Shown one piece after another: positions 1 through 64,000 of a DNA stretch of 64,000 bases. The position numbers and the translations under genes are program-made. The stretch is from Chitinophagaceae bacterium (lineage in GTDB: Bacteria; Bacteroidota; Bacteroidia; Chitinophagales; UBA10324): positions 105,500 through 169,499 of the forward strand of contig JADJAG010000012.1 in NCBI GenBank assembly GCA_016704325.1, in the 5' to 3' direction. How positions within the stretch are numbered: the stretch's first letter is position 1; each line of letters begins with the position of its first letter. The notes beneath the pieces are model-generated. The model was not told the origin of the DNA. It made no database searches and saw only the letters and a program-made list of their open reading frames with translations.

Positions 1-759
1 TGCCTGCATGTTGGAGACCTGGGTAGTGCAGGTTACTGCTACACGTTGTCCGTAGCGGATCTTTTCGAGTTCCACGTAATCCAAAACTACTTTCCATTCC
101 TGCTCCAGCGTTACATAATTTTCTTTGCATTCATGCAGCATATAGCGCAGCAGTTTAGAAAGCTGCATTACTACGCGCGGTGTTTCCGGATCCTGTTTCC
201 GCGCCAGCGCATAGATACTGTTGAGGGTATTAAACAGGAAATGAGGATGTGTTTGTGCGCGCAGAAAGTTCAGTTCTGATTGTAATTTTTCTTTTATCAA
301 CTGCTGCTCTCTTTTTGCATCAAGCAGTTGTTTTCTCATGAGTGATAAGGTACAAGCTGCTCCGGCAACAGTAAGTATGTCGAGCATGCGCCAGATGAAG
401 CGGGAAATATCTTCCGTTAAAGTCCCGGGCTCGTGCGTTTCATTATGTATAAGCGGTATCACTACTTGCGAAAGCAGGGTATGGTAAAGTAATAATGATA
501 CGAGCATGACTGCAATGGAAGCGGCAGCCAGTTTCCATTTTGACTTTTTCCCCATATCGGGAATCACATAGTACATCAGGAAATATGCCATCAGGATTTT
601 CGGAATCAACAGGATCATTTCAGGCAGCAATGCTTTTGCAATTCGCTCATCCCACGGCAGCTTGAAATACGAGTAGTTAATCAGGAATACATCCATATAT
701 GTTCTCAGGAACAGGTACGTGCCCCAGAATAGAATATGTAATGCAATACGACTTTTCAT
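1..759 (-). CDS. LytS/YehU-type sensor histidine kinase, N-terminal part (3' end runs off the window)
   Basis: The minus-strand frame starts at ATG 759-757 (MKSRIALHILFWGTYLF..., several hydrophobic segments). It continues to ...ELNFLRAQTHPHFLFNTLNSIYALARK...LLRYMLHE, the LytS-family His_kinase signature. It is absent from the ORF track because there is no stop inside the window. Confidence 0.8.
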   Translation of the reverse strand, partial: MKSRIALHILFWGTYLFLRTYMDVFLINYSYFKLPWDERIAKALLPEMILLIPKILMAYFLMYYVIPDMGKKSKWKLAAASIAVMLVSLLLYHTLLSQVVIPLIHNETHEPGTLTEDISRFIWRMLDILTVAGAACTLSLMRKQLLDAKREQQLIKEKLQSELNFLRAQTHPHFLFNTLNSIYALARKQDPETPRVVMQLSKLLRYMLHECKENYVTLEQEWKVVLDYVELEKIRYGQRVAVTCTTQVSNMQA

Positions 760-958
760 GTTTGCAAGGTCGCTGTAAGTTGGTTAAAAGCAGCAGTAAT
801 GAGATGAATGAGCGCTTGAACAAGATAAACAACTTGTTTGGAAGGTTAAAGGACGATAGAAAACGTTGCCTGTTGTCTGTCGTGGTAAATGTGCAGCTGA
901 TCTCATTCATAAAAAGTTGTGGTGCCGGTGATGTTGCTTCGCTGAAAAAATAATTGTT

Positions 959-2707
959 ATGAAAATAAATACCCTGCTCTTTGTCCTGCTTGCCCTACCT
1001 GTAATAAGCTATGGCCAGCTATTTACCAAAGTAACCACCGGCCCTGTGGTGACCACAGGTGGTGATAGCCGTAGTGTAAATTTCACCGACGTGAACAACG
1101 ACGGATGGGATGATATTTTTATTACCAACGGGCCCTCTGCCGGCGGGGTGAATTTTCTCTACCTGAACAATGCTGATGGCACTTTTACCAAGGTTACCGG
1201 TGATGACCTGGTAACCATCGCTTCACAATATGACGGAGCCACTATTGCTGATGCCGATAATGACGGTGATAATGATGTACTGGCAGTTACCTGGTACGAC
1301 AAGCCGGATTACTTTTTCCACAATAACGGAGACGGTACTTTCAGCTATTCCGGTGACAATGAGCTCAGTTCTCATAATGGTTTTTCCGAAACGGCCAGTT
1401 GGGGTGATTATGATAATGATGGCTGGCTGGATGCTTATGTGAGCAACAGTGAAGGAGATTTTAAGAATTTCCTGTATAATAATAATGGCGACGGAACCTT
1501 TGCCCGTATCACATCAGGCATTGCCGTTACTGATGCCGCTACTTCGCGGGGCGTTACCTGGGCCGATTATGACAACGACGGTGATGCAGACTTATATGTA
1601 ACCAATGAATCTGCTGAAGCCAACAACCTGTATAGAAATGATGACGGCATTTTTACGAAGGTAACCACCGGACCTCTGGTAAGCGACAACAGAAGTACCA
1701 TGGGTGCAAGCTGGGGTGATATTGACAATGACGGAGACCTTGATGTGTATACGGTCAACTCAGGTTATTTTGCATCGCAGAAGAACCAGTTGTATATTAA
1801 TGATGGATTGGGAAATTTCACAGAAGTAATTACCGGTGATGCAGTAACGGATGGTGGTTGTTCTTATAGTTCCTCCTTTGCAGATTATGATAATGACGGC
1901 GACCTTGATTTGGCAGTGAGCAATGGTTTTTGCAATGGCACCATCCTGAACTTCTTATATCTTAATGATGGCAATGGTGTTTTCGAGCGTGATGTTAACA
2001 GCATTAGCGACCTGGTTACACCCTGCTCGTATGGAATGGCATGGGGTGATGCCAATAATGATGGTTTTCAGGATCTGCTATTTGCCACGTGCAAGAATAC
2101 CGCAACCGGCAATAACCCGGATGATCTCTTCTTTATGAATAACGGCAATGGAAATAACTGGATCAAATTTTCACTTCAGGGTACTGCCAGCAACAGGTCG
2201 GCAATAGGAGCCAGGGTGAAAGTGAAAGCAACCATCAATGGCAATGCCGTATGGCAGATGCGGGAGGTAACCGCGCAATCGGGCCATTGCAGCCAGAATA
2301 GCCTGACCGTTCATTTCGGTTTGGGTGATGCAACCGTTGCAGACTCTGTAATGGTACTTTTTCCGGCCGGAAATGATACCGTGTTGCTGAATGTTGCGGC
2401 AGACCAGTTGATTGATGTGATTGAATCATCGGTTACTGCTGTGGATGAAGTGAATGAAGCGGTGACAGCCATATCCTGTTATCCCAATCCTGCACATGAT
2501 TCCTTCCTGATTTTGTTGGGGAACAAATTCCTGAATGATGAAAAAAGGATCACCTTGTATGATACAACAGGAAGAATTGTGCATGTGGAAACCTTGCTGC
2601 CCGGAGTTCTTTCATTTGCATGGACTAAGAATTTACCTTCCGGTATCTATATTATTGAAGTAAGTGCGGAAAGGGAAATGGAAAGAATTAAACTGATAGT
2701 TGAATAG
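959..2707 (+). CDS. FG-GAP/VCBS-repeat plus ASPIC/UnbV (CRTAC1-like) secreted protein with T9SS C-terminal domain
   Basis: Signal peptide present. Repeated D.DNDGD.D motifs. UnbV-like NRSAIGARVKV...REV.AQSGHCSQNSLTVHFGLG. C-terminus is CYPNPAHDSF...GIYIIEV. Confidence 0.85.
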   Translation: MKINTLLFVLLALPVISYGQLFTKVTTGPVVTTGGDSRSVNFTDVNNDGWDDIFITNGPSAGGVNFLYLNNADGTFTKVTGDDLVTIASQYDGATIADADNDGDNDVLAVTWYDKPDYFFHNNGDGTFSYSGDNELSSHNGFSETASWGDYDNDGWLDAYVSNSEGDFKNFLYNNNGDGTFARITSGIAVTDAATSRGVTWADYDNDGDADLYVTNESAEANNLYRNDDGIFTKVTTGPLVSDNRSTMGASWGDIDNDGDLDVYTVNSGYFASQKNQLYINDGLGNFTEVITGDAVTDGGCSYSSSFADYDNDGDLDLAVSNGFCNGTILNFLYLNDGNGVFERDVNSISDLVTPCSYGMAWGDANNDGFQDLLFATCKNTATGNNPDDLFFMNNGNGNNWIKFSLQGTASNRSAIGARVKVKATINGNAVWQMREVTAQSGHCSQNSLTVHFGLGDATVADSVMVLFPAGNDTVLLNVAADQLIDVIESSVTAVDEVNEAVTAISCYPNPAHDSFLILLGNKFLNDEKRITLYDTTGRIVHVETLLPGVLSFAWTKNLPSGIYIIEVSAEREMERIKLIVE

Positions 2708-2858
2708 CAAGTTTGCCGCAGTATTAATAGGTACCGGTTACTGATTGGATGCTAATACACCACCCCTGTGTCTGCGCTGCTAAGGATTATGGAAAGCAAG
2801 CGGGATACGGGGGGGGGAATTCCAAGCGGGCAAGCATCAAGGAAAGATGATGGCCTGT

Positions 2859-3323
2859 TCAGTATTTTGTTGAATCAACAGTACATTCCATACTATAAAG
2901 GTCAAAGCCATCTGCCCAATAGTCTTTAATGATTTCTTTGAGTGTAAATCCAAATTTTGCATAATACTGATAGGCCATTTGTGAGGTCCTTACTGCAATC
3001 GTCTTTATGCCTTCCATTTCTTTTATCTTCTGAAGCCTGAATTTGGTCAATGCGCTGCCAATTCCCTTTCCCTGGTAGTTTGGATGTACTATATCCCAGG
3101 ATATTCTTGCCGTGGTGCCATCAGGTGTTAAATTAATTCCGCCGCAGCCAAGAATGTTATTGTCTTCCGTAGCCACATAATAATCGGTTGCATGCTGTCC
3201 CAAGTATTCAAGCAGGTCTGCTTCTTCCGCAGGTGAAAAGAATTGCGGTGTATTTAGACGCAGCAATGTTATAATCTTATCCTTATCTGAAGGATGATAA
3301 TTTCTGATTTTCATATGCATCAT
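2859..3323 (-). CDS. GNAT family N-acetyltransferase
   Basis: Acetyl-CoA motif region VHPNYQGKGIGSAL...FY.KFGF. The track ORF begins with GTG at 3371. The first ATGs are at 3323, 3320 and 3314, so the start is uncertain. Confidence 0.75.
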   Translation of the reverse strand: MMHMKIRNYHPSDKDKIITLLRLNTPQFFSPAEEADLLEYLGQHATDYYVATEDNNILGCGGINLTPDGTTARISWDIVHPNYQGKGIGSALTKFRLQKIKEMEGIKTIAVRTSQMAYQYYAKFGFTLKEIIKDYWADGFDLYSMECTVDSTKY

Positions 3324-3717
3324 TGCACTATGATCGTTTAGCTGATTATGTTTCCAACACGTTTTAACCACAAGAAATACAAATACGCAACAAGATTTAC
3401 ATCATCATGTAACATGGTGCTTTGCATGGGAGGCTTACACACCTCTTCAATTCTTCCCGGCATGTTGATGATTTCGATAGTTGCCTCTTTAAATTGAGCA
3501 GGTTTGGAATTGCATGGTGAATTTACCATTGTTTGAGATAAAAGAACCTGCTGACAAGCATTACCAAAAACTTTTGGAAGGAGAAGTTGATAAAGGAGAA
3601 GCGAGTGTTCACGGAAACTTCCTCGCAAGCTAATCCCTCATGCTTTCTTACCAACGCTTAATTTAATCTCCATATCTCTCTAACCTTGAATATCTTTGCG
3701 GCCTCATCTGCTGCAAC

Positions 3718-5934
3718 ATGAAAAAACTGATCCCCCTTCTTTTCCTTTCTTGTTTTATCTATTCTACTTCCCATGCCCAGATCACCATTGCTACTGCCAG
3801 AACCATGGCAGAAGGTGCTACCGTCACCGTACGTGGTATCGTATTAAATGCAGGGGAACTTGGTGTGATACGCTACCTGCAGGATCCGACAGGAGGCATC
3901 GGTGCTTATGGTTCTTCATTAAGTAACGTGCAACGTGGAGACAGTATTGAAGTGACCGGTGTGCTGGACTTGTACAATAACCTGCTCGAGATTAGTCCGG
4001 TAAGTAGTTTTACGATAATTAGTTCCGGTAATGCACTGCCGGAACCTTTTGAAGTAAATATGTCTACCGGTTTTTCAGAAACCTATGAAGGCAGGCTGGT
4101 GCGGTTCCAGGATGCCGCCTTTATCAGTACCGGTAACTTTCAGACGGCCAGTGCCAATTACACGGCAACAGATGGGAGCGTGACTTCGGCAGAAGTGCGT
4201 ATCAATGCTACCAGCAATATTGCAGGCACTCCTATCCCGGTAGGAAGCATTGACCTCATCGGCATCATGTCGCAATTTTGTTCTTCGCCTGCTAATGGCT
4301 GCTCAACAGGCTACCAGTTGCTTCCACGCGACCTGAATGATTTTATTTTGCCCGGAAATCCACCGGTTTTTACTGCCACACCCGGCCAGATCAATATCAC
4401 ACCCTATTCATTCAATGTAACTTTTCAAACCCTCCATCCGGGCTCCACGTTGCTCTATTACGGCACCACTACCGCTCTGGGATCTGTAGCTTATAATGCA
4501 TCCCTGGTTGTGAACCATGATCTTTCCATCGGCGGATTGCAACCTGCAACCATTTACTTCGTGAAAGCTGCTTCCGTGAGTTCGACGGGCGATACCTCTT
4601 ATGCATCGGTTGTGCCAATGATGACACAATCACTTTCTTCCGGAACCATTACCACCTATTTTACCAGGTCAGTAGATAATTCTGTTGCACAGGGGATTAA
4701 TGCAGTCACCCTTGCACAAACAATGGATGATACGCTGATTGCTTACATGAACCGTACTGTCTATTCCATGGATATAGCCATCTACAACATGGACAACAAC
4801 AATGGCATTGTTGACGCAATTAATGCTGCTTATAACCGTGGCGTGAATGTGAGGGTTATTGGTGATGGCGACAATATGGACGGCAATGCGTGGTCGCAGA
4901 TTGCAATCGGACCAGCTAATAAAAAGCTAAGTCCGACCGGTATCGACTATGGCATCATGCACAACAAGTTCGTGATCATGGATGTGGATGCACCTGATCC
5001 TGATAAGGTTTACCTCTGGACAGGTTCCATGAACTTTACCAATCAGCAGGTTACGAATGATGCCAACAATGTGATCATCTTCCAGGATCAAAGTCTTGCG
5101 AAAGCGTATCAATTAGAGTTCAATGAAATGTGGAGCGGATTATTTGGTCCTGATAAGTTGAATAACACACCAAAAGAATTTAATATCGGCGGAAGCAGGG
5201 TGGAGTTATTTTTTAGTCCGAGTGATGATACGGAAACACAAATAAAGCGCACTGCCACATCAGCAGATCATGATTTGCAGCTTTGCGTGTATGCCGATAC
5301 CCGTTTCAGTATTTCCTATGCAATTGATGACCGTACCAGTGCCGGCGTTTGGGGTGGAGGAATTATTGACGATACGGCCAATGGCAGTTTTGCTTATAGC
5401 ATACTGGCCAGCGATATGGTTGGTAAATTATTCGTGGCGAATCATTCTTATTCCGTACACAACAAATACCTGCTGGTTGACGCCAATGCACCCGGACTGG
5501 ATCCAATTGTGCTAACCGGTTCGCATAACTGGAGTACCTCAGCGCAGTTCAGTAATGATGAGAATACGGTGATTGTCCACAATGCACAGGTGGCTAATCA
5601 GTATTACCAGGAGTGGGTTGCCCGATACAAAGATGAAGGAGGTACCCTGTTGCCCACCTATATTGTAGGCGTGGAAGAAATGACCGGCCTGCTTCAGTGG
5701 CAGTTGTATCCTAACCCGGCATCAGATAAAATAGTAATCAGGCAAAGTGCATTACCCGGCAGTGATTTTACAGTGCGCATTACTGATTTATCAGGAAGAA
5801 CATTCTTTCATCAATCATATGAAAACAGCAATAAGGAGGAGATTAATCTCCATTCATTCCACAGTGGAATTTATCTGGTAATGCTGGAATCAGGGGAGGA
5901 AAGGGCTGTAATTAAATTGCAGGTGTTCAGGTAA
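3718..5934 (+). CDS. Secreted phospholipase-D-superfamily (two HKD motifs, Nuc-like) protein with T9SS CTD
   Basis: Signal peptide present. Two HxK motifs (MHNKFVIMD, VHNKYLLVD; GSMNFT / GSHNWS). C-terminus is LYPNPASDKIVI...GIYLVML. Confidence 0.8.
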   Translation: MKKLIPLLFLSCFIYSTSHAQITIATARTMAEGATVTVRGIVLNAGELGVIRYLQDPTGGIGAYGSSLSNVQRGDSIEVTGVLDLYNNLLEISPVSSFTIISSGNALPEPFEVNMSTGFSETYEGRLVRFQDAAFISTGNFQTASANYTATDGSVTSAEVRINATSNIAGTPIPVGSIDLIGIMSQFCSSPANGCSTGYQLLPRDLNDFILPGNPPVFTATPGQINITPYSFNVTFQTLHPGSTLLYYGTTTALGSVAYNASLVVNHDLSIGGLQPATIYFVKAASVSSTGDTSYASVVPMMTQSLSSGTITTYFTRSVDNSVAQGINAVTLAQTMDDTLIAYMNRTVYSMDIAIYNMDNNNGIVDAINAAYNRGVNVRVIGDGDNMDGNAWSQIAIGPANKKLSPTGIDYGIMHNKFVIMDVDAPDPDKVYLWTGSMNFTNQQVTNDANNVIIFQDQSLAKAYQLEFNEMWSGLFGPDKLNNTPKEFNIGGSRVELFFSPSDDTETQIKRTATSADHDLQLCVYADTRFSISYAIDDRTSAGVWGGGIIDDTANGSFAYSILASDMVGKLFVANHSYSVHNKYLLVDANAPGLDPIVLTGSHNWSTSAQFSNDENTVIVHNAQVANQYYQEWVARYKDEGGTLLPTYIVGVEEMTGLLQWQLYPNPASDKIVIRQSALPGSDFTVRITDLSGRTFFHQSYENSNKEEINLHSFHSGIYLVMLESGEERAVIKLQVFR

Positions 5935-6220
5935 CTGCTGTTGGCACCTTTGCTCCGTTTGCTGATTGTTCGGATTTACGACAAATTGGATATAGATTAT
6001 TGGGTGTTGAAATTGAGTATAAAGTATTTGAGTAAGTGAGCAAAGTAGCGTAGTGAACACAGAATAGCAAGTGATCGGCTTTGCCGCAGCAATTTAACGA
6101 TTTAGCAATTTAACCCACCAACCATTGCTTGACAAGATGAACGAATTGTCGTACACCCGATTGTTTCCTACATGCATGCAGTTATTGTTACATGAGTTAT
6201 CTTTACGGCTAACTTAATTC

Positions 6221-7909
6221 ATGATGAAGGTCTCTCTCCGATTTCTGCTTGTGATTTTATGCCTGCCTGTAGCTGCTTTGTTTGCCCAATCCGCAAGACC
6301 GAATGTAATCATGATCATTGCTGATGACTTGCGCTATGATGCATTCAGTGTTACCGGCGGACCTGATTTCCTGAATACGCCTTCCATTAACAAGATAGCC
6401 AATGAAGGTGCACGCTTTGATAACTATTATTGCGTGTATCCGCTCTGCGTTCCGGCGCGTGCAGCCATGATGACCGGCTTATACCCGCACAGCAATGGGG
6501 CAGTCGATAATTGCACGTACATCAAACCGGGCATCAAGACGCTGGCGCAGGTGCTTGACAGCGCCGGATATCATACCGGCATGATTGGCAAGTACCACAT
6601 TGCCGCCAAGAAACAAAATGGATGGGATTATTGGTTTGCTACTTCACGGAAGATAGAGTATGAGAACCCGACCTTCTTCTTCAATTCCACAGAACAGATA
6701 AAAACCGGGCATGTAGAGAATATCATTTTCGATACCGTGCATAAATACCTGAGCCAGGTTGATACACCGTTCTTTGTTACTATTGGCCATCCGTCTCCAC
6801 ACCGTCCGGTAGTGCCCTTACCGCAGTATGATGGAATCTTTGATGACATTGACATGCCCATACCTGAAAATTTTTACCAGTTCAGTGCATGGTATCCTTC
6901 ATTCCTTTACGAGGATTCCAATAAGATTTATGAAAAGGAAAAAACAATATCTAAAGACTTCCGGAATTATTTTTCAGGAATCCTGGCAGTGGAAGATAAT
7001 GTCACCAACATCTTCAGCATCCTTCAGGACAGGAACCTGTTGAACAATACGATGATCATCTTTACTTCTGACAACGGTGCTAATTATGGCGAGCATGCGT
7101 TGAAAGGTAAGGGCAAAGCTTATGAACCATCTATTCATCTGCCTTTATTTATACGTTATCCGGCCTGGTACCCTGCCAACACGGTGGTGGATGATGATTT
7201 CTTTACGCTGAATATCGATATTATGCCTACCATTCTTCAGGCAGCTAAAATCAATCCTGATAAGTATCATCCTCAGGGAACGTCACTGCAAAAGCAAATT
7301 TCGGGAGAGGTGCAGCGGGATGCTTTTCTTTTTGAAAATATTAAACTTAAGACCGGTACCTGCGATGCCATTGAAGAAAGTGACCGGCCTTCTATGCGGG
7401 GTGTTATTACCAACGACTTTAAGTATGTGAAGAGTCAGTGTGACAAACTCACGGAGGAATTGTATGATCTTAATGCTGATCCGTTGGAGACCACAAACCT
7501 GGTGAAGGAAGCCAACTATCAGACTGTGCTGAATGAAATGCGTGCGCAACTCACTGCTTTGAAGCTGCAATACTTTGATACGTTAAAGAAGGATAAAAAG
7601 ATTGAAGATTGTAACCTTATAAAGAGTAACCCAAATGCTATTACGTACTTCAAAGTAGAAGATAATATGCCTTTGAAGATAAGCCCGAACCCGGTTGATG
7701 AATCTTTAAATTTATATGGCGATTTTAATGCTGCTACTTCAATTACCATTACCAACCTGATGGGCCAGGTTGCATACAACCACGCATTTGTTGAATCTGC
7801 TTCTTCTCAAATTGAAAGTATTAATCTTGCCCACCTTCCATCCGGAATTTACCTGATTACCATAAGACAGGAAGGCAGCCAGGTGGTAAAGACATTTTGG
7901 AAGAATTAG
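6221..7909 (+). CDS. Sulfatase (formylglycine-dependent type) with T9SS CTD
   Basis: N-terminal PNVIMIIADDLRYD, CxPxR motif CVPARAAMMTGLYPHSNG, and later FTSDNG. CTD is ISPNPVDESL...GIYLITI. Confidence 0.9.
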   Translation: MMKVSLRFLLVILCLPVAALFAQSARPNVIMIIADDLRYDAFSVTGGPDFLNTPSINKIANEGARFDNYYCVYPLCVPARAAMMTGLYPHSNGAVDNCTYIKPGIKTLAQVLDSAGYHTGMIGKYHIAAKKQNGWDYWFATSRKIEYENPTFFFNSTEQIKTGHVENIIFDTVHKYLSQVDTPFFVTIGHPSPHRPVVPLPQYDGIFDDIDMPIPENFYQFSAWYPSFLYEDSNKIYEKEKTISKDFRNYFSGILAVEDNVTNIFSILQDRNLLNNTMIIFTSDNGANYGEHALKGKGKAYEPSIHLPLFIRYPAWYPANTVVDDDFFTLNIDIMPTILQAAKINPDKYHPQGTSLQKQISGEVQRDAFLFENIKLKTGTCDAIEESDRPSMRGVITNDFKYVKSQCDKLTEELYDLNADPLETTNLVKEANYQTVLNEMRAQLTALKLQYFDTLKKDKKIEDCNLIKSNPNAITYFKVEDNMPLKISPNPVDESLNLYGDFNAATSITITNLMGQVAYNHAFVESASSQIESINLAHLPSGIYLITIRQEGSQVVKTFWKN

Positions 7910-8012
7910 AAACCAATACTAGCGTGCATCCTCTATCCCCACGCTGAAGCGTGGGGTTATAGGATGAAACCTGTTCCTGGCAGGCTTTAACTCATATTAT
8001 TCGGACAGACAC
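7905..8012. repeat. REP-like multi-hairpin element, copy 1 (truncated at its left end)
   Basis: About 105 nt align to 20118-20228. Hairpin catcctctatccccacgc-tgaa-gcgtggggttataggatg at 7928-7966, then cctg...cagg. Confidence 0.7.
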
Positions 8013-8150
8013 TAGATAAAATCAGATGTGCCATCTAATTCTTGTTTCAGGAATTTTTCAGTTGACAGATAGATCTTGAAATAAGGTCAGCAATACACGT
8101 TTAGTTGAACATTTTGAGATATTGGACAATTTAGTTACCCTGTCCACTTC

Positions 8151-9326
8151 TTATTGTTGATGAAAGACCATTCGATTTCCTGATGTCATGATTTCAATAT
8201 AGATACCGGCAGGTGCTGCTTCAAGTGTAGGATAATAACTACCGTAAATACTATAGTAGCCTTGACTTATAGATTGAACATTTGAATTCTTTATTGCAAT
8301 CACAGGACTATAATCAATCATGCCATCCAGGTTTACATTTCCCGTTCGGTAGTAGAGTGTTTTTGCTGCAGGAAGATACTGGTCGTGAAAGAAATAACTG
8401 GTCTTGTTTAGTGTATTCGTGATTCCCGGGACTTTACCGATTTCCTGCCAGTCAATTGCATTCAGGGATCGTTCAACCACATAATAATCAGTGTTTACTT
8501 CTGTAGCCGTAATCCATTGCAAGACTACTTTTTGGTCTGTAGTAGTACCCCAAAACGCTACAAGATCAATTGGCAGGATGAGGAGGCAGCCATTACAGTT
8601 TTCGGCAAATGGCATATCTTCCTCTTCACCGCTGCAACACCAATTTACGTTAACTGACCAAAAACTTAATGGATCATCCCTGATGTCTCCATCCTGCACT
8701 TCAATATAGCCGGTTCCGAAAAGAGAACCGGTTTCTTTGTTTCTGAAATTGCCATGCAAAATATAAAGACAGGTGTTGTTGAAATTAATGATGCCATCAT
8801 TCTTGAATTCTCCATTCTGAACACTCACTTCAATGTATGGCACCACAAAGGTGAGAATGCCGGTTTCTTTTACTTCAATATCACTTGCTATTACGGTAGT
8901 ATCAACCTGTGAAATGCCTTCTACCCTGAACCGTTCAACACAATCTATGGTTTGGTAAAAATTGCCGATACAGCCCGGCCCAATGTCAATACTTTTGCAA
9001 TCAACCGGTCCAAGAGCAACTATACTTCCTCCATTAAAAAATTCTATTTCGAAGTTGCCTGAAAGTGATCCTGTGCTAGTGATCAGCAGATGGGAATTAA
9101 GGTCAACTTCCAGGTCATTTCCAAGATTGATATCGTGATTAATGATTACAGTATCGTTCACCAAAATATACCCGGGAGTACATCCGCAAGCGCTGCTGCC
9201 ATTCGTTGACCAGACCGTGCTGCTATTATTCCAGTTGCCGTTTGCCAATGAAGTATACGTGGTTTGGCAGAAACCGGTAACAAGATTGGTTAACATAAAC
9301 GATACCAGCAGGAAAGAAATCTTCAT
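8151..9326 (-). CDS. Hypothetical secreted protein
   Basis: Signal peptide MKISFLLVSFMLTNLVTGFCQ from ATG 9326 (the track ORF starts at TTG 9344). No family recognised. The C-terminal part ...YYVVERS..IDWQEIGKV resembles Ig/FN3-like domains common in Bacteroidota cargo. Confidence 0.55.
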   Translation of the reverse strand: MKISFLLVSFMLTNLVTGFCQTTYTSLANGNWNNSSTVWSTNGSSACGCTPGYILVNDTVIINHDINLGNDLEVDLNSHLLITSTGSLSGNFEIEFFNGGSIVALGPVDCKSIDIGPGCIGNFYQTIDCVERFRVEGISQVDTTVIASDIEVKETGILTFVVPYIEVSVQNGEFKNDGIINFNNTCLYILHGNFRNKETGSLFGTGYIEVQDGDIRDDPLSFWSVNVNWCCSGEEEDMPFAENCNGCLLILPIDLVAFWGTTTDQKVVLQWITATEVNTDYYVVERSLNAIDWQEIGKVPGITNTLNKTSYFFHDQYLPAAKTLYYRTGNVNLDGMIDYSPVIAIKNSNVQSISQGYYSIYGSYYPTLEAAPAGIYIEIMTSGNRMVFHQQ

Positions 9327-9420
9327 AAATGGGGGAATACGCAAAGGAAGCTAACAGGTTGCATATTACGCTGTCAAAAAATACTCAATGGGAGAGAATT
9401 GTTGTTGAAAGGAGAACACG
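9300..9420. repeat. Direct repeat copy 1 (promoter/5'UTR plus first codons of the 8151-9326 gene)
   Basis: cttcataaatgggggaatacgcaaaggaagctaacaggttgca... matches 11560-11680 closely. Confidence 0.75.
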
Positions 9421-9480
9421 CGACAGTTCATAAATTGCAGGCGGGGTCGTTTTGCCTTTTGGGTTTGTATAATCTGCTCA

Positions 9481-9513
<33 letters not shown>

Positions 9514-9580
9514 TTGATGCCCGGATCAACTGCAGATTAGTTTCTTATACCTGGCAGCAGTTCGCCACGGAGGCGCCTTG

Positions 9581-9979
9581 TTACTTCTTCATAAATCTGT
9601 TTAGTAATGCACGACCTTGACGCCGAAATATCATTGCAATAAGAAGGCAACAAATTAAAACGATGATAGCGAGGATGAAAAGCTTACCGCCGTCTCCTTT
9701 AGACTCTATTCCGATAATGGTCATATGAGATAAGATGGCTCCTGACATTAAACCTATTCCAAGGAATGAACCAATAAATGCTGTAGCCGGAATCAACAGC
9801 AAGATGCCTGTTATTAATTCTATTATACCGGTTCCAATGCGACCCCAGGGCTCTACACCCAGTTTGGTAAACAGTTCAACGGATTCAGGATGACCGGTAA
9901 ATTTGAAGTAAAGTGTCTGTAAAAGAATTACTGCTGCAATAATTCTTAATAGCCAGGAGATGATAGTGGTTACTTTCAT
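9581..9979 (-). CDS. DoxX family membrane protein
   Basis: From ATG 9979: MKVTTIISWLLRIIAAVILLQTLYFKFTGHPESVELF..GVEPWGR. Four hydrophobic helices typical of DoxX. Confidence 0.75.
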   Translation of the reverse strand: MKVTTIISWLLRIIAAVILLQTLYFKFTGHPESVELFTKLGVEPWGRIGTGIIELITGILLLIPATAFIGSFLGIGLMSGAILSHMTIIGIESKGDGGKLFILAIIVLICCLLIAMIFRRQGRALLNRFMKK

Positions 9980-10004
9980 TATTAATGTATTTCTGTTGGT
10001 TAAA

Positions 10005-10478
10005 TTACTGGTAAATGGTCTGCCAGTTATTATCGGCTTTAATTCTAAGGGTGTTTTCGTTATCATTCCATTTGATCAAAGTATTGTTAGTCCATGAATG
10101 ATAAAACAGGTAAAGCCTGCCATTTGCAATTTTGAATGTTTCAGGGTCGATTGCAACTTTTTCTCCATTTGCTCCCATTGCATACGCACACCATCCACCA
10201 TACTGAGGTTCGTATTTTATGTAATTCTTTAGAAAGAGATCAAGGTTGGAGGAAGAGGCGAATAAATAGGTTACGCCACCAACAACAGCTGAAAATTGTT
10301 TATTACCCTTTACTGCTTTATTCTCAGAGAAGTAAGCGACCGGGTCATATCCTTGAATTGCAATGCCACTTTCCAGGTTGAATTGTTTTGAACGTAAGGC
10401 CTCCTGGGCAAATGATAGGTTACAGAGTAGTACCAATCCAAACACTTTGGCGATTATTTTAATAGTCTTCAATGACAT
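10005..10478 (-). CDS. YHS-domain protein (periplasmic)
   Basis: Signal peptide present. IAIQGYDPVAYF...YLFASSSN...YEPQYGGWCAYAM, the characteristic YHS-domain pattern. This family is often adjacent to DoxX. Confidence 0.8.
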   Translation of the reverse strand: MSLKTIKIIAKVFGLVLLCNLSFAQEALRSKQFNLESGIAIQGYDPVAYFSENKAVKGNKQFSAVVGGVTYLFASSSNLDLFLKNYIKYEPQYGGWCAYAMGANGEKVAIDPETFKIANGRLYLFYHSWTNNTLIKWNDNENTLRIKADNNWQTIYQ

Positions 10479-10675
10479 AAGTTTTCGATCATTTGATCCT
10501 TTGATGAATAATGGCCAATAACCAATGGCTTTCCTGATTTAAACTGCGGAATCAGCTAAACCAATCTCATTTACCTTACCGTTGTAGTTTAGGTATTGAA
10601 TACATCCGGTGAAAGTGCAAAAATGCTTCACGCTTCAATACGAGCAAATGGACAATGTTCCCGAATATTTGGAGA

Positions 10676-11536
10676 TTATTCCCTGGTGCGCTTCAATACA
10701 GCATTTCTTGCTTCCGAAGGATTCTGGCCTGCACAATTTTTATAGAACCTGCTGAAGTGTGCACTATCACTGAATCCCAGAGCATCAGCAATTTCTTTCA
10801 CAGGTTTATCTGTATAATATAGAAGTCGTTTCGCTTCACTTACAATTCTATCTTGTATGATTTGCTGTGGTGTCTTATTGTTGTACAACAAAAAGGTATT
10901 CGAAATGGTCTTTGGAGATTTGTGGAGCAGTCCAGCATAAAACTGAACCTGGTGCTCCTTTCGAAAATGCTGTTCCACCAGAAGGTTGTATTTCCTGACA
11001 AGTTTAAATTTGTCTTCGTCTACTTCAGCGACTGCCAGGTATTGCAGTTTGGCAAGGCGGGTTGTTTTGATGATGAGCCGCACCAGTAACATCCGCAACA
11101 TTTCGCCTTTGATGCCATCATCAGATTCAAACTCTTCTTCAAATACAACCAATAACCGTTCGAGCATCAATACATCTTCGGTATTAAGATTTACAAACAT
11201 GGTGGGCGAGGTGCCATAGAATACAAAACCTACACAACCCACTTCTACATCATGATCTACCACACAATAGAATTCTCTGTTAAACTGCCACGCAATCAAT
11301 ACGTCCGGTTTTTCGAAGCGAAATGACTGGCCCATCATAATCGGTAACAGGCATCCTTTTCCAAATGTGTAGTTTACTTCATCAATCACTACTGTTTGCT
11401 TATCACCCCTGTTCCAGACAATCGTATAAAATTTAGTGTCTTTCTTCTCCGGCAGGTAGCGCCGGTGAAAATCTGACTCGCCTTTTAATAAAAGAAATTT
11501 TCCTTCTCCGTCTTTATGGGAATACTGATATTTCAT
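10676..11536 (-). CDS. AraC family transcriptional regulator
   Basis: C-terminal double HTH (...YAGLLHKSPKTISNTF...IIQDRIVSEAKRLLYYTDKPVKEIADALGFSDSAHFSRFYK). The track start 11545 is TTG. The first ATG gives MKYQYSHK at 11536. Confidence 0.85.
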   Translation of the reverse strand: MKYQYSHKDGEGKFLLLKGESDFHRRYLPEKKDTKFYTIVWNRGDKQTVVIDEVNYTFGKGCLLPIMMGQSFRFEKPDVLIAWQFNREFYCVVDHDVEVGCVGFVFYGTSPTMFVNLNTEDVLMLERLLVVFEEEFESDDGIKGEMLRMLLVRLIIKTTRLAKLQYLAVAEVDEDKFKLVRKYNLLVEQHFRKEHQVQFYAGLLHKSPKTISNTFLLYNNKTPQQIIQDRIVSEAKRLLYYTDKPVKEIADALGFSDSAHFSRFYKNCAGQNPSEARNAVLKRTRE

Positions 11537-11559
11537 AGGGAACAAGATGGGTTAACAAA

Positions 11560-11680
11560 AACAAGATCAGCAGGACAGAAACCTTCATAAATGGGGGATT
11601 ACGCAAAGGAAGCTAACAGGTTGCACACTACAATACCAAAAAAGTACTGAATGGAGGAAAACTACTGTTAAATTGAAAAC
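11560..11680. repeat. Direct repeat copy 2, with an orphan signal-peptide stub
   Basis: Aligns to 9300-9420. The minus-strand ATG at 11588 encodes MKVSVLLILFLL... (compare MKISFLLVSFML) and then diverges into the AraC start region. Confidence 0.7.
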
Positions 11681-11752
11681 CCGCCATGGTTGATTATTTA
11701 CAAGTTGGATTGCATTAGTTCCTATAGCAGCAAAAGGGATCATGGCAGCAGG

Positions 11753-12136
11753 CTATTTTCGACCATCAAAGAAATCCTGTAAGCTTTCCAGAACAGGATT
11801 GGCAATGAAGGTGTTAAAAGCTTTATTGATCATCAATGTTCCATTTACAGGATTTATGATCGCATTTATCCTGGCTGTTAGTTTCTTATACTTCGCTAAA
11901 ACAAGGGTGAAGCCTTCATCCCTATGAATGAGAAAGTCAGGATTTTCAGTTAACAGATAGATGTTTTTCAAGACGGTTTTTTCACGATCATCTTTTTCAA
12001 CGCCGAGATTGAAAACAAATTCACTATAAGCATCAGCAGCAATATAAATGAATGCCATTCCTTCCATTGTGGGCACTTTTACCACAAAGAAAATTATGTA
12101 TTCACCCGGTCGTTTTGCAATTGGTAATTTGCTCAC
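11753..12136 (-). CDS. Hypothetical protein
   Basis: ORF only, with a GTG start in the track. No motif recognised. Confidence 0.3.
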   Translation of the reverse strand: MSKLPIAKRPGEYIIFFVVKVPTMEGMAFIYIAADAYSEFVFNLGVEKDDREKTVLKNIYLLTENPDFLIHRDEGFTLVLAKYKKLTARINAIINPVNGTLMINKAFNTFIANPVLESLQDFFDGRK

Positions 12137-12178
12137 CGCTTTAATTAGTTTAGTAAACTTACCGCAGGTAACTTCTTA

Positions 12179-14248
12179 TTACTCGACAATAGCTTTTTCG
12201 ACATATCGCTGATTTCCGTTTATTACTTCCACCAGATACAAGCCATGTGGCCAATCTTTCACATTTACTTCAGCACTACCTGAACCGGCCAGCCCTGTTT
12301 TGGATTCATAAACCACTCTTCCTAAAGTATTTGAAATCCTGATCAGTGACTCGCCTGATGTAGGAATAGTTATCGTGATAACGGTTGAAGCCGGCACCGG
12401 ATAGATTGAGATGGCCTGCAATTCCGCATTCATATTTTCCGAATCCTTTTGCGGTTTGGTCTTAAATGTTTTGGTTTCTGAAAAAGCGGATGCGATTGCA
12501 CCATCGTTGGTACACAGCGTTTTAACACGCCATTCATATTTTGTAGAAGCTGCTAAACCGGTAAGCTTTAAAATCGTGCGTCCTGTGGTCTTCACCGTCC
12601 AGTCTTGTGAGCCGGCAATCCGGTAGTGTATTTCATACTTTTTGGCACCATTGGCCGCTTGCCATTTCAATGAAACGAGTGTAGGTTTTATTGTAGCGTT
12701 CATTGTATAGCCGGTTATCCTGCTACATGGATTCCATTCATACTTATGAATGCGGTAACTCTTATATCCAATAGAGTCAAAGGTCATTTCCCAGACAATA
12801 TTTTTATCCGGATCTACTTCAGTGAAATTTGGCAATCCCTTGCTGGAAGTAGCCAGTCCCCAGTCAATGAGGGTGTTTCCATTAGGTAGCCGCTGCGCAT
12901 TGCCGGTAGCACCGGAAAATACTTTGTTGCCGTTTACATCAGGATGCTCATAGTACCAGGCCAATGTGGCGATTTTATTTACTTCATCTAAAGCATACTC
13001 CTTGGCACTGGATATTTGTACCGGAAGCTGATTGCCATTATTGTAAATCAGGATATTCCCGTTTGCTAACCGTCTTAAATCATGTTGTGATTGAAAATGC
13101 TGCGGAATATTGTCATTCACAAAAGTAAACTGGTTGTTATCACCACCCATGCGCCATATAATATCACCGGTTTCATGATTGATCTTGGTAAGCTCATTCA
13201 TATTTCTGCAGGAAATCATCAGGTGATTATCAAAATCTTTTTCTATAGAGTTACCATGGCAGTAGTTTACGATTGCATTGGTAAGCGGAGTGTATGCATT
13301 GGCATCTGTTACCAGGAAGTGGTCCCAACTTCTCCATTCAAACACCAGGTTTTTACTGGCGTCGAGTTCCTGGATAACCAAACCATACACAGAAGCATTT
13401 TGTATGCCTCCATAAGGTGTCATGTCCATAATCTGCAGGTTCTTTGCTAATAAGAACACATGGCCATCCGGATACATCATAAAATCATGACTGTCTGTTT
13501 CAATAGCATACCCATTGACGCATTGGAAAGAATCGAGTTTGTTAAAATTGGAATCCATTACTACCCACCAACCGGCAAAATAGTACGTCAGGTAACCGCT
13601 TTCATTGATCTTAAAATCCACCCCGCCATTAGCCTGGTCGCGTGCCCAGACTATGGAACCATCGTTGTTGATGATCGTGGAGAACCAGTTGGAAGTTGAA
13701 TTTTCCTTGTGGCTGGTAAAAAAATGTTGTCCGGGTGCCGGGTTATTATTCACATTAATTGTATAGGAAGGCATGGAGTCGAGCGGGTAGGGATCCTCTT
13801 CTTTAAACACCGGTAATTGAGCATGTTCCGTTTCCATCTTTTGCAGTCCAAGCCTGGCCTGTTCCCTTTGTTCAGCGGAAATTTCATTCATAATACTAAA
13901 TGTGAAACTGGTTCCTTCTACTACTGCTCCGGCTTTCGTACGCAGCCTGGATTGCACCGTCACAAAAACTTTTTCGCCATATGCAAAAGCAGGAAATGGT
14001 TTGATTACAACGGTTCTGTTGTCATCTGATAGTCGCGAAGTCCAGCTATGGGCACCACTCAAAGAGCCATGAATTTCAACGAGGTTTTTATCCAGTACAG
14101 ATATGTTGTCGATAAGCGTACCATGCTTAAGAATGATGGTAGCTTCCGGATGATGCATTGCTGATCCGGGAAGCGGATGAATATAGTTGAGCTGTGCGAA
14201 ACAATAATGGAAGAGCACACTAAGAACTGAAGTAAAAAGTAGTTTCAT
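12179..14248 (-). CDS. Arylsulfotransferase (ASST)-family beta-propeller protein with FN3 domain and T9SS CTD
   Basis: Signal peptide present. ASST-like blocks DSHDFMMYPDGHVFLL...VFEWRSWDHF...YCHGNSIE...LMISCRNMNELTKINHETGDIIWRMGG...QHDLRRLANGNILIYNNG. FN3 region (LKWQAANGAKKYEIHYR). CTD is IYPVPASTVITI...GLYLVEV. Confidence 0.8.
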   Translation of the reverse strand: MKLLFTSVLSVLFHYCFAQLNYIHPLPGSAMHHPEATIILKHGTLIDNISVLDKNLVEIHGSLSGAHSWTSRLSDDNRTVVIKPFPAFAYGEKVFVTVQSRLRTKAGAVVEGTSFTFSIMNEISAEQREQARLGLQKMETEHAQLPVFKEEDPYPLDSMPSYTINVNNNPAPGQHFFTSHKENSTSNWFSTIINNDGSIVWARDQANGGVDFKINESGYLTYYFAGWWVVMDSNFNKLDSFQCVNGYAIETDSHDFMMYPDGHVFLLAKNLQIMDMTPYGGIQNASVYGLVIQELDASKNLVFEWRSWDHFLVTDANAYTPLTNAIVNYCHGNSIEKDFDNHLMISCRNMNELTKINHETGDIIWRMGGDNNQFTFVNDNIPQHFQSQHDLRRLANGNILIYNNGNQLPVQISSAKEYALDEVNKIATLAWYYEHPDVNGNKVFSGATGNAQRLPNGNTLIDWGLATSSKGLPNFTEVDPDKNIVWEMTFDSIGYKSYRIHKYEWNPCSRITGYTMNATIKPTLVSLKWQAANGAKKYEIHYRIAGSQDWTVKTTGRTILKLTGLAASTKYEWRVKTLCTNDGAIASAFSETKTFKTKPQKDSENMNAELQAISIYPVPASTVITITIPTSGESLIRISNTLGRVVYESKTGLAGSGSAEVNVKDWPHGLYLVEVINGNQRYVEKAIVE

Positions 14249-14358
14249 GGGATGGTTGCTATGTTTAGTTTAATGTTGTTAAATCCATATCAACAGGTTC
14301 TATTCACAAAAATAAAAGAATCGGACACTTCCAATGTACCATTCAATAGTTCAAAGAT

Positions 14359-16257
14359 TCATTCCTGCTTTATGAATGTCACATTCGCAGGTACTCCCGA
14401 AGCACTTATTGCATGTATCAGGTACAACCCATCGGGAAGGTGGCTGCAATCAAACGACTCTTTTAAATACTCAATATGACTGCCTATGACAGATCTTAAC
14501 TCAACCTGTAAGAAATTTTCAAATCCTTCCACAGTGATCCTTCCATTTCCGGGATTTGGGTAAATACTTAAAGCATCGTGTTGATTTAATGCTTGTCCAT
14601 TGCGATTGTTATCTACGAGATGGCAATTGAGCAAAGTTCCGGGCAGCGTATCTCCATAATGAGCGGCAAGATCGTTTAGTGATTCACGGTATTCCTGAAT
14701 AACAGATTGCAATGAAGGTTTATTAATGAGGTTTACCAATTCTTGGGGATCATTCTGAAGATTAAAAAAGGCTTCCGTCACCTGCGAGCAGCCGTACTGA
14801 ATAAGTTTGTAGTCTGCATCCCAACCGGTTCTGGAAGATGCCATGTCCTGGAAATTATCCTCTGTAGTATATCCCGTACTACTGTATGCCATGGTGCGTA
14901 GTACGTTTCCATCATACAGGTCTTTGATCGAAATGCCGTCTGAATTTGAATCCGTTATTCCCGCAGCACGAAGGATGGTGGTATACAAATCTATGCTGCT
15001 GGTGAGCAGTTCACTTGTGCCGGAAGGAAACCATTCATTATACCAAATATGAAGCGGTGCAATTACGGACTCATGGTACGGGTGCCGTTTTCCATAAAGC
15101 CCATGCTCATCATTCATGAACCCGTTATCGCTGGTAAATAATAGCAGGGTATGTTCCAGTTTACCGGTTGTACTGAGGGCGTTCAGTAAATCTCCAATCC
15201 GTGAGTCCAGGTAGGCCATGGCCCGATATTGGTTTTTAAGGATTTCTGTCATTTGTGTAGCATCCTTATAGTTTTTGTTCGGTAATTCATAGAGGAAGGA
15301 AGGATAAAGGTTTGAATAGGGTAATGTATTTACTCCGAATGAGATGGTTTCATTATCGTAATAATGATCGAAAGGTACCGGTACTTTGGTGGGAGTATGT
15401 GGATCGCGGAGGGAGAGTAGCAGAAAGAGTGGTTGCGATGTTTGATGAACCAATGCAATAGCGGTATCTATCAGCACTTTTGTAATCACAGAATCATTGC
15501 CGGCTTTTTTTGCCGGGCCTCCATTTCTTGAAAACTTAATAGTGGCAGAACCTTGTGTAGTAACACTTTCATATCGGTAATTCCAGTCAGTTCCGTTGTG
15601 TGCATCAAATACATCATGAAACTTTCCCAATACTGCTGTATAAATACCTGCCTGCTGCAATTGCTCACTGAGGGTTGGTAAAGAAAGGTTGAAATTTTGT
15701 TGTGTGCTATTGTCCTTTACGCCTGTTCTTGCGGGAGCGCGTCCGGTAATCATTACAGCCCGGCTTGGGGCACATAATGAAATGAGGCAGGAATTATTTG
15801 TGAAATTCATTCCGTTCTTGGCTATAAGATCAATATTGGGAGTCTCCACAAAATCAGGCGCACCCGTTGCACCGGTCAGTCCGTTTGGAGCATCGTCAAG
15901 ATAAAGGATGATAATGTTTGGCATTATAGTCGTATCCAGTTTGAAGGTATATGCACCTTGTTGACCGTTACTGCAATAGGGCACTACCCTCAAGTCATAC
16001 GAGGTACCGGGCTGAAGATCTGAAATGGTATAATTGGAAACATTTAGTTGTGGAGATGAAATCCAGATTGCATCTCCTGTCTTCCTGTAACGGACTTTAT
16101 AATAAGCTACAGACTGGCTTAACTTCCATTTAAGAAGTGCACTTTCAGCAGTCATTGTTGATTGAAGGTTTGTAGGAGCCGGTAGGCTGCATTGAGAATA
16201 GACAGGTTGTATGGACATGAGCAGCATCACAAGAGTAGGTAAGGCAAGAAATTTCAT
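14359..16257 (-). CDS. Sulfatase with N-terminal FN3 domain and T9SS CTD
   Basis: Signal peptide present. FN3 region (LLKWKLSQSVAYYKVRYR). PNIIILYLDD, CxPxR motif CAPSRAVMITG, FTSDNG. CTD is IYPNPGNGRITV...GLYLIHA. Confidence 0.9.
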   Translation of the reverse strand: MKFLALPTLVMLLMSIQPVYSQCSLPAPTNLQSTMTAESALLKWKLSQSVAYYKVRYRKTGDAIWISSPQLNVSNYTISDLQPGTSYDLRVVPYCSNGQQGAYTFKLDTTIMPNIIILYLDDAPNGLTGATGAPDFVETPNIDLIAKNGMNFTNNSCLISLCAPSRAVMITGRAPARTGVKDNSTQQNFNLSLPTLSEQLQQAGIYTAVLGKFHDVFDAHNGTDWNYRYESVTTQGSATIKFSRNGGPAKKAGNDSVITKVLIDTAIALVHQTSQPLFLLLSLRDPHTPTKVPVPFDHYYDNETISFGVNTLPYSNLYPSFLYELPNKNYKDATQMTEILKNQYRAMAYLDSRIGDLLNALSTTGKLEHTLLLFTSDNGFMNDEHGLYGKRHPYHESVIAPLHIWYNEWFPSGTSELLTSSIDLYTTILRAAGITDSNSDGISIKDLYDGNVLRTMAYSSTGYTTEDNFQDMASSRTGWDADYKLIQYGCSQVTEAFFNLQNDPQELVNLINKPSLQSVIQEYRESLNDLAAHYGDTLPGTLLNCHLVDNNRNGQALNQHDALSIYPNPGNGRITVEGFENFLQVELRSVIGSHIEYLKESFDCSHLPDGLYLIHAISASGVPANVTFIKQE

Positions 16258-16405
16258 ATTATTATTTTTATGAGAATAGTCTACGGTGATTATTGACTAA
16301 AGTTCACAACGGCCAAGGTATTGTATGCATTTGAGCGCATGATAGCTACCTATAAACTTATAGCTTATTTTTACAAAGCATAGTTGATCACCAAAATCTG
16401 AAAAT

Positions 16406-17404
16406 ATGGCGCATCGGGTTGTCTTTTTCCTTTCACTGCTTTTACATATGCATGTTTCCGATGCACAGATTGTAACTGAAGAAGTTGATTTTGATTATTA
16501 CCTCGACACGGACAACAACGATTTCACCAATCATTTCGATGGCGGCTTTGGCATGTCACAGATTGAAACGGGTGGTATCACGGGTGGTTGCCTGGAGTTA
16601 CCTGATTCTTCATCCTGGGGTAATGACAATGCCATTTATTGCAGTAAGTATAAACCGGTTACCGACGATACTGTATTCACCTCCATTTGTTTTAAGTATG
16701 ATTCGGCATTAGTGCATCCCAACAGTTTTCAAAGGGCGCTATCCATCTTCCTACGTCCACAGGCCGACTTCAATCATTATATCATTGCATCTGTTTCCGG
16801 AAATAAGAAAATTGAACTGTTAACTTATTCATGGAATAACAATCCATATCCACCGCTCATATTGCATACCAATCACTGGTACCGCTATGAGCTGATGGTG
16901 ATATTCTCCACTATTCAGCAACTCAAAGTTATTGCTACTGTTTTTGACCTTGGAACTACAGGAACCTCCACACCCATCCAGGTCAATTCAAGCAGCGGAA
17001 CATTTACTGACGAAGTATTGGCTATGGATACTTCCATACAGGTATCAGTCACTGCTGCCCGTTATGGTGGCGCCACAAACCTCGATAATTTTCATTTTGA
17101 AGGAAGACCCGGTCTTACGGATTGTGTAAATATTGCAACGGGAATTATGCAGGAAATGAATGATCCGGCCATTTCAGTTTACCCGATACCTGCAACTGAC
17201 CAACTGACTATAGCGTGCAAGGAATTTCATACTGAAACCATTCATGCAACTATATACACCCTACAGGGAAGAATCGTTAAACAGTTTGGCATATGGTCTC
17301 CGGAAACTATCGTAGATATTCAGAAACTAAGTGCCGGTTTATATTACCTGAAATTGCAATCAGAAAAATATGCTGAAACGATTTCATTCGCGATTCATAA
17401 ATAA
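16406..17404 (+). CDS. Hypothetical secreted protein with T9SS CTD
   Basis: Signal peptide present. C-terminus is VYPIPATDQLTI...GLYYLKL. N-domain not recognised. Confidence 0.6.
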   Translation: MAHRVVFFLSLLLHMHVSDAQIVTEEVDFDYYLDTDNNDFTNHFDGGFGMSQIETGGITGGCLELPDSSSWGNDNAIYCSKYKPVTDDTVFTSICFKYDSALVHPNSFQRALSIFLRPQADFNHYIIASVSGNKKIELLTYSWNNNPYPPLILHTNHWYRYELMVIFSTIQQLKVIATVFDLGTTGTSTPIQVNSSSGTFTDEVLAMDTSIQVSVTAARYGGATNLDNFHFEGRPGLTDCVNIATGIMQEMNDPAISVYPIPATDQLTIACKEFHTETIHATIYTLQGRIVKQFGIWSPETIVDIQKLSAGLYYLKLQSEKYAETISFAIHK

Positions 17405-17606
17405 TACATATGAATTGACAGCAAGAATAGGTGCCGTAAGTTCTGTTTCCTGAAATAAAATGGGTTCATATTGCCCTTTATGTTATATTTAATCAATATT
17501 TCCCGCCCATGAATATGTTTGGTGAAGAAAAATAAGCAAGCTGAAAGATGAAATTGCGAAGGCACGTTCGTCTAAGCATAAGTGCAGTCTGCTTATTGAT
17601 CTGGCG

Positions 17607-19301
17607 ATGGAACTTCGCAATACTGATCCGGGCAGTTCGCTTATTGAAGCACAGAAGGCACTCGATTTTGCAGAGGAGCTTAACTTTCCATTAGGCAAGG
17701 CCCGTAGTCGGTTTTGTATGGGACTTGCCTGTTTCAATCTTACAGATTACGAGAGTGCATTTATTCATCTTGACCAATCATGGCAGCTATTCAAGGATGC
17801 CGGAGATCTATGGGGAGTAAGCAATGCAATCAATAACATAGGAATCATCTATCTGCGATTGGGCGAATATGCCAAAGCGCTCGAGCACTTCTCTTCTTCT
17901 CTTGAAATAAAAAAAGAGTCGAACGACCTGTTCGGCACTGCCAACGTGATAATTAGCATGGCTGTCATTCATCGTGAAACCGGAAACCTCGAAGAATCTC
18001 AATCCTTATTGGCAGAGAGTTTGAAAATATCCGGAGAACAGGGCTTTCATGCCCTTACCGGAAAAGCAATGACAGAACTTGGCATTACCCTTTTTAAAGC
18101 GGGTAAACTTGCAGAGGCATCGGAAAAATTTTCAACAGCCTTAGCCTTGTTTGAAAAGCAAAAGCACATTACGGGAGTTACGCAGTGCTATCTGCAGCTT
18201 GGTAAAATAGAAGCGGCAACAGGAAATACGCATGCCGCTATTGCCTTATTCCTGCAGGGTCAGGAGATGGCTTCGATGGCAGGTGATAAAAATCATTTCA
18301 CTGTTTTTCTTTTGGAAATTGCCGGAGAAAAGCTGAAAGCCGGTATAATGGAAGAAGCCGTTTTTTTGCTATTGGATGCGAAGAAGATTGCTCAGAAAAC
18401 ACAGGAAAAGCCATTGTTAACTTTAATCAGTCAGCACTTGAGTACCGCATATGAAGCGATGGGTAATCTGAAGGATGCTTTGCTGGAATACAGAAGTTTC
18501 ATCGCACTTAAGGATGAAATTAATTTTGTGGAGACTTCCACCCTTTTAAGAAATCAGCAGATCAGTAACAGGGTTGCAGTGCTGGAAAGAGAGAACCGTT
18601 TGCTGGAAGCGGAACGCATGGCTGCTGTGCACGAACTTAGTGCACAAGCCAGTTTGCAGGAAATAAGAACGTTGAATGCCATGATGGAAGGGCAGGAAAA
18701 GGAAAGGAAACGTATTGCCGCAGATCTTCATGATCGTATTGGAAGTGCGCTATCAGCCATCAAACTTCATCTCAATAGTTTTGCTATTACATTCGATAAT
18801 ACGGAACAAAAGCAAACTGCGTTTGAAAAGGTAGTCGCTATGTTTGACGATACTGTAAAGGAGGTGAGGCAGGTTTCGCATAATTTGGCTTCGGGCGTAT
18901 TGGTGAAGTTCGGATTGGTGCCGGCATTGAAGGATTTGTGTGAGAGCATCGACAGTTCCGGCACCATAAAAGTTACATTGTATACTACCGGATTAACAGC
19001 ACGGTTGGATCAGGCTATGGAAGCATCTGTTTATTCCATCGTACAGGAATTGATCAGCAATATTCTCCGGCATGCACATGCTAATGAAATCAATGTGTAT
19101 CTTAACCAGCAGGCTGAGCAGCTTACGCTGATGGTAGAAGATGACGGTATTGGTTTCGATTCATCTGGTACAAGCGATGGCATTGGCCTGCAGAACATCA
19201 GGTGGCGGACGGCTCAGCTTAGGGGAAAAGCTTTTTTCGATTCACTACCGGGCAAAGGTTGCACGGTTACTATTGAGATTCCAAAAACACCTATTTTATG
19301 A
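17607..19301 (+). CDS. TPR-repeat histidine kinase (HisKA_3/NarX-DegS type), apparently soluble
   Basis: N-terminal TPR-like repeats (..NNIGIIYLRLGEYAKALEHF..). Coiled coil. H-box RKRIAADLHDRIGSAL. HATPase N/G boxes (ELISNILRHA, DDGIGF, GIGLQN). I see no hydrophobic TM segment. The frame is closed upstream by TGA at 17523. Confidence 0.85.
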   Translation: MELRNTDPGSSLIEAQKALDFAEELNFPLGKARSRFCMGLACFNLTDYESAFIHLDQSWQLFKDAGDLWGVSNAINNIGIIYLRLGEYAKALEHFSSSLEIKKESNDLFGTANVIISMAVIHRETGNLEESQSLLAESLKISGEQGFHALTGKAMTELGITLFKAGKLAEASEKFSTALALFEKQKHITGVTQCYLQLGKIEAATGNTHAAIALFLQGQEMASMAGDKNHFTVFLLEIAGEKLKAGIMEEAVFLLLDAKKIAQKTQEKPLLTLISQHLSTAYEAMGNLKDALLEYRSFIALKDEINFVETSTLLRNQQISNRVAVLERENRLLEAERMAAVHELSAQASLQEIRTLNAMMEGQEKERKRIAADLHDRIGSALSAIKLHLNSFAITFDNTEQKQTAFEKVVAMFDDTVKEVRQVSHNLASGVLVKFGLVPALKDLCESIDSSGTIKVTLYTTGLTARLDQAMEASVYSIVQELISNILRHAHANEINVYLNQQAEQLTLMVEDDGIGFDSSGTSDGIGLQNIRWRTAQLRGKAFFDSLPGKGCTVTIEIPKTPIL

Positions 19302-19936
19302 TACGCATCATCATTGCCGACGACCACCAAATGTTTATTGATGGACTGAAACTCATCATCAGTAGTTTTGACAATGTTCAAGTAGCTGGTGAAGCTCAAA
19401 ATGGAGAGGCTGTGCTCGAATTATTGGAGCATACCCGGGCTGACCTGGTAATACTCGACATTAATATGCCGGGTAAAGACGGCATTGAAACCTCCAAAGA
19501 GATCCGGAAGAAATATCCGGATGTCAAAATTCTCATTGTTTCCATGCATAAGCAGAAGGAATTCATAACACGGTTGGTAGCGGCCGGTGTTTCAGGATAC
19601 ATCCTGAAAAATACCGGTGCCGGCGAATTGCATGATGCAATCAGGGTGATTCATGAAGGTGGTGAATTTTTTGGTGAAGAGATCACCAAGGAAATTTTGC
19701 ACAGCATGCGGAACCGTGAAAGCATTCCGGAAGCACCGCCCTTCAGCAAACGAGAGGTGGAAGTATTGCGGCTACTGAATGAAGAACTTACCACGCAGGA
19801 AATTGCCGATAGACTTTTTATCAGTTTTCATACTGTAGAATCGCATCGAAAGAATATGTTGATGAAAGCAGGTGTAAAAAATACAGCGGGGTTGATCAGG
19901 TATGGCATAAATACGGGGTTGATTGGAATGGGTTGA
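19298..19936 (+). CDS. NarL/FixJ-type response regulator (REC plus GerE/LuxR HTH)
   Basis: IIIADDH...LDINMPGKDG receiver domain. C-terminal FSKREVEVLRLL.EELTTQEIADRLFIS.HTVESHRKN. Overlaps the kinase stop by 4 nt (ATGA). Confidence 0.9.
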   Translation: MIRIIIADDHQMFIDGLKLIISSFDNVQVAGEAQNGEAVLELLEHTRADLVILDINMPGKDGIETSKEIRKKYPDVKILIVSMHKQKEFITRLVAAGVSGYILKNTGAGELHDAIRVIHEGGEFFGEEITKEILHSMRNRESIPEAPPFSKREVEVLRLLNEELTTQEIADRLFISFHTVESHRKNMLMKAGVKNTAGLIRYGINTGLIGMG

Positions 19937-19947
19937 TAGGTTGAATG

Positions 19948-20022
19948 GTTAAATTGTTAAATTGTTAAATTGTTAAATTGTTAAATTGTTAAATTGTTAA
20001 ATTGTTAAATTGTTAAATTGTT
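19948..20022. repeat. 8-bp tandem repeat (GTTAAATT) x9 plus a partial unit
   Basis: Nine perfect units at 19948-20019. Degenerate units (ggttgata, ggttgaat) begin at the response-regulator stop codon. Confidence 0.95.
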
Positions 20023-20099
20023 GTACTCGAGTGGGAGTTAAATTTATAAAACTGCTTTATTATTTCAACCACTGTATATATTTTTTAACATTCTTGTTT

Positions 20100-20228
20100 C
20101 ACTAAAGTATTGGGGTTTAAGCTGAAACCCAATACTAGCATGCATCCTATAACCCCACGCTTCAGCGTGGGGTTATAGGATGAAACCCGCACCTGGCGGG
20201 CTTTAGCCCACATTAGTCGGACAATAGT
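20100..20228. repeat. REP-like multi-hairpin element, copy 2 (full length)
   Basis: Three hairpins: agtattggggttt...aaacccaatact (20106-20136), an 18-bp perfect stem catcctataaccccacgc-ttca-gcgtggggttataggatg (20143-20182), and cccgc-acctg-gcggg (20186-20200). Confidence 0.75.
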
Positions 20229-20354
20229 GATTTTTTAAGTTAGCCTGCGTCTTGCGGGGTTTATCTTTTGTAGTCTTTGCAAATTTCAAATTTTTTCCAC
20301 GAAGGTCCTTTGCAGAAACTTCAAACTTCAAACTTAAATCTAAAAGTTGGACCA

Positions 20355-20428
20355 TCCCCGCTTTCAGGGATGTCCATTTTGCCCGAATTCTGTGATGTAC
20401 TTGGCCTCCATACAGTGGCATCTTTGTA
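20355..20428 (+). promoter_or_regulatory. Promoter cassette copy A (degenerate left half-site)
   Basis: tccccgctttcaggga, then 48 nt (..cattttgcccgaattctgtgatg..), then catctttgta at 20419. Confidence 0.6.
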
Positions 20429-20466
20429 TTGTCCTTTAGCAATTATAGGATTTAAAAACAAACACC

Positions 20467-20583
20467 ATGAAAGACAATCACTTCAAACAAATTATTCAGA
20501 ATGCAGTTGTTGAATTAGGTGCATGGGCAATTTCAGGCGCTTTCTTACTGGCTATTATTTGGTTGAAAACCATGTTATTCTAA
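20467..20583 (+). CDS. Small hydrophobic peptide P1 (38 aa), GAW-peptide family
   Basis: MKDNHFKQIIQNAVVELGAWAISGAFLLAIIWLKTMLF. Below the ORF-track size cutoff. Sits 38 nt after the cassette box. Its core is shared with four other copies. Confidence 0.65.
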   Translation: MKDNHFKQIIQNAVVELGAWAISGAFLLAIIWLKTMLF

Positions 20584-20735
20584 GCTCAATAGCGTGTGGA
20601 GGAGCTGCATCCACTGGCGCTCGCAATTAGAAGTGCATATCGCATTTTTCTCTTTCTCCAAAGTGGCGCTGCATTAATAATCAACTATCACTGCCAGATT
20701 CTCTCAAGAAGAATGGTCACTAAAATTTTTGTACA

Positions 20736-22418
20736 ATGAAATCAGGAAGATTGTACTTCACGTTTGTTTGGTCGCTCGTCTGTTTTTTTTCATCTGCACA
20801 ACCTCCGCAATCCCGGCCAAACATTATACTGATTATAGGTGACGACATGCGGTATGATTCATTTGAGCCTAACGGAGGTCCCGCATGGTTCGATTCACCT
20901 GCCATCAATCGCATTGCTGATGAAGGTGCCAACTTTAAGGATTATTTCTGTGTGTACTCACTTTGTACACCTGGGCGCGGCGCTATGCTCACAGGATTGT
21001 ATCCTCACGGCAATGGCGCTATTGACAATAACTCTCCATACTATTCGTACCTACCAACCATTGCCAATATTCTCGATTCTACAGGATATCATACTGCCAT
21101 GATTGGTAAATACCATGCCTATTTTAAACCGCAACCCGGCTGGGATTATTGGATGGCTAGAAGTAAACTTGGAGGCTCCTATATGGATTTAGAATTCAAT
21201 ATTAATGGGGAGTCTAAAATTATTGAAGGACATGTAACACAGATAATAGGCGACTCTTCTGTAAAGATCATTTCAACAATTGATACCCCTTTTTTAGTCA
21301 TGATCGGACATCAGGCCCCGCACCAGCCTGCTTTGCCGCTGCCGGAAGACAGTGGAATTTATGGTAATGAAGAAATGCCGGTACCTTCTTTAGCAAAGTA
21401 TAACAAAAACTATCCTTCCTATTTATATGAGGAGGCTCCACTTTTAACAGAGGAAAATCTTGCGATGAGCATTCAAGCATACTTTGAGTGTGTGAAGGAT
21501 ATTGATGGAAATATAGCCGACATTTTCAATACACTGGAAGAGAGAGGCATTCTGGACAATACCATCCTCATTTTTACCGCCGACAATGGCATGATGAACG
21601 GTGAACACTATCTTAATGGAAAAGGGTTTCCATATGAGCCCTCCATCAGGTTACCGATGTTTATTCGTTATCCGGGATGGTTCGCGCCGAATACAGTAGT
21701 GGATGTACCTATAGGCTTGAATGTTGATGTAGCACCTACTATTCTTGATGCAGCTGGAATAGATCAGGAACCATATCATTTCCACGGACTATCCCTTCAC
21801 AAACTGGCTACCGGGGAGTTAAGCAGGAGTAGAATGATGTATGAAAACATTAAACTGGCTGACGAAAGCGGAGATTCAGGCAAACCTTCTATCCGTTCTA
21901 TACGGAGCAAATATTATAAATACAATTGGTACCGGTGCAGTGAACAAACAGAAGAGTTCTTTGACCTTATTAAAGATCCGGATGAAAGTAAAAACCTGAT
22001 CCTGGATCCTGAATATGCAGCATTGATCGTCACCTACCGGCACACACTCGATAGTTTGCGGTCGGCTTTGCATGATACTTTAGCAGCTGATTCGGTGGTG
22101 AAACCCTGCCACCTGGTAAAGGGCCGGGAGATTAAAGGTATGTATGTGGTAGATAACCCGATACCATTGCTTGATCTCGGCACCAATCCTTTCATTGATA
22201 GGCTAATTGTGAATTTTATGGTCGCAAGTCCGGAGCCTGTTCAAATCAATATTTACAATGCATTAGGCCAGGTGTTAATAAGCAACCGGCTCAAAAATGT
22301 AAATGAAGGAACTTTATCATCCACCGTCTTTGATACTAAGAACCTGCCCGGAGGTATTTATTTGGTGGAGATCATACAGGGTGTAAACCGAAGGTGCGAA
22401 TTTGCAATCAGGGAATAG
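20736..22418 (+). CDS. Sulfatase with T9SS-like CTD
   Basis: PNIILIIGDDMRYD, CxPxR motif CTPGRGAMLTGLYPHGNG, FTADNG. C-terminus is ...GIYLVEIIQG. Confidence 0.9.
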   Translation: MKSGRLYFTFVWSLVCFFSSAQPPQSRPNIILIIGDDMRYDSFEPNGGPAWFDSPAINRIADEGANFKDYFCVYSLCTPGRGAMLTGLYPHGNGAIDNNSPYYSYLPTIANILDSTGYHTAMIGKYHAYFKPQPGWDYWMARSKLGGSYMDLEFNINGESKIIEGHVTQIIGDSSVKIISTIDTPFLVMIGHQAPHQPALPLPEDSGIYGNEEMPVPSLAKYNKNYPSYLYEEAPLLTEENLAMSIQAYFECVKDIDGNIADIFNTLEERGILDNTILIFTADNGMMNGEHYLNGKGFPYEPSIRLPMFIRYPGWFAPNTVVDVPIGLNVDVAPTILDAAGIDQEPYHFHGLSLHKLATGELSRSRMMYENIKLADESGDSGKPSIRSIRSKYYKYNWYRCSEQTEEFFDLIKDPDESKNLILDPEYAALIVTYRHTLDSLRSALHDTLAADSVVKPCHLVKGREIKGMYVVDNPIPLLDLGTNPFIDRLIVNFMVASPEPVQINIYNALGQVLISNRLKNVNEGTLSSTVFDTKNLPGGIYLVEIIQGVNRRCEFAIRE

Positions 22419-22441
22419 AATTCAAATGCGCGTAGTTGGCA

Positions 22442-22515
22442 TCCCTGAATTCAGGGATACGCATTTTACCCGAAACCGGTGATGTAATAGCCTTGCCGGT
22501 AAGGCCATATTTGTA
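22442..22515 (+). promoter_or_regulatory. Promoter cassette copy B
   Basis: Perfect tccctgaattcaggga, then 48 nt (..cattttacccgaaaccggtgatg..), then catatttgta at 22506. Confidence 0.65.
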
Positions 22516-22548
22516 CCAGCAAATGTCACCCACAAAAAAATTACAACC

Positions 22549-22713
22549 ATGTTGAACACTTCCTTCCACACTAATGTTTCAAGCCGGAAATCAGAATCAG
22601 AAAGCGAGCACATCAGCCGTTTAGTGTACAATGTCTTTGTTGAGCTGGGCGCATGGACAGTAGCCGTGGGATTTATCTCCTCCATGCTCCGCATAACAAC
22701 ATCTATTCTATAA
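22549..22713 (+). CDS. Small peptide P2 (54 aa), GAW-peptide family (divergent tail)
   Basis: MLNTSFHTNVSSRKSESESEHISRLVYNVFVELGAWTVAVGFISSMLRITTSIL. Not in the ORF track. Sits 33 nt after the cassette box. Confidence 0.55.
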   Translation: MLNTSFHTNVSSRKSESESEHISRLVYNVFVELGAWTVAVGFISSMLRITTSIL

Positions 22714-23157
22714 AAATCAATAACGGAAATCTCCGCGAAGAAGAGGATCAGTGTGAAGAACTGCAGCAACCTATCAATGTGAATCAGATTTAACAAGTAT
22801 CTGTCAAATATAGCTGCGGTTTTTCACGCATCCTGGTTTAAGGGAAATTAATCATGAATCCCCAAAGAGAACAATATTGTTTTTGTCTATAAAGTAATCG
22901 CACCCGGCCATTTTCACTTTCATCATCATGTATTTGAAACTATGTGTGATTCACAGCAAATTAATCAGCTGCTTAGAAAGGATATCATATCATCGTTTAT
23001 TTTACTGATCCTGATTTTAAGTGCAGCCACAGGTGTATGCCTGTTCCATCCGCTTTCAATTGCTCCGGCAGAAAGTTTATAATAATCTGTCGTATTTCCT
23101 TTTCGGCATTACGCTTTTCATATTCAGAGTACATAGCAGGCAAATCAACTCACCATA

Positions 23158-23223
23158 TTCAGGGAGCACCATTTTACCTGATTTCCATGATGCATTTCCG
23201 TTTGTCATCACCTGATCTTTGTT
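23158..23223 (+). promoter_or_regulatory. Promoter cassette copy H (right half-site only)
   Basis: ttcaggga, then 48 nt (gcacc attttacc tgatttcc atgatg + 21 nt), then gatctttgtt at 23214. The internal phasing is identical to the other copies. Confidence 0.55.
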
Positions 23224-23348
23224 ACACAAAATGTTTTTACGCTAACAAGGTTCAATAGGTTGTTCCGGTTGATCAGGAACTGAAATGAACAGCAGACTGA
23301 ACCTTGATTTTAACATATTCCTATCAACATCATTAAACACCAACTATT

Positions 23349-23543
23349 ATGAAACTTACAAGAAGAGAGCTGCAAGTGCTTACCCTGATTCAGGAAGGAC
23401 TTACGACCAAGGAAGTTGCTTCCAGGCTGCAAATCAGCACGAGAACGGTAGAGACCTACCGGCGCAACATCAATGAAAAATTGCAGGTGCGTAATGTCAC
23501 CGCTGCCCTTTGCGTTGCCCGGCGCCTTTACCTTATTGAGTGA
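23349..23543 (+). CDS. GerE/LuxR-type HTH-only transcriptional regulator (64 aa)
   Basis: MKLTRRELQVLTLIQEGLTTKEVASRLQISTRTVETYRRNINEKL. The HTH domain makes up the whole protein. Confidence 0.8.
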   Translation: MKLTRRELQVLTLIQEGLTTKEVASRLQISTRTVETYRRNINEKLQVRNVTAALCVARRLYLIE

Positions 23544-23758
23544 GATAGGCTACGTAGTTAATGGTATTGACAAGCGGTCACCTGGTGTCGCATCTTTGAC
23601 ATGAATTGCTAACTATTTTTTTAAACCGGTTTCCAGGTTACCGTTTCAGCATACAGAGCCGGAAGATATGTTTAAGAAATAACTGACACACGGCAAAATA
23701 TTGAAGCACCAAACAGTTAACTGTACAAACAACAGCGTTCATCTTAAATCTTCATTTT

Positions 23759-24088
23759 ATGTTAAGCGCCCATATTCAAAGACGGATTATGAATTCCCGC
23801 AGAACGGAAATTCGCGCTTTTTCAAGAAGTTACCTTTTAACCTCCCGGATATTGGGATGGAACAGTGCTATTAATCGTAGCGCGGCAAGATCTGTTGCCA
23901 TGGGCTTAAGAAGTCCTGGCGCCAACAGGGAAAATAAATCTACCGTTACTGCAGTGAAGCCCGTTGCAAGAAAAATCAATCGCATAGAAGTATTTCTTTT
24001 TAATGTGACTGTTGAAGTGGGTGCCTGGTTGCTCTCAATAGGTTTTTTTGCTGCAAGTATTTGGCTGATCAAAAATTTATTTGATTGA
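23759..24088 (+). CDS. GAW-peptide family member P3 (62-109 aa depending on start)
   Basis: C-terminus is ...KINRIEVFLFNVTVEVGAWLLSIGFFAASIWLIKNLFD. The ORF is open from ATG 23759, with an internal ATG at 23900 (62 aa). There is no canonical cassette upstream. Confidence 0.5.
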   Translation: MLSAHIQRRIMNSRRTEIRAFSRSYLLTSRILGWNSAINRSAARSVAMGLRSPGANRENKSTVTAVKPVARKINRIEVFLFNVTVEVGAWLLSIGFFAASIWLIKNLFD

Positions 24089-24158
24089 ATGCTGGAAGTG
24101 ATATAACGCACTTAACTGTTATCAATTTGTTTAAAATACACGATAAAAATATATAATT

Positions 24159-26264
24159 ATGAAATCCATCCATTTTCTAACAAGCGCACTTGCATTCTTT
24201 GCACTATTCATTACCACAAACATGCTTTCTGCCCAGGTATTGCCTGTTAAGGAGTGGGACAAGCGTTTTGGTGGAAGCGGTTCTGACGCACTGTATACGA
24301 TACAGCAAACCACCGATGGGGGCTATCTCCTTGGAGGGGATTCTGATTCACCGGTAGGTGGTGATAAATCTCAAGGCAGTAAGGGCAGCACAGATTTTTG
24401 GATTTTAAAAACAAATGGAGCCGGAGTAAAGGAATGGGATAAAAGCTTTGGTGGAAATCTTGCGGAGAGTATGTATGCAGTAATGCAAACCAACGATGGA
24501 GGTTTTATTCTCGGTGGTGAATCCAAGTCAGGTATTAGTGGAGACAAAACACAAGATGCCCACGGCGGACTGGACTATTGGATTGTAAAAACAGATGCTT
24601 CCGGAACAAAGCAATGGGATGTAAGATTTGGAGGAAGCGCTGATGATGAACTTCGAAGCGTTCAGCAAACCATTGACGGCGGATATATCCTTGCAGGATT
24701 CTCCAGTTCGGGAATCAGTGGTGATAAATCAGAGGCAGGCCGGGGGGCAACTGACTATTGGTTGGTTAAAACGGATGCGAATGGAATCAAACAATGGGAT
24801 GCCAGGTTTGGGGGAGCATCCAATGATGAATTACGTTCTTGCAGTCAGACCATTGATGGAGGTTACATCCTGGCAGGCTTTTCAAAATCGGTTATCAGCG
24901 GAGATAAGACCATCGCATGCAAGGGTTCAACAGACTATTGGATCGTAAAGATAAATGCAGAAGGTGTAAAACAATGGGATGCCGTGTTTGGTGGAAGTGA
25001 CAGTGAATACCTGTATGCTATTCAGCAAACAGCCGATGAAGGTTACATACTCGGCGGATATTCAGAATCGGGAATCACCGGAGATGTAACAGAGCCGTGC
25101 ATAGGTGGTTTTGATTTTTGGATGGTAAAGACAGATACTTCCGGCGGAAAACAATGGGATAAGCGATTCGGAGGAAGCGGTTACGACAAGCAAAAGTTCA
25201 TTCAGCAGACAACAGATGGCGGATACCTTTTAGCAGGTTGGTCCGATTCAGGTATTAGCGGTGATAAAACACAGGCTAATGTGGGAAATGGTGATTACTG
25301 GGTTGTGAAGACGGATGCTACCGGTGTAAAAATGTGGGATGCTGCATTTGGAGGAACCCTGGACGATAAAATTCATTGTGTTCCACAAACCAATGATGGT
25401 GGTTATCTGCTTGGTGGCTATTCTTACTCTAACTCTGGAGGAGATGTTACACAAGCCAGCCAGGGGTTGAATGATTACTGGATCGTAAAAATTTCATCCA
25501 CTACTTCATTACAAAAATATTTTGTTGATGCAGATGGTGATGGGTTTGGGAATCCGGCACATGATACACTTTCTATGTTGCCACCATCCGGATTCGTTAC
25601 TAATAATAAAGATTGTGAAGATAGCCATCCTGAAATACATCCCGGAGCAGATGATCTATGCAATGGCATTGATGACAATTGCAACCTGCTGACAGATGAA
25701 AATGCTATGGCTATACCTAATATTTCACCGGCAGGTAGTATGGCAATATGTCCCGGCACACAGGTAACGTTTGCTACTGAATATACAGATAATGTCTCTT
25801 ACCAATGGATCAAAAACGGAGTTATCCTTTCCGGAGCAACTGGTCTGACTTTTCAAACCGGCAACAACGGAAGTTACGCGGTCGCAGCCACAAATGGATA
25901 TGGATGCAGTGCCATTTCCGCAGTTACGTTGATCAGTAAGCTAACAGGTCCTAACGCCGAAATAATACCATTGGGTGATTTGAATATTTGTCAATCAATG
26001 CAGGTTGCTTTACAAGCCAATGCAGGTTTCGGGTTTAATTATCAATGGCTGAATGGAAACAACAATATTCCCGGAGCAACCAATCAGATCTATGTTGCGA
26101 CCAAGGCTGCATCATACAAAGTAAAAGTTACTAATGGAGACGGTTGCAGCAAGCATTCGCCGGCTGTCCAGGTTACCAAATTATGTAAGGAGATTGCATC
26201 ATCAGAAACGGACAAAGCGGTTCAGCTTTACTTTATCCGAATCCAACGAAAGGAAGATTCATAA
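24159..26264 (+). CDS. Secreted 60-aa-repeat protein (7-8 repeats) plus MopE-like motif plus Ig-like domains; frameshifted before its T9SS CTD
   Basis: Signal peptide present. WD(K/A)(R/S)FGG...QQT.DGGY..(G/A)G...S...GDK........D(Y/F)W.VKT...G repeats with about 60-aa period. DADGDGFGN...DCEDSHPEIHPGADDLCNGIDDNCN. The frame ends at 26264 just where YPNP would begin. Confidence 0.8.
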   Translation: MKSIHFLTSALAFFALFITTNMLSAQVLPVKEWDKRFGGSGSDALYTIQQTTDGGYLLGGDSDSPVGGDKSQGSKGSTDFWILKTNGAGVKEWDKSFGGNLAESMYAVMQTNDGGFILGGESKSGISGDKTQDAHGGLDYWIVKTDASGTKQWDVRFGGSADDELRSVQQTIDGGYILAGFSSSGISGDKSEAGRGATDYWLVKTDANGIKQWDARFGGASNDELRSCSQTIDGGYILAGFSKSVISGDKTIACKGSTDYWIVKINAEGVKQWDAVFGGSDSEYLYAIQQTADEGYILGGYSESGITGDVTEPCIGGFDFWMVKTDTSGGKQWDKRFGGSGYDKQKFIQQTTDGGYLLAGWSDSGISGDKTQANVGNGDYWVVKTDATGVKMWDAAFGGTLDDKIHCVPQTNDGGYLLGGYSYSNSGGDVTQASQGLNDYWIVKISSTTSLQKYFVDADGDGFGNPAHDTLSMLPPSGFVTNNKDCEDSHPEIHPGADDLCNGIDDNCNLLTDENAMAIPNISPAGSMAICPGTQVTFATEYTDNVSYQWIKNGVILSGATGLTFQTGNNGSYAVAATNGYGCSAISAVTLISKLTGPNAEIIPLGDLNICQSMQVALQANAGFGFNYQWLNGNNNIPGATNQIYVATKAASYKVKVTNGDGCSKHSPAVQVTKLCKEIASSETDKAVQLYFIRIQRKEDS

Positions 26265-26269
26265 TAAGG

Positions 26270-26503
26270 TTGCTTTACAAATTAGTTTTGGAAACAGGGA
26301 ATAGCGGATCAGGTAGTTTTGACTCCATCAATTTATTCAATAGTATGGGAAAGCTCGTCTATTCAGAAAGTAGGGCACATTCAATTCCGGAGGAGATTGT
26401 GGAAATCACCTTGCCGGCTACTTGCCTGCCGGGAGTATACTTTGTGAAAGTTACAACAGGAAATATGGAATACTCAGGTAAACTGATGCTCTTAGACCAG
26501 TGA
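26270..26503 (+). pseudogene. T9SS CTD of the 24159 gene, displaced into another frame
   Basis: The +2 frame reads ...LLYPNPTKGRFIIRLLYKL...GVYFVKVTTGNMEYSGKLMLLDQ and is open from 26187. A single-base indel lies between 26187 and 26225. Confidence 0.7.
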
Positions 26504-26517
26504 AATGGCAATAAAAA

Positions 26518-26533
26518 TCCCTGAATTCAGGGA
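26518..26533. promoter_or_regulatory. Palindrome copy F (palindrome only, non-canonical spacing)
   Basis: Perfect tccctgaattcaggga sits 14 nt after the 26503 stop. A catctttgtg box follows after only 23 nt. This could be an operator, a terminator hairpin, or both. Confidence 0.4.
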
Positions 26534-26604
26534 TTGTAATCGCTGCAAATGGCACTCATCTTTGTGCTGATAAAAGGCAGCAACAGAAATGAGTATTGAG
26601 ATTC

Positions 26605-26646
26605 GAGTAATGAGTGGTGAGTAATGAGTAATGAGTGGTGAGTAAG
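26605..26646. repeat. 7-bp tandem repeat (GAGTRRT) x6
   Basis: gagtaat gagtggt gagtaat gagtaat gagtggt gagtaag. Confidence 0.85.
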
Positions 26647-26933
26647 TATTGAATATGGAATGTTTGAATTATTGAAATACAGAATATAAAATATAATTTT
26701 ATTAGATTTCGTAATAAGGGGAAGCCATGAAAAATAATGATTTGTAATGTTTGGTGAAGGATAAGAAATTCTGGTAGTGCTCATTAATTAACGCAACCGG
26801 TTATGTTGAAATAAGAGTAGAATCATCACCTTCTGATCTGCATCCCGGCAATCAGCTTTCAGCCGCCTTGCTCTTTTGAAGCATAGCGGCTTTTCTTTTT
26901 TAAGTAAAAATTATTTATCCAAAAACATACACC

Positions 26934-28300
26934 ATGTTTCACACAAACCTTTACTCAAATAAGTTTGCGAAAACTATTGTTGTCCTTTTTGCAATCCTGC
27001 TCATAGACTTCTGGCAATATTCTCCTGCAAAGCACAAATACCCGGCACATGGACTCTCACCGGTAGCATGAATACGCCCCGTGTCTTCTGCTGCTGTCTT
27101 GTTACAAAGCGGCAAGGTACTTGTTTGTGGAGGTGGGGATGGTAGGTCAGACACTTGCCAGTGCAGAATTGTATGATCCGAATACAGGCATGTGGACGAT
27201 CACAGGTAGCATGGCTTGGCCCGCCCAGGTCATTCTGCCACTCTTCTTCCTGACGGAAGAGTTCTCATCGCGGGCGGATTGGTTTGCTTTATGCCTGTAC
27301 AACCGGAGAGTGCGGAAATCTATGACCCTTTAACAGAGATATGGACGCAATACAGCAAGCATGCAAGGTTCTCGTTGGGCGCATCGCGGCAGTATTGATT
27401 ACATCGGGAACTTTGCTGGCCAAGTTTTAGTAACCGGAGGGTCCTTAAACTCAAGTGAGGCGACTATGGAAATTGCAACATTGGCGATGCGGATTTACAA
27501 ACATCAGAGTTATACGATCCTGTTGCAGGACATTGGTCAGCACATCTAATCTGCCTGTTGGAAGATATTGGGATGGATCCCAGCCAATAGCAACATTACC
27601 TGATGGTAACATACTGATAGTTGGAGGTTGGAATTGCTGTCCATACCAGGCAATTAATGAAGCTGAAATATTTGACCTCACAAATCAATCATGGGTCAAG
27701 CGACAGCTAAAAGCAACTACAGCTAACTATGCTCCGATCGTTCTCAACACTGGCAAAGTGCTGGTTGCAGGGGGTGACAATGGTATACAGCCATCTAACG
27801 TAGATGTTGCAACCGCAGAACTATTTTGATCCGTTTACCGGAACATGGACCGCCACTGGAAATATGACGATTGGTAGAAATAATCATTCTGTTTCGCGAC
27901 TTGCTTAAAATGGACAGGTTCTTGCCTCAGGTGGTCATCATGGCGGGTGGGGAGTATGTTACGACTTGAATAGTTCAGAGCTTTTCGACCCTCATCAGGA
28001 ACCTGGTCACTAACCGGAAGCATGAATGGTCAAGGAGTGGACATACATCTAATGACCTTGTCCAAGCGGGCAAATTCTGGCGGTGGTGGCTCTTATTGGC
28101 TCTCCAGCGCCGAACTCTACACTCCCCCTTGCATAAGCGGTAGTACGATCTATGCTGACACCGATGGTGATTCATACGGAGATGCATCAAACAGTATAAT
28201 CGCCGAATCCTGTGATCTTCCTTTCGGTTACGTACTTAACAATACAGATTGCAACGATGCAGATGCCCTCCATTCATCCCGGCACAGAAGAAGTAATTAA
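26934..28300 (+). pseudogene. Kelch-repeat (galactose-oxidase-like) secreted protein, multiply frameshifted
   Basis: Kelch-like pieces sit in different frames: [18 protein letters not shown] (27121 ORF), [19 protein letters not shown]...[12 protein letters not shown] (27216), GQVLVTGG (27361), TLPDGNILIVGG...AEIFDLTNQSW...GKVLVAGG (27455), SAELYTPP...DTDGDSYGD (28022). Confidence 0.65.
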
Positions 28301-29225
28301 TTGCCTCGATGATAACTGCAACGGAATCATTGATGAAGGTAAGTGGATACAAAAAGCAAACTTCGCGGGTTCTGCCAGAGTCAATGCTGCTTCATTTACT
28401 ATTGGAGATAAGGCCTACCTCGGCACAGGAAAAACTTCAAGTGGTTCTTATCTGAAGGACCTGTGGGAGTATGATCCTGTTACCAATGTCTGGACACAGA
28501 AAGCAGACATGGGTGGAAAAAAAAGGTGCAAGGCAGTAGGATTTGCCATCGGAAACAAAGGTTATATCGGAACAGGATATGACCAGGATGGTTCTTTGAT
28601 AAAAAGCTTTGGGGAATATGACGTGGCTACCAATAGCTGGACGCAGAAGGCCGACTTCGGTGGTAGCGGAAGACAAAACGCTGTGGGCTTTGCTATCAAT
28701 GGCAAAGGATACATCGGCACCGGCGGAAACTTCTTAACACAGCACAATGATTTCTGGGAATATGATCCTGATACTAATCAGTGGACACAGAAAGCCAACG
28801 TGGGAGATACGTTAAGAGAAGCAGCCGTGGGATTTTCCATCGGAGAAAAAGGATACATCGGAACAGGCAGCAACAGCAATGGTTACAAAAATGATTTCTG
28901 GGAATATGATCCCACAACTGATACATGGACAGAGAAATCCGATTTCGCAGGCGGAGCAAGAAGTTCAGCATCCGGATTTTCAAATGACAGCAAGGGATAC
29001 CTGGGAACAGGATGGGATGGAAGCAGTCTTCATAAAGATTACTGGCAGTACGATCCGCTCACCGACACCTGGAATCAGATTGCCGATTTCGGCGGAACAG
29101 CACGCGCTTATGCAACCGGATTTTCAGTAAGTGGTAATTGCTATGTAGCAACCAGGAGGGCGATACATCAGGAAATGCGTACTATGATCTGTGGCAATAT
29201 GATCCTCCTCCCTTTGTTGGGTTAA
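28212..29225 (+). CDS. 'WEYDP' Kelch-like repeat segment (7 repeats), probably the middle part of the same broken gene
   Basis: Repeats of (F/L)WEYDP.T..WTQKADFGG..R..AVGF(A/S)I..KGYIGTG. Preceded by a MopE-like motif. The GTG 'start' is only a track artefact. The frame breaks again near 29140-29230. Confidence 0.6.
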   Translation: MIFLSVTYLTIQIATMQMPSIHPGTEEVINCLDDNCNGIIDEGKWIQKANFAGSARVNAASFTIGDKAYLGTGKTSSGSYLKDLWEYDPVTNVWTQKADMGGKKRCKAVGFAIGNKGYIGTGYDQDGSLIKSFGEYDVATNSWTQKADFGGSGRQNAVGFAINGKGYIGTGGNFLTQHNDFWEYDPDTNQWTQKANVGDTLREAAVGFSIGEKGYIGTGSNSNGYKNDFWEYDPTTDTWTEKSDFAGGARSSASGFSNDSKGYLGTGWDGSSLHKDYWQYDPLTDTWNQIADFGGTARAYATGFSVSGNCYVATRRAIHQEMRTMICGNMILLPLLG

Positions 29226-29231
29226 CGGTAT

Positions 29232-30107
29232 ATGCTGATGCTGATAACGATGGATTCGGTGATGCAGGCAACAGTCTTTTTTATTGCCGACTGTCCGGTA
29301 CCCAATGGATATGTAACAGACAGCACTGATTGTGATGATGCCAATGCAGCCATCAATCCTGCTGCAATAGAAATCTGCGATGGCATCGACAACAACTGTG
29401 ATGGCAATATTGATCCGCTCTTTACATTTTATGCAGATTCAGATGGTGACGGTTATGGCGATAACAATGCTTCCGTAACAGATTGCGCTCCACCTTCCGG
29501 TTATGTAACCAACAATACCGATTGCAATGATGCAAATGCAGCCATACATCCTGGTGCAACAGAAATTTGCAACGACATAGATGACAACTGTAATGCACAA
29601 ACTGATGAAGGCCTGCTCATTACTTTTTATGCCGATAACGACGGTGATCTCTATGGCAATGCAAACAACTCAACCCTTGCCTGCACCTTGCCCAATGGAT
29701 ATGTAACCGACAACACCGATTGCGATGATACCAATGCAAGCGTTTATCCAGACGCACCGGAAATTCTTTTCAACGGCATTGATGATGACTGCGATGGTTA
29801 TCTAGATGAATTTGGAACAGGCATTTTTTCATCAGCAAATACAGCATCTGTTTTCTCTCTCTTTCCCAATCCCACCAATGGTGAGTTTGAAGTTTACTTA
29901 CAACTTAATAATGAATTGAATGCAGAAGGAAAAATCGAAGTGATCAACCTGCTTGGCCAGGTTGTGTACAATAAAACAAGTGTATTGCTGAAAGGAAAGT
30001 TGCAGGCTGTAATTAATCTGAATGATGAAGCTGATGGATTATACTTAGTAAGAGTGAAGGTGGATGAACAGTTGTACTCCGGACTAATTGTTTTTGACAA
30101 GCAATAA
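29232..30107 (+). CDS. MopE-like metal-binding-motif repeats (x4) plus T9SS CTD, the 3' part of the broken gene
   Basis: YAD.DGDGYG....S...C..P.GYV.(D/N).TDC(D/N)D.N..I.P.A.E.C(D/N).IDDNC repeats. CTD is FSLFPNPTNGEFEVYL...GLYLVRV. Confidence 0.7.
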   Translation: MLMLITMDSVMQATVFFIADCPVPNGYVTDSTDCDDANAAINPAAIEICDGIDNNCDGNIDPLFTFYADSDGDGYGDNNASVTDCAPPSGYVTNNTDCNDANAAIHPGATEICNDIDDNCNAQTDEGLLITFYADNDGDLYGNANNSTLACTLPNGYVTDNTDCDDTNASVYPDAPEILFNGIDDDCDGYLDEFGTGIFSSANTASVFSLFPNPTNGEFEVYLQLNNELNAEGKIEVINLLGQVVYNKTSVLLKGKLQAVINLNDEADGLYLVRVKVDEQLYSGLIVFDKQ

Positions 30108-30120
30108 AATTAACGGAGCC

Positions 30121-30800
30121 AGCAATCCCGAAGGGATGAAATGATTATAGAGATAAAATCAAAAGAAGATAGCAGAATCCCGAAGGGATGACAGAATTAC
30201 TGCAACTAAAACAAAGGCAACAATAATCACGAATTGAAAAACTAATCACGAAAGGAATAAAATTTTTTATGGCAGGCACATTTTCACAAATCTACATCCA
30301 GGTTGTTTTTGCTGTGAAAGGAAGGCAAAACCTGATTCAAAAAGCATGGAAAGATGACCTGCACAAATACATGGCAGGAATCATTAAAGGCAAAAAGCAA
30401 AAATCCATTATCGTTAATGGCATGCCTGATCATATCCATGCATTCATTGGATTGAAGCCAGCAATGGCAGTTTCGGATCTGGTGCGAGACATCAAAAACA
30501 ATTCTACCAATTTTATCAATGATCGTAAGCTGGTCAAAGGAAAATTTTCATGGCAGGACGGATACGGTTCATTTTCTTACGGTCATTCACAGATTGATAA
30601 AGTGTACAAATACATTCTGAATCAAGAACAGCACCATCGTAAAAAAACATTTAGGGAAGAATATCTCGACTTCCTTAAAAAATTTGAGGTGCCTTACGAT
30701 GAAAAATATTTGTTTGAATGGATTGAATGATGGTGTCACCCCTACGGGGTTGGTGTGGGTGAAGATTCATTTTCTATAATCCTGGCATCCCTTCGGGATT
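30121..30800 (+). mobile_element. RAYT/IS200-like unit: Y1 transposase flanked by REP-like hairpins
   Basis: atcccgaagggat at 30125-30137 and 30177-30189. The inverted copy atcccttcgggat is at 30787-30799. A further hairpin acccctacggggt is at about 30738-30750. Confidence 0.7.
30269..30730 (+). CDS. IS200/IS605-family Y1 (HUH) transposase, REP-associated (RAYT-like)
   Basis: 153 aa. HUH motif MPDHIHAFIGL. Tyr region SWQDGYGSFSY. Typical size, and a single gene with no TnpB. Confidence 0.8.
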   Translation: MAGTFSQIYIQVVFAVKGRQNLIQKAWKDDLHKYMAGIIKGKKQKSIIVNGMPDHIHAFIGLKPAMAVSDLVRDIKNNSTNFINDRKLVKGKFSWQDGYGSFSYGHSQIDKVYKYILNQEQHHRKKTFREEYLDFLKKFEVPYDEKYLFEWIE

Positions 30801-30982
30801 GGCAGAATGGGGAAATCAATTTGAATGATCGGAAAGTACATGACAAAACAATCGCATTACTAAAAGGAAAATTGGAAGAAGCAATTAAACTGAATGATGT
30901 GATCATAAATGGAATGTACCTGGTAAGAGTAATGGTGAATGATCAGGTGTATTGTAGTCAAATTGTTATTGAAAAGCAGTAG
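30755..30982 (+). pseudogene. Orphan T9SS CTD fragment
   Basis: ...LLKGKLEEAIKLNDVIINGMYLVRVMVNDQVYCSQIVIEKQ aligns to the last ~45 aa of the CTDs ending at 30107, 32854 and 34313. No upstream body; it abuts the RAYT unit. Confidence 0.7.
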
Positions 30983-31082
30983 CATCAACCATAATAAACT
31001 TTTAGTCGTGCAATAAATAATTGGAAGCCATTCTTAAAGAACCTCCTGACAATTTCGCATACACTCTAAAATATAAACGAAC

Positions 31083-32420
31083 ATGAAAAAAGCAAACACA
31101 ATTTTTCTTTATCCTCATCCTCATCCTCTTTTTTATGAAATTCAGCTTCGTGCTCAAAATGCTCCATCAATCGAATGGCAAAAATGTTTTGGTGGAAGCT
31201 CAAATGATTATGCAAGGTCCATTCAGCAAACCATCGATGGCGGATTAATTATTGCGGGCTATTCTTATTCCAATGATGGTGATGTTTCCGGCAATCACGG
31301 TGGTGCCGATTACTGGATCGTTAAAACAGATGAAGTTGGAAATACAATATGGCAAAAATGCTTTGGTGGAACCGGTAACGACTATGCCTATTCCATTCAG
31401 CAAACTACTGATGGAGGTTTCATCGCAACAGGTGTTTCCAAATCAAATGATGGCGATGTATCGGGCAATCATGGGTGGTCTGATATATGGACACTAAAAC
31501 TTGATTCATCCGGAAACATAACCTGGAGTACTTGCTCAGGCGGAAGTTACAATGAAGCAGCTTACTCAGTCAGAGAGACTATTAATGGCGATTATATAAT
31601 AGCCGGTCATACAAACTCTATTGATGGGGATGTGGTTGTTGGAGATGATAATTGGTACACGAATCAATATTGGATTATTCTTCTCGACTCTTCCGGTAAT
31701 CTTAAAGACCAGGGCGGTGGAGGTGACTATACGGCCCATGAACTTGCATACGATATTCAGCCCATTGGAGATGGAGGATATGTTTTTGTCGGGCAGGAGA
31801 ACACCGGGGGAAATTACGAAGATTATTTTTCTATTAATTGGATTGACTCGTCATTAGCTTATGCATGGTCGGGTGTAGGGTTTTTAGGTGAACCTGCCGG
31901 TGCATATGCTGTGGCTCTTACCAGTAATAACGGCTTTGTTATTGCTGGCTATGCTGATACTTATTACTATGGCGATGCGAACTATGCCATCCTGAATCTG
32001 GATTCAAATCAAAACATCAATTGGTTTGCTGAATTGGGCGGAAGTGGGAGCGACATCGCCTGGTCGGTTCAGCAAACTTCAGATAAAGGGTATATTGCTG
32101 CCGGCTATACCGGATCTAATAATGGTGATGTATCCGGAAATCATGGCGGTAATGATTACTGGATTGTGTACCTGGATTCAGCAGGAAACCTAGCCTGGCA
32201 AAAAGCACTAGGTGGGAGTAATAATGATGAAGCCTTTTCCGTTCAGCAAACTGTCGACAATGGATTCATTATAGCTGGAAATGCAAACTCATATGATGGA
32301 AATGTTTCTGGTAGCCATGGGGGCAGTGATTACTGGATCGTGAAACTTTCATGCTATATGTCGCAAGCTTTTATGCCGACAGTGATAATGATGGCTTCGG
32401 CAATGTTGCTGCAAGTGTAA
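31083..32420 (+). CDS. 58-aa-repeat secreted protein, frameshifted before its MopE/CTD module
   Basis: WQKCFGG...SIQQT.DGG.I..G.S.SNDGDVSGNHGG.DYWIVK.D..GN repeats. The signal peptide looks corrupted (MKKANTIFLYPHPHPLF), whereas an alternative frame gives FFFILILILFF. The frame is lost at T-run 32369-32372. Confidence 0.7.
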   Translation: MKKANTIFLYPHPHPLFYEIQLRAQNAPSIEWQKCFGGSSNDYARSIQQTIDGGLIIAGYSYSNDGDVSGNHGGADYWIVKTDEVGNTIWQKCFGGTGNDYAYSIQQTTDGGFIATGVSKSNDGDVSGNHGWSDIWTLKLDSSGNITWSTCSGGSYNEAAYSVRETINGDYIIAGHTNSIDGDVVVGDDNWYTNQYWIILLDSSGNLKDQGGGGDYTAHELAYDIQPIGDGGYVFVGQENTGGNYEDYFSINWIDSSLAYAWSGVGFLGEPAGAYAVALTSNNGFVIAGYADTYYYGDANYAILNLDSNQNINWFAELGGSGSDIAWSVQQTSDKGYIAAGYTGSNNGDVSGNHGGNDYWIVYLDSAGNLAWQKALGGSNNDEAFSVQQTVDNGFIIAGNANSYDGNVSGSHGGSDYWIVKLSCYMSQAFMPTVIMMASAMLLQV

Positions 32421-32854
32421 TTACATCGGACTGCTCTCAACCTGCCGGGTACATTGCTGATACCACCGATTGTGACGATACCAATGAAAACATTAACCCT
32501 GATGCCAATGAAATTCTTTTCAACGGCATTGATGATAACTGCGATGGTTTCATAGACGAATTCGGAACAGATATTTATTCGTCACCAAATACGGTGTCTG
32601 ATTTCTCCCTCTTCCCCAATCCTACTAATGGTGAGTTTGTGGTTCACTTACAACTTAATAATGAACTCAATGCCGAAGCAAAGATCGAAGTGATCAGCCT
32701 GCTGGGCCAGGTAGTGTGTAGTAAAGCAAGTGCAGTGTTGAAAGGAAAATTACAGGACGCAATTAAACTGAATGATGAGGTTGATGGAATATACTTAGTA
32801 AGATTGAGAGTGAATGACGAAGCATATTATTGGCAAATTGTTTATCAGAAATAA
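32351..32854 (+). CDS. MopE-like motif plus T9SS CTD (continuation of the 31083 gene in another frame)
   Basis: SFYADSDNDGFGN...TDCDDTNENINPDANEILFNGIDDNCDGFIDE...FSLFPNPTNGEFVVHL...GIYLVRL. Confidence 0.7.
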   Translation: MLYVASFYADSDNDGFGNVAASVITSDCSQPAGYIADTTDCDDTNENINPDANEILFNGIDDNCDGFIDEFGTDIYSSPNTVSDFSLFPNPTNGEFVVHLQLNNELNAEAKIEVISLLGQVVCSKASAVLKGKLQDAIKLNDEVDGIYLVRLRVNDEAYYWQIVYQK

Positions 32855-33077
32855 TCGCATGCCGTAACCTTGTTTTTTTCGAAATGCAGGGTTGCTGTTT
32901 TCTTCATATATTTCATTCATACCAAAACAAAAAAATCAATATCATGAAAAGGCAAGTTAAGTTAATAGTTGCATAGTAGGCGATGCTGTCTTTACACAGT
33001 CCTTAATTATTCAGCTATAAAATAGTTAAAGTGACACCGCTAAAAATGTTCATAACGCTTGAAAACATTAGAAAGCC

Positions 33078-34313
33078 ATGAAAGAACAACATTCATTTTC
33101 CTCCCGGCTTAAAGATTACTCCTTGATCACATCCGGCATTCTCGCATCTGTTTCTGTTGATGCCCAGATAGTTTATACAGATGTGAACCCTGACTACTAT
33201 GGCTCGTCAACAAATTATGCTATTGACCTAAATAATGATGGTATCACTGAATTGATTCTGAATAGCGAACATTCCTGGACCTCTGATTTTTATTACTCGA
33301 CGGTGCTTGTTGATCCTGAGCCGGAAAATTCTTTTGCATTGTCACCGTATATTGCAGGAACTCAAATTGATTCCAACATAGCTTGGAAAGGGACCGCGGC
33401 AGAAATTGCCGTTTTAGTAACCGCTTACGGTAACTGGACATGGGGAGAGGGTCCATGGCTTGGTCAGTATGAAAAATTTATGCCGGTACGCTTTAAATTG
33501 GCAAATGACCAATATTATGGATGGGTGCGACTTTCAGTAAATCCGGCGGCCAGCGGTTTCACAGTTTATGACTACGCTTATGAATCGACCCCGTTTCAAT
33601 CACTGGCAACTGGAGAAATTCCCTGTACCGTGCTCTATCCTGATGCTGATGGGGACCATTATGGTGATCTGAATTCTACGGGTGTTATCACCTGTTTAAT
33701 TTCAGGATTTACGATTGATCACAGTGATTGTGATGATTCGAACCCATCGGTTTATCCGGGTGCTACTGAAGATTGCAATGGAATTGATGATGATTGCAAC
33801 TCGGTTGCAGACGATGCAATACCCTATGATACCTATTTCGCGGATGACGATAATGATGGTTTTGGTAATGCAAGTAACTCCATTGATTCCTGCGATCAAC
33901 CTGTGGGCTACATCACTGACAACACCGATTGTGATGATACCAATTCAAACGTCAATCCCGACGCAACCGAAATTCTTTTCAATGGCATTGATGACGACTG
34001 CGATGGCTATTTAGATGAATTTGGAACAGGTATTTTTTCATCAGCAAATGCTGCATCTGTTTTTTCTCTCTTCCCCAATCCCACCAATGATGAGTTTGAA
34101 GTTTACTTACAACTTCATAATGAATTGAATGCCGAAGCAAAAATTGAAGTGATCAACCTGCTTGGGCAGGTGGTGTATAATAAAACAAGTTCATTGATAA
34201 GAGGAAAACTGCAGTCAGCAATTAAACTTAATGATGAAGCAGATGGAATATACTTAGTGAGAGTAATAGTGAAAGAGCATATATATTCCCTTCCAATTAT
34301 TTTAGAGAAATAG
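33078..34313 (+). CDS. Secreted protein: unknown N-domain plus MopE-like motifs plus T9SS CTD
   Basis: Intact ORF. PDADGDHYGD...DCDDSNPSVYPGATEDCNGIDDDCN. The CTD is nearly identical to that of 29232-30107. Confidence 0.7.
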   Translation: MKEQHSFSSRLKDYSLITSGILASVSVDAQIVYTDVNPDYYGSSTNYAIDLNNDGITELILNSEHSWTSDFYYSTVLVDPEPENSFALSPYIAGTQIDSNIAWKGTAAEIAVLVTAYGNWTWGEGPWLGQYEKFMPVRFKLANDQYYGWVRLSVNPAASGFTVYDYAYESTPFQSLATGEIPCTVLYPDADGDHYGDLNSTGVITCLISGFTIDHSDCDDSNPSVYPGATEDCNGIDDDCNSVADDAIPYDTYFADDDNDGFGNASNSIDSCDQPVGYITDNTDCDDTNSNVNPDATEILFNGIDDDCDGYLDEFGTGIFSSANAASVFSLFPNPTNDEFEVYLQLHNELNAEAKIEVINLLGQVVYNKTSSLIRGKLQSAIKLNDEADGIYLVRVIVKEHIYSLPIILEK

Positions 34314-34328
34314 CCAAAACAAATTGAG

Positions 34329-34568
34329 ATGAAAAACCTCATTCTTACTCCCATGCTGCTCCTTGTTTCAGCTTCACTATGTGCCCAGACACAGGATTTC
34401 TGGATCCAACGTGCTGATTTTGGCGGAGGGGACTGTCTGGGAGCGTTTGGTTTCAGTATTAGTAATAAGGGATATGTCGGTTGTGGTAATTTCTGGGAAT
34501 ATGATCCACTGCTTGACTCGTGGTCGCAAAAAGCGGATTTTGAGGAGGCTACCGCATGGACCCGGTAG
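34329..34568 (+). CDS. 5' part (signal peptide plus first repeats) of a 'WEYDP' Kelch-like repeat protein, frameshifted
   Basis: MKNLILTPMLLLVSASLCAQ..RADFGGG...GFSISNKGYVG..FWEYDPLLDSWSQKADF. The frame is lost at about 34541-34543 (GG read as G). Confidence 0.65.
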   Translation: MKNLILTPMLLLVSASLCAQTQDFWIQRADFGGGDCLGAFGFSISNKGYVGCGNFWEYDPLLDSWSQKADFEEATAWTR

Positions 34569-35497
34569 GTTTCAGTATTGGTAATAAAGGATATATGGGA
34601 ACCGGACTTGATGATTATTTTAGAAAGGATTTCTGGGAATATGATCCCCTGTTAAATTCATGGACCCAACTGGCAGATTTCGGTGGTGTAGCCCGTGCTG
34701 AAGCCGTTGGTTTCAGCATAGGTAATAAAGGATACATCGGAACTGGATACGACGCAGACTCGCATAATTTAAAAGATTTTTGGGAGTATGATCCTGACTT
34801 GAACAATTGGATTCAAAAAACAGATTTTCTTTCCGTCGCTTATGGTGCTGTTGGATTTTCCATAGGAGGGAAGGGATACATGGGAACGGGAAATAAGAAT
34901 AGCGGCCTTCAGAAAGGATTTGCGGAATATGATCCTGTTACTGATATATGGATAAAAAAAGCAGATTTCGGGGGAACTGCACGCTTTCAAGCTGTTGGCT
35001 TCAGCATTGGCAGCAAGGGATATCTTGGAACGGGATCAGTTACAAAGGATTTCTGGGAATACGATCCTGCCTTGAACACCTGGACACAGAAAGTAGATTT
35101 CGGGGGAATCGCCCGCTCTCAAGCTGTTGGTTTCAGCATTGGCAACAAGGGATATCTTGGAACGGGAGCAATATTATCCGGCGCGCCAACCAGCGATTTC
35201 TGGGAGTATACACCCGAATTTGGAGTTGGGATTTCATCAATTACAATTGACGATGGGATTTTCTCTCTCTTTCCAAATCCTAATGACGGCATGATAACAA
35301 TAACGGCAACCTTCGGGCAGGAAGAAACTCTCACCATAAGAATCATTGATCTTACCGGAAGAGAATTGTTTTCAGAAATCATTGGCAATGTAACCGGCAC
35401 CTTTTCCAAACAACTTGATCTGGGTAATTATTCAAGCGGCACTTACTTCATGCAATTAATTCATGACGGGCAGAAAGAAGTTCACAAAATGCAATGA
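34556..35497 (+). CDS. 'WEYDP' Kelch-like repeat protein with T9SS CTD (continuation of 34329)
   Basis: Six FWEYDP..N.W.QK.DFGG.AR..AVGFSIG.KGY.GTG repeats. CTD is FSLFPNPNDGMITI...GTYFMQL. Confidence 0.75.
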   Translation: MDPVGFSIGNKGYMGTGLDDYFRKDFWEYDPLLNSWTQLADFGGVARAEAVGFSIGNKGYIGTGYDADSHNLKDFWEYDPDLNNWIQKTDFLSVAYGAVGFSIGGKGYMGTGNKNSGLQKGFAEYDPVTDIWIKKADFGGTARFQAVGFSIGSKGYLGTGSVTKDFWEYDPALNTWTQKVDFGGIARSQAVGFSIGNKGYLGTGAILSGAPTSDFWEYTPEFGVGISSITIDDGIFSLFPNPNDGMITITATFGQEETLTIRIIDLTGRELFSEIIGNVTGTFSKQLDLGNYSSGTYFMQLIHDGQKEVHKMQ

Positions 35498-35616
35498 TGG
35501 TAAATGGAAAACGACAACAGGAAATACAACTGGGCGATGTGGCGGAAGGAATCTATTTGGTGAAAGTGATCATTGGTGAACATGCATATACAATACAAAT
35601 TGATGTTCAAAAATAA
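35497..35616 (+). pseudogene. Orphan T9SS CTD tail fragment
   Basis: ...QLGDVAEGIYLVKVIIGEHAYTIQIDVQK starts directly at the stop of the preceding gene and matches only the last ~30 aa of a CTD. Confidence 0.6.
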
Positions 35617-35723
35617 TTTCAATCAAAGACTACAGCCATGAAAAGTTTCACAACGGCCACGTCGAAGAGAAGAAAATAATAATCGATAAATGAAGATGCA
35701 ACTAAATAGAAAAATTCTCCCCA

Positions 35724-38579
35724 ATGAAAAACTATGCACTTGTACTGTTGCTTATTACGGGTTATGTAAAGCTTCATGCGCAAACTATCCCTGCTATTGA
35801 ATGGCAAAAATCATTAGGCGGAACCGACAATGAGAGGGCCTTTTCCATTCAGCCAACGAATGATAACGGGTTGATCATTGCAGGTTATACTGCTTCTGAA
35901 GATGGAGATGTTACAACTCATTATGGAGGTCGTGATTTCTGGATTGTTAAACTGGATGCTGCCGGAGATATGCTTTGGCAGAAAGCATTCGGTGGAACGC
36001 AGGATGAAGAGGCGCGTTCCATTCAGCAAACTACGGACAGCGGATTTATTGTAGCAGGCTTTACTGCATCCAATGATAGTAATGTTACGGGAAACCATGG
36101 CGGAACAGATTATTGGATCGTGAAACTGGACATCGCAGGAAATTTAGAATGGCAGCGATCACTGGGTGGCACGAAGAATGATACTGCATGTTCCATTCAG
36201 CAAACTAACAATGGAGGCTTTATTGTTGCAGGAACTTCTCATTCAAACGATGGTGATGTTACCTATCATCATGGTTCTGTTTTTTCACCCGATATATGGT
36301 TGGTAAAACTCGATGCTTCCGGAAATATAACAAAGGAAAAATCATTCGGAGGAACCGGTAACGACCATGGCCGTTCCATCCGGCAAACCAGTGATAATGG
36401 ATTTATCCTCGTCGGATTTTCGGATTCTGAGAATGGCGATGTAACTGGAAACTATTACAGTCGCGATTACTGGATCGTGAAGCTCACCATTGCAATCAAA
36501 ATCGAATGGGAAAAATGCCTGGGAGGATATGCAACAGATGAAGGTCAGTCAGTAGAAGAAACAGATGATGGTGGATTTATTGTTACAGGTAGCTCGGATT
36601 CAAATGATGGTGATGTATCCGGGAATCATTTTACTTCCTGGTATGGAAGTATTATTAATTCACGTGATATCTGGACAGTAAGATTGACAAAAACCGGGAA
36701 TATCCTTTGGCAAAAAAGTTTGGGAGGTACATTCGGCGAACATGCCTTCTCAACAAAGCAAACCATCGATAAAGGGTTTATAGTAGCAGGAATTTCTTTT
36801 TCAAATGGATGGGATGTTTCGGGAAACAAGGGAAACGGTGATGCATGGATCGTAAAGCTGGATTCATCAGGAGCTATAACATGGCAGCAAACCATCGGAG
36901 GCACTGGTTCCGACATCATTTCTTCCATTATTGAAACTACGGAAGAAGAAATTATCGCCGTTGGTTCTTCCGGTTCTAATGATGGGGATGTTTCCGGTAA
37001 CCATGGATTGGAAGATTACTGGATCGTTAAACTTTCCTGCAATGTTCCACAGATTTTTTTTGAGGATGCTGATGGCGATGGTTTTGGAAATGTCGATGTG
37101 AGCATTACAGTAACTTCATGTATTCCACCATTGGGATATGTTTCAGACACCTTGGATTGCAATGATGCAGCTGCAGCAATCCATCCTCCGGCCTCACCAT
37201 CTCTATTATGGCAAAAATGCCTGGGTGGTACTCAGTTTAATGGTGATTTTGCAGCAGGTATCGAGCAAACTTCTGATGGAGGATATATTATGGCCGGATC
37301 CACCTGGTCGGATGACGGAGATGTTTCAGGAAACAAAGGTGAGTCAGACTACTGGGTGGTAAAGCTTGGTGCTGAAGGAATGATAGAGTGGCAAAAATGT
37401 TTGGGAGGATCCAGCAATGAATATGCACGATCTGTTCAACAAACCACTGATGGAGGATATGTAGTTGCAGGTGAATCTTATTCTACAGATGGTGATGTTT
37501 CAGGTCATCACGGAACTGCCTCCAACTCGGATATTTGGATGGTGAAGCTTGATGCCTCCGGAAATATACAGTGGGAAAAGAGCCTTGGTGGCAGCGAATA
37601 TGAGCAGGACGGATACGTAAAGCAGACTCCAGACGGCGGTTACATTGTGGTAGGAACCTCCGGTTCTAACGATGGCGATGTTTCAGGTCACCACGGACAG
37701 GTTTATTATCCCGACCTCTGGGTGGTTAGACTCAATGCGGTTGGAACTATACTTTGGCAGAAATCTCTCGGAGGTTACGAATCTGAATATGGGAAAAGTG
37801 TATCGTTAGTTGCTGACGGTTCTTATGTTGTTGCAGGCCAGACTGCTTCGAACAATGGAAATGTTTCGGGAAACCACGGTTACTGGGATTCTTGGGTGGT
37901 GAACCTCGATTCTTCCGGGAACATGCTCTGGCAAAAATGCCTGGGGGGCTCGGATGCGGACGCTTTAACATGTATCAGGCAGACCACTGATGGTGGGTTC
38001 ATTGCTCTGGGTAATACAACATCAACCAATGGTGATGTTTCCGGAAACCATGGTTATCTCGATTATTGGATCGTAAAGTTGGATCCTTATGGCAACCTGC
38101 TCTGGCAAAAATGCTTAGGTGAGAGCGGATACGATAATGGTTTTGCTATGTGCCTAACTGCTGAAGGGGGATTCATTGTTGCGGGTTTCTCCGAATCACA
38201 AGAAGGTGATGTGCAAGGACATCATGGAGTTTACGATACCTGGATTGTAAAGCTGAGCTCATCAGGCAACGTAGAATGGATAGAAAGATGCATGGGAGGT
38301 GAGGGCATTGATGCACCAGCGTCCATAGATCAAACTGATGATGGAGGATTTATCGTAGCCGGTTTTTCTGATTCACAGCTTGGAGATGTTACAGGAAATC
38401 ATGGATTTTCATTTGACTGCTGGGTCGTCCGGCTCGCACCCGCCTCAGGTACCGAAATTTTAAACGGGATCGATGATGATTGCGACGGCACTATAGATGG
38501 TATTATAGATAGCGCTCCTTTGGTTGAACAGGTCGAATCTCCAATTTTGTTTATCCCAATCCCACTAATGGAATTGTAA
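35724..38579 (+). CDS. Large 58-aa-repeat secreted protein (about 7 plus 8 repeats split by a MopE-like motif), frameshifted before its CTD
   Basis: Signal peptide MKNYALVLLLITGYVKLHAQ. WQK.LGG...S(I/V).QT.D.G(F/Y)I.AG...S.DGDV.G.HG..D.W.VKLD..GN repeats. The frame is lost at T-run 38545-38548. Confidence 0.8.
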   Translation: MKNYALVLLLITGYVKLHAQTIPAIEWQKSLGGTDNERAFSIQPTNDNGLIIAGYTASEDGDVTTHYGGRDFWIVKLDAAGDMLWQKAFGGTQDEEARSIQQTTDSGFIVAGFTASNDSNVTGNHGGTDYWIVKLDIAGNLEWQRSLGGTKNDTACSIQQTNNGGFIVAGTSHSNDGDVTYHHGSVFSPDIWLVKLDASGNITKEKSFGGTGNDHGRSIRQTSDNGFILVGFSDSENGDVTGNYYSRDYWIVKLTIAIKIEWEKCLGGYATDEGQSVEETDDGGFIVTGSSDSNDGDVSGNHFTSWYGSIINSRDIWTVRLTKTGNILWQKSLGGTFGEHAFSTKQTIDKGFIVAGISFSNGWDVSGNKGNGDAWIVKLDSSGAITWQQTIGGTGSDIISSIIETTEEEIIAVGSSGSNDGDVSGNHGLEDYWIVKLSCNVPQIFFEDADGDGFGNVDVSITVTSCIPPLGYVSDTLDCNDAAAAIHPPASPSLLWQKCLGGTQFNGDFAAGIEQTSDGGYIMAGSTWSDDGDVSGNKGESDYWVVKLGAEGMIEWQKCLGGSSNEYARSVQQTTDGGYVVAGESYSTDGDVSGHHGTASNSDIWMVKLDASGNIQWEKSLGGSEYEQDGYVKQTPDGGYIVVGTSGSNDGDVSGHHGQVYYPDLWVVRLNAVGTILWQKSLGGYESEYGKSVSLVADGSYVVAGQTASNNGNVSGNHGYWDSWVVNLDSSGNMLWQKCLGGSDADALTCIRQTTDGGFIALGNTTSTNGDVSGNHGYLDYWIVKLDPYGNLLWQKCLGESGYDNGFAMCLTAEGGFIVAGFSESQEGDVQGHHGVYDTWIVKLSSSGNVEWIERCMGGEGIDAPASIDQTDDGGFIVAGFSDSQLGDVTGNHGFSFDCWVVRLAPASGTEILNGIDDDCDGTIDGIIDSAPLVEQVESPILFIPIPLMEL

Positions 38580-38788
38580 CCATCGCTGAGTTTTCCAGTC
38601 CAAAACAATCCATCATCATTCGTGTGCTCGATTTCTCAGGAAAAGAATTATACTTGGAAAATATTGGCAACATAACCGGCACCTTTTCCAAACAACTTGA
38701 TCTCAGCAATTTTTCTCAGGGGACTTATTTACTTGAGCTGATTCACAACGGACAACGGGAGGTGAAAAAGCTGGTAATCCAAAAATAA
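38549..38788 (+). pseudogene. T9SS CTD of the 35724 gene, displaced into another frame
   Basis: VYPNPTNGIVTIAEFSSPKQSIIIRVLDFSGKELYLENIGNITGTFSKQLDLSNFSQGTYLLELIHNGQREVKKLVIQK. Paralogous to the CTD ending at 35497. Confidence 0.7.
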
Positions 38789-38902
38789 TCTGAGCACAGG
38801 AAAATCTATCAACAGTATAAGAACTATCCATTCAGCTGAGTACGAATTACAGCGTGATCTTGTATTGCAGGTATTCTGTAACTTCATTCCAATCCAAATC
38901 CA

Positions 38903-38976
38903 TCCCTGAATTCAGGGAGCCTCATTTTACCGGAATTCTGTCATGCAATCGCCTTGTGTATAAAGCCATATTTGTA
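38903..38976 (+). promoter_or_regulatory. Promoter cassette copy C
   Basis: Perfect tccctgaattcaggga, then 48 nt (..cattttaccggaattctgtcatg..), then catatttgta at 38967. Confidence 0.65.
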
Positions 38977-39009
38977 TCAGCAAAGGTCACTATTCTAAAA
39001 CTTAACCTT

Positions 39010-39126
39010 ATGAAAAACAATCACGTCAAACTGTTCCTTCACAATGCCGGAGTTGAATTGGGAGCATGGCTGCTATCAGGCAGCTTTGTTGCGGGCATCG
39101 TTTGGCTGGCAGGAAACCTGTTTTAA
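39010..39126 (+). CDS. Small hydrophobic peptide P4 (38 aa), GAW-peptide family
   Basis: MKNNHVKLFLHNAGVELGAWLLSGSFVAGIVWLAGNLF. The track shows a 90-aa ORF (38854-39126) whose N-terminal part overlies the cassette. The ATG at 39010 is 33 nt after the box. Confidence 0.65.
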   Translation: MKNNHVKLFLHNAGVELGAWLLSGSFVAGIVWLAGNLF

Positions 39127-39369
39127 ATCAAATTGAGCGGAGATCAGTCCGCAAAAAGGTTATTACAGTCGATAAAAGGCTTTTCCCCATTATAACCTCA
39201 AAAGAAGCTGCACAAAAAAATCTCAACCTATAGTTATTTCCTTATGTTATAATTGATTTTTTATGCATATTTATAGAGTAATTTTTACTCGATAAGCCAA
39301 ACATGCTACTTTAAATTTTCTCTAATTCAATATCCCTTTTTTCATTTCATCTTTCATTAAAACAGATCT

Positions 39370-39834
39370 ATGAAAAACTTGGTACAACACGGGTTTCTTT
39401 TTCTGGCTTTTTGCCCTTCTTTGCTGCTACATGCGCAAACTCCTGATATTATCTGGAAAAAATGTTTTGGTGGCAGTAACATTGATGCGGCCTATTCCGC
39501 TGATCTCACCACTGACGGCGGATATATTATTGCCGGTGGCGCTCTCTCAAGTGATGGCGACGTTACAGTAAACAAGGGATCCTTTGATTACTGGATCGTG
39601 AAATCAGATGTTTCAGCTGATTTGCAATGGCAAAAATCTTTGGGTGGAAGCGGCGAGGAAACTGCCTATTCTATTCAGCAAACTGCCGATGGTGGATATA
39701 TTGTTGCTGGATATTCCTATTCGAATGATGGGGATGTTTCGGGAAATCATGGTGGCAGCGATTATTGGATTCTAAAATTAAATGCAGCAGGAGATGTAGA
39801 ATGGCAAAAATGCCTTGGGAGGATCGGCAGATGA
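39370..39834 (+). CDS. 58-aa-repeat secreted protein, 5' part (frameshifted)
   Basis: Signal peptide present. WKKCFGG.., WQKSLGG.., WQKCLG. The frame is lost at G-run 39817-39819 (GGG where GG restores LGGSADD). Confidence 0.75.
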   Translation: MKNLVQHGFLFLAFCPSLLLHAQTPDIIWKKCFGGSNIDAAYSADLTTDGGYIIAGGALSSDGDVTVNKGSFDYWIVKSDVSADLQWQKSLGGSGEETAYSIQQTADGGYIVAGYSYSNDGDVSGNHGGSDYWILKLNAAGDVEWQKCLGRIGR

Positions 39835-40933
39835 TGTGGCTTCTTCCATCCAGCAGACCTCTGATGGCGGATTTATTGTAGCAGGATATTCTTCTTCGAA
39901 TGATTGGGATGTAACAGGTAATCATGGTCTCTCTGATTACTGGATCGTGAAGTTAGATGGCGATGGAAATATATCTTGGCAAAAGTCGCTGGGAGGAGTA
40001 AATGATGATCAGGGAGCTTCCATTCAGGAAATTTCAGGGGGCGGGTTCATAGTTGCTGGGTGGTCTGGTGTTATAGGTGCCGCTGATTATTGGATAATAA
40101 ATTTAGATGCTGATGGAAATATTGTGTGGGAAAAGTCTTATGGCGGAACCGGTAACGACCAGGCAACATCAGTCAGGCAAACCAACGATGGCGGGTTTAT
40201 TGTTGCAGGACATTCTTATTCCACAGACTCGAACATTACCAACCAAGGTGGTGCTGATTATTGGGTAGTGAAATTAGATGCAGCAGGAAATTTAACATGG
40301 CAAAAATCATTTGGGGGATCTGATGAGGATGTTGCGAATGCCATTCAGCAAACTTCAGACGGCGGATTTATTGTTGCAGGAAAATCTGAATCAGATAACG
40401 GTGACGTTAGTCCACTTTATGACAAGCACGATTTCTGGATTGTAAAATTAAGTGCGGCCGGAAGTTTATTATGGCAAAAATCCTTGGGTGGAGACAAGGA
40501 TGATGTTGCATTTTCCATTCACCAAACTTCTGACAATGGTTTTATGGTTGCAGGCTGGTCTATTTCAACGGATGGGGATATTATCGGATCGGAACCTAAT
40601 GGTTCCCGCGACTTTTGGGTAGTAAAATTATCGAGCGATATTGAGTCAGGGATTGCCTCGTTAACAAACTCTTCAATTTCAGTTTACCCCAACCCTGTTC
40701 AAAACGAGCTCATCATTAACTTAACAATACCTGTGCATAAAGTTCGCATGCAGGTATGTGACTTGCAGGGAAGGACGATTAGCATTCCGAACAATTTTCC
40801 CAACTCATCAACTGCACAAAATAATACTGTGAAAATCAATACTGCTGAGTTGTCGAATGGATTTTACACGCTAAGAATTACGGATGAAAAAACCGGTGAA
40901 AGTAAAGTCACTAAATTTGTCAAGATGCAATAG
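39815..40933 (+). CDS. 58-aa-repeat protein with T9SS CTD (continuation of 39370)
   Basis: GGSADDVASSIQQTSDGGFIVAGYSSSNDWDVTGNHGLSDYWIVKLDGDGN... repeats. CTD is VYPNPVQNELII...GFYTLRI. The TTG 'start' is a track artefact. Confidence 0.75.
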   Translation: MGGSADDVASSIQQTSDGGFIVAGYSSSNDWDVTGNHGLSDYWIVKLDGDGNISWQKSLGGVNDDQGASIQEISGGGFIVAGWSGVIGAADYWIINLDADGNIVWEKSYGGTGNDQATSVRQTNDGGFIVAGHSYSTDSNITNQGGADYWVVKLDAAGNLTWQKSFGGSDEDVANAIQQTSDGGFIVAGKSESDNGDVSPLYDKHDFWIVKLSAAGSLLWQKSLGGDKDDVAFSIHQTSDNGFMVAGWSISTDGDIIGSEPNGSRDFWVVKLSSDIESGIASLTNSSISVYPNPVQNELIINLTIPVHKVRMQVCDLQGRTISIPNNFPNSSTAQNNTVKINTAELSNGFYTLRITDEKTGESKVTKFVKMQ

Positions 40934-41351
40934 GAAGACAGCTCTTGCTTAGTTGGTATTGCGCGCCTAACACAAAGGCGCCAGGAAAAACTATAACCTG
41001 TTAGCTGCAAAGTTTTTACTTTTTTGGCGGCTTTGCAGTTTGGCGCTTGTTTTACGGTTAATATTGGAACCACCCATCCTGCCTTGCCCAATGTGTGCTA
41101 CACCAAGTGAAAATTAAATCAGCTTCTGATAGTTCAATTCGTCAGGCCGCACTTACCTGATCAATTCATTGGCAACGGACCATATACGGTAAAGAATCTT
41201 GTGTATGAAGATAATTTCATTACAGGAAATACTTTCTGTCGTATAAGAATAATCCATTCAGCAAGAGTGCGAATTTCATCTTGTTCTTGTATTGCAGGTA
41301 CTTTGTGACATAAAGTATTAATTCATCTTTCCCTGTTCTCTTTCTCCTCCT

Positions 41352-41425
41352 TCCCTGAATACAGGGAAGCACTTTTTAGCGGAATCCTGTGATGTTTACG
41401 GCCTGCACAAGAGGGCATTTTTGTA
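41352..41425 (+). promoter_or_regulatory. Promoter cassette copy E
   Basis: tccctgaatacaggga, then 48 nt (..ctttttagcggaatcctgtgatg..), then catttttgta at 41416. Confidence 0.6.
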
Positions 41426-41472
41426 TGGTAATTTTTCACACAGCACTAAATACTGTACTAAAAACTGTTCTT

Positions 41473-43482
41473 ATGAAAACACGCACCATGCTTCTCGCCA
41501 TCTTATTCGCATTAAGTAATGCTTCTGCAGAGACTGCTCCTCCTTCCATCATTTGGCAAAAACCTTTTGGCGGTAATAAAGCGGAGGAAGCCCGCTTCTT
41601 ACAACTTACACCTGATGGTGGCTGTATCTTCACAGGGTTTGCCCGCTCCATCGATGGCGATTTAACTGATAATAAAGGAGCCGATGATTTATGGGTGGTG
41701 AAGTTGGATTCCAACGGCGCAATCCAATGGCAGAAAACATTTGGCGGAACAGGGGAGGAATGGGGAAGGCATATTCAGCTCACTTCCGATGGCGGATACA
41801 TTGTGGCAGGACATACTACCACTGCAAATGACTATGACGATGTAAAAGGCAACAACGGAGGATTTGATTGCTGGATTCTGAAGCTGACCAGTACCGGAGA
41901 ACCGGAATGGCAAAGATCACTTGGTGGTTCATCGCTCGACCTGGCATACAGGGTGCAGCAAACAGCCAACGGCAATTATATCGTGTTTGGCGGAACAAAA
42001 TCCACTGATGGAGATGTGACCGAAAAAAGTACCACGGATGCAGACTATTGGATGGCGATGTTAGACCCTGCCGGAAATATGCTGTGGCAAAAACGCTACG
42101 GCGGTAGTGACCATGAAGAGGGTAGCTCACTGGAATTGACCTCCGACGGCGGTTTTATCATCTCCGGATTTTCCAATTCAAATAACGGCACAGTTGCAGG
42201 CAATCATGGTGATTTTGATGCCTATATTATTAAAACCGATATGAATGGAGATATTCAATGGTCTAAATGCTATGGCGGAAGTGCTGAAGATGCTGCAAGG
42301 GATGCACGCCAAACAACTGATGGTGGTTATATCATAACCGGTTATACGAAATCAAATGACGGCGATGTAAGTGGAAAGCACGGCGGCCAGGATGCATGGG
42401 TAGTGAAAGTAGATGCCAATGGAGCCATTCAATGGCAAAATTCACTGGGAGGATCTAATTTGGAGTATGCATATTATGTTGAACAGGCTCCCGACAACAG
42501 TGGTTACCTGGTGGCAGGTCACAGCGGTTCTGAAAATGGAGATGCTACCGCCAATCATGGATTGTATGACTGCTGGGTGCTCAAACTAAACCTTGATGGC
42601 AACCTCCTCTGGCAGAAATCACTTGGAGGCGCAGAACAGGATTATGGCAGGGCCATTACCCAAACCTATTCCGGTGATTTTTTTGTGGCAGGGTCAACCA
42701 CTTCTATTGACGGCGATGTATCGGGCAAACACAATGGTCCGGGGTCATATGATGCCTGGATTCTGAAACTAACCGGTAATTGTGTTCAACAGGCTTTTTA
42801 TCTTGATAATGATGGCGACGGATATGGAGATCCTGAAGTTTCCATGCAAGCATGTACCGGGGCGACGGGATATGTTTCCAATCATACAGATTGTGATGAC
42901 AACAACTTTCATATTCACCCATTTGCAAGGGCCATTGAAGACGCATTGGCTTTTGATTGCGATACTGTTGTATTTGAGGATTTGGATGCAATCCTGCAGC
43001 ATTCAACTATTGCATTTAACACAGAATTACCTTTTCCACCGTTTAATGCAATTGTTGATTCTTCTGAATTAATTAATGATACAACAGTAACCGGCAATAG
43101 AAGTGCAGGAAAAAATCAGGGAGTAGTACGTGAATTGAAATCGAAATCGCAAATGGAAAGCGCACCTGGTCAAAATAGGAAGAGCCCCTTCCATCCCGAT
43201 ACGTTGGCATCGAAAGTCGCCTACAGTATGCAGATAACAGAAGTCTATCCGAATCCTTTTACCACATCAGCAACGGTTTCAATTTTAATACCGGTTGCAT
43301 CGCATCTGCAAATAACACTGGCAGACCTGAACGGGAAAGCACTGCAGGTAATAGCCGATGAATACATGGCAGCAGGAAATCATGAGATTATCATTCACCG
43401 TGCTTCAAAGAGTGCAGGCATTTATTTCCTGGTATTAAGAGCGAATGGACAAATGCTGACAAAAAAGTTGGTTATTGAATAG
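41473..43482 (+). CDS. 58-aa-repeat secreted protein plus MopE-like motif plus T9SS CTD (intact)
   Basis: Starts at MKTRTMLLAILFALSNASA (the track start 41389 overlies the cassette). WQK.FGG repeats. YLDNDGDGYGD...DCDDNNFHIHP. CTD is VYPNPFTTSATV...GIYFLVL. Confidence 0.8.
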   Translation: MKTRTMLLAILFALSNASAETAPPSIIWQKPFGGNKAEEARFLQLTPDGGCIFTGFARSIDGDLTDNKGADDLWVVKLDSNGAIQWQKTFGGTGEEWGRHIQLTSDGGYIVAGHTTTANDYDDVKGNNGGFDCWILKLTSTGEPEWQRSLGGSSLDLAYRVQQTANGNYIVFGGTKSTDGDVTEKSTTDADYWMAMLDPAGNMLWQKRYGGSDHEEGSSLELTSDGGFIISGFSNSNNGTVAGNHGDFDAYIIKTDMNGDIQWSKCYGGSAEDAARDARQTTDGGYIITGYTKSNDGDVSGKHGGQDAWVVKVDANGAIQWQNSLGGSNLEYAYYVEQAPDNSGYLVAGHSGSENGDATANHGLYDCWVLKLNLDGNLLWQKSLGGAEQDYGRAITQTYSGDFFVAGSTTSIDGDVSGKHNGPGSYDAWILKLTGNCVQQAFYLDNDGDGYGDPEVSMQACTGATGYVSNHTDCDDNNFHIHPFARAIEDALAFDCDTVVFEDLDAILQHSTIAFNTELPFPPFNAIVDSSELINDTTVTGNRSAGKNQGVVRELKSKSQMESAPGQNRKSPFHPDTLASKVAYSMQITEVYPNPFTTSATVSILIPVASHLQITLADLNGKALQVIADEYMAAGNHEIIIHRASKSAGIYFLVLRANGQMLTKKLVIE

Positions 43483-43570
43483 CAGGAAGCTGCAGCAAGT
43501 GATGTTCTTATATGCATCACTTGCTGACTTTGCTTTAAACATTATACTTCAAATTTGAGGTTGAGACTAA

Positions 43571-43644
43571 TCCCTGAATTCAGGGATGCTCATTTTAGCC
43601 GGAATCAGTGATGTAATCAGGCCCCTTGTAACGTCATATTTGTA
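43571..43644 (+). promoter_or_regulatory. Promoter cassette copy D
   Basis: Perfect tccctgaattcaggga, then 48 nt (..cattttagccggaatcagtgatg..), then catatttgta at 43635. Confidence 0.65.
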
Positions 43645-43684
43645 TCGTCAAATGTTAATTAAATCATTCTAAAAACTAACCGTT

Positions 43685-43849
43685 ATGAAGAACTCCGGCA
43701 ACAATGCAATCGAAATGAATACTCGTTTTTCAGTTGATAGCAATTATGTTAAACAGTTTCTTCTTAATGCCGGAATTGAAACCGGAGCCTGGTTGCTTTC
43801 TGCCGGCTTCTTTGCAGGTATTTCCTGGCTGGCTGCAAGTATGTTTTAG
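43685..43849 (+). CDS. Small peptide P5 (54 aa), GAW-peptide family
   Basis: MKNSGNNAIEMNTRFSVDSNYVKQFLLNAGIETGAWLLSAGFFAGISWLAASMF. Not in the ORF track. Sits 40 nt after the box. Confidence 0.6.
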   Translation: MKNSGNNAIEMNTRFSVDSNYVKQFLLNAGIETGAWLLSAGFFAGISWLAASMF

Positions 43850-44067
43850 CTCAAAGCAAACGCAGCGCTCCATAAACACGATACAATGCCAGTTAGTACA
43901 ATCAAAGCACGAATTCACAAAATTATATTGATCTATTAAGTCCGATATGGATCCTAACTATTATATCACCGGTACAGAAAAAGTCAAAGCATATTTCTAT
44001 TACCCTATTTTATAGTTGACTTTTTTTGTACTTACTCAATTACCATAAAGTGTTTCAGCAGACGAGT

Positions 44068-45330
44068 CTATTGCAAAACAATGTTTCCGTCTGCATCGGT
44101 TTTTATCAGGCACATCGTAAAAATGAAGGTGCCGGAATGTTCATACCCGCCAATCAGATACCCGCCATCTTTTGTTTGTTCGACGGACACTGCGGTAAAT
44201 GCATTGAATCCTTTGAATTCTCTGTGCCATTCTTCATTAAGATCCTTACCCAGTTTAAGCAGGTACATATGGTTGCTGCTTACCAGGTAGATATCTATCA
44301 TTTCGTTGGTGGTAGCCGACATAATGTAGCCTCCATCACTGGTCTCTGCCAGTCCTCCGGCATGTCCCAAGTTCATGAAATCGGAGTAAGATCCTGATGT
44401 ATCTGATAGATTCCCCTCCATATCAAGCTGCTGTGTGTACAATGTGCCAATCAGGTCACTGATATTCGTATTAGCATACGTGCTTTTTCCTCTGGAACCA
44501 AAGAGGATGATGGAGGATTCGGATTCGGTGACGATCATTCCTTTGGTACTTATAGATTCTTTTGTATCAGTCAAAAAGGTATGCCACAGCTCATCATAAT
44601 TATTATCTAACCTTAAACAAAAACTAATGACGGGATCGGTTTCCGTAACGTCTGCATTATAGGTGGAACCACTGATCGTATAACCTTTATTGTCTTTGCA
44701 GAGGCCTCTGGTCATAATCAGTTTCCAACCCGGTATATTAAAGTCAAATACGATAGGGCTCTTAGCAACTCCATTTTCTTCAACAGGTAATACAAAGGGA
44801 TAATATTCCTTTTTATCCTTGTTCTCGATGGTTCCGGCAATCAGCAAACTACCGGATTCCGCCCTCTCGAAAAGTGGAGGCATCAGTGGACCCGATACTA
44901 AATCAGGCACGGTATAATTCTTCAGACTACCCTCGATCACTATTCCTGACGAAGCATTAATCCTGCATACGCTGATTACAGAAGCAGCGGTACCTGTTGT
45001 ACCCACAGCCATCAGGATGGAATCTGATATTGATATTGATTTCACTGTACAATAGTGAAAAGCGGGAGAAAGTGGATTTTTCCAAATGATAGTTCCTTTA
45101 CTATCACACTTAATAATGAGTGGAGGATAGCTGTTATTTTCAGGAGGAAATCCATAGACCACAAAATTACCGTCTGCTAATTGGAAAGCGCCTCCGGTTT
45201 GATAGCTGGTGTCGGATGGAAACATACGCAGGAACACGTTGGAAGGGGAAGTGAGATCAGTTGATTTGTTGCAACCCGTGGAAAGGATGCAGCATACAAG
45301 AGCAGGTAGCAGCCAGGGATAAAATTTCAT
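44068..45330 (-). CDS. Lipoprotein with degenerate 'DGGY' beta-propeller-like repeats (last gene of the STAND operon)
   Basis: Lipobox LSTGC. C-terminal ...ETSDGGYIMSATT...YLLKLGKDLNEEW...VEQTKDGGYLIGGYE...LIKTDADGNIV echoes the 58-aa repeat. Sits 3 nt from the upstream gene. Confidence 0.7.
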   Translation of the reverse strand: MKFYPWLLPALVCCILSTGCNKSTDLTSPSNVFLRMFPSDTSYQTGGAFQLADGNFVVYGFPPENNSYPPLIIKCDSKGTIIWKNPLSPAFHYCTVKSISISDSILMAVGTTGTAASVISVCRINASSGIVIEGSLKNYTVPDLVSGPLMPPLFERAESGSLLIAGTIENKDKKEYYPFVLPVEENGVAKSPIVFDFNIPGWKLIMTRGLCKDNKGYTISGSTYNADVTETDPVISFCLRLDNNYDELWHTFLTDTKESISTKGMIVTESESSIILFGSRGKSTYANTNISDLIGTLYTQQLDMEGNLSDTSGSYSDFMNLGHAGGLAETSDGGYIMSATTNEMIDIYLVSSNHMYLLKLGKDLNEEWHREFKGFNAFTAVSVEQTKDGGYLIGGYEHSGTFIFTMCLIKTDADGNIVLQ

Positions 45331-45333
45331 GGG

Positions 45334-46608
45334 TCAAAAATTTCCGTTTTTATTAGTCTTAATGATTTCAAGATAGAAATGATCGTTGCCGAAACTCTGT
45401 ATCATCGTTTGAATAGCATAATGTCCATCCGGCATAGCACAAAGGGAACCCAGGTAATCGTAATAATGATTCTGAACGAAGGAGACCGATTGAACCGTAA
45501 GATCCGGGTTAAGGCGTGCAATAAAAGAGCTTTGTTTGCCTACATAAAAGGTGCCGACTAATCGTATCGGGTTGAATCCAATCAGCAAGCCACCGTCAGT
45601 TGTCAGTACCAGGTCGGCGGCCATATTTTGGAAATCGTGTTTCAACCGTTCATAATCAATAACCTCACCGTCAGCATTAATCTTCAGAATGCGTGCACTG
45701 TTATCGTCATCTGAGTAAGCAGGAAGACCGTTTATATTGGGTAAATTATATTTTTGATTGTATGCACAGGCATAAAAATTATTATCTGCACTTGAAATGA
45801 TGTCGCTTGTAAAACAGTAATAGCCATGGTAGGTACCACTGTCTGGTCCTGTTGAAGTGTAACTGCTCGTTTCATGTACTTTGGTCCATAATGAATCCCC
45901 AAATTCATTCACCCTCAACAAGAAGAAGGAACTGATTAGCGGAACTTTTTCCTGGATACTGCCAATCATTATATAACCTGATCCGTGATCAACTTCAGCA
46001 CATCCGGTAACAGTAATTTCAGGGCCTTCCGGAAAATCGTAATGCTGCATCCAGATTTTTTGACCATCTTCTTTATTGATCTCGATTAAAAAGGCCATGC
46101 TTACTCTTTCACCGTTTTTTCTGTAAAAGACTGTTCCGCTGATCATATAGTTTCCGGCTGAATTTTTAAAGAGTTTCACTCCGAGCAAGTCTCTGAATTC
46201 CCCGGAAATAATACGTAACGGATAGGAACCGAACATTACGTTATTGGTATCCATAGTAAGCGTGATCATCCCATTTGAATAGGAGACCATCAGTATCCTG
46301 TTTTCGTCGGTGATCAGAAAATCATAGATGGTAAAATGAGTAAATTCTTTTCGCCAGATCAATTTGCCGTTTTTATCAAGCTTGATCAGTGCCGAACTGC
46401 TGTCTGCTTTATAGTCTGTGTAATTATAGGAACAATACAGATTATTGTCCTGATCAGGTCTGATTTTTCCCGGTAAGCGAGCAGGTGTATCGGAAATTAC
46501 CTTTATCCATTCTGCATCACCTGTATTTTGCCCTATGGGATCTTTTTTGCAGGAAATAAATATCAAAAATGGAATTGCAAAAAGGAACAGGATAATTAGA
46601 CGTCTCAT
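45334..46608 (-). CDS. Lipoprotein, beta-propeller-like
   Basis: Lipobox FISC. Motifs ..LIKLDKNGKLIW.., ..TTDGGLLIG... Sits 5 nt from the upstream gene. Confidence 0.65.
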   Translation of the reverse strand: MRRLIILFLFAIPFLIFISCKKDPIGQNTGDAEWIKVISDTPARLPGKIRPDQDNNLYCSYNYTDYKADSSSALIKLDKNGKLIWRKEFTHFTIYDFLITDENRILMVSYSNGMITLTMDTNNVMFGSYPLRIISGEFRDLLGVKLFKNSAGNYMISGTVFYRKNGERVSMAFLIEINKEDGQKIWMQHYDFPEGPEITVTGCAEVDHGSGYIMIGSIQEKVPLISSFFLLRVNEFGDSLWTKVHETSSYTSTGPDSGTYHGYYCFTSDIISSADNNFYACAYNQKYNLPNINGLPAYSDDDNSARILKINADGEVIDYERLKHDFQNMAADLVLTTDGGLLIGFNPIRLVGTFYVGKQSSFIARLNPDLTVQSVSFVQNHYYDYLGSLCAMPDGHYAIQTMIQSFGNDHFYLEIIKTNKNGNF

Positions 46609-46613
46609 GTTGT

Positions 46614-47627
46614 TTATTTTTTAGTCCTGTAAGCAAGCGTATAATAGGCCCCTGCATTTATTTGCAGGTTGTCCATTCTGAAATCATCGTCAATATAATA
46701 GTACTTGTAGAGGTTAATGTCATCCGCATACCTCGTTCCTTCTTTATTTACCAGGTCGGGAAAATAAGTGTACCGGACATTTGCAAATACGCCAAATGCT
46801 TTAATAGCATAACTCACACCGGCTGTTCCGAAGTAGCCGATATTGGTAGTGTTTCGCAAAGCCGTTCTGTTTACCAGATCAGTCTGATCATCACGGGTGG
46901 TAGTACTCAAGGCCTGTCCCAGAAAAGAAAAATCAACACCTGCCTGCAGGTAAGGCTTCAGGGAGCCTTGTAAAAAATAATACTTCAGCGATAGCGGCAA
47001 ATCAAAGTACGTGAGTTTTTCTTTGTATTGTACGGTGCTGTTGTTGATGCTGTCAAGCGTATGCGTGTACCTGGTTGTTCGCAGGCCGAATTCAAGTTCA
47101 ATCCACAAGTCTTTGTAGGCTCGTTTTTCTATTCCAATACCAAACTGGTAACCGGGGTTGGATTTATAACTTGCCAGTCCGGGTGCATCATCAGCGTGAA
47201 CCACAGAATACGTTTGCACCACATCAATGATGGGCCAGTTTATGCCACCGTTGATACCCAAAGCGAGGGTAGGTTCTGGCCTGAACTTTTCAAACAAAGA
47301 GGACAGCCTTGGATCATCCTTAAATTTATCAGGCGTATAGTTTGGGTTGACTTTCATTACGTCCATAGCGGAAGCATCAGCCGCTTCCAGGTTGTCAATG
47401 GATAGATAAGATAGTATCAGTAACTTGCCTGCTTCTATCCTGTCTTGCTTTGAAAGCGGACAACCTGCCAGTGTAGCATTCAATACCTTGATAGCGCGAT
47501 CAAAATTTCCGTCATCGTAATCGACTCCCGCACTTTTTAAATTCGCTATGCAGGTATCTGTTTGTGCCCGTGCGAAATTATAGTGCAATACCAGTATAAT
47601 AATTAGTAGTGAAGCTACCCGAAGCAT
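46614..47627 (-). CDS. Outer-membrane beta-barrel protein with N-terminal TPR-like helical region
   Basis: Signal peptide MLRVASLLIIILVLHYNFARAQ from ATG 47627. Helical N-domain. Then alternating-hydrophobic strands (LALGINGGI, YQFGIGIEK, WIELEFGLR, YLQAGVDFSF, GYFGTAGVSYAI, GVFANVRYTYF, LQINAGAYYTLAY). Confidence 0.6.
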   Translation of the reverse strand: MLRVASLLIIILVLHYNFARAQTDTCIANLKSAGVDYDDGNFDRAIKVLNATLAGCPLSKQDRIEAGKLLILSYLSIDNLEAADASAMDVMKVNPNYTPDKFKDDPRLSSLFEKFRPEPTLALGINGGINWPIIDVVQTYSVVHADDAPGLASYKSNPGYQFGIGIEKRAYKDLWIELEFGLRTTRYTHTLDSINNSTVQYKEKLTYFDLPLSLKYYFLQGSLKPYLQAGVDFSFLGQALSTTTRDDQTDLVNRTALRNTTNIGYFGTAGVSYAIKAFGVFANVRYTYFPDLVNKEGTRYADDINLYKYYYIDDDFRMDNLQINAGAYYTLAYRTKK

Positions 47628-47829
47628 GAAGGAGCCACAAGCCGTATACCTTATATACAATACTGAAATATTTTGACTTGTATGGTCCATATCGTATTTC
47701 AAGATTTGCTAATGATCAATTATATCCTTCAGTTTTTAGTAATCTCTAAAAACCGGCTCATTTACTACTTCCTCATTCTTTTCTCCTATCGGTTAAGAAT
47801 GAAGATTTTTTGGAGCTGCTTAAATTAAA

Positions 47830-50679
47830 CTATTGCAGTTCAGGTTTTAATTTTTTGTAAGGTTCATTCGATCCGATATACGTGTTCCATTCTTCCGTAG
47901 TGAAGTTGCGGGTGATTTCATTCAGCAACAGGGTGCTGAGGTGTTCTGTTTTTAAATCAAATTGCCTGATGGCGTTATCAGCGCATGCAACAAAGACCTT
48001 TCCATCAGGAGAAAGCGTAAGTGCCAGCACTTGCCGGTTGATATCCTTTATTACAATAGGTTTCAAAGCAAGGTTGGCAAGATTATAGACATAGATTGAC
48101 CGGTTGCCAGATACAGAAACCAATACATTCAGGGTTTCATCAATGGCTATGAAATCGACACTATTAGTATTATCGGTAAGAATTTTTACGAGGTCTCCTT
48201 TGTGATTATAGAGATGAATTTTTCCATCAGAACTTCCGAAACCGAGAAAGTTACCATTGGTACTGTAGGTACCAGACTGTATTCTTGCCGGTCCATTATT
48301 TCCGATCAATTTCTTTGAACTGGAAGGAATGTGTTGCAAGTACATTTTGCCATCCTCGGTGCCAACAGCCAGTGTGTTTTTATCGTTGCTCATTCCAAGT
48401 GATTTAATACGGGTCTCAAATGGATATTTTTGCAGCGCTGTATTTTGTGACCAAACAATAACGGTGCTGTCACGTCCTCCCGTTGCAAACAGGCTTTCAT
48501 CATGGCTAAAGGCAGCATCACGCACCAAACCGCGATGACCCGTTAGGCGCGGAGAAACAATCTGCTTTTCTGAATCATAGAAGAGAATAGAATGATCTTC
48601 ATAAGCAGCAATGGCCAACTTTCCGTGTTGACAGAGATAGCCCGTATTCAACATCATGTTATTACCCGGTATTTGCAATGTCTTTTGCAAAGAATATTCG
48701 GTGGAAGAATACCGGGATAATGATCCGTCGATGCACAAAACAGCAATGCTCTTGCCTTCGTTATCAAAGGCAATGGTTTTCACTTCTTTTCTAGCCTGGA
48801 TAATAATCGGTTGAAAGCCCGTATCCATTTTTTTCAGGTTTTCATAAAGTGCACTATAAAGTTCAGGATCCTGTGTATTCCCGCCGTTTGCTTCACTCAG
48901 CAAATAGGATTCGCACGCTAACAATGCGGCAAGTTGTTTATCATTGGTAGCTTGAAGCGATTGAAAAGCAAGTGCCTGGCTTAATGCAAGCTGGCGCAGG
49001 CGATTTGCTTCCGACTGTGCGGAGTCTGCTTTCTGCCGTTGCACTTCTGCTTCACGTGTCTTCTGTTCGGCCACCTGCTTCTCCTGTAAAGCAATTTGTT
49101 GCTGGGCGATGGCAAACTCCGACTGCTCACTTGCTTTTAATGCTTCTTGCTCTGCAATTATTTTCTGTTCTCCGGCAATCTTTGATTGTTGCTCCGCATA
49201 TAGTTTAGCTTCTACAGCCTGTTTTGATGAAAGCAGTGCCAGTTCGTTTGATTTTTCCGCAAGGTCTTTTTGATTAAGGGCTTCCTGTGTTTTTTGACTG
49301 GCAATTTCCGTTTGTATCATAGCTTCATTACGTTGCCTGATGGAAAAAACTGTGAAGCCCGAGAGAATGATGATCAATGCAAGGCTTGCTCCCAGCGCCA
49401 CATTTCTTCGACGGTTTCTTTTTCTGCGAACGGTGCGTTTGCTTTTATCAATGAACTGTTTCTGTTCCGGATTTAGAAACAGCTTGTTTTCAAATGGTGC
49501 CAGGTATTGCAGGTCAGCATCGCCCAGCAGGATGGAACGTTTCTGAAAATCGTTGTAGCGGTTGATGATAAAGTGGCGCACTTCCAGCAACTGTTTTTCC
49601 ACCCAACTTATTTGGTCATAGATTTTTGCAGCCAATGCATCATGCCGTAATTCATACTTGCCGTTGTCATCCATTTCTTTAAGGATGCGAAGGTCAACGA
49701 ATTGACGAAGTTCCGGTTCTATGTCCTCCTGCGTCAGCTCTTTACCTAATGCCCTGGTAAAATCGATAATCTCAGAAAGAGACATCTGTTTTTTAGTGCC
49801 TTCATCAGAAACAAAAGATTTCAGGATGGCAAGGGTATTTTCCGGGCTTTTTGTTTTTGCAATTTGTTCATCCAGGAATTCCGCAAGCACATCAGTAATC
49901 TGTCCCGTGCGTTCCAGTAATGCTTCATTGAAAACAGGATGCGCAGGATCGGAAATCACAGCCTCTTTATAAAGTTTATCAAGATATACCTGCAGGTAGG
50001 TAAGCTCCACCGCCGATTTTTCACTGCCTAACCGTTCCAATACTTTTTCCGGAAAATTGTCAGCTACTTCCAGGTTGAAAAGGCCGGCTGGTTCGGTAAT
50101 CACACGCTTTGCATTGGCGCGTGTCATGCGTTCGATGTGAATACGGTTATTGAAAAAGTCAGGTATTTGATCTTCAAACCTGGCAATATGTTCAAGATAT
50201 TCCCCGCGAATGACAAATATGAATTTGCAGCTTAGTCCACTTCCCAATGCCTCATGAAGTGCTTTTACAAACTGTTCCATTTCGGCATCGGATCCGAAAA
50301 TGAATAACTCTTCAAACTGATCGAACAATAAGTAAACAGGTTTGAAGTAATCGAGGTAAACGGATTTGATATTTTGAGAGAGGGAATTCTTTTCTGACAA
50401 AGGCACCAGGGATAAGCCCACCAATGCTTTTCTTAAAGAATCGTTGATGTTGGCGCCACGCCTGATTAGAACCGGCATCCAGTCGGCATCCTGGAACTTT
50501 CCTGCGAGTCCGCACTGAATCAGGCTGGTCTTTCCTGTTCCGCTGGATCCGTATACCAGCAACAGGTTACTGTCGAATGTTTTGTAGTATAGTTCTTCCA
50601 CTTCCCGTTCGCGGCCGAAGAAGATATCGCGATCTTCGCTGGTATAAGAGTCGAGAAATTTGAAGGGGGTTTTCGCCAT
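47830..50679 (-). CDS. Membrane-anchored P-loop (STAND-like) NTPase, then TM helix, coiled coil and WD40 repeats
   Basis: N-terminus is PFKFLDSYTSEDRDIFFGREREVEELY. Walker A GSSGTGKTS (nt 50527-50553). Walker B VYLLFDQFEE. Basic stretch RRKRNRRRN followed by VALGASLALIIILSGFTVFSI (nt ~49339-49401). Q/E/A-rich coiled coil. C-terminal WD40-like repeats (..GHRGLVRDAAFSHDESLFATGGRDSTVIVW..). Confidence 0.8.
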   Translation of the reverse strand: MAKTPFKFLDSYTSEDRDIFFGREREVEELYYKTFDSNLLLVYGSSGTGKTSLIQCGLAGKFQDADWMPVLIRRGANINDSLRKALVGLSLVPLSEKNSLSQNIKSVYLDYFKPVYLLFDQFEELFIFGSDAEMEQFVKALHEALGSGLSCKFIFVIRGEYLEHIARFEDQIPDFFNNRIHIERMTRANAKRVITEPAGLFNLEVADNFPEKVLERLGSEKSAVELTYLQVYLDKLYKEAVISDPAHPVFNEALLERTGQITDVLAEFLDEQIAKTKSPENTLAILKSFVSDEGTKKQMSLSEIIDFTRALGKELTQEDIEPELRQFVDLRILKEMDDNGKYELRHDALAAKIYDQISWVEKQLLEVRHFIINRYNDFQKRSILLGDADLQYLAPFENKLFLNPEQKQFIDKSKRTVRRKRNRRRNVALGASLALIIILSGFTVFSIRQRNEAMIQTEIASQKTQEALNQKDLAEKSNELALLSSKQAVEAKLYAEQQSKIAGEQKIIAEQEALKASEQSEFAIAQQQIALQEKQVAEQKTREAEVQRQKADSAQSEANRLRQLALSQALAFQSLQATNDKQLAALLACESYLLSEANGGNTQDPELYSALYENLKKMDTGFQPIIIQARKEVKTIAFDNEGKSIAVLCIDGSLSRYSSTEYSLQKTLQIPGNNMMLNTGYLCQHGKLAIAAYEDHSILFYDSEKQIVSPRLTGHRGLVRDAAFSHDESLFATGGRDSTVIVWSQNTALQKYPFETRIKSLGMSNDKNTLAVGTEDGKMYLQHIPSSSKKLIGNNGPARIQSGTYSTNGNFLGFGSSDGKIHLYNHKGDLVKILTDNTNSVDFIAIDETLNVLVSVSGNRSIYVYNLANLALKPIVIKDINRQVLALTLSPDGKVFVACADNAIRQFDLKTEHLSTLLLNEITRNFTTEEWNTYIGSNEPYKKLKPELQ

Positions 50680-50685
50680 TTTTCA

Positions 50686-51720
50686 TCATGCTGTAACACG
50701 CGGAGAATCAAGAATGCTATTGATCATATCATTAAACTGCTGCAAAAGATCCGGGTAACTGCTTAATTGGGACAAGTCACATTTCTCCGTTACTTCTGTG
50801 CCTACATAATGCAGTTTTCCATATTGAAATTTGGTGTAAAGAAAAATGTCTTTCTTGATAGAAAACTTTTCCTTCTGGTCGATCACTTCTGTTCTTGTGT
50901 CAATTATAAGCGGCGAGAGATTCAGGTATTCATGAGGCTCATTAATGTCCTTGAGTAATAGCACGGCATTGCTGTCTGCAAATATTCCATGTTGAACTTC
51001 TGTGCCTTTAAAGTCAGAATCGGAACTATTCAATAAGTCCATCAGGTGATTGAAAGATGCATTGCGGTGTTTCTTTTTCAAAACATTGATCTGCCGAACT
51101 GTAACCAGTTTATAGTTGATGAAAAAGGAAATATGCTGCAGGATAGACGAAAGTTTTTCCTGGTATTCCACACAGCGCTTTTCAATCTCATCAGTAGTAA
51201 GGTTGATCTGGTAATGGCCGATTTCATTTCTTTCCGGTACCCAGAAATCAAGCAGTTCAAAGAAGTTATTGCTGAAGCAGGTACTCTTGCCCGTAAAGTG
51301 TGACGTTTGTGATTCTGTGAATACTTTGCAGATTGCCCTGATCAGCCATGAATAACTTCCGAGTGTGAGTTGGTTAAACCTGTTTTGAAACTGCAACATG
51401 AAGTCATCAGACAAAACAACCTTATTTTTCAACCGCTCTTCCCATAACTGCGCGACCAATACGAAGGAAAGGAATTGCATGGTTCGTTCAATGGTTTTAA
51501 ACACCTGGTCCAGTCTCCCGCGATCGAGGTTGCGCATGGAACCAGAAAATAGCCGGCGTAACTCCACACCAATTGGCCAGGGCAGATTACGAATGATGAG
51601 GTCGCCAAGTATCCTGGTATCCACTTCTTCATCCACTTCGTCAGCAATCAGGTATTTCTGTAATATAGGTTTGTGTTCAGCCATCCTGGAGAATACATCC
51701 CTGATGAGTAGCTCATTCAT
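50686..51720 (-). CDS. Hypothetical alpha-helical protein with Rx4H (HEPN-like) motif, first gene of the STAND operon
   Basis: The ATG at 51720 gives MNELLIRDVF (the track start 51753 is TTG). ERNEIGHY is at nt 51214-51231. Its stop is 6 nt from the NTPase start. Confidence 0.6.
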   Translation of the reverse strand: MNELLIRDVFSRMAEHKPILQKYLIADEVDEEVDTRILGDLIIRNLPWPIGVELRRLFSGSMRNLDRGRLDQVFKTIERTMQFLSFVLVAQLWEERLKNKVVLSDDFMLQFQNRFNQLTLGSYSWLIRAICKVFTESQTSHFTGKSTCFSNNFFELLDFWVPERNEIGHYQINLTTDEIEKRCVEYQEKLSSILQHISFFINYKLVTVRQINVLKKKHRNASFNHLMDLLNSSDSDFKGTEVQHGIFADSNAVLLLKDINEPHEYLNLSPLIIDTRTEVIDQKEKFSIKKDIFLYTKFQYGKLHYVGTEVTEKCDLSQLSSYPDLLQQFNDMINSILDSPRVTA

Positions 51721-51809
51721 AGGTTGATCCGATAATCCAAATGATGCAACCAATTTAGTAATAATATTTAGTATTTATTCTCAAAAGTTGACTGAATTAA
51801 AACTGGTTA

Positions 51810-51882
51810 GCCAAAAGTATAGCGGCGTTGCCAATAGGTTATCCCTGAATACCGGTATTTTGGTTATCCCTGAAATCAGGGA
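51810..51882 (-). promoter_or_regulatory. Promoter cassette copy G, oriented toward the minus-strand STAND operon
   Basis: Read on the minus strand: tccctgatttcaggga, then 47 nt (taacc aaaatacc ggtattca gggata ...), then tacttttg (plus-strand 51812-51819, a perfect TAnnTTTG). The spacer is 15/22 identical to the attttaccggaattctgtgatg block of the plus-strand copies. Confidence 0.6.
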
Positions 51883-52350
51883 TGAGCAAACCAATAGTAA
51901 AGTCTGTTTTTAAACATCCTGGTATATGTTTGCAGGTACAGCTGAATTATAAACGATGCCAGCCCGGTTGCGTGTTGCACTTGATAGTTTGCGTTATATT
52001 TTATCAGATCAGGATTTTACTTAATTGCTGTCAAAAATGTTTGCGTAACACGATTCCCACACTGTAGATATTGATTCTCATACAACATCACCACACAAAG
52101 CTTTCTGCCTGTGTTGATGAAGGGAATGATTTTTTCTGTATTCAGTTCTTGAATTAGTGTTGCTGATTTTACACCTGAACAGGAATGTTGCAATGGAGTC
52201 TGTGCTGATATCAAGTTGTGATATGCTCATAACTCCTGATGTTTCAGTTACACCAATCAGATTTTCTTGCATTACAGGATAGCAGGTATTCTGAAGACTT
52301 ATGTAAGAAGGATCCGGAAAACATAAAGCATAAAGGAAAACGGATGACAA

Positions 52351-54336
52351 ATGAGAATGTTTACAATACTGTTTGCATTATTAGTTGCTACTCATACTAT
52401 TTCAGGGCAGACAACAGCACCTGCCATACTTTGGCAAAAACTTCTTGGAGGAAATCTCGGCGAAGAGGCCCGTTATATACAATTAACTCCCGATGGTGGT
52501 TGTGTATTCACCGGCTTTGCACGATCTGCCAATGGTGATGTGACAGTTAACAAAGGAGATGATGATTTATGGGTTGTGAAATTAGATGAGAATGGTGGAA
52601 TACAATGGCAGCATACATTTGGCGGTACCGGCCAGGAGTGGGGCAGACACATTCAGCTAACTGCTGATGGCGGTTATATCCTGGCGGGACACAATACTAC
52701 CGCAAATGAAAATGGAGATGTACATGGCAACCAGGGAGGTTTTGATTTCTGGATTTTGAAATTGAGCAACTCCGGGCAATTGGAATGGCAGCAATCACTT
52801 GGTGGCTCATCCCTCGACCTGGCATACAGGATACAACAAACCGCAGACGGTAATTATGTAGTATTTGGCGGAACAAAATCTATTGATGGAGACGTAACAG
52901 GAAAGATTACTTCGGATGCAGATTATTGGTTGGTAAAGCTGGATCCGGAAGGTAACATCTTGTGGGAAAAGACAATCGGGGGTATTGGACATGAAGAAGG
53001 AAGCTCTATTGAATTAACCTATGATGGAGGCTTCATACTCTCTGGTTTTTCTGATTCCAAAAATGGCGATGTAACAGGCAATCACGGCGATTTTGATGCA
53101 CACCTGGTAAAGACAGATAGTGACGGAAACATACAATGGTCTAAGTGTTATGGTGGAATATACAATGATGCAGCAAGGGATGCCCGGCAGACTGCAGACG
53201 GTGGTTATATTATGGCCGGTTACACGAATTCCGATGATGGTGAGGTGATTGGCAATCATGGCGGACAGGATGCATGGGTGGTGAAATTGGATGCAGATGG
53301 ATTTATTCAATGGCAGAAACCACTTGGCGGCAGTTCATTGGAATATGCATATTATGCTGAGCAGGCACGCGATAATAGTGGTTATTTAATAGTCGGACAC
53401 AACGGATCTGATGATGGTGATGTTACCGGCAATCATGGATTATATGATTGCTGGGTCGTGAAACTTGACGCGGAGGGTAATCTGATTTGGCAAAAATCCC
53501 TGGGAGGATCGGACCAGGATTATGGCAGGGCCGTCACCCAGACCTATACTGGCGATTATTTGATATCCGGTTATGCAAGTTCAATTGATGGAGATGTTTG
53601 TGGCAAGCATGGAGGGCCGGGATCAAAGGACGCCTGGATTGTTAAACTGCAGGGTAATTGCTTACTTCAACCCTATTACCGGGACAATGATGGTGACAGC
53701 TATGGGGATCCGGCTGTTTCAACAAATAGCTGTGTACCCCCTCCGGAATTCGTGTCTAATAGTTCAGACTGCAATGATGACAGTACCCATATTCATCCCA
53801 ATGCAGATGAACTTTTCAATGGAATTGACGATGATTGTGATGTTGACATTGATGAAGGATGGCGTACTCCAATTAATAGCAGTGTACCTGTTCCTGGTAT
53901 AGAAAACATACAGATGTATAGTAATTCTATTGTTAATTTATTTGGAGCTGTTATGGATTCTGTGGATAGGAATGAAAAACAAGCACTTTCCGGTGTAGAA
54001 GAAAATAAAACGGATAACTCACCGAATCATTTTTTCGACAATTCCAGCTTGACCGAAATAATGAATGCGGTAGTACTGCAATCAATAAACATCTATCCCA
54101 ACCCGGTAACCACAATAATGCTGCTGTCCTTTTTCTTAGATAAGCCAATAGTTGTTGAAATAGCGCTCTTGAATGCCATTGGCAAACCAATAGCTACTAT
54201 CACAAAGGCTGAGTTTGCTGCAGGCAACCATGAATTTAACTTTAATCGCGGATCACTTGATACGGGAATCTATTTCCTGCAACTGAGAACTCATGACGGT
54301 GCAATTATGAAGAAAATAATTTTGGCACAGTACTAA
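52351..54336 (+). CDS. 58-aa-repeat secreted protein plus MopE-like motif plus T9SS CTD (paralog of 41473-43482)
   Basis: Signal peptide present. Collinear with the 41473 protein (ILWQKLLGGNLGEEARYIQLTPDGGCVFTGFARS...). YRDNDGDSYGD...DCNDDSTHIHP. CTD is IYPNPVTTIMLL...GIYFLQL. Confidence 0.85.
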   Translation: MRMFTILFALLVATHTISGQTTAPAILWQKLLGGNLGEEARYIQLTPDGGCVFTGFARSANGDVTVNKGDDDLWVVKLDENGGIQWQHTFGGTGQEWGRHIQLTADGGYILAGHNTTANENGDVHGNQGGFDFWILKLSNSGQLEWQQSLGGSSLDLAYRIQQTADGNYVVFGGTKSIDGDVTGKITSDADYWLVKLDPEGNILWEKTIGGIGHEEGSSIELTYDGGFILSGFSDSKNGDVTGNHGDFDAHLVKTDSDGNIQWSKCYGGIYNDAARDARQTADGGYIMAGYTNSDDGEVIGNHGGQDAWVVKLDADGFIQWQKPLGGSSLEYAYYAEQARDNSGYLIVGHNGSDDGDVTGNHGLYDCWVVKLDAEGNLIWQKSLGGSDQDYGRAVTQTYTGDYLISGYASSIDGDVCGKHGGPGSKDAWIVKLQGNCLLQPYYRDNDGDSYGDPAVSTNSCVPPPEFVSNSSDCNDDSTHIHPNADELFNGIDDDCDVDIDEGWRTPINSSVPVPGIENIQMYSNSIVNLFGAVMDSVDRNEKQALSGVEENKTDNSPNHFFDNSSLTEIMNAVVLQSINIYPNPVTTIMLLSFFLDKPIVVEIALLNAIGKPIATITKAEFAAGNHEFNFNRGSLDTGIYFLQLRTHDGAIMKKIILAQY

Positions 54337-54651
54337 ATAGTGCTATGGTCAACTACTAAATTAGAGACCATAAGCATTTTTTAAATCGTTGTTCTGAAAT
54401 TCACGGCCATACTGTTTCATGTTCAGAGAAGACATGGTATTTTGAAGATCACTTTTCATATTTACGCCTCAGAAAGTAGCATAGGCAAATTATCTGTGTT
54501 ATAGCTGATATTAATCATAGCTGTAACAGGGATAGGTTGATTATTTTAGCTCCGTATATTGATTGAAATAAATGTAATTCATATGCTGATGCTGATTCTG
54601 AGAGAGAAGTGATTCATTTGATTGGCAGAAGTGTATATAAAATGAGATTTT

Positions 54652-56049
54652 ATGAAACAATCATTGCTGGAACACTTTCACTCTAAACAGGAAAGCATCG
54701 AAGATAGAATTGATAAGGGAAAGGCGTTGCGTAAGAAGATTCCCCGTTTGCTGCATGCTGATTATAAGCCTTCATCGGACCGAAGGGATCCGGTGTCCAT
54801 TTTGGAGAAGCAGGCCGAAACAAGGCTTCCTGACCTGGTGCCCATTCGCCATGCGCGTATGCTCACCTCCCCATTTGCTTTTTTGCGTGGCGCAGCAGCT
54901 ATCATGGCAGGCGACCTGGCAACCGGAGTTAACACCGGAATCACAGTGCAAGCTTGTGGTGATATGCATGTAGCTAATTTTGGCGTATTCGCTTCGGCAG
55001 AGCATAACCTGGTTTTTGGGATCAATGATTTTGATGAAACACTTCCGGGCCCGTGGGAATGGGATTTAAAACGCCTGGCGACAAGTGTAGTAACATCCGG
55101 GAAATTCCTGGGCGCAAATAAGCAATTGTGTAAAGACGCGGTGATGGAGACGGTGAGGTCCTACCGGGAACGTATTCGCAAATACGCATCGAAAGGAAAC
55201 CTGGAACTATGGTATTCAACTATTGGTGAAAAAGATATCCTTGATGCATTGTCACCCTCTGCCCGGGAAGGTGCTGTTAGGATGATCAGTAAAGCGCGCG
55301 GCGCAACTCATATGCAGGTGTTGGGTAAACTCACCGACCTGGTCGATGATCAGTTCCGGTTACGGGTAAATGCACCGTTTATTGTCAGGGAAGCACATAC
55401 GCAGGCAGGCAGGCCGATCAATGAGGCCCTGGAAATGTTTTTAGCGGCTTACTTTAAGTCACTTTCTGATGACCGGAAGCATCTGTTGAAACACTATCGT
55501 ATTGAAGATGTTGCCCGTAAAATTGTAGGAGTTGGCAGCGTAGGTACCCGTTGCTGGATAATTTTTCTTACCGGCACTGATGAAAATGATCCTTTTTTCC
55601 TTCAATTGAAGGAGGCACAGCCTTCCGTACTTGAACCATATCTTTCAAAAACGATTTACGAAAACCAGGGACGCCGTGTCGTGGAAGGCCAGCGGCTGAT
55701 ACAGGGAGCTCCCGATATTTTTCTCGGATGGGGGGAAATTGACGGCATACATTTTTATGTGCGTCAGCTAAGAGATATGAAAGGAGGTGTAGACTTTGAT
55801 CCGGAAAAGGTAAAAGTGAAAAACCTGCCGCAATATGGTGCCCTTTGCGGGTGGGCGCTGGCATTGGCACATGCAAAATCAGGAGATGCAGCATTGCTTT
55901 CCGGTTATTTGGGTAGCTCAGATGAAATTGATGAAGCAATAACTCAATACGCATTCGCATATGATGAACAGAATGAGAAGGACTTCAAAGTCTTCAATGA
56001 GGCCGTCTCCAGTGGAAGATTGAAAGCATCTATTGCGGAAGCGCAGTGA
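54652..56049 (+). CDS. DUF2252 family protein
   Basis: DRRDPVSILEKQAETRLPDLVPIRHARMLTSPFAFLRGAAAIMAGDLA...VQACGDMHVANFG. I recall this pattern as DUF2252. Confidence 0.75.
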   Translation: MKQSLLEHFHSKQESIEDRIDKGKALRKKIPRLLHADYKPSSDRRDPVSILEKQAETRLPDLVPIRHARMLTSPFAFLRGAAAIMAGDLATGVNTGITVQACGDMHVANFGVFASAEHNLVFGINDFDETLPGPWEWDLKRLATSVVTSGKFLGANKQLCKDAVMETVRSYRERIRKYASKGNLELWYSTIGEKDILDALSPSAREGAVRMISKARGATHMQVLGKLTDLVDDQFRLRVNAPFIVREAHTQAGRPINEALEMFLAAYFKSLSDDRKHLLKHYRIEDVARKIVGVGSVGTRCWIIFLTGTDENDPFFLQLKEAQPSVLEPYLSKTIYENQGRRVVEGQRLIQGAPDIFLGWGEIDGIHFYVRQLRDMKGGVDFDPEKVKVKNLPQYGALCGWALALAHAKSGDAALLSGYLGSSDEIDEAITQYAFAYDEQNEKDFKVFNEAVSSGRLKASIAEAQ

Positions 56050-56504
56050 GCAGGTAATGAGTTGATTTTCTTTCAACACTATGTTTCTGTAAGAGATAGA
56101 ACCTTTCAAAAAAGAATAAACGCGAAGTCGCTAAGTCGTCAGGTTTTTTTGGAAGCATTGATAACTCATTGCTTGTCGCTTATGATCAATTAGTGTAGTT
56201 AATCCGTACTCGCGCTCCCTCAACGTTTTATTTTTTTTGTAGTATTACAAGTACTTATAATTTGTGATGTGAACCATATTAACTACTGAAGGTTTCTCAG
56301 CATACAAATTTATTAATACGGCAACTATCGAGGCGATATTCACTTTAATGGAGAAGCTTTTATTCCACGAAGTTGTATGATTCATCCTATGTCTTATGAT
56401 GGAGGTCATTGCTACAGTTGATGCCGATCACATTTTATCGGAAAGGCCTCGGTTAATTTTGCCTGTTACCTTATAACAAGGTGAACTTAAAAAAAACTAT
56501 AGTT

Positions 56505-58595
56505 ATGAAAACGATGATAACAAGAAGTGTAATGGCAGTACTGATACTGTTTACATCCTTTATCAGGTTGAATGCACAAGTAACTTTTGAAAAGACATTT
56601 GACATCAGCGGTGATGATGTGGCAAACGATGTAAGACAAACGAGTGATGGTGGATTTATTATTTGCGGATCAGTTGATTATTCAGCTATGTCGAGTGGAG
56701 ATGTTATACTCATCAGGACAAATGCAAATGGTGACACCTTATGGACTAAAATTTATGGCGGAATAGGTGCTGATGCAGGTAATTCAGTGCTTCAAACCAG
56801 TGATGGGGGATTTATTGTTGCCGGCAGCACCAACAGCTGGGGAGCCGGTTCCACGGATGCCTATCTCATTAAAACAGATGCCTCCGGTAATGTACAATGG
56901 AGCAAAACAATCGGTACACCTTCCGGTGATGCTGCTTATGGTATTATTCAAAAAGCAGATGGTGGCTATGTTTTTTCAGGTTATGAGAATTCTTTCCTGT
57001 TGAATGGACAATCGCATCTGGTAAGTACGGATGCATTAGGAAATGTATTATGGTCGAAAACATATGGCATTTCAACGAGAACAAATTTCAGCTTTGCCCT
57101 GGAATCAACAGATGAAGGTGGTTATGTATTAGGCGGATATGAGAATCAGTTTTTATCTAATAATTATGAATACAGCTTGATTAAAACAGATGCATCCGGA
57201 AATTTAATTTGGTACAAAACAATCGGAGATGTTGATGTAGACAGGAACTTCACCCTGGCACGAAGCAATGACGGCGGTTTTGTTGTGGCAGGTACCAACT
57301 TCACGGTATCAAGCAGTGAGATCAATCTTGTAAAAGTGGATGCCAATGGTGTGGTGGTATGGACAAAAAAATATGGTGGCATTTACAATGAGTTTGCATT
57401 TGCACTTACTGCTATGTCAGATGGTGGTTTTGTTTTTGGAGGATTTTCTGCCAGTTTCTCTCCTAACAATAATAACAACGCCTATTTCGGTAAAACGGAT
57501 GCTGCAGGCAATCTCTTATGGAGTAAGGTGATGGATGGAACAGGATATGATATAATCTATGCCATCAGAGAAGCCAGTGATGGTGGATTGGTTTTGGTAG
57601 GCGTAAAGGATGAAGTAGCAGGTGTCAGCGGCAATTTGTATTTCGCTAAAACAGATGCTGACGGCAATACCGGTTGTAATCTTACGGTTAATTCCATAGT
57701 TTCCATTCCACCAACCATCGTGGGCCCGGTAACTGCCAATGGCACTTCCATTCCAACAGTTACAAACATTACACCCATAGTTTACGGAGGAGCTGACATT
57801 AACACGATTTGTGCTTCCTGCTCCATTACCGCAACTATTACACCTTCCGGAGATGTTTCATTCTGCTCCGGAACTTCACTTACCCTGCTTGCGAATGCCG
57901 GAACCGGTATCAGCTATCAATGGTATAGAAACGGTGCAATTATCACCGGTGCAACTGACCAGGCTTTTACAACCAAGAAGGGTGGAAAATTCAGTGTTAC
58001 AGAATACAGCAGTCTGGGATGCAGTGCCAGTTCAGAAAAAGTAGTTGTTACCAAACTGGAAAGCCCTGTAGCTACGATTACACCATTAGGAGATCTTGAT
58101 ATCTGTGCAACCGGTTTTGTAGACCTCCAGGCAAATGCAGGAATGGGTTACAGTTATCAGTGGCTGAAAGGAAGTAATCTTATTGCCGGTGAAACAAACC
58201 AAATTTATACTGCGACAATAAAAGGAAGTTTTAAAGTATCGGTTAAGGCCGACAATGGTTGTGCAAGCTTGTCGAAAGCAGTAAAGGTTACGAAGTCTTG
58301 TAAGGAATCAGACTTATCGGATATGCAGGCTGAAAGCATTTTGCAGTGTTACCCCAATCCATCCAACGGGCAATTCACCCTGGATGTTAAAATGGACAAT
58401 GGTGTAACCGGCAATGCAACGCTGGAGATTGTGAATGTACTGAATCAGCGTGTTTATGCACAACAGGTTTTTCTGGCAGATGGCATGCTGAATACAGAAG
58501 TTGATGCTGTTTCTTTTTTGGAGGATGGCATTTATTTAGTCAGGTTAACAACCGGTAACCAGGTTTTCTCTGAACGCCTGATGATCGTACGATAA
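56505..58595 (+). CDS. Secreted protein with divergent 'DGG(F/Y)' repeats plus Ig-like domains plus T9SS CTD
   Basis: Starts at MKTMITRSVMAVLILF.. (the track start is GTG 56481). Repeats of ..Q(T/K).DGG(F/Y)(I/V)..G......D..LIKTDA.GN..W.K. Three Ig-like units (YQWYRNG..ITGAT). CTD is CYPNPSNGQFTL...GIYLVRL. Confidence 0.8.
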   Translation: MKTMITRSVMAVLILFTSFIRLNAQVTFEKTFDISGDDVANDVRQTSDGGFIICGSVDYSAMSSGDVILIRTNANGDTLWTKIYGGIGADAGNSVLQTSDGGFIVAGSTNSWGAGSTDAYLIKTDASGNVQWSKTIGTPSGDAAYGIIQKADGGYVFSGYENSFLLNGQSHLVSTDALGNVLWSKTYGISTRTNFSFALESTDEGGYVLGGYENQFLSNNYEYSLIKTDASGNLIWYKTIGDVDVDRNFTLARSNDGGFVVAGTNFTVSSSEINLVKVDANGVVVWTKKYGGIYNEFAFALTAMSDGGFVFGGFSASFSPNNNNNAYFGKTDAAGNLLWSKVMDGTGYDIIYAIREASDGGLVLVGVKDEVAGVSGNLYFAKTDADGNTGCNLTVNSIVSIPPTIVGPVTANGTSIPTVTNITPIVYGGADINTICASCSITATITPSGDVSFCSGTSLTLLANAGTGISYQWYRNGAIITGATDQAFTTKKGGKFSVTEYSSLGCSASSEKVVVTKLESPVATITPLGDLDICATGFVDLQANAGMGYSYQWLKGSNLIAGETNQIYTATIKGSFKVSVKADNGCASLSKAVKVTKSCKESDLSDMQAESILQCYPNPSNGQFTLDVKMDNGVTGNATLEIVNVLNQRVYAQQVFLADGMLNTEVDAVSFLEDGIYLVRLTTGNQVFSERLMIVR

Positions 58596-58619
58596 TTTCT
58601 TAAATAGTATAAGAGGAAC

Positions 58620-58654
58620 ACAGGTGCAGGTAGTTTATCTGCACCTGTTTTTTT
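58620..58654 (+). terminator. Rho-independent terminator
   Basis: acaggtgcag-gtagtttat-ctgcacctgt followed by a T7 run, 25 nt after the stop at 58595. Confidence 0.8.
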
Positions 58655-58961
58655 ACAGGCTAAACTCTGTTTAAATCGGTTCAGCACAATAACCAATATT
58701 GAATGATTTTCTTTAACCAAAGCTGTGTTGGTCAATGATAAATGCGCACGCCCTGTTTTTTCAATCCTGAATATTTACCGTTCAGTAACGATTTCCACCC
58801 ATTGAGTTTATTAGTGGTACTATTTGCATAGTACGAGTGACTATAGTCATTTTATACTGCATTATTTGACAGTTACTTTGGCCTGCGCCTTTTTTGAATT
58901 TTACTTTCTGTAATCTTCTTTTGAACGGCAATTAATTCTTTTAACATTAAAAAAGTAAAAC

Positions 58962-60956
58962 ATGAAAAAGATAATTTTAGGACTTATCAGTATGGTGTTC
59001 ATTGGACTCGCAGCCAGTGCCCAATGGACCATTGATTCAGTAAACACCGTTGGAGTTTATCCTTACAAAGGAACCACTTCCGGTCAGGCCGTTTTCAGTA
59101 ATGGAACAGAATGGAATGTTTTTGATGCAAACACCAATGTGCACACCTTTGGTAACTTATCCATCTCCAGGAATTATGCAGATGTGGTGAGTTATGGTGA
59201 TAAAGTTTATTTCGGCGGTGGAAAGTTTGGAAGCAATGCAGATCCGCAGTACACCAATATGGTTGATGTGTATGATGGCACCACCAATACCTGGTCTACG
59301 CTCACGCTTTCCAAAAAAAGACAAGTGGGAGGAGGAGGCGCTGCAGGGAATAAACTTGTATTTGGAGGAGGCATTGGACGCACAGATATCTCAGGCCCGG
59401 TTTACCTGTATGCTACTGCCGATATTTTTGATATCACTACGGGAGTTCGTACAACAGGTAAACTGTCCAAAGCACGCTCCAATATTTCTGTTGGCGCAGC
59501 CGGAAACAAGATCGTTTTTGCCGGCGGATGGTTCTGGGACATGAGCTACAATATTATTAATTCCAATGCAGTTGATATTTATGATGTCACTACAGGATTA
59601 TGGACCAAAACTACACTTTCGATTAAAAGAGAAAGTATGGCGGTTGCAGTAGTGGGCGATGAAATAATTTTTGCAGGTGGCGCAACCAATAACGGCGGCA
59701 CAGTAAAGAATGTTGACATTTACAATGTGTCAAATGATACCTGGACGACCACTAATCTGCCGACAGCACGTTATGGTCTTAAGGCAGTAGTGGTAGGAAC
59801 CAATGCCTATTTTGCCGGAGGTTTATTTGATGCGATAGAGAATGAAGTAGATATTTATAACACCGCAGCAGATTCGTGGAGTACCATTTATATTCCGGTT
59901 TCGCTCAGTGCATTTTCTATGAGCGTCATCAATGATAAAATTTATTTTGCAGGTGGCTATATTTCCGGAACGAGTACCTATTCCAACCTGGTACAGATTT
60001 ATGATCCTGCTACCTCAACCTGGTCAACGGAGTATTTATCCATTGGCAGAAGAGATGTAGCAGCATTGACTGTTGTAAACAAAGGATATTTTGCCGGAGG
60101 CGTTTATGCTTATGGATATCCTGTTGCACTTACCACCAAACGTGTTGACATACTTTCCACCTCAAGCCCGGTTGCTGATTTTACAGCAAGTGCCACCACA
60201 ATAATTGCAGGTGGTACTGTTGATTTTAGTGATCAGAGTAACAATAACCCGACTTCCTGGATGTGGACATTCGATGGAGGAGTACCCTCCACATCCACTG
60301 TTCAAAATCCAACTGGCATTCAGTATAGCAATGCAGGTATTTTTGATGTGACGTTAGTAGCAACCAATACCGAAGGTTCAAGTACGATTACCAAAACCGG
60401 TTACATCACGGTGAATGCAGCGCCTTGCGCAGTACCTGCCGGTTTAAGTACAACCGGAATAGCTGCTACATCAGCAACATTCAGCTGGGATGCAGTAAGT
60501 GGAGCTACCAAATTCAAGGTTTCCTGGAAAGTGGCCGGAAATAATCCATGGACCACAACCACCACCACTTCCACATCAAAAATGGTAACAGGCCTTTTAG
60601 TTAATACCGCTTACAGCTGGAAAGTGAAAACAGTTTGCAGTAATGGTATTTCATCCGCATTCTCTGCCAATCAGAACTTTACCACTGCTCCTGCAAAGCA
60701 AGGTGACTTTGTTACCTCCGGGCTCGCTGCTTATCCGAATCCGGTAACCGACCAGTTTCGCCTTTCTGTTTCATCATCTATGCAGTTACCGGTTACTTGC
60801 ACCGTCTTTAACATGCAAGGAAGTATTGTAAAGGAATTTGTGTTGAGTGATTATAGCCAGATGGTAAGTGTTTCCGATTGGTCAGCAGGCAACTATTACA
60901 TCAGAATCGTTGATACCCAATTAAACAGTGCAGGATTGAAACTGACAAAACAGTAA
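58962..60956 (+). CDS. Kelch-repeat beta-propeller plus PKD plus FN3 protein with T9SS CTD
   Basis: Signal peptide present. Repeats of V(D/Q)IYD..T..W(S/T)...L...R......(G/N).K..FAGG. PKD region (VADFTAS...VDFSDQS...TFDGG). FN3 region (FSWDAVSGATKFKVSWK). CTD is AYPNPVTDQFRL...GNYYIRI. Confidence 0.8.
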   Translation: MKKIILGLISMVFIGLAASAQWTIDSVNTVGVYPYKGTTSGQAVFSNGTEWNVFDANTNVHTFGNLSISRNYADVVSYGDKVYFGGGKFGSNADPQYTNMVDVYDGTTNTWSTLTLSKKRQVGGGGAAGNKLVFGGGIGRTDISGPVYLYATADIFDITTGVRTTGKLSKARSNISVGAAGNKIVFAGGWFWDMSYNIINSNAVDIYDVTTGLWTKTTLSIKRESMAVAVVGDEIIFAGGATNNGGTVKNVDIYNVSNDTWTTTNLPTARYGLKAVVVGTNAYFAGGLFDAIENEVDIYNTAADSWSTIYIPVSLSAFSMSVINDKIYFAGGYISGTSTYSNLVQIYDPATSTWSTEYLSIGRRDVAALTVVNKGYFAGGVYAYGYPVALTTKRVDILSTSSPVADFTASATTIIAGGTVDFSDQSNNNPTSWMWTFDGGVPSTSTVQNPTGIQYSNAGIFDVTLVATNTEGSSTITKTGYITVNAAPCAVPAGLSTTGIAATSATFSWDAVSGATKFKVSWKVAGNNPWTTTTTTSTSKMVTGLLVNTAYSWKVKTVCSNGISSAFSANQNFTTAPAKQGDFVTSGLAAYPNPVTDQFRLSVSSSMQLPVTCTVFNMQGSIVKEFVLSDYSQMVSVSDWSAGNYYIRIVDTQLNSAGLKLTKQ

Positions 60957-61003
60957 ACTTCTGTACGGATAAACATTATTTGCGATTAGATTTCTGTTTT
61001 TTT

Positions 61004-61034
61004 AGCCGTGTCTTAAAAAAGGCACGGCTTTTTT
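61004..61034 (+). terminator. Rho-independent terminator
   Basis: agccgtg-tcttaaaaaagg-cacggct followed by a T6 run. Confidence 0.75.
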
Positions 61035-61224
61035 AGTTCAATGCATCATCTTTCCGTCAAATGATTTTTTCACCTGCAACAGACCTTTTTATTGGTAGTT
61101 TTAACCAATGTTTTACAGATAACAGGATTCTGTATTTTCTTATAAGGAAACATACAGCCTCCGTACGTTGAAATTGCTTGCTGATCTTTGATTCCTTAAA
61201 ACCTGACCAGTAAATAGTAAAAAC

Positions 61225-62418
61225 ATGTGTATTCGAAAAGCAGGTGCGCTACTTTTTTGTTGTATGGTTTTGCATTTTACGATGTATGCGCAAACCGTCA
61301 AACGGCTGGATAAAAGCAGCATCTCATTCGCAGCATTGGACGATAGCATACAGTCATTAATGAAAGCCGCGAATGTGCAGGGCCTGGCCATCAGCGTTTT
61401 CAATCACAATCAACCCATCTATAAAAAAGCTTTTGGCTATAAACGGTTCGATACGAAAGAACCACTCAAAACAAGTACAAATATTTATGGTGCTTCGTTA
61501 AGCAAAGCAGTATTTGCTGTATTGGTCATGCAATTGGTGGAAGAAGGTATCATTGACCTGGATAAACCATTACAGGATTATTTACCTAAACCTATTTATG
61601 AATACACGCCCTCTAAAAAATGGCATGATGATTACAGCGACTTGCGAAATGATACTTTGTATAGAAAGATTACTGCAAGGATGTGCCTCGATCATACATC
61701 CGGTTTTCCGAATTGGCGCTGGTATGAACCGGATCAAAAGCTCAGGGTGAATTTTACACCGGGATTAAAGTATAGTTATTCCGGAGAAGGGTTGGTATAT
61801 CTGCAGGTGGTGCTTGAATATATGCTGGGCAAAACATTAGAGACCATGATGCAGGAGAAGCTGTTTGTACCGTTGGGGATGAAGCATTCTTCCTATACCT
61901 GGCAACCTGAATTTGAAAGTGATTATGCAATCGGCCATACCACTACCGGTGAGCTGTATGAAAAGGATAAGGATAATGAAGCGCGGTCGGCCAGTACCCT
62001 CGAAACCACAGCCGATGACTACGCACTTTTTGTGGAGGCTGTTTTGAAGAGCAGCTTACTTAAGCCTGCAACAACAAAGGAAATGTTCACCCCGCAGATT
62101 AGGATCCGCACTGTGCAGCAGTTTGGTCCGCTGGAGCTGCGTGACTCCACCTTGAATGATGCAATTGAATTAAGTTATGGCCTGGGTTGGGTATTGTTGC
62201 AGTCGCCCTATGGCACAGGCGCTTTCAAGGAAGGGCATGGCGATGGCTTTCAGCACTATTGCATCCTTTTTCCGGAGAAGAGAATTGCTGTAGTGATGAT
62301 GAGTAACAGCGACAATGCAGAAGGTATATTCAAGCAATTACTGGAACTCACCATTGCTGATACTTTTACTCCTTGGTATTGGGAGAATTATATTCCTTAT
62401 AATGAAAGGGGGAATTGA
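61225..62418 (+). CDS. Serine hydrolase, beta-lactamase (class C/PBP4-like) family
   Basis: SxxK motif YGASLSKAVFA. YSYSGEG (Y-x-N position). C-terminal HGDGFQHY region. Confidence 0.75.
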   Translation: MCIRKAGALLFCCMVLHFTMYAQTVKRLDKSSISFAALDDSIQSLMKAANVQGLAISVFNHNQPIYKKAFGYKRFDTKEPLKTSTNIYGASLSKAVFAVLVMQLVEEGIIDLDKPLQDYLPKPIYEYTPSKKWHDDYSDLRNDTLYRKITARMCLDHTSGFPNWRWYEPDQKLRVNFTPGLKYSYSGEGLVYLQVVLEYMLGKTLETMMQEKLFVPLGMKHSSYTWQPEFESDYAIGHTTTGELYEKDKDNEARSASTLETTADDYALFVEAVLKSSLLKPATTKEMFTPQIRIRTVQQFGPLELRDSTLNDAIELSYGLGWVLLQSPYGTGAFKEGHGDGFQHYCILFPEKRIAVVMMSNSDNAEGIFKQLLELTIADTFTPWYWENYIPYNERGN

Positions 62419-62433
62419 AAAAATGATTGTAAC

Positions 62434-63147
62434 ATGATGAATTTCTTAACCGCCAAATGGCAAAACCTGATCATGGCTAACTATGCTGTTGATCCGGAAG
62501 TATTGAAGGCTTACCTGCCCAAAGGGGTGGAGTTGGATTTCTATGAAGGCAATACCTATGTCAGCCTTGTTGGATTTTTGTTTAAGTCAACGAAGCTATT
62601 CGGAGTGCCTGTTCCCTTCTTTGGCACCTTTGAAGAAGTGAATCTCAGGTTCTACGTAAAACGGAAAGACGGAACTGAATGGAAAAGAGGGGTCGTATTC
62701 ATTAATGAAACCGTTCCACATAAAGCAGTGGCATGGATGGCCAACAGGTTATACAAAGAACACTATACTGCAATTCCGACAAGTCATTCCTGGAAAATTA
62801 CAAATGAAAGCAAGCATATTACATATCAGTGGAAGGTTAAGGGACAATGGAATACGATGGAGGTTACAGCTGAAATAGCAGCACGAAATATGGTTCATGG
62901 TAGTTTTGAGCAATTCATTTTTGAACATTATTATGGATTCACCAGGGTAAGTACAGAAAGAACGGAAGAGTACCGGGTGGAGCACCCTTCCTGGCTGACC
63001 CATGAAGTGAATACATACACGATCCATTGCGATTTCGGAACTTCCTTTGGCAACGACTTTCAATTGCTGAATGATAGCGAACCGCAATCCGTGATGCTGG
63101 CCGCCGGTTCTCCGGTAGGAGTGAAGTGGAAAAGAAAGCGCTTTTGA
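62434..63147 (+). CDS. DUF2071 (YqjF-like) family protein
   Basis: MNFLTAKWQNLIMANYAVDPEVLKAYLPKGVELDFYEGNTYVSLVGFLF. I recall this N-terminal pattern as DUF2071. Confidence 0.7.
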   Translation: MMNFLTAKWQNLIMANYAVDPEVLKAYLPKGVELDFYEGNTYVSLVGFLFKSTKLFGVPVPFFGTFEEVNLRFYVKRKDGTEWKRGVVFINETVPHKAVAWMANRLYKEHYTAIPTSHSWKITNESKHITYQWKVKGQWNTMEVTAEIAARNMVHGSFEQFIFEHYYGFTRVSTERTEEYRVEHPSWLTHEVNTYTIHCDFGTSFGNDFQLLNDSEPQSVMLAAGSPVGVKWKRKRF

Positions 63148-63188
63148 AAATATGCCGGATGCGATGTGATTGCTAACCGAGCTATTTA

Positions 63189-63842
63189 TTACAACTTCCT
63201 TGCATTGAATTCTTTCGTCGTATTGGAATGCGGGTAAGGTTGTTGTGGAACGGGCACCTTTAAAAAGCGGCATAAGGGTTCCCATCCGTCTCTGGCATCA
63301 AAGACGAGCATTTTCTCTTTAGGTATATATTCAAGCACTTTCCTGTTCCATTCATTAAAGGCGATAATGGTTTTCTCTTTATCGGCAAACCCTGCAGGTA
63401 GGAATTGCTTTAGAAATTTTCCGGCGAATTTGAACACCCTGAGTTGTCCACGCATTTTGGCAGAGAAAGGCAGTTGTATTGACATCGCAAGAATCTGTCC
63501 GATGGAAGGCTTCGATTGTTTAATGATGGTATCACCAAAACTCTTATACCAGCTATCCGGATCGCGGGTGGTGTGAATGAATAAGGCTTCAGGATACTGA
63601 AGCATAAGTTCTTTATAAAAAATGAAAGCGGGAATATCTACTGCTGCCTGGTAACCTGAAAATAGTTCATCCCAGTTAACCGCTTTTCCGGCATAGGCAT
63701 CTTCCCAATAGGTGATATCAGACGGATGATTCACGAGTTCTTCCATATGATAACATTTGGAAAAGCCAAGTTCTTCGAGGGCGAGCTTTAAGGAATGTGT
63801 TCCGGTGCGGCCCATGCCGGTGCCTATGATTTTTAGTGCCAT
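63189..63842 (-). CDS. Sulfotransferase family protein
   Basis: From ATG 63842: MALKIIGTGMGRTGTHSLKLALEELGF..CYHM, a PAPS-binding P-loop-like motif of the small soluble sulfotransferase family. Confidence 0.65.
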   Translation of the reverse strand: MALKIIGTGMGRTGTHSLKLALEELGFSKCYHMEELVNHPSDITYWEDAYAGKAVNWDELFSGYQAAVDIPAFIFYKELMLQYPEALFIHTTRDPDSWYKSFGDTIIKQSKPSIGQILAMSIQLPFSAKMRGQLRVFKFAGKFLKQFLPAGFADKEKTIIAFNEWNRKVLEYIPKEKMLVFDARDGWEPLCRFLKVPVPQQPYPHSNTTKEFNARKL

Positions 63843-64000
63843 GTTTGCCAGCAGTATTTGAAATGCAATATATAAATTTGAAATGCATCCTGTTATAGTC
63901 AGTACTTTCTTTTTACCTTTTTGCCAGGAAGCACGACGCATTATTTAAGTACTTATCTGAGGTAAAACCTGAATCCTGTACTAATCACCAATCCATTGGA

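Follow-up and report, generated by a model that had tools for sequence, protein, structure and literature searches.

Regulatory genes and palindromes of the window

The DNA analysed here (hereafter the window, 64,000 nt in all) encodes a sensor histidine kinase (17607-19301, plus strand), in which Pfam recognizes N-terminal TPR repeats followed by HisKA_3 and HATPase_c domains, and a response regulator of the NarL/FixJ family with REC and GerE domains (19298-19936, plus strand; Pfam, NCBIfam). A hydropathy scan of the kinase detected no transmembrane segment, and its metagenomic copies begin approximately 33 codons earlier (597 aa). The nearest solved relatives of the response regulator are VraR and NarL, VraR being the closest, and the protein scores far under the NarL equivalog cut-off. 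The window also encodes a GerE-only regulator of 64 aa (23349-23543, plus strand; Pfam) that shares 50% identity with the HTH domain of the response regulator, and the recognition helices of the two GerE proteins of the window are near-identical (RTVETYRRN versus HTVESHRKN).

The 16-bp palindrome TCCCTGAATTCAGGGA has eight matches in the window at up to three mismatches, compared with 0.30 expected, and none of 100 shuffles reached this number, which bears out the amplification claimed in an earlier sequence-only reading of this DNA. The matches start at 20355 (three mismatches), 22442, 26518, 38903, 41352 (one), 43571, 51842 (three) and 51867 (one). All seven positions listed in that reading are present; it had missed the eighth, a degenerate copy at 51842, 25 nt ahead of 51867. 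A half-site at 23158 was also confirmed and belongs to cassette H (distal site 23150-23165). The palindrome consists of two inverted heptamers 2 bp apart (7-2-7), a dyad of the kind that characterizes NarL/FixJ-type operators. Its perfect form, TCCCTGA-AT-TCAGGGA, occurs at four sites of the window and also in the relatives L012, L029, L031, L032 and L038, and the variant TCCCAGAATTCTGGGA of L036 retains the dyad. Only 0.24% of the 16-mers in the window score at least 10/16 against the palindrome; one 11/16 site at 28200, inside MopE-motif coding sequence, was dismissed as a chance match.

Layout of the cassette and the genes downstream

In six plus-strand copies (A, B, H, C, E and D) exactly 48 nt separate the palindrome from a downstream CAT(A/C/T)TTTGTA (GATCTTTGTT in H), with an ATG 33-125 nt beyond this 10-nt box; both the phasing and the ATG distance agree with the sequence-only reading, and the phased sub-structure pattern has 6 matches in the window compared with 0.25 expected. 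That reading had taken the sub-structure of the 48 nt (ATTTTACC / GAATTC / GTGATG) for separate motifs, but it is accounted for by a second, degenerate copy of the palindrome, offset 25 bp from the first. The distal site, TCCC(T/A)GAATTC(A/T)GGGA, is the stronger palindrome. The proximal copy begins 9 bp beyond it, has the consensus T-a/g-c/g-C-n-GAATTC-t-G-t-GA, carries 10-12 of the 16 palindrome bases in all six plus-strand cassettes, always at the 25-bp offset, and ends 23 nt ahead of the box; after it come an invariant TG, 21 unconserved bp and the CAnnTTTG box. Its departure from the palindrome is consistent (TTCTGTGA instead of TTCAGGGA), and the degenerate copies keep their sequence but lose self-complementarity. 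The 25 bp from centre to centre correspond to ~2.4 helical turns, which would put two dimers on different faces of the DNA, an unusual geometry for cooperative binding. Two perfect sites lie 22 bp apart in L032.

Mean pairwise identity among 13 aligned cassettes is 0.87 in the distal site, 0.72 in the proximal site, 1.0 in the TG and 0.84 in the box, compared with 0.38 in the 21-nt spacer and 0.30-0.40 in the flanks, cassettes that share one genome being paralogous and not independent observations. On the 5' side homology ends at the distal site (flank identity 0.30). The box reads CAnnTTTG in 5 of the 6 plus-strand copies and in most relatives, one base off TAnnTTTG; the exceptions are GATCTTTG in H, TATCTTTA in L033a and TACTTTTG, a perfect TAnnTTTG, in G. 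Where a -33 TTTG element would be expected, about 19-21 nt ahead of a -7 box, TG alone is present, 21 nt upstream and invariant in 13/13 aligned cassettes.

Downstream genes were described as unrelated in the sequence-only reading, whereas cassettes A, B, C and D precede paralogous small membrane peptides (4 of the 6 downstream genes) and E has the 5' leader of the peptide genes. Cassette A (20355-20426, plus strand; distal 20355-20370, 13/16; proximal 20380-20395, 12/16; box CATCTTTG 20419-20426; predicted start ~20431) lies ahead of a 38-aa peptide with a VELGAW motif (20467-20583, plus strand), and beyond it a sulfatase with a T9SS C-terminal sorting domain is encoded (20736-22418, plus strand; Pfam). 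Cassette B (22442-22513, plus strand; distal 22442-22457, 16/16; proximal 22467-22482, 10/16; box CATATTTG 22506-22513; predicted start ~22518) precedes a 54-aa peptide (22549-22713, plus strand; P0001 is identical). The peptide after cassette C (38903-38974, plus strand; distal 38903-38918, 16/16; proximal 38928-38943, 11/16; box CATATTTG 38967-38974; predicted start ~38979) has 38 aa (39010-39126, plus strand) and is followed by an SBBP/delta-60-type repeat T9SS cargo (39370-40933, plus strand), which a 1-nt frameshift interrupts in the window and which L008 carries as a single 520-aa gene. Cassette D (43571-43642, plus strand; distal 43571-43586, 16/16; proximal 43596-43611, 10/16; box CATATTTG 43635-43642; predicted start ~43647), whose L012 orthologue retains all elements, precedes a further 54-aa peptide (43685-43849, plus strand). 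The peptides share an E-x-GAW motif, form a rare and unannotated family and matched no family in Pfam or NCBIfam; the 1156-aa P0130, which appeared as a member in a representative search, was rejected as a repetitive false positive.

Cassette H (23150-23221, plus strand; distal 23150-23165, 12/16 with the right half-site intact; proximal 23175-23190, 11/16; box GATCTTTG 23214-23221; predicted start ~23226) precedes the GerE-only gene, with which a 109-aa ORF and a 701-aa repeat protein (Ig_7 CHU_C-associated, MopE motifs; 23759-26264, plus strand) probably share a transcription unit, judging by co-orientation alone. Cassette E (41352-41423, plus strand; distal 41352-41367, 15/16; proximal 41377-41392, 10/16; box CATTTTTG 41416-41423; predicted start ~41428) is followed by a repeat T9SS cargo (41473-43482, plus strand), the true start of which is probably the ATG at 41473 (signal peptide MKTRTMLLAILFALSNASA) and not the ATG within the cassette. 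Predicted leaders measure 31-45 nt for most copies.

New with respect to the sequence-only reading, besides the second degenerate site, are the occupation of the proximal position in F and the minus-strand two-site layout of G. In cassette F (26518-26564, plus strand) a perfect palindrome (26518-26533) stands at the proximal position, the box CATCTTTGTG follows at 23 nt, not 48 (CATCTTTG, 26557-26564; predicted start ~26569), and there is no distal site (5/16 at the distal position), which would make F a one-site variant. Downstream lie a frameshift-broken Kelch-repeat gene (26934-28212), a Kelch gene (28212-29225) and a gene for a MopE/T9SS protein (29232-30107), together 26934-30107 on the plus strand. 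Cassette G (51812-51882, minus strand; distal 51882-51867, 15/16; proximal 51857-51842, 13/16; 22 nt; box TACTTTTG 51819-51812; predicted start ~51807) reads as the two-site layout on the opposite strand, 51867 having no box on the plus strand. It is followed by a five-gene operon (44068-51753, minus strand) encoding a 355-aa unknown protein, an nSTAND1-WD40 NTPase, an OMP beta-barrel and two beta-propeller-like proteins of ~420 aa; on this STAND-NTPase operon PMC7159879 was uninformative.

Occurrence in relatives

The same rigid layout recurs in no fewer than 16 cassettes belonging to six or more lineages, with the sites and box kept and the spacers not, always just downstream of orthologues of the kinase/regulator pair (76-81% identity). 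In L033, L034/L036 and L038 a kinase orthologue lies ahead of the regulator. Regulator orthologues in L033, L036, L038 and L041 are accompanied by one to three cassettes each, the first directly after the regulator stop codon; in L002 a cassette likewise directly follows the orthologous regulator. The cassette position is syntenic in L012 and lies after the regulator gene in all relatives. The proximal site scores 12-14/16 in most of their cassettes, with one weaker exception in L038. A GerE-only orthologue follows the peptide in L038, and the GerE-only gene is a conserved cassette target (H in the window, and L038). The peptide/regulator/sulfatase neighbourhood recurs in L036 and L041, and the same five-gene operon adjoins the kinase/regulator pair in L033 and L036. 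A metagenome scan for the perfect palindrome plus CATNTTTGT, in which any gap of 20-50 nt was allowed, returned gaps of 48, 48, 48 and 49 only, and two of those contigs are without nucleotide similarity to the window.

Outside this group the element was not recovered above chance. The half-site combined with the sub-structure gave 20 matches in 185,579 species genomes, compared with ~17 expected; of the 20, L012 alone is real, and these chance-level matches outside the clade indicate an element restricted to one narrow clade. L042, with an outgroup regulator of 52% identity, has no cassette despite a similar recognition helix, so helix similarity alone fails to predict the site. In L040 the system has decayed, kinase and regulator both being in fragments and the one site present being proximal-like, and L043, with a divergent peptide, has the box and 7/16 at the proximal position on a contig too short for the distal site.

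Promoter reading and its alternatives

A REC and GerE-HTH regulator, encoded with a HisKA_3 kinase, co-occurs with the site, as is characteristic of operators of this family, and the response regulator (19298-19936) is the candidate binder of the palindrome. We consider it likely that each cassette acts as an activator-dependent promoter and that all of them belong to a single two-component regulon of the NarL/LuxR type. The central proposal of the sequence-only reading, one regulon with a phased, activator-type promoter and a tie to the neighbouring GerE regulators, is supported by comparison with relatives, in which the layout follows every orthologous kinase/regulator pair examined. We infer that the CAnnTTTG box is the sigma-A -7 element, and sigma-A recognition is assumed throughout, the box having C for T and the -33 element being reduced to TG; a search for an alternative sigma factor turned up neither sigma nor anti-sigma genes in the window ORFs that it covered. 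If the box lies at -12 to -5, as the TAnnTTTG box of sigma-A promoters does in Flavobacterium (PMC9723704), the site centres fall at approximately -68.5 and -43.5, the former within the -65 to -70 estimated in the sequence-only reading, and the TG coincides with the Bacteroidota -33 element. With the box so placed, both centres would lie in the interval of about -40 to -70 from the start that is compatible with activation, as for NarL. Compared with the Bacteroidota sigma-A promoter (-33 TTTG / -7 TAnnTTTG; PMC9723704), the box matches at 7 of 8 positions (8 of 8 in G), nearly all copies, whatever their lineage, having C in place of the first T. The C-for-T box and the TG-only -33 element make the promoter look deliberately weak.

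Our data would fit a mechanism in which the soluble TPR-HisKA_3 kinase (17607-19301) partners the response regulator (19298-19936), each cassette offering two tandem 16-bp 7-2-7 operators, one for each dimer of a NarL/FixJ-family (GerE HTH) protein. The phosphorylated regulator would occupy the strong distal site and assist the binding of another dimer at the weak proximal site beside the -33 region, and this proximal dimer would recruit RNA polymerase, the proximal operator (~-43.5) being probably the site that touches the polymerase. The putative targets would be the four paralogous small membrane peptides, the GerE-only regulator, T9SS-secreted cargo (sulfatase, repeat and Kelch proteins) and the STAND-NTPase operon.

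The same architecture could be served by another reader, either the GerE-only protein (23349-23543), an unlinked regulator, or both GerE proteins dividing the sites between them (e.g., regulator distal, GerE-only proximal), which we regard as unlikely. The GerE-only protein has the similar HTH and near-identical recognition helix described above, its gene is itself a conserved target, and the consistent proximal deviation (TTCTGTGA vs TTCAGGGA) could reflect a second specificity; that deviation could equally come from overlap with the -33 element, however, and L033, L036 and L041 have regulator-adjacent cassettes with no GerE-only gene in the 10-20 kb examined. It is a good deal less probable that the sites are repressor operators through which the regulator or the GerE-only protein holds the promoters off until a signal arrives. 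Repression too is known from the NarL family, NarL at frdA being an example (PMC4549865), and the sign of regulation is not fixed by sequence alone, but both sites lie wholly upstream of -33 with no overlap with the -7 box or predicted start, and the core deviates alike in every lineage (C at -12, TG at -33), a pattern typical of activator-requiring promoters.

We give the least credence to the view that the palindrome is a repeat of a structural or genomic nature, whether a terminator or REP hairpin, a structured RNA, or one end of a mobile element such as a MITE or mobile promoter. The transcribed palindrome could form a 6-8 bp hairpin, the only common structure to recur on single-strand folding of five cassettes, 24 nt separate B from the stop codon of the gene before it, and F bears a T-run on the minus strand; yet distances to the upstream stop vary from 24 to ~420 nt, no copy has a coding-strand U-tract, and the proximal copies keep sequence, not self-complementarity. 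Pure terminator or REP behaviour, which the sequence-only reading had itself raised, finds no support, as no plus-strand copy has a T-run behind it and F, on the minus strand, has no gene to terminate. Terminator-like palindrome scores were limited to A, with its weak 6-bp stem, and to F, where the strand is the wrong one; a terminator and sigma-70 consensus scan gave nothing above chance, and the whole window had no Rfam matches that reached a family's gathering score. An IS200-type transposase (30269-30730) and the clear multiplication of copies within genomes might suggest mobility, and a mobile promoter module had been entertained in the sequence-only reading. We found no support for a mobile element, as neither defined ends, terminal repeats nor target duplications were seen, the position is syntenic in diverged relatives, and of the matches in the species-genome scan one was real. 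A cassette profile run with nhmmer found no more full copies in the window and none away from gene starts.

Activator-dependent promoters of the kind we favour have parallels in known systems. As in E. coli NarL/NarP, the palindrome is a 16-bp pair of inverted heptamers with a 2-bp gap, and a REC-GerE dimer, the reader there, is the predicted reader here. Dimeric NarL recognizes inverted heptamers of the 7-2-7 type, its activating sites lying at -40 to -49 (napF) and -38 to -47 (yeaR), and NarL/NarP activating sites centre at approximately -42 to -45 (PMC4549865), the proximal site here at -43.5 if the box is at -12 to -5. The outer T-CC...GG-A bases of the cassette resemble TACCCCTAAAGGGGTA of NarL/NarP, whereas the half-site differs (TCCCTGA here, TACYYMT there), a stronger second site is added at a fixed 25 bp upstream, the host is a member of the Bacteroidota with a -33/-7 instead of a -35/-10 promoter, and a soluble TPR kinase stands in place of NarX/NarQ. 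A conserved upstream site with a less conserved promoter-proximal one is also found in vraSR, the own promoter of VraR carrying a conserved R1 and a less conserved R2 that requires the phosphorylated dimer (PMC6612188). VraR and LiaR belong to Firmicutes, and phylum, operator sequence and sensing module all differ, as do the lack here of a LiaF-like partner and of a membrane segment in the kinase; regulon homology is not implied. Small membrane proteins are among the main targets of LiaR. In class II promoters of LuxR/TraR the palindrome abuts the -35 equivalent and a GerE-type HTH dimer recruits RNA polymerase. The cassette resembles such lux-box promoters in its palindromic site, predicted to lie beside the -35 equivalent, and in its predicted GerE-type HTH reader, although LuxR/TraR regulators have an autoinducer-binding domain, not a receiver, and a single 18-20-bp box.

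In the uncultured Chitinophagales bacterium the cassette is most likely an ordinary kind of regulatory element turning on small membrane peptides and secreted surface proteins, and general concepts of transcription control are unchanged. More speculatively, and with more doubt than belief on our part, the TPR-HisKA_3 kinase, the NarL-type regulator and the E-x-GAW peptides might form an undescribed three-component circuit in Chitinophagales, the N-terminal tails of the peptides serving as ligands or membrane tethers read by the TPR domain and the GerE-only protein as a second layer on the same operators. In such a circuit the peptides, with their short cytoplasmic N-terminal tails, would come first among the targets of the regulator and be the most conserved of them. 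If true, the circuit would provide feedback or signal relay over T9SS-secreted surface proteins and the STAND-NTPase operon. To our knowledge, activator-dependent promoters have very seldom been dissected in Bacteroidota and never in Chitinophagales, and the cassette would offer a clean, testable model with a defined operator, a fixed geometry (predicted as -68.5 / -43.5 / -33 TG / -7 box) and naturally occurring variants with one or two sites. Its position-specific pattern can be used for regulon annotation in related genomes, an unannotated family of small membrane peptides is flagged as a conserved first target, and a kinase/regulator pair is linked to its probable regulon in an uncultured lineage.

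Two-site architecture of the cassette

The 16-bp palindrome TCCCTGAATTCAGGGA, searched with up to three mismatches, has eight matches in the 64-kb window (20355, 22442, 26518, 38903, 41352, 43571, 51842 and 51867) against 0.30 expected, a count that none of 100 shuffles (0/100) produced, and a right half-site lies at 23158. In six plus-strand copies (A at 20355, B at 22442, H at 23150, C at 38903, E at 41352 and D at 43571) exactly 48 nt separate the end of the palindrome from the box CAT(A/C/T)TTTGTA, which is replaced in H by GATCTTTGTT. A degenerate pattern built from the internal sub-structure and the box matched six places and no others in the window (0.25 expected), so that the repeated palindrome with exact 48-nt phasing, proposed in a sequence-only reading of this DNA, is confirmed.

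The same reading described within the 48 nt a fixed sub-structure of separate motifs (ATTTTACC, (C/G)GAAT(T/C)C and GTGATG). These blocks are present, but the aligned cassettes show them to be a second, degenerate copy of the palindrome, not separate motifs. This proximal copy begins 25 bp after the start of the first palindrome and ends exactly 23 nt before the box; in cassette A it is TGCCCGAATTCTGTGA, matching the palindrome at 12/16 positions, and across the six plus-strand cassettes of the window the match is 10-12/16, where 10/16 is reached by just 0.24% of the window's 16-mers. At 26518 (F), a single perfect palindrome lies exactly 23 nt before CATCTTTGTG and sits in the proximal position without a distal partner. 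On the minus strand, cassette G has sites at 51867 and 51842, 25 bp apart, with a distal match of 15/16 and a proximal match of 13/16, followed 22 nt after the proximal site by TACTTTTG, a perfect TAnnTTTG, and lies upstream of a minus-strand operon (51753-44068). From the proximal copy and the placement of F and G, the window is therefore predicted to hold eight promoters that share a design, with two sites in seven of them (six on the plus strand, one on the minus) and a single site in the eighth.

Conservation in related Chitinophagales

The source is an uncultured Chitinophagales bacterium, and the response regulator encoded beside cassette A and the peptides encoded after several cassettes were seen exclusively in metagenome assemblies and in MAGs labelled Chitinophagales. 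Scanning one genome per species, with the half-site and sub-structure as query, gave 20 matches against about 17 by chance, of which one is real (L012, a Chitinophagales MAG whose flanking genes share 73-79% nucleotide identity with the window). Its orthologue of cassette D keeps the palindrome, proximal site, TG, 48-nt spacing and CATATTTGTA with an altered 21-nt spacer, and is followed by a peptide of the same family as those of the window. A metagenome scan for the perfect palindrome followed by CATNTTTGT at any gap of 20-50 nt found four contigs, three with a gap of 48 nt and one with a gap of 49; L029 and L031, two of the four, are without nucleotide similarity to the window.

Regulator orthologues form a group at 66-98% identity, the next relatives reaching at most 56%. 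At the orthologous loci taken (L033, L034/L036, L038 and L041), a cassette of the same layout directly follows the regulator stop codon, with one or two further cassettes nearby in L033, L036 and L041. The decayed locus L040 retains a proximal-like site alone, and the outgroup L042, with a 52% regulator, is without a cassette. Mean pairwise identity over 13 cassettes is 0.87 for the distal site, 0.72 for the proximal site, 1.0 for the TG after it and 0.84 for the box, against 0.38 for the 21-nt spacer and 0.30-0.40 for the flanks, the footprint that would be expected for protein-binding sites held at fixed distances.

Several relatives show further arrangements. The metagenome contig L032 carries at 6619-6656 two perfect palindromes merely 22 bp apart, centre to centre, with a third weak site and a box 49 nt past the second palindrome, and is a three-site variant of the cassette. 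L034/L036 (Ga0134121_10000095) encodes two regulator paralogues 3.3 kb apart, which are 79% and 78% identical to the protein of the window; the second is without its own kinase, and its transcription from a cassette-peptide unit suggests direct autoregulation. In L038 (12118-15556), KaiC-like ATPase genes, two KaiB genes and a gene for a PAS histidine kinase come after a cassette-peptide-GerE unit.

Signalling genes and predicted targets

Directly upstream of copy A lie genes for a TPR-HisKA_3-HATPase kinase (17607-19301), in which no membrane segment was predicted, and a REC-GerE response regulator (19298-19936), a generic NarL/FixJ-family member with VraR and NarL as closest solved relatives. 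Among the window ORFs searched, none was a sigma-factor gene. The kinase N-terminus (17508-17606) differs in frame from metagenomic copies (HEYVW*RKISKL vs MNIVGEEKISKL in L001), with the change in and around an A-run, which is either an assembly error or a true frameshift that leaves the kinase 564 aa long. About 12 tandem copies of the 8-nt GTTAAATT (family D18; 19924-20035) begin at the regulator stop codon and occupy part of the 420-nt gap ahead of cassette A, and one strain (L005) has a DDE transposase after the regulator gene in place of that cassette.

One small ORF, encoding 38-54 aa, lies behind each of cassettes A, B, C and D, with a predicted leader of 31-38 nt. The four peptides are paralogous, with a polar N-terminus, an (N)xxxE-x-GAW motif and a hydrophobic segment, and the family also follows cassettes in L012, L033, L036 (twice), L038 and L041. 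It has no model in Pfam or NCBIfam and matches 22 clusters among 1.84 billion representative proteins, including P0130, which was rejected as a repetitive false positive. Cassette E precedes a repeat-type T9SS cargo gene whose leader sequence is common with the peptides, and H precedes a 64-aa GerE-only protein (23349-23543) with 50% identity to the regulator HTH domain, an orthologue of which comes after the peptide in L038. Cassette F precedes a Kelch-repeat gene (26934-28212) broken by several frameshifts, with a leader of about 370 nt that holds a short tandem repeat (GAGTAATGAGTGGT...) at 26590-26645. The G operon (44068-51753, minus strand) encodes a 355-aa protein for which no family was found, an nSTAND1 NTPase of 949 aa that carries WD40 repeats, an OMP beta-barrel and a pair of propeller-like proteins, each about 420 aa long. 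In L033 and L036 this operon adjoins the kinase/regulator pair. The downstream genes, taken as unrelated in the sequence-only reading, are therefore not so, and their core unit is kinase - regulator - cassette - peptide.

T9SS C-terminal sorting domains are present on most large ORFs. At least eight T9SS cargo genes contain repeats some 58 aa long (W-Q-K-x-x-G-G...D-G-G-Y-I-V-A-G...D-Y-W-I-V-K-L; period 174-180 nt), which form a large paralogous family, score weakly as SBBP/delta-60 beta-propeller repeats, and occupy 24200-25450, 31100-32400, 35800-38500, 39400-40600, 41600-42700, 52500-53700 and 56800-57600. Adjacent ORFs of 154 and 372 aa at 39370-40933 belong to a single repeat-cargo gene that a 1-nt shift has divided (at about 39800 the repeat spacing is 175 rather than 174 nt); L008, a close relative, has one gene of 520 aa here. 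An IS200-type Y1 transposase gene (30269-30730) lies amid the T9SS cargo cluster. The window is also rich in sulfur-ester enzymes (6221-7909, 12179-16257, 20736-22418 and 63189-63941), comprising three T9SS-tagged sulfatases, one T9SS arylsulfotransferase and one sulfotransferase, and in L036 and L041 a sulfatase comes after the peptide/regulator unit as well.

Alternative readings and a proposed mechanism

Inverted repeats of this kind could act as terminators or REP elements, the outcome that the sequence-only reading had set against a promoter, but the hairpin here is short, no U-tract accompanies it on the coding strand, the distance to the upstream stop codon varies from 24 to about 420 nt, and the proximal copies retain sequence while having lost self-complementarity. 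An RNA motif was rejected on the lack of an Rfam match and of a common fold, and the mobile promoter module offered as an alternative to a regulon finds no backing, with no element ends seen, a syntenic placement and no spread beyond the clade. Sequence alone leaves room for two other readings, in which the sites would mediate repression or be bound by a different protein.

Our preferred reading is an activator-dependent promoter. NarL-family output domains bind as dimers to 7-2-7 inverted heptamers, with activating sites at -40 to -49 in napF and -38 to -47 in yeaR (PMC4549865), and the Bacteroidota sigma-A -7 box TAnnTTTG lies at -12 to -5 (PMC9723704). With CAnnTTTG placed at -12 to -5, we infer that the proximal site would lie at -51 to -36 (centre -43.5) and the distal site at -76 to -61 (centre -68.5), with the invariant TG at -35/-34, the position of the -33 element. 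Transcription starts are predicted within 3 nt of 20431, 22518, 23226, 26569, 38979, 41428 and 43647 and, on the minus strand, of 51807. The core promoter appears systematically sub-consensus, with C at -12 and the -33 element cut to TG, which fits activator dependence. VraR needs no phosphorylation at its conserved R1 site and binds R2, a less conserved site, solely as a phospho-dimer (PMC6612188). The cassette would work like this arrangement and like the NarL 7-2-7 operators, and has the sequence features of a putative NarL-family operator. The phosphorylated regulator would occupy the strong distal site and load a second dimer onto the weak proximal site, which would recruit RNA polymerase; at F, with its perfect proximal site, the helper site would not be needed. 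On this model, binding at the distal site would be independent of phosphorylation, and binding at the proximal site would depend on it. The GerE-only protein may act at these sites too, as competitor or partner, and the soluble TPR kinase may receive feedback from the peptides.

New here are the operator sequence, the peptide family that goes with it, the lineage and the rigid geometry of two sites on a Bacteroidota -33/-7 promoter. The cassette makes a good promoter model and a useful key for annotation, but conceptually it holds no surprise.

Follow-up and report, generated by a model that had tools for sequence, protein, structure and literature searches.

GerE of Bacillus subtilis (74 aa, structure 1fse) is a stand-alone LuxR/FixJ-type four-helix helix-turn-helix (HTH) protein that has no sensor domain, is produced late in a cascade controlled by another regulator, and works with sigma-K in sporulation on RWWTRGGY-type sites. 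The isolated C-terminal domain of SsrB, a NarL-family response regulator of Salmonella (structure 2jpc), binds DNA and activates transcription without phosphorylation. RcsA, a non-phosphorylated LuxR-type HTH protein, acts together with the NarL-family regulator RcsB on a composite box, and the promoter of its own gene carries such a box. The operators of NarL/NarP in Escherichia coli consist of inverted heptamers (TACYYMT) placed 2 bp apart (16 bp), and a promoter contains more than one such site.

The gene described here lies in a stretch of 64,000 nucleotides from an uncultured wastewater Bacteroidota lineage (the window, at its full length), in which secreted repeat proteins and small membrane peptides are expressed from a repeated promoter cassette. 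A sequence-only reading of the window had proposed that a 64-aa protein consisting of a GerE-type HTH is the autoregulated master regulator of these cassettes. The comparison with 60 relatives presented here points to a different controller, namely a soluble TPR kinase and a NarL-type response regulator encoded a few kilobases upstream, with the small protein as a probable accessory of their regulon. A literature search found nothing specific to this system. The features of the locus are collected in Table 1.

Table 1. Features of the GerE-only locus (positions in the window, except for the last row)
Feature	Position	Strand	Basis or remark
TPR/HisKA_3/HATPase histidine kinase, partner of the regulator	17607..19301	+	Domain match; upstream of regulator orthologues in G001 and G018
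NarL-type response regulator (receiver and GerE HTH)	19298..19936	+	Domain match; phyletic co-occurrence and synteny with the cassette
Cassette A, which drives peptide P1 and lies about 420 nt beyond the response-regulator gene	20355..20430	+	
Cassette B, full-strength, drives peptide P2 (22549-22713)	22442..22517	+	
Decayed remnant just after P2, homologous to the G004 GerE-only pseudogene	22734..22856	+	z = 14.4 against G004:C59
Cassette H	23150-23223	+	Two operators, spacer, TG, -7-type box
Cassette H, distal 16-bp operator TCACCATATTCAGGGA	23150..23165	+	14/16 conserved in L067
Cassette H, spacer gcaccattt, 9 nt	23166..23174	+	Sets the operators 25 bp apart, centre to centre
Cassette H, proximal operator TACCTGATTTCCATGA	23175..23190	+	14/16 identical in L067
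Cassette H, -7-type box CTGATCTTTGTT	23212..23223	+	TTTG at 23218-23221, offset 68 from cassette start
Leader from promoter to ATG, ~125 nt	23224..23348	+	49% identity to L067, similar length
GerE-only (LuxR/FixJ-type HTH) gene, 64 aa	23349..23543	+	Pfam GerE match, similarity to the SsrB C-terminal domain, orthologues
Conserved 3' block CTACGTAGTTAATGGTATTGACAA	23550..23573	+	Adjoins -33-like TTGACA; unique in the genome
Putative separate promoter for P3 and cargo gene	23563..23600	+	TTGACA, 21-nt spacer, catcTTTG at 23595-23598
P3, long-form GAW membrane protein, 109 aa	23759..24088	+	Could also start at 23789 (MNSRR)
Repeat-rich secreted cargo gene downstream of P3	24159..26264	+	Family member directly behind the equivalent G001 cassette
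G016 operator set	L018 (G016:C8) 9008-14335, and one at G016:C1:132249		

The GerE-only protein

The 64-aa protein belongs to an ordinary and well-known protein family. It matches Pfam GerE (PF00196) with an E-value of 7.5e-20 and 70.8 bits (cut-off 23.5) over positions 2–57 of the 57-position profile, and its nearest solved structure is the SsrB C-terminal domain (2jpc, E 4e-12), whose match covers residues 6–64 and takes in the last (dimerisation) helix of the four-helix HTH. Its further solved relatives are other NarL-family output domains and GerE itself (1fse, E 3e-6). The open frame around the gene is 68 aa long, too short to include a sensor or receiver domain at the N-terminus; the protein thus fits the stand-alone (GerE-only) subclass, in which receiver, ligand-binding and other N-terminal domains are all absent. 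Its description in the sequence-only reading as nothing but a GerE/LuxR HTH is borne out by the full-length Pfam match and the short frame.

Orthologues have been found at 91%, 75% and 61% identity, and four orthologues have a common N-terminus of the form MK(KK)LT or MTKRLT. Relative to the 91% orthologue, 10 codons carry synonymous changes only and 6 are changed non-synonymously, and relative to the 75% orthologue the two counts are 20 and 20, from which the gene appears to be under purifying selection. The open reading frame is a real, selected, stand-alone GerE/LuxR HTH protein.

Two other origins were considered and rejected. The protein is not a recent copy of the HTH domain of the neighbouring response regulator, as its HTH is 47–50% identical to that domain and 44–55% identical to the HTHs of unrelated regulators; as to a truncated response regulator, a remnant of a receiver domain was not found upstream of the gene. 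At the positions at which NarL contacts bases, the recognition helices of the 64-aa protein and of the regulator read E/T/R and E/S/K respectively in our own alignment, a likeness that prevents the alignment from telling their specificities apart.

Architecture of the promoter cassette

The cassette is made up of two copies of one 16-bp operator of 7-2-7 geometry, separated by a 9-nt spacer that sets them 25 bp apart from centre to centre; spacer and distance are constant in about 20 cassettes from six genomes. The second operator is followed by TG, about 22 nt and a (C)AT(C/A)TTTG box, the TTTG of which begins 67–68 nt from the first base of the cassette in nearly all of these copies. The operator consensus is TCCCTGA-AT-TCAGGGA, and 84 folded half-sites give T1-N-N-C4-N-G6-A7-A8, with T1, C4 and G6 invariant. 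Anchoring on TTCAGGGA recovers the cassette copies that had been listed from the window sequence. Both operators are perfect TCCCTGAATTCAGGGA in several relatives, while in the window the proximal operator is usually degenerate (TACCGGAATTCTGTGA). For this reason ATTTTACC and ATGATG had been taken for separate blocks of the cassette; the relatives in which both operators are perfect show that they are instead the end of the spacer and a degenerate second operator of 16 bp.

The proximal operator would adjoin the −33 element (at the TTG position) of a Bacteroidota −33/−7 promoter, a class-II-like position for an activator, and the TTTG box is probably a −7 element of the Bacteroidota TAnnTTTG type. 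An interpretation of the palindrome as a terminator hairpin was rejected, given its fixed distance to the −7 box, its tandem arrangement and the lack of a T-run in most copies.

Outside the window, the same genome (G000) contains further regulon members at C11:258828, C6:242721, C5:526534 and C9:13886. Two of these sites are two-operator cassettes (53 and 37.6 bits), the other two are single perfect palindromes at the position of the proximal operator, like copy F at 26518 of the window, and all four precede secreted repeat proteins where a gene is evident.

Cassette H and the promoter of the GerE-only gene

Copy H, which precedes the GerE-only gene, has the full cassette architecture, with one defective half in each operator. 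In the distal operator the right half (TTCAGGGA, 23158–23165) is perfect and the left half is defective, with the invariant G6 replaced by A and A7 by T. The proximal operator adjoins the −33 TG; its left half is usable, and its right half has T in place of C4. After the proximal operator come TG, about 21 nt and GATCTTTGTT. The single half-site described in the sequence-only reading is therefore essentially right, and it is true of both operators.

Scored with a 76-nt weight matrix built from 22 other cassette copies, H itself being left out, H reaches 41.5 bits, against a median near 70 for the other copies. Scores of at least 41.5 bits occur at only 8 positions on both strands of the 4.9-Mb genome, and all of them are cassettes, which upholds the claim that a cassette copy precedes the gene; H is the weakest member of this promoter family. 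In the metagenome contigs that carry the 91% orthologue (L067–L071), each of the two H operators is identical at 14 of 16 positions, whereas the upstream flank is 41% and the leader 49% identical, which argues that H is not simply decaying. The weakened state of the cassette in front of the gene, another point of the sequence-only reading, is thus retained in a strain whose protein is 91% identical.

At position 23164 of the window, a strain that is about 94% identical (run X26) has TTCAGGTA in place of TTCAGGGA in the right half of the distal H operator. This half-site variant is also present in the operators of relatives.

Distribution of the cassettes and of their candidate regulators

The exact 14-mer CCCTGAATTCAGGG occurs six times each in G000 and G004, five times in G020, four times in G018, three times in G012 and once in G047, and the other 55 genomes have none. 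Orthologues of the NarL-type regulator, with 71–85% identity, are found only in G001, G004, G012, G018 (two copies) and G020, the next best match in any relative being 49% identical. The palindrome is present in multiple copies only where a regulator orthologue is present (Fisher p = 5e-5), a co-occurrence that spans only three genera, so that the cases are not phylogenetically independent. G001, an apparent exception by the 14-mer, carries two cassettes of degenerate sequence immediately behind its regulator gene. The palindrome usually lies just downstream of the regulator gene, in every case a cassette is found 140–420 nt beyond that gene, and the order of kinase, regulator and cassette is conserved, with a TPR/HisKA_3 kinase preceding the regulator in G001 and G018.

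The 64-aa protein is not present wherever the operators are. The operator family and the cassette architecture are found in G001, G004, G012, G018 and G020, and none of these five genomes has an intact orthologue of the small gene. As G004, G012 and G020 are 66–87% complete, the absence of the gene from them counts for less than that from G001 and G018, which are about 100% complete. This phyletic pattern favours the response regulator as the primary operator-binder and speaks against the 64-aa protein as the master, a role for which the sequence-only reading had put it forward and which is not supported by the five genomes that have cassettes without an intact orthologue, G004 having only a pseudogene. 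The NarL-type regulator, which had been named as the alternative candidate, is better supported by its co-occurrence with the cassettes and its position beside them, and is the best candidate for the protein that binds the operators.

In G018 (L048; G018:C96, 2555–8325, minus strand), a kinase gene, a regulator gene, a cassette, a T9SS cargo gene, a second cassette and a GAW peptide gene are followed by a 51-aa ORF (by eye, a candidate kinase remnant), a second full-length copy of the regulator (78% identical to that of the window) and a sulfatase gene. The second regulator copy suggests that a regulator gene behind a cassette is a recurring design.

Rarity and history of the GerE-only gene

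The family of the 64-aa gene is very rare. Among the 60 relatives an orthologue is found only in G016 (61% identity), which has no palindrome, and a search of 5.8 billion proteins returned 7 with at least 60% identity. A scan of metagenome contigs for orthologues gave nothing above 58% identity, a scan of species genomes (at least 60%) gave the G016 genome alone, and a family-level genome search gave G000 and G016 alone; with the protein, metagenome, species-genome and family-level searches exhausted, the phyletic sample for this gene cannot be enlarged. A DNA synteny search with 22420–24300 against 11 relatives found no homologue of the region of the GerE gene, and matched only cassette B and the remnant at 22735–22838.

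Every GerE-only gene or remnant has a GAW peptide gene no more than about 220 nt away, in three arrangements. In the window the gene is directly upstream of P3 and of the cargo gene that follows it, at the positions originally given. On the contig with the 75% orthologue (L064) a long-form GAW peptide gene ends 105 nt before the GerE-only gene, and the N-terminus of P3 resembles that of this long peptide. On G004:C59 the order is a cassette, a 38-aa GAW peptide and a GerE-only remnant with a frameshift, whose successive frames give SARTAETYRLNIE and VNNITAVLHI, collinear with GerE profile positions 32–44 and 48–58 (HMM matches in two frames). The DNA of this remnant aligns with the 64-aa gene at z = 7.4 and is followed by the GGTATTGACAA block, as are the intact genes. 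It is also homologous to the stretch that follows a P2-like peptide in G001. The remnant behind P2 in the window contains RTAATYQ, collinear with RTVETYR, a match that is weak on its own.

At the position of H, G001 has a cassette that directly drives a cargo gene of the same family, with the GerE gene and P3 both absent. In G018 there are other small GerE-only genes, which are non-orthologous and not near cassettes. According to these remnants the 64-aa gene would have decayed in G004, in G001 and once in the genome of the window. Its repeated loss, while the cassettes and the response regulator persist, points to a dispensable accessory, and the gene is most likely an old, lineage-specific addition to modules of cassette and peptide.

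Several further elements surround these loci. The G004 pseudogene is followed, at 676–1023 of L037 (G004:C59), by part of the ATPase domain of a histidine kinase (...GAGLGIGLAVAKSIMEQHGGTIELESEPGIGT...), which suggests repeated turnover of regulatory genes in the region. At 760–1060 of L064, REP-like hairpins (ATCCCGAAGGGAT and ATCCCTTCGGGAT) separate the GerE-only orthologue from a Kelch-repeat cargo gene; elements of this type also occur near 30125–30800 of the window. P3 and the peptide at 18–275 of L064 are long forms of 85–109 aa, which have in common an N-terminal ML..I...(E/I)MNSR ahead of the GAW helix (EMNTR in P5), and for several GAW peptides the start may have to be reassigned.

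The 3' block and the putative promoter of P3

The block just beyond the stop codon of the GerE-only gene, CTACGTAGTTAATGGTATTGACAA, is also kept behind both the L064 orthologue and the G004 pseudogene, and an operator follows the G016 orthologue at the equivalent position. The putative promoter that it adjoins belongs to a class, GGYRATTGACAA...CATCTTTAC, that also precedes GAW peptides in G001:C4 and G005:C289, where the peptides are downstream of other regulators, probably of NarL type. A scan for sigma-70 promoters and terminators between the GerE stop codon and P3, which does not model Bacteroidota promoters, found no terminator-like site. In one metatranscriptome, short contigs span 23699–23846 only, a stretch that has no bearing on the GerE transcript or on where it starts. 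The 3' block may be the promoter of P3 itself, an operator for the 64-aa protein, or both.

GAW-type peptides are also encoded at same-genus loci that lack TCCCTGAATTCAGGGA, namely L158 (G001:C4), L157 (G005:C289), L156, L159 and L160, and those of L157 and L158 follow other genes for LuxR-type HTH proteins, which are probably regulators of the NarL type. At these loci the peptide promoters bear another palindrome, TCGCCA-N4-TGGCGA, joined to TTGACAA. Small membrane peptides of the GAW type may generally serve as a first target for these two-component systems, comparable to feedback peptides of the MgrB type.

The related locus in G016

The cluster around the G016 orthologue encodes a LuxR-type protein of 176–191 aa, whose N-terminal part has no Pfam match, together with an S8 peptidase, a Kelch/MopE T9SS cargo protein and a TPR/HisKA_3 kinase that is 21% identical to that of the window; an orthologue of the response regulator is absent from this genome. 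Five promoters in G016 carry a single operator, TCACC-N3-TT-N2-GGGA, which adjoins TTG and is followed about 25 nt further on by TTTG, the same geometry as that of the proximal operator in the cassette. Four of the five are within 5.3 kb, and one precedes the 64-aa orthologue itself. One operator, TCACCGGTTTCGGGGA, is identical at 15 of 16 positions to the reverse complement of the proximal operator of cassette B. Judged by these sequences, the G016 system is a cousin of that in the window, with a single operator per promoter.

The distal H operator, TCACCATATTCAGGGA, fits the G016 pattern TCACCRNWTTNRGGGA, a pattern that is itself close to a normal degenerate half-site of the regulator. Among 22 distal operators H is the only one with A at position 3, and its left half (TCACC...) matches the operators around the only distant orthologue (MAG SZAS-60), although TCACCG(A/T)A is a normal degenerate half-site of an operator of the response-regulator type. 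The GerE-only protein may bind this family of operators and its own promoter; in G016 the neighbouring LuxR-type protein could equally be the binder.

Proposed regulation and alternative explanations

With moderate confidence, we regard the neighbouring response regulator as the controller of the cassettes and the 64-aa protein as a downstream, second-tier accessory rather than the master. Phosphorylated by means of the TPR kinase, the regulator would activate all cassettes from the class-II-like position. With one half intact in each of its operators, H would fire only at high regulator activity, which would make the GerE-only gene a late target, most likely a low-affinity target and accessory of the regulon. 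Its product would need no phosphorylation and probably binds operators of the 7-2-7 family, acting as a second tier on its own gene, P3 and the cargo gene. Both the TCACC-type half of the distal H operator and the block 3' of the stop codon of this gene are candidate sites for it.

The model originally proposed, of a dimeric palindrome binder that is an autoregulated master and controls itself weakly through the half-site in H, is consistent with a complete HTH of a class that binds 16-bp inverted repeats, with the cassette copy in front of the gene, and with G016, where a related single operator is found at the promoter of the orthologue and at four others in a genome that lacks the response regulator. 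Against it stand the five genomes that keep multiple and often perfect cassettes without an intact orthologue (in G004 a pseudogene), the great rarity of the 64-aa family, and the second LuxR-type protein next door in G016, an equally good binder; we consider this model the least probable of those discussed here. The possibility that the small HTH gene is an insertion in the course of being lost, with no role in the circuit, while H serves P3 and the cargo gene, fares little better. The equivalent G001 locus, with a cassette and then cargo, the two decayed copies of the gene and the unrelated GerE-only genes in relatives without cassettes would all agree with a passenger, but intact copies are under apparent purifying selection, their linkage to GAW peptide genes recurs in three different arrangements and the promoter footprint before the gene is conserved, and we find such a passenger very unlikely.

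A small chance is given to a local relay, in which the 64-aa protein would bind the 3' block and not the palindromes, and would switch on P3 and the cargo gene once H has fired. The block is unique in the genome, it is kept after the 75% orthologue and the G004 pseudogene with an equivalent operator after the G016 orthologue, and a GAW peptide gene is never more than about 220 nt from a GerE-only gene or remnant. However, the block contains no clear inverted repeat and could be a strong constitutive −33 region, since the GGYRATTGACAA class of promoter precedes GAW peptides that have no GerE-only neighbour. In a more specific and rather speculative reading, itself unlikely, the 64-aa protein is a natural HTH-only partner of the regulator, is expressed from the weakest cassette, and either pairs with the regulator on composite operators, like RcsA with RcsB, or acts alone without phosphorylation; the adjacent long GAW protein, with its single membrane pass, would gate its activity, the two forming a pair of regulator and anti-regulator. 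If true, this would add a phosphorylation-independent layer of memory or feedback to a two-component regulon of secreted proteins.

Comparison with known systems

The analysis assigns a likely controller to the cassette promoters of this lineage and defines their operator, with T-N-N-C-N-G-A-A halves in 7-2-7 geometry and tandem placement at 25 bp; the natural promoters form a graded set from perfect to half-defective. Like the operators of NarL/NarP, those of the cassette are inverted heptamers 2 bp apart with more than one site per promoter, and a regulator of the NarL family is encoded next door. The heptamers themselves, TACYYMT in E. coli and T(C/A)(C/A)CNGA in the cassette, combine the same geometry with a different specificity, and unlike NarL/NarP sites the putative cassette operators form a rigid tandem fused to a Bacteroidota −33/−7 promoter.

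The interest of the 64-aa protein is mainly that it may represent, in nature, the output domain of a response regulator encoded as a separate gene within the regulon of that regulator; that it is found again and again beside small membrane peptides increases this interest. By analogy, the activity of the SsrB C-terminal domain without phosphorylation is the behaviour expected of the HTH-only protein, of which that domain is the closest solved sequence relative; the SsrB domain was made in the laboratory by truncating a full response regulator, whereas the HTH-only form described here is a natural gene. Parallels to the proposed wiring may be seen in RcsA/RcsB and in the place of GerE in the sporulation cascade. 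The distal H operator looks composite, with a TCACC-type half and a regulator-type half, and in this recalls the RcsA/RcsB box, but RcsA has about 140 additional N-terminal residues, a domain that the 64-aa protein lacks, and the likeness is one of analogy only. GerE resembles the 64-aa protein in its stand-alone HTH and, as proposed here, in its late production under another regulator; the identity between the two is low, and unlike GerE the 64-aa protein would act within a Bacteroidota two-component regulon of secreted proteins.

Follow-up and report, generated by a model that had tools for sequence, protein, structure and literature searches.

[quoted passage not shown] Judged from its sequence, the propeller is a very common secreted-protein domain of Bacteroidota.

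The unit has the consensus W(Q/D)K.(L/F)GG...(D/E).A.S(I/V)QQT.DGG(Y/F)I.AG.S.S.DGDV.GNHG..D(Y)W(I/V)VKLD..GN. Its occurrence with a 58-61-aa period in the genes at 24159, 31083, 35724, 39370, 41473 and 52351, as given in a preliminary description of the DNA, was confirmed by the motif-to-motif spacing and by an HMM made from 33 window units. This unit HMM scored up to 100 bits per unit, far above chance, and counted seven units each in 24159, 31083, 41473, 52351 and 56481/56505, 14 in 35724 and 2+5 in the frameshifted pair 39370/39815. All of the 38 complete propellers of the genome consist of seven units, save one with six. As modelled, one repeat is thus one blade of a seven-bladed beta-propeller. 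Where at least eight T9SS cargo genes had been announced, the window holds seven genes with eight propellers, because gene 35724 has two. The cargo genes and the two lipoprotein genes of the neighbouring operon are as follows:

24159..26264, plus strand: cargo gene with signal peptide, seven-blade propeller (~24243-25523) of the 'WD..FGG / SGDK' subfamily, MopE-like motif and two Ig_7 domains
26189-26500: type A CTD of gene 24159, out of frame
31083..32854, plus strand: frameshift-split cargo gene with propeller at 31161-32405
32351-32854: ORF with the MopE-like motif and CTD of gene 31083; frameshift at a T-run near 32366
35724..38785, plus strand: cargo gene with two propellers, 35787-37070 and 37194-38480, which a MopE-like spacer separates
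38528-38785: CTD of gene 35724, out of frame
39370..40933, plus strand: cargo gene with a one-base frameshift near 39815; 2+5 blades, then type A CTD
41473..43482, plus strand: intact cargo gene with signal peptide, propeller (41539-42810), MopE-like motif, linker and type A CTD
44068..45330, minus strand: lipoprotein with lipobox LSTGC and degenerate propeller; last gene of the nSTAND1 operon
45334..46608, minus strand: lipoprotein with lipobox FISC; paralogue of 44068 with a more degenerate propeller
52351..54336, plus strand: intact cargo gene with signal peptide, propeller (52417-53688), MopE-like motif, linker and type A CTD
56505..58595 (ORF also from 56481), plus strand: divergent member with seven blades (~56559-57671), two Ig_7 domains and type A CTD

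The divergent repeat reported at 56505 belongs to the family (hhalign 100%, E 2e-39); its blades have short loops and a period of ~51-52 aa. The modular combination with MopE-like motifs, Ig-like domains and CTDs was likewise recovered (PF11617, Ig_7 PF19081 and type A CTD PF18962/TIGR04183, respectively). The type A CTD was above cut-off and in frame in 39815, 41473, 52351 and 56481, while the CTD of 31083 lies in ORF 32351 and those of 24159 and 35724 in shifted frames. As assembled, four of the seven cargo genes (24159, 31083, 35724 and 39370) are interrupted by a frameshift ahead of their CTD or of the remaining blades. Across the genome, 34 of 40 family ORFs carry the type A CTD in frame. 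Sec signal peptides were read by eye from the sequence, without a predictor: a hydrophobic N-terminus ending in A-Q/G-Q immediately precedes the first blade of 24159, 35724, 39370, 41473, 52351 and 56505, and that of 31083 is degenerate in appearance. The type A CTD would route the proteins via the T9SS onto the cell surface or into the medium. Their putative layout is a Sec signal peptide, the seven-bladed propeller and the type A CTD, with MopE-like Cys/Asp motifs and Ig-like spacers as optional elements between propeller and CTD.

The AlphaFold model was a propeller of 7 x 4 strands (28 strands, pLDDT 76, pTM 0.78), although the DGDV.GNHG loop had a pLDDT below 50 in several blades. When the repeat profile was compared with the PDB by hmmsearch, the only match was CylK with E 1e-32, covering all seven blades. 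Foldseek with the AlphaFold model also led to CylK (E 3e-25, TMq 0.80), with the runner-up at 3e-9. The C-terminal propeller of CylK from Cylindrospermum licheniforme (PDB 7RON, 7FH6) is the only close solved relative. It has seven blades of ~55-65 aa with a long internal loop as well, and the blade signature G..D.W..K.D..GN..W...G...(D/E) is common to both. The unit HMM aligns the seven CylK blades in register, and the shared positions are W1, G6, D/E11, G28, G42, D45, W47, K50, D52, G55 and N56. The motifs QQT.DGG and S.S.DGDV.GNH, however, are missing from CylK, and CylK is a cytoplasmic biosynthetic enzyme whereas the window proteins are T9SS cargo by their CTD. In the CylK structure, a Ca2+ ion sits at each blade junction and the internal loops are long (PMC8916777). 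The acidic positions common to all CylK blades (D/E at 11, D45, D/N52) may hold blade-bridging Ca2+ in the window proteins too, the candidate ligands being named because of these shared conserved positions alone. The S.S.DGDV.GNHG loop may be a part of the scaffold that only this Bacteroidota subfamily possesses.

CylK also has an N-terminal Ca2+-binding beta-roll domain which supplies Arg105, a residue required for its active site (PMC8916777). In the window proteins, 24-54 residues separate the ORF start from the propeller envelope, which follows the signal peptide directly, so this domain is absent. The function of CylK needs it, and therefore no function was transferred. The preliminary description was to fall if a profile search assigned the repeat to a characterised family of known function; half of this has come about, since the profile ties the repeat to the characterised CylK but brings no function with it.

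The same description had called the repeat reminiscent of delta-60 or beta-propeller-type repeats, and both the propeller model and sub-threshold profile matches bear this out. TIGR02608 (delta-60) stayed at 20-31 bits, its cut-off being 76.5, and NF047494 (LipL53-family) E 8e-20 to 9e-13, with a best score of 70.9 bits against an equivalog cut-off of 400 bits; the latter matches are, at the level of sequence profiles, homology and not membership. DUF5122 matched weakly and only in lipoprotein 45334, and PF06739 (SBBP) gave nothing in the Pfam scan even at E<=10. SBBP propellers (PF06739; Leptospira LipL53-family lipoprotein, NF047494) likewise have ~60-aa repeats in secreted or lipoprotein contexts and share the core G.(S/T).S...G..D.(F/W).(V/A)K(L).., while the delta-60 (TIGR02608)/DUF5122 propeller resembles the window repeat in period and follows the same hydrophobic-strand logic. 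Some homologues bear the JGI name 'uncharacterized delta-60 repeat protein'. By profile comparison, the propeller is more distantly homologous to SBBP and delta-60 repeats than to CylK. No model for the repeat was found at its cut-off in scans with NCBIfam and a Pfam copy without PF26094, and for these curated libraries the earlier statement that the repeat could not be assigned to a named family stands. Many homologues have PF26094.1 listed as a precomputed domain, and no mention of it was found in a literature search. Literature on SBBP, delta-60 and T9SS propellers yielded no more than the papers on CylK and mentions of the Leptospira LipL53 type, with none on this subfamily. Matches to DUF4438, PqqD, DUF746 and EMC1 were rejected as repeat-driven artefacts with no individually significant stretch; the false Pfam calls of DUF4438 and PqqD exceed the cut-off.

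Enzymes with a propeller of this fold exist, as CylK, Vgb and PL24 lyases illustrate, and a catalytic role therefore has to be weighed against a binding module. A secreted enzyme would use the propeller catalytically on an extracellular substrate, for example in a CylK-like alkyl transfer or as a lyase or hydrolase. The enzymatic nature of CylK, the closest solved relative, fits this, as do PL24 lyases and sialidases among the distant Foldseek matches. Conservation, however, tells otherwise: 70 homologues with 35-86% identity show the same conserved columns in each blade, i.e. rotational symmetry, and not one blade-specific conserved column. The blade-specific catalytic residues of CylK are Tyr473 and Asp440. 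Furthermore, ~38 paralogues per genome are unusual for one enzymatic activity. A CylK-type enzyme was rejected on the absent N-terminal domain and the lack of blade-specific conserved residues, and a secreted enzyme in the wider sense appears very unlikely. The propeller is under purifying selection (dN/dS 0.08 in the 41473/52351 pair). PKD, fn3, Ig, CHU_C, SprB, dockerin and Kelch are found fused to the propeller in homologues; such partners typify surface proteins, and no recurrent catalytic domain is among them. [quoted passage not shown] They may serve in an adhesin- or lectin-like manner, and specificity among the ~38 paralogues would arise from the variable unit positions 9, 10, 12, 14, 17, 20, 29, 31, 33, 43, 44, 53 and 54, which flank the conserved loops.

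A more specific proposal is a multivalent lectin in which the S.S.DGDV.GNHG..D.W loop forms one sugar or metal site per blade, hence seven per propeller, with Photorhabdus PLL/PHL or tachylectin-type propeller lectins as precedent. PLL/PHL are likewise seven-bladed with repeated, blade-wise equivalent sites and are the next natural structural neighbours behind CylK for both AlphaFold models, and the sevenfold symmetric conservation extends to polar residues of the loop (D, D, N and H). Yet the likeness exists at fold level only (Foldseek E ~1e-8, 10-11% identity, TMq 0.56-0.60), no match of PLL/PHL to the window propellers was seen at sequence level, and their blades measure roughly 49 aa (344-aa chain, seven blades; ~10% identity to the window propellers). 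Moreover, SGDK replaces the motif in 9 of 39 propellers, those of the 24159 subfamily, 56505 lacks the motif, and the equally long loops of CylK act as scaffold. A lectin is consequently possible but unlikely, and a surface binding module in the general sense is the preferred reading.

The adjoining nSTAND1-WD40/outer-membrane-barrel operon encodes both degenerate propeller lipoproteins. The vestigial repeats described in them proved to be degenerate members of the same fold. Lipoprotein 44068 matched the repeat family with 96-98.9% in hhalign and was linked directly to members by BLASTP (E 1e-8 to 1e-9); its AlphaFold model was a propeller, again with CylK as best PDB match. As a single sequence, 45334 gave an hhalign value of 12.6%, which is not significant, while together with three orthologues from two related genomes it reached 96.9% (E 2e-10). 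The two lipoproteins are paralogues (hhalign 97.8%, E 1e-12). The lipoprotein operon lies beside secreted propellers in two related genomes as well, and a genome of the same genus (G001) has the same operon with a cluster of different composition. It is conceivable, though decidedly doubtful, that the sevenfold S.S.DGDV.GNHG..D.W loops are metal or glycan sites and that the operon lipoproteins are envelope partners or sensors of the secreted propellers. If the loops were indeed ligand sites, the family would be among the largest multivalent surface binding families of environmental Bacteroidota.

Genome-wide, the family comprised 40 ORFs with at least five units and 326 units in total; the ~38 propeller genes make up 2.1% of the DNA of the genome. 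Related genomes of the same bacterial family contained 17-95 matches each, and 148,336 matching protein clusters were found in public data. A related-locus search with one protein returned three MAG loci, the window's own genome not being among them.

The preliminary description had read the window copies as a local expansion, taken here to mean a recent tandem one made in place. Their density would fit (seven genes in 34 kb where 0.27 would be expected, P ~1e-8), and on a tree of all 39 genomic propellers 41473 and 52351 were sisters, the only clear ones among the window copies, with 31083 and the first propeller of 35724 as weak sisters. On the same tree, however, the eight window propellers were polyphyletic and needed 6 label changes, which 49 of 500 shuffles equalled, and the nearest relatives of 24159, 56481, the second propeller of 35724 and the 39370/39815 gene were on other contigs. 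Synonymous sites were saturated even in the closest pair, 41473/52351 (dS ~2). The spread of the family over related genomes and the different composition of the G001 cluster at the same operon also speak against recent expansion, which was rejected on the label changes and the saturated dS and has to be regarded as highly improbable. The window cluster is an old, partly broken assemblage of diverse paralogues beside the nSTAND1 operon and no new local invention.

A domain that accounts for ~2% of a genome and for so many matching clusters is thus still unnamed by the curated models of the libraries used. The link to CylK hands annotators a structural template including the Ca2+ sites at the blade junctions, and the same comparison gives a reason against transferring the enzymatic function of CylK. 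The false DUF4438 and PqqD calls are a practical warning for annotation. For the biology of the T9SS, the family means a large block of cargo and not a new kind of system.

The repeat ascribed to the window genes in the preliminary description was confirmed by ORF listing and translation. A motif scan gave a unit spacing of 58-61 aa, and 33 aligned units yielded the consensus W(Q/D)K.(L/F)GG...(D/E).A.S(I/V)QQT.DGG(Y/F)I.AG.S.S.DGDV.GNHG..DYW(I/V)VKLD..GN. The genome that contains the window comprises 4.92 Mb in 12 contigs; a unit HMM searched against its ORFs in all six frames detected 326 units across 53 of them. Genes 24159, 31083, 41473, 52351 and 56481 (named by window start) hold seven units each, 35724 holds 14, the split pair 39370/39815 holds 2+5 and the lipoprotein 44068 one. 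Exactly seven units were present in 37 of the 38 complete genomic domains and six in the remaining one. Among 250 units, W1, G6, G7, D/E11 (acidic in 98%), T19, D21, G22, G23, G28, S30, S32, G35, D36, G42, D45, W47, K50 and G55 were near-invariant, and positions 9, 10, 12, 14, 17, 20, 29, 31, 33, 43, 44, 53 and 54 were variable.

A kinship with beta-propeller or delta-60 repeats had been suggested earlier; it was supported and could be narrowed to a seven-bladed propeller of CylK/SBBP-like type. The profile of an alignment of six window propellers (A1) matched CylK, a cyanobacterial enzyme with a C-terminal propeller, as its sole hit among all PDB sequences (E 1e-32, all seven blades covered). 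The AlphaFold model of A1 is a propeller of seven blades and 28 strands (pLDDT 76, pTM 0.78), its low-confidence segments being in the long S.S.DGDV.GNHG loops. In Foldseek against the PDB, CylK was again the top match of this model (E 3e-25, TMq 0.80), followed by a designed propeller and Photorhabdus lectins (1e-9 to 1e-8). The unit HMM aligned all seven CylK blades in register. W1, G6, D/E11, G28, G42, D45, W/Y47, K50, D/N52, G55 and N56 are common to CylK and the window repeat, whereas QQT.DGG and S.S.DGDV.GNH are the window subfamily's own. No Pfam or NCBIfam model matched the repeat at its cut-off. Below threshold, NF047494 (SBBP propeller lipoprotein, LipL53 family) reached E 8e-20 with 71 bits versus a cut-off of 400, and TIGR02608 (delta-60) 20-31 bits versus 76.5; PF06739 (SBBP) did not match the repeat even at E<=10.

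In 31083, 35724, 41473, 52351 and one homologue (P0007), the repeat triggered Pfam calls above the gathering score without any individually significant stretch, for instance DUF4438 N-terminal (31 bits, cut-off 24.9) and, in P0007, PqqD (67 bits, cut-off 23.4). These look like false annotations from summing over repeats. The accession PF26094.1, precomputed on many homologues among the matches listed, may denote a Pfam family of recent date for exactly this propeller domain.

The propeller lipoproteins 44068 and 45334 belong to an operon found at three places:

44068-51753, minus strand, window: nSTAND1 operon
G001:C1:142457-148997, genome of the same genus: nSTAND1 operon
G018:C117:531-13377, genome of another genus: nSTAND1 operon

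It encodes an unannotated protein, an nSTAND1 NTPase-WD40 protein, an OMP_b-brl_2 barrel and the two lipoproteins, and adjoins propeller genes with a type A C-terminal sorting domain (CTD) in all three genomes. In G001, three intact propeller-CTD genes in tandem come after the same operon and lipoprotein pair; in G018, one such gene adjoins the operon and the lipoprotein pair occurs in two copies. The kind of neighbourhood is conserved, but its content differs. Compared with A1 in hhalign, 44068 scored 96.3% alone and 98.9% (E 2e-17) together with three orthologues. Via its last two blades, it matched numerous members of the family in BLASTP (E 1e-8 to 1e-9), and its AlphaFold model (pLDDT 78, pTM 0.80, about 28 strands) also had CylK as top PDB match (E 1e-14, TMq 0.69). 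For 45334, hhalign gave a non-significant 12.6% alone and 96.9% (E 2e-10) with orthologues; compared with 44068 (97.8%, E 1e-12), it proved to be a paralogue over its full length. On these matches, for which it should be considered that profile comparison between repeat proteins can be generous, both lipoproteins are degenerate members of the propeller fold, and the vestigial repeat noticed in them earlier was borne out.

The family is not restricted to this neighbourhood. At least five units were found in 40 ORFs of the genome (about 38 genes after merging split ORFs, 2.1% of its DNA), 34 of them with an in-frame type A CTD. Within the order, 30 of 31 genomes carried the domain; within the same taxonomic family, most genomes gave 17-95 matches and a few only 4-13. 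When 201 genomes were sampled evenly across the phylum, 46 had a match at E<=1e-20. A word-indexed public search returned at least 7,879 matches; those listed came from Chitinophagales, Saprospiraceae, Flavobacteriales, Bacteroidia and Chlorobi, and their names included 'T9SS type A sorting domain-containing protein', 'hypothetical protein' and 'uncharacterized delta-60 repeat protein'. When 1.84 billion cluster representatives were searched exhaustively with a profile, 148,336 matched at E<=1e-3 and 32,983 still at E<=1e-30. The family is very common and already present under generic database names. Elsewhere in the window's genome, a 4,983-aa open frame (C5:54292-69240, minus strand) opens with one family propeller and includes several MopE-like motifs; the CTD HMM detected no type A CTD in it.

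The window cluster is denser than chance, with seven genes in 34.4 kb versus 0.27 expected (Poisson P about 1.5e-8). That it arose by local expansion, as was first proposed, was not supported by a maximum-likelihood tree of all 39 genomic propellers, on which the window copies are scattered. The eight window propellers did not group (6 label changes versus a shuffled mean of 7.4, with 49 of 500 shuffles doing as well). Only 41473/52351 were clear sisters (support 99/89), and 31083 and the first propeller of 35724 weak ones. Gene 24159 fell within a 'WD..FGG / SGDK' clade, which is distinct and comprises nine propellers; the remaining eight are spread over five contigs other than that of the window. 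In 35724, propeller two paired with its counterpart, likewise in second place, in a further double-propeller gene on contig 4, and 56481 paired with a contig 8 gene in a long-branch join. Even in the closest pair, 41473/52351, synonymous sites were saturated (pS 0.70, dS about 2), so that the duplication is old. Its dN/dS of 0.08 in the propeller, versus 0.37 downstream, indicates strong constraint on the propeller.

Four of the seven window propeller genes are interrupted by frameshifts, which were located in these zones:

26150-26500: frameshift zone
32330-32390: frameshift zone
38500-38785: frameshift zone
39790-39850: frameshift zone

The 31083/32351 break lies at a T-run, that of 39370/39815 is a one-base gain within a short G-run, and 24159 and 35724 are broken just ahead of the CTD. 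Among family genes outside the window, only about 2 of 31 are broken (Fisher P 0.006). The genome has 33 orphan CTD ORFs, and 5 of them fall within window 26-39 kb (P 0.001). The breaks may represent real decay or a local assembly error. An IS200-like Y1 transposase (PF01797, E 2e-26) lies at 30269-30730, between a broken Kelch/MopE/CTD gene and 31083.

A CTD HMM built from window tails and iterated once found 419 CTD-like ORFs in the 4.9-Mb genome and thus a very large, indeed unusually large, T9SS cargo set. About 24 of them are inside the 64-kb window (932-60953), which is a cargo island. Kelch-repeat propellers at 28212-30107 and 34556-35497 are joined to the MopE-like and CTD tails that also follow the 58-aa-repeat propellers; one C-terminal cassette is therefore common to unrelated propeller bodies.

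Concerning function, CylK has been described as having a propeller of seven blades whose internal loops are unusually long, with one Ca2+ ion at each junction between blades; its active site lies where the propeller meets an N-terminal Ca-binding domain (Arg105), with Tyr473 and Asp440 involved (PMC8916777). In the window proteins, the propeller begins immediately after the signal peptide and the catalytic arrangement of CylK is therefore impossible. In 70 homologous propellers with 35-86% identity to 52351, each blade showed the same conserved columns and no blade-specific conserved column was found. Such rotationally equal conservation argues against a conserved active site that is single and asymmetric. 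It fits a common scaffold with variable specificity positions, and seven equivalent sites as well. A putative multivalent lectin and a putative enzyme, as in the closest structural match, are the less probable alternatives. Fusion partners among the homologues listed were PKD, fn3, Ig, CHU_C, SprB, dockerin and Kelch, which are typical of surface proteins. The preferred reading is that the propeller proteins are probably a Ca-stabilised, T9SS-exported binding module.

Follow-up and report, generated by a model that had tools for sequence, protein, structure and literature searches.

What do the five co-oriented, minus-strand ORFs (g1 to g5) at positions 44068-51753 of the analysed window, a stretch of 64,000 nucleotides from a Chitinophagaceae bacterium (GCA_016704325.1, contig JADJAG010000012.1, positions 105,500 to 169,499), encode, and in which direction might information pass through their products? 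A preliminary description made from the letters of this DNA had counted five genes spaced by 3-6 nt within g1-g2 and g3-g4-g5, and the measured gaps (g1-g2, 6 nt; g2-g3, 127 nt; g3-g4, 5 nt; g4-g5, 3 nt) agree with it, as does the location in g2 of all the NTPase motifs and of the basic TM segment that it quoted [Table 1]. The five ORFs are real genes rather than chance ORFs because g2 and g1 have many homologues (more than 2,500 and about 1,100, respectively), g3 passes Pfam OMP_b-brl_2, and homologues of g4 and g5 occur in related operons. Alignment with homologues re-placed the likely start of g1 at M20 (ATG 51696). That of g3 is probably M26 (ATG near 47627), with a predicted signal peptide (MLRVASLL...ARA/Q), so that g2 and g3 would here be some 200 nt apart; a promoter-like site lies in the g2-g3 interval. 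The candidate -7 box upstream of g1 is a positional hint only, as the window shows no enrichment of this motif. PADLOC recognised none of the five proteins.

Table 1. Coordinates of the genes and sub-features of the g1-g5 locus within the window.
Feature	Position	Strand	Length or residues	Remarks
g1	50686..51753	-	355 aa	putative cytoplasmic partner/output protein
g2	47830-50679	-	949 aa	nSTAND1 NTPase + TM + coiled coil + WD40
g3	46614..47702	-	362 aa	predicted outer-membrane protein
g4	45334..46608	-	424 aa	predicted lipoprotein, clade-specific accessory
g5	44068..45330	-	420 aa	predicted lipoprotein, clade-specific accessory
g2 N-terminal part	49480..50667	-	aa 5-400	predicted cytoplasmic nSTAND1 NTPase + helical/winged-helix arm
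g2 polybasic RRKRNRRRN + single TM helix	49339..49428	-	aa 418-426 + aa 427-447	predicted N-in/C-out
g2 Ala-heptad coiled coil	48952..49338	-	aa 448-576	predicted periplasmic
g2 WD40 propeller	47950..48822	-	aa 620-910	seven-bladed; would be periplasmic
Candidate Bacteroidota -7 promoter box TACTTTTG	51812..51819	-		upstream of g1; weak pattern match

The product of g2 matches Pfam PF20703 (nSTAND1) over aa 5-352 (E 7.8e-41) and carries the motifs FFGREREVEEL, GSSGTGKTS (Walker A) and LLFDQFEE (Walker B). The Walker A residues G44-S52 and Walker B residues D120-E124 are invariant in 44 homologues; intact and invariant as they are, the NTPase would need cytoplasmic NTP. Full-length Apaf-1 (3shf) was the best Foldseek match of the full g2 model (E 2.6e-23). 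The NTPase does not belong to a housekeeping family, an assignment that would have counted against the preliminary description. The C-terminal part matches Pfam WD40 and many other beta-propeller families; AF2 modelled it with pLDDT above 90 and a seven-blade strand pattern, its Foldseek matches including WDR5, G-beta and a Thermomonospora WD40 domain (target-normalised TM-scores 0.8).

Between these two parts lies RRKRNRRRN-VALGASLALIIILSGFTVFSI (aa 418-447), whose hydropathy peaks at 2.37 at aa 427. A polybasic stretch followed by one TM helix was found in 65 of 65 distinct nSTAND1 partners, with K+R of 7.0 N-terminal to the helix against 3.0 C-terminal to it, a net charge of +6.2 before and +0.7 after it, and more K+R on the N-flank than on the C-flank in 64 of the 65. 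The domains that follow the helix in these partners are WD40 propellers or, in paralogues with or without TPR, GldM_3rd and GldM_4th (E down to 1e-23), no GldM domain being present in the window g2. GldM domains 3 and 4 are periplasmic in the gliding/T9SS motor. By the positive-inside rule, and by analogy with GldM, we infer that the coiled coil and WD40 propeller of g2 face the periplasm, as was first proposed from the basic TM segment of the window protein. Ala occupies one heptad position at 92% over aa 446-565 (44 homologues); the coiled coil comprises some 17 heptads and would measure about 18-19 nm if straight. AF2 predicted helices at 404-472 and 481-576, with low confidence at 460-488 and a confident propeller thereafter, and the break at residues 473-480 in this monomer model makes a straight rod uncertain.

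The g3 protein (OMP_b-brl_2 at aa 145-313; 52.5 bits, where the cut-off is 27; E 8e-14) is predicted to consist of a signal peptide, an N-terminal TPR-like periplasmic domain (weak TssQ-like TPR match, aa 53-123) and a C-terminal outer-membrane beta-barrel. Its gene follows g2 in all 24 single-propeller g2 loci with enough downstream DNA, across several orders, with a 4-nt overlap between its ORF and the g2 stop in 11 related loci; among related loci it was never seen after GldM-type or double-propeller partners. An nSTAND1 NTPase gene comes next after g1 in 57 of the 64 related genomic loci with enough DNA downstream of g1, a pairing still found in homologues down to E ~1e-30 (P0340/L093-94). 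Relatives of g1 fused to CHAT or to HTH-cyclase domains also stand upstream of nSTAND1-TM-WD40 genes, and in the variants with enough DNA, one HTH-cyclase (L089) and one CHAT (L096), the g3 barrel gene follows. Gene order is therefore conserved among homologues, a point on which the preliminary description had staked its proposal; like the family assignment and the predicted topology, it speaks for that description within the reach of computation.

About half of the g3 loci continue with tightly coupled lipoprotein genes, spaced by -20 to +16 nt. Those of the window have lipoboxes that can be read from the sequence (MRRLIILFLFAIPFLIFISC/KKD in g4, …CCILSTGC/NKS in g5) and are paralogous (22% identity over 368 aa; E 2e-7). 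On its sequence g4 is probably propeller-like, with weak DUF5122/BamB-like profile matches only, and g5 has propeller repeats of the 'DGGY' type. Homologues of g4 occur downstream of g3 in L009 and L011, and those of g5 in the operons of L009, L001/L012, L010 and L089. The two proteins are thus lineage-variable, clade-specific accessories outside the conserved core; of the chain of one barrel and two lipoproteins originally envisaged, the barrel is firmly linked to g2 and the lipoproteins belong to a few clades.

No match to the g1 protein was found in Pfam, NCBIfam or PADLOC, nor did its AF2 model (pLDDT 80; pTM 0.85; helices at 12-213, strands at 215-317) have any significant Foldseek match in PDB and BFVD. 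Its homologues share 56-83% identity, and the mean column identity of 68% represents very strong conservation. We note that this is unusually high for a defence effector. The sequence ERNEIGH, an Rx4H, is part of an ERNEIGHYQ stretch invariant in homologues (E174, R175, N176, H180, Y181 and Q182), and falls in a low-confidence loop of the model (pLDDT below 50 at residues 176-178). RNxxxH is retained in 40 of 53 distant standalone relatives and in none of the 73 with an N-terminal CHAT, AraC HTH or cyclase domain. Among 42 standalone relatives the top four recurrent Pfam families are all HEPN (RiboL-PSP, 5; Csm6, 2; Swt1, 2; MAE_28990, 2), and the best Pfam matches of distant relatives fall in five HEPN families, every such match lying below the gathering threshold. 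As in g1, HEPN effectors (Anantharaman et al. 2013; Csm6, RiboL-PSP, Swt1, Apea) carry RNxxxH in a helical domain, and inactive copies in this superfamily act as adaptors; g1 differs from them by an additional beta domain, about 100 aa long, and the absence of a structural match. As modelled, g1 is likely to combine a helical domain bearing RNxxxH, a divergent HEPN-like motif, with a C-terminal beta domain. The HEPN-like partner suggested at the outset thus gains indirect support from the retention or loss of the motif with architecture and from convergent sub-threshold matches, g1 itself matching no HEPN profile.

We favour, with a probability of about 0.5, the reading that these genes specify a STAND receptor of NLR/Apaf-1-like type which spans the envelope, signals outside-in and activates a HEPN-like effector; the gene linkage, the conserved TM helix with its positive-inside bias, the periplasm-type domains of paralogues and the effector-swap pattern are suggestive of it. 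Anchored in the inner membrane through one TM helix, with the nSTAND1 NTPase on the cytoplasmic side, g2 would use its rigid Ala coiled coil to hold the propeller across the periplasm, in presumed physical contact with the TPR-like domain of the small barrel g3; g4 and g5 may also participate in the Chitinophagaceae bacterium lineage. An outer-membrane or periplasmic event, be it the binding of a ligand, damage to the envelope or the adsorption of a phage, would alter the propeller-barrel contact, and the change would be passed on via the coiled coil and TM helix, leaving the NTPase free for nucleotide-dependent switching or oligomerisation at the membrane. The assembled NTPase may then switch on g1, whose RNxxxH site would most likely cut RNA, with growth arrest or abortive infection as the outcome. 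Sister systems would use this scaffold to deliver another output: a nucleotide cyclase, a CHAT protease or a DNA-binding domain of AraC type. If true, an NLR/Apaf-1-type switch would span the inner membrane, with its sensor in the periplasm and a putative RNA-cutting partner in the cytoplasm. The literature yielded no published description of such a system, nor any bacterial STAND system with this arrangement; the preliminary description, too, could not place it in a described system.

The nSTAND1 conflict systems (Kaur, Iyer, Burroughs, Aravind, eLife 2021, PMC8195603) share with the operon the NTPase family of g2 (PF20703), WD40 or TPR repeat sensors, diversified paralogues and an effector, CHAT among others, that is either fused or encoded separately. 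In the published descriptions consulted, their architectures are cytosolic, with EAD or death-like adaptors, whereas g2 lacks an N-terminal adaptor and has its NTPase set apart from the sensor by a conserved TM helix, its dedicated partners being an outer-membrane barrel and a novel HEPN-like protein. Avs, bNACHT, CARD-NLR and Apaf-1 likewise link an effector to repeats that act as sensor through a STAND switch, and by analogy ligand-induced oligomerisation may be expected here; the antiviral STANDs, however, are soluble cytosolic receptors of phage proteins with fused N-terminal effectors, whereas here the sensor would be extracytoplasmic and the effector has a gene of its own. The words 'periplasm' and 'membrane' are absent from the main text of the 2026 STAND census. 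TM-containing STANDs have already been noted, as 'Transmembrane STAND ATPases' beside Pepco-associated proteases (bioRxiv 2025.11.14.688446 / PMC12642450), but this one-line mention concerns protease fusions of Actinobacteria and cyanobacteria without the periplasm-spanning coiled coil, outer-membrane partner and HEPN-like partner proposed here for g2. GldM/PorM and TolA/TonB resemble g2 in their single N-in TM helix and elongated periplasm-spanning part; they have a short cytoplasmic tail where g2 has a large NTPase, and, in contrast to GldM/PorM, g2 is without a GldM domain and the window without a proton-channel partner. Periplasmic propellers per se are already known (TolB, BamB, PorE). 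In FecA-FecR-FecI and SusC-like/anti-sigma/ECF-sigma pathways, an outer-membrane barrel signals to a single-pass inner-membrane periplasmic sensor and from there to a cytoplasmic output. The operon is similar in its proposed layout, and in some sister systems the last element is a DNA-binding domain, but it has no TonB-dependent receptor, anti-sigma or ECF sigma, its transducer is an NTP-dependent STAND switch, and its barrel is small (OMP_b-brl_2).

That g1 and g2 alone make up the system, the barrel and lipoprotein genes being unrelated members of the surrounding surface-propeller family, is very improbable. The g2-g3 interval of the window, with its promoter-like site, would allow separate transcription, and g4 and g5, restricted to a few clades, share repeats with the T9SS cargo genes flanking the operon (g5 C-terminal repeats, E 1e-7 to 1e-10). 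For g4 and g5 such a reading is possible in part; for g3 it is essentially excluded by synteny, given the invariable position after single-propeller g2, the overlapping ORFs and the recurrence in distant HTH and CHAT variants, and the tightly coupled lipoproteins of other g3 loci also argue against it. It is unlikely, too, that control runs inside-out, the NTPase, informed by g1, regulating or gating an outer-membrane complex through the periplasm-spanning rod as an NTP-driven analogue of TolA/TonB/GldM. The target would be g3 with the lipoproteins or, where the paralogue is of GldM type, the T9SS/gliding ring. The GldM domains 3-4 that terminate some g2 paralogues, a T9SS-CTD protein within the L001 operon, the flanking T9SS cargo genes and the Ala/Glu/Lys/Gln-rich helix of g2, reminiscent of TolA domain II, are consistent with this, as is a GldL_N match in a multi-TM neighbour at 9 loci, although that match is weak (E 2e-4), sub-threshold and within the TM region. 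STAND NTPases, however, are switches rather than motors, the system is much too rare for a core part of T9SS, and every one of the exchanged modules (HEPN-like, CHAT, HTH, cyclase) is a cytoplasmic output, a pattern that is sensible only for a pathway in which the cytoplasm is where information ends up.

A possible, though less probable, alternative retains the architecture and outside-in direction of the favoured receptor but makes it a non-immune signal transducer, in which a surface, nutrient or envelope-stress cue would act on gene expression or second messengers in the manner of FecA-FecR-FecI or SusC-anti-sigma pathways and g1 would be an RNA-binding or RNA-processing regulator or adaptor rather than a toxin. 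The AraC HTH fusions, together with the TPR-SpoIIE/PP2C genes adjoining 19 of 81 loci and the TPR-cyclase genes that form the operon end in 8, resemble regulation more than suicide; close g1 relatives fused to an AraC-type HTH, in some cases together with a class III cyclase, still precede nSTAND1-TM-WD40-barrel genes, g1 is very strongly conserved, the flanks hold few defence genes and little defence-island signal, and no copies were found on plasmids or phages. Against this stand a patchy, rare distribution (174 matches in 185,579 species genomes, the best 80 of the 174 all being MAGs), several copies per genome, and single g1 genes with tandem arrays of 2-3 full-length nSTAND1 paralogues (up to 4 counting partial ORFs) that differ in their ectodomains (L047, L053, L076 and others), as well as the CHAT protease of sister systems and the loss of a catalytic-looking RNxxxH exactly upon fusion of another effector. 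Patchiness, arrays, swapped effectors and fast sensor divergence are typical of conflict systems, in which cyclases and PP2C occur too. Sensor and barrel are indeed fast-diverging, identity dropping from the cytoplasm outwards from 60% in g1 and 51% in the NTPase, both conserved, to 33% in the coiled coil and an equal 27% in WD40 and g3.

The NTPase encoded by g2, the second of five minus-strand genes (g1 to g5 in reading order), was checked against the possibility of a housekeeping family and assigned to Pfam nSTAND1 (PF20703) at E 7.8e-41, its 141.4 bits over aa 5-352 exceeding the curated cut-off of 27.1. Its Walker A (GSSGTGKTS; consensus GxxGxGK[ST]) and Walker B (LLFDQFEE; consensus hhhhD..E) motifs are both intact, and residues G44, S46, G47, T48, K50, S52, D120, Q121, E123 and E124 are invariant across 44 homologues. 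The AF2 model comprises an alpha/beta core, helices to about aa 400 and a seven-bladed WD40 propeller; full-length Apaf-1 is its top Foldseek match. The layout is that of STAND proteins (NTPase, then a helical/winged-helix arm, then C-terminal superstructure-forming repeats) with one departure from the norm: before the repeats are reached, the arm is followed by an inserted TM helix and coiled coil.

One strong hydrophobic helix preceded by a polybasic run is found at about aa 425-495 in all 65 distinct nSTAND1 partners, the proteins encoded beside g1 relatives. The 15 residues before this helix carry on average 7.0 K+R and a net charge of +6.2, those after it 3.0 and +0.7, and K+R is greater on the N-flank than on the C-flank in 64 of the 65. 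Invariant Walker motifs indicate that the NTPase must see cytoplasmic NTP, and since there is a single TM helix the C-terminal half of g2 should lie outside the cytoplasm. GldM domains 3 and 4 are periplasmic in the GldM/PorM proteins of the T9SS motor; the post-TM part of g2 paralogues consists of GldM_3rd and GldM_4th (E as low as 1e-23), in some cases together with TPR, and this provides independent support for a periplasmic C-terminal half. Charge bias and GldM-type paralogues thus agree with the periplasm-facing WD40 propeller behind a positive-inside helix put forward in the preliminary description, and we place the probability of this predicted topology, NTPase inside and C-terminal half outside the cytoplasm, at roughly 0.85. 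In the post-TM region of g2 itself no GldM domain profile matched even with the E limit set at 1, such domains occurring only in the paralogues elsewhere; a reading of the g2 coiled coil as a GldM D1 homologue was dropped for want of Pfam support.

About 17 heptads follow the TM helix, one heptad position being occupied by Ala at 92% across the 44 homologues, and the AF2 model has helices at aa 404-472 and 481-576 leading into a confident seven-bladed propeller. Were these roughly 125 residues to form one straight helix, it would measure some 18-19 nm, about the width of the periplasm, which g2 may span. The heptad stretch (aa 448-576) is strict and mostly polar outside the Ala position (about 92%), a pattern that reads as Alacoil-like, and its insertions differ among homologues (35 insert columns).

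The genes are co-oriented and spaced as described earlier, with gaps of 6, 127, 5 and 3 nt; homologue alignment places the start of g1 at M20 (51696) and that of g3 at about 47627, and g3-g5 may have their own promoter in this genome. The nearest relatives of the window proteins come from Chitinophagales MAGs. With the g1 alignment as query, a search of one genome per species confirmed 174 g1 relatives, the best 80 of which are all from Bacteroidota MAGs (80/80), among them Chitinophagales, Cytophagales/Cyclobacteriaceae, Flavobacteriales, Saprospiraceae and Bacteroidales including Rikenellaceae. Of the 64 loci that extend 1.5 kb or more downstream, 57 have an nSTAND1 gene directly after g1, and two of the loci without this arrangement have the inverted order. 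Single-propeller partners of the g2 type (900-1000 aa) are followed by a g3 homologue in every locus with enough downstream DNA (24/24), with a 4-nt overlap between the g3 ORF and the g2 stop in 11 of them; none was found after partners with other ectodomains in the loci surveyed. Homologues of g4 and g5 are limited to some clades (loci L009, L001/L012, L010, L011 and L089), different tightly coupled lipoproteins following g3 elsewhere, such as two of about 630 aa each in Cyclobacteriaceae loci. This pattern of conserved linkage makes g1-g2-g3 the core and g4/g5 lineage-specific accessories, so that of the chain proposed earlier, barrel plus two lipoproteins, the barrel is upheld by synteny as part of the conserved core and the lipoproteins are not. 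On the basis of comparative genomics and predicted structures, from which all our readings of the operon derive, g1 and g2 very probably form a functional pair and g3 is a probable partner in the system; that g4 and g5 act as accessories is somewhat favored.

Location of the operon genes and of features in the window or in related loci (L numbers)
Feature	Location	Strand	Remark
g1, ERNEIGH protein	50686-51753	-	
g2, nSTAND1 NTPase-TM-coiled coil-WD40	47830-50679	-	949 aa
g2 heptad stretch	48952-49338	-	aa 448-576
g3, TPR-like and barrel	46614-47702	-	
g4, predicted lipoprotein	45334-46608	-	
g5, predicted lipoprotein	44068-45330	-	
TPR-SpoIIE phosphatase relative	17604-18662	+	22% identity over 354 aa
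'DGGY'-type secreted protein	24159-26264	+	
'DGGY'-type secreted protein	31083-32420	+	
'DGGY'-type secreted protein	35724-38579	+	
'DGGY'-type secreted protein	39370-40933	+	overlapping ORFs 39370-39834 and 39815-40933, which may be one frameshifted gene
'DGGY'-type secreted protein	41389-43482	+	
'DGGY'-type secreted protein	52351-54336	+	
'DGGY'-type secreted protein	56481-58595	+	
DUF2252 protein	54652-56049	+	E 2e-135; between T9SS-cargo genes
Multi-TM protein (cluster 4), ~293 aa	L021:5193-6074	-	also L025, L031, L038, L059, L066, L068, L070, L076
Cluster 14 protein, ~518 aa	L001:14618-16180		
Cluster 14 protein	L010:17592-19148	-	
Cluster 14 protein	L053:11164-12660		also L011, L018
Split nSTAND1, CHAT variant	L095:10809-14382		
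Split nSTAND1, CHAT variant	L096:10713-14881		also L090, L091
Tandem g1 or divergent g1-nSTAND1 units	L038:627-5732		also L034, L048, L050
AAA_14/DUF4143 ATPase and RhuM-family gene	L047:8393-10753		

The N-terminus of g3 is signal-like (MLRVASLLIIILVLHYNFARA/Q), and g4 (…FLIFISC/KKD, with an atypical F at -3) and g5 (…CILSTGC/NKS) carry signal peptides ending in a lipobox Cys, all read from sequence. With an OMP_b-brl_2 match of 52.5 bits against a Pfam threshold of 27 (aa 145-313), g3 is a predicted outer-membrane beta-barrel, to which a weak TssQ-like TPR match (aa 53-123) may be added; g4 and g5 are predicted lipoproteins showing weak propeller-like matches beyond the lipobox. Family scans of g4 and g5 (Pfam, NCBIfam, PADLOC) returned nothing usable, and PDB sequence searches with g3, g4 and g5 nothing significant, BamB hints for g4 lying at E 0.2-1. 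A conserved Cys pair in the N-domain of g3, considered as a periplasm marker, was dropped as the alignment was too weak. The lipoproteins of ~630 aa just after g3 in Cyclobacteriaceae-type loci (L019, L022, L024, L029, L030, L037) have acidic residues shortly after the lipobox Cys (GC-LNEE, GC-HQEE), which we take to resemble the Bacteroidota surface-export signal; such residues are not clearly present in g4 (C-KKDP) or g5 (C-NKST).

The first protein of the operon, g1, matched nothing in Pfam, NCBIfam or PADLOC. It is far more conserved than g2 (mean column identity 68%), E174-R175-N176...H180-Y181-Q182 being invariant, and its ERNEIGH motif, without variation in 46 homologues, conforms to the HEPN Rx4-6H pattern. 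A profile search of 1.84 billion representatives retrieved 826 relatives in three groups: standalone proteins of about 300-350 aa, proteins with a CHAT protease domain at the N-terminus, and proteins whose N-terminal domain is an AraC-type HTH, in some accompanied by a class III cyclase. RNxxxH, often as [ILV]RNxxxH, is kept in 40 of the 53 standalone relatives (representatives clustered at 50%) and in 0 of the 73 relatives with an N-terminal extension of at least 60 residues, fusions included. The fused genes still lie upstream of nSTAND1-polybasic-TM-WD40 genes, those of L089 and L096 also upstream of a g3 homologue. This loss of RNxxxH is an effector-displacement pattern: the g1 scaffold is an NTPase-coupled output module that keeps its own catalytic-looking site only where it has no other effector.

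Among 42 distant standalone relatives of g1, HEPN families are the four most recurrent Pfam families, a fifth also appearing, with 12 matches over the five, all sub-gathering (best E 3.8e-4). The AF2 model of g1 (pLDDT 80) is all-helical over aa 12-213, the motif (pLDDT <50) preceding helices 178-182 and 187-207, where the HEPN fold would have a four-helix up-and-down bundle whose last helix opens with the motif; Foldseek searches of PDB and BFVD with this model gave no match at E <0.1 and no HEPN structure, and a PDB sequence search with the g1 profile nothing significant. Because the family matches are sub-threshold and the model is without a significant structural neighbor, we consider a divergent HEPN assignment likely, not proven, and give a HEPN RNase activity of g1 about even odds. 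With about 1,100 members and no annotation, g1 represents a new, highly conserved protein family and likely a new HEPN branch.

Median identity to the window proteins across 25 operons falls from 60% for g1 and 51% for the NTPase to 33% for the TM helix and coiled coil and 27% for both the WD40 propeller and g3; the cytoplasmic module is constrained and the envelope-facing parts diverge together. The nSTAND1 protein of the variant with CHAT-fused g1-like proteins, hosted by Saprospiraceae, Haliscomenobacter and Flavilitoribacter, is split into two overlapping genes, the P-loop part being encoded by one and the helical arm, TM helix and WD40 by the other; the P-loop gene of L096 has two nSTAND1 P-loop modules. 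The nearest operon relatives found are all from uncultured genomes; Flavilitoribacter nigricans, a cultured species, has the CHAT variant, as do genomes named Haliscomenobacter sp., which makes experiments feasible.

Antiviral STAND proteins of the Avs/bNACHT type combine an N-terminally fused effector and a cytosolic sensor in one soluble polypeptide, whereas g2 begins with the NTPase at aa 5, has a conserved TM helix and has its candidate effector encoded by a separate gene. The nSTAND1 family was defined in cytosolic conflict systems (PMC8195603, PMC7159879), and the STAND/NLR literature searched presents bacterial STAND receptors as soluble, cytosolic sensors of phage proteins. The words 'periplasm' and 'membrane' are absent from the main text of a 2026 prokaryotic STAND census (PMC13581612), 'Transmembrane STAND ATPases' receive a single mention, next to Pepco proteases (PMC12642450), and PorE is a known example of a periplasmic TPR/WD40 protein (PMC7192894). 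Consistent with the preliminary description, which could not place the operon in a described system, the g1/nSTAND1-TM/barrel module was not found described in the literature searched. The operon varies the STAND receptor and does not amount to a new kind of machine: it represents a widespread Bacteroidota family in which a membrane helix divides the STAND switch, the sensor would reach the outer membrane and pair with a dedicated barrel, and exchangeable modules (HEPN-like, CHAT protease, AraC HTH or cyclase) form the cytoplasmic output. Through this family STAND proteins are linked to T9SS/gliding motor domains; NLR logic would extend to the cell envelope, and the family would serve as a tractable model of conformational signaling across two compartments to a STAND oligomerizer.

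In the mechanism that we propose, an outer-membrane or periplasmic event would be sensed through contact of the propeller with the barrel (and lipoproteins) and relayed, presumably inward, by the Ala-heptad rod and the TM helix; the STAND switch, tethered to the membrane, would then exchange nucleotide or oligomerize and activate g1, probably an RNase, the outputs of sister systems being a protease, transcription factor or cyclase instead. An immune role for the system is a tentative reading. PADLOC-DB v2 assigned none of the five window proteins to a defence-system model (noise at E ~0.01, mad8 and HEC-02B), and 95 flanking genes gave little defence-island signal in PADLOC (few MADS, generic TPR/cyclase and weak 'CorA-like' matches); a tblastn search of plasmids and phages with g1 found no match. 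Flavobacterium phages use the T9SS/gliding machinery as a receptor. A more specific version, which we regard as improbable, would make these proteins bacterial 'cell-surface pattern-recognition receptors', NLR-like switches whose extracytoplasmic sensors monitor outer-membrane proteins and set off a cytoplasmic effector (HEPN, CHAT or other) once the envelope is engaged by a phage or other attacker, before or at genome entry; the GldM domain 3-4 paralogues would dock on the T9SS/gliding ring and serve there as guards or decoys. If this is true, the plant 'guard' model and trans-membrane immune receptors would have a counterpart in bacteria.

Eight loci hold two to three full-length nSTAND1 paralogues with different ectodomains (up to four nSTAND1 ORFs counting partials), most with a single g1 upstream of the array. 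Some genomes have a tandem g1 pair or divergent back-to-back g1-nSTAND1 units, and at least two MAGs, CAWEYU01 (contigs 6 and 7) and DATKTA01 (contigs 19 and 25), have two separate loci. The multi-TM protein of ~293 aa lies beside nSTAND1-TM paralogues without the g3 barrel in nine loci and has a weak, below-threshold GldL_N match (E 2e-4); considered alongside the GldM D3-D4 ectodomains, it hints at a GldLM-like pair. TPR-SpoIIE/PP2C genes adjoin 19 of 81 loci and TPR-cyclase genes end the operon in eight; neither is adjacent to the operon in the window, whose only, weak relative of the TPR-SpoIIE phosphatase is not linked to it, being 26 kb distant.

Rfam gave no match over the whole window, TAnnTTTG is not enriched in it, and a sigma-70 promoter/terminator scan, which is not informative for Bacteroidota, gave counts near shuffle level. 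Around the operon, on the other strand, lies a cluster of genes for paralogous secreted proteins that have 'DGGY'-type propeller repeats, several of the proteins bearing T9SS C-terminal sorting domains (Por_Secre_tail); repeats of this type are common to g4, g5 and the cluster. The DUF2252 gene nearby appears unrelated to the operon. The cluster 14 protein, without Pfam match and absent from the window, lies in or beside the operon in five loci and gives weak PADLOC 'CorA-like' matches (E 1.6e-7 to 2e-6). In L047, the AAA_14/DUF4143 ATPase and RhuM-family genes lie inside an array of four nSTAND1-TM paralogues.
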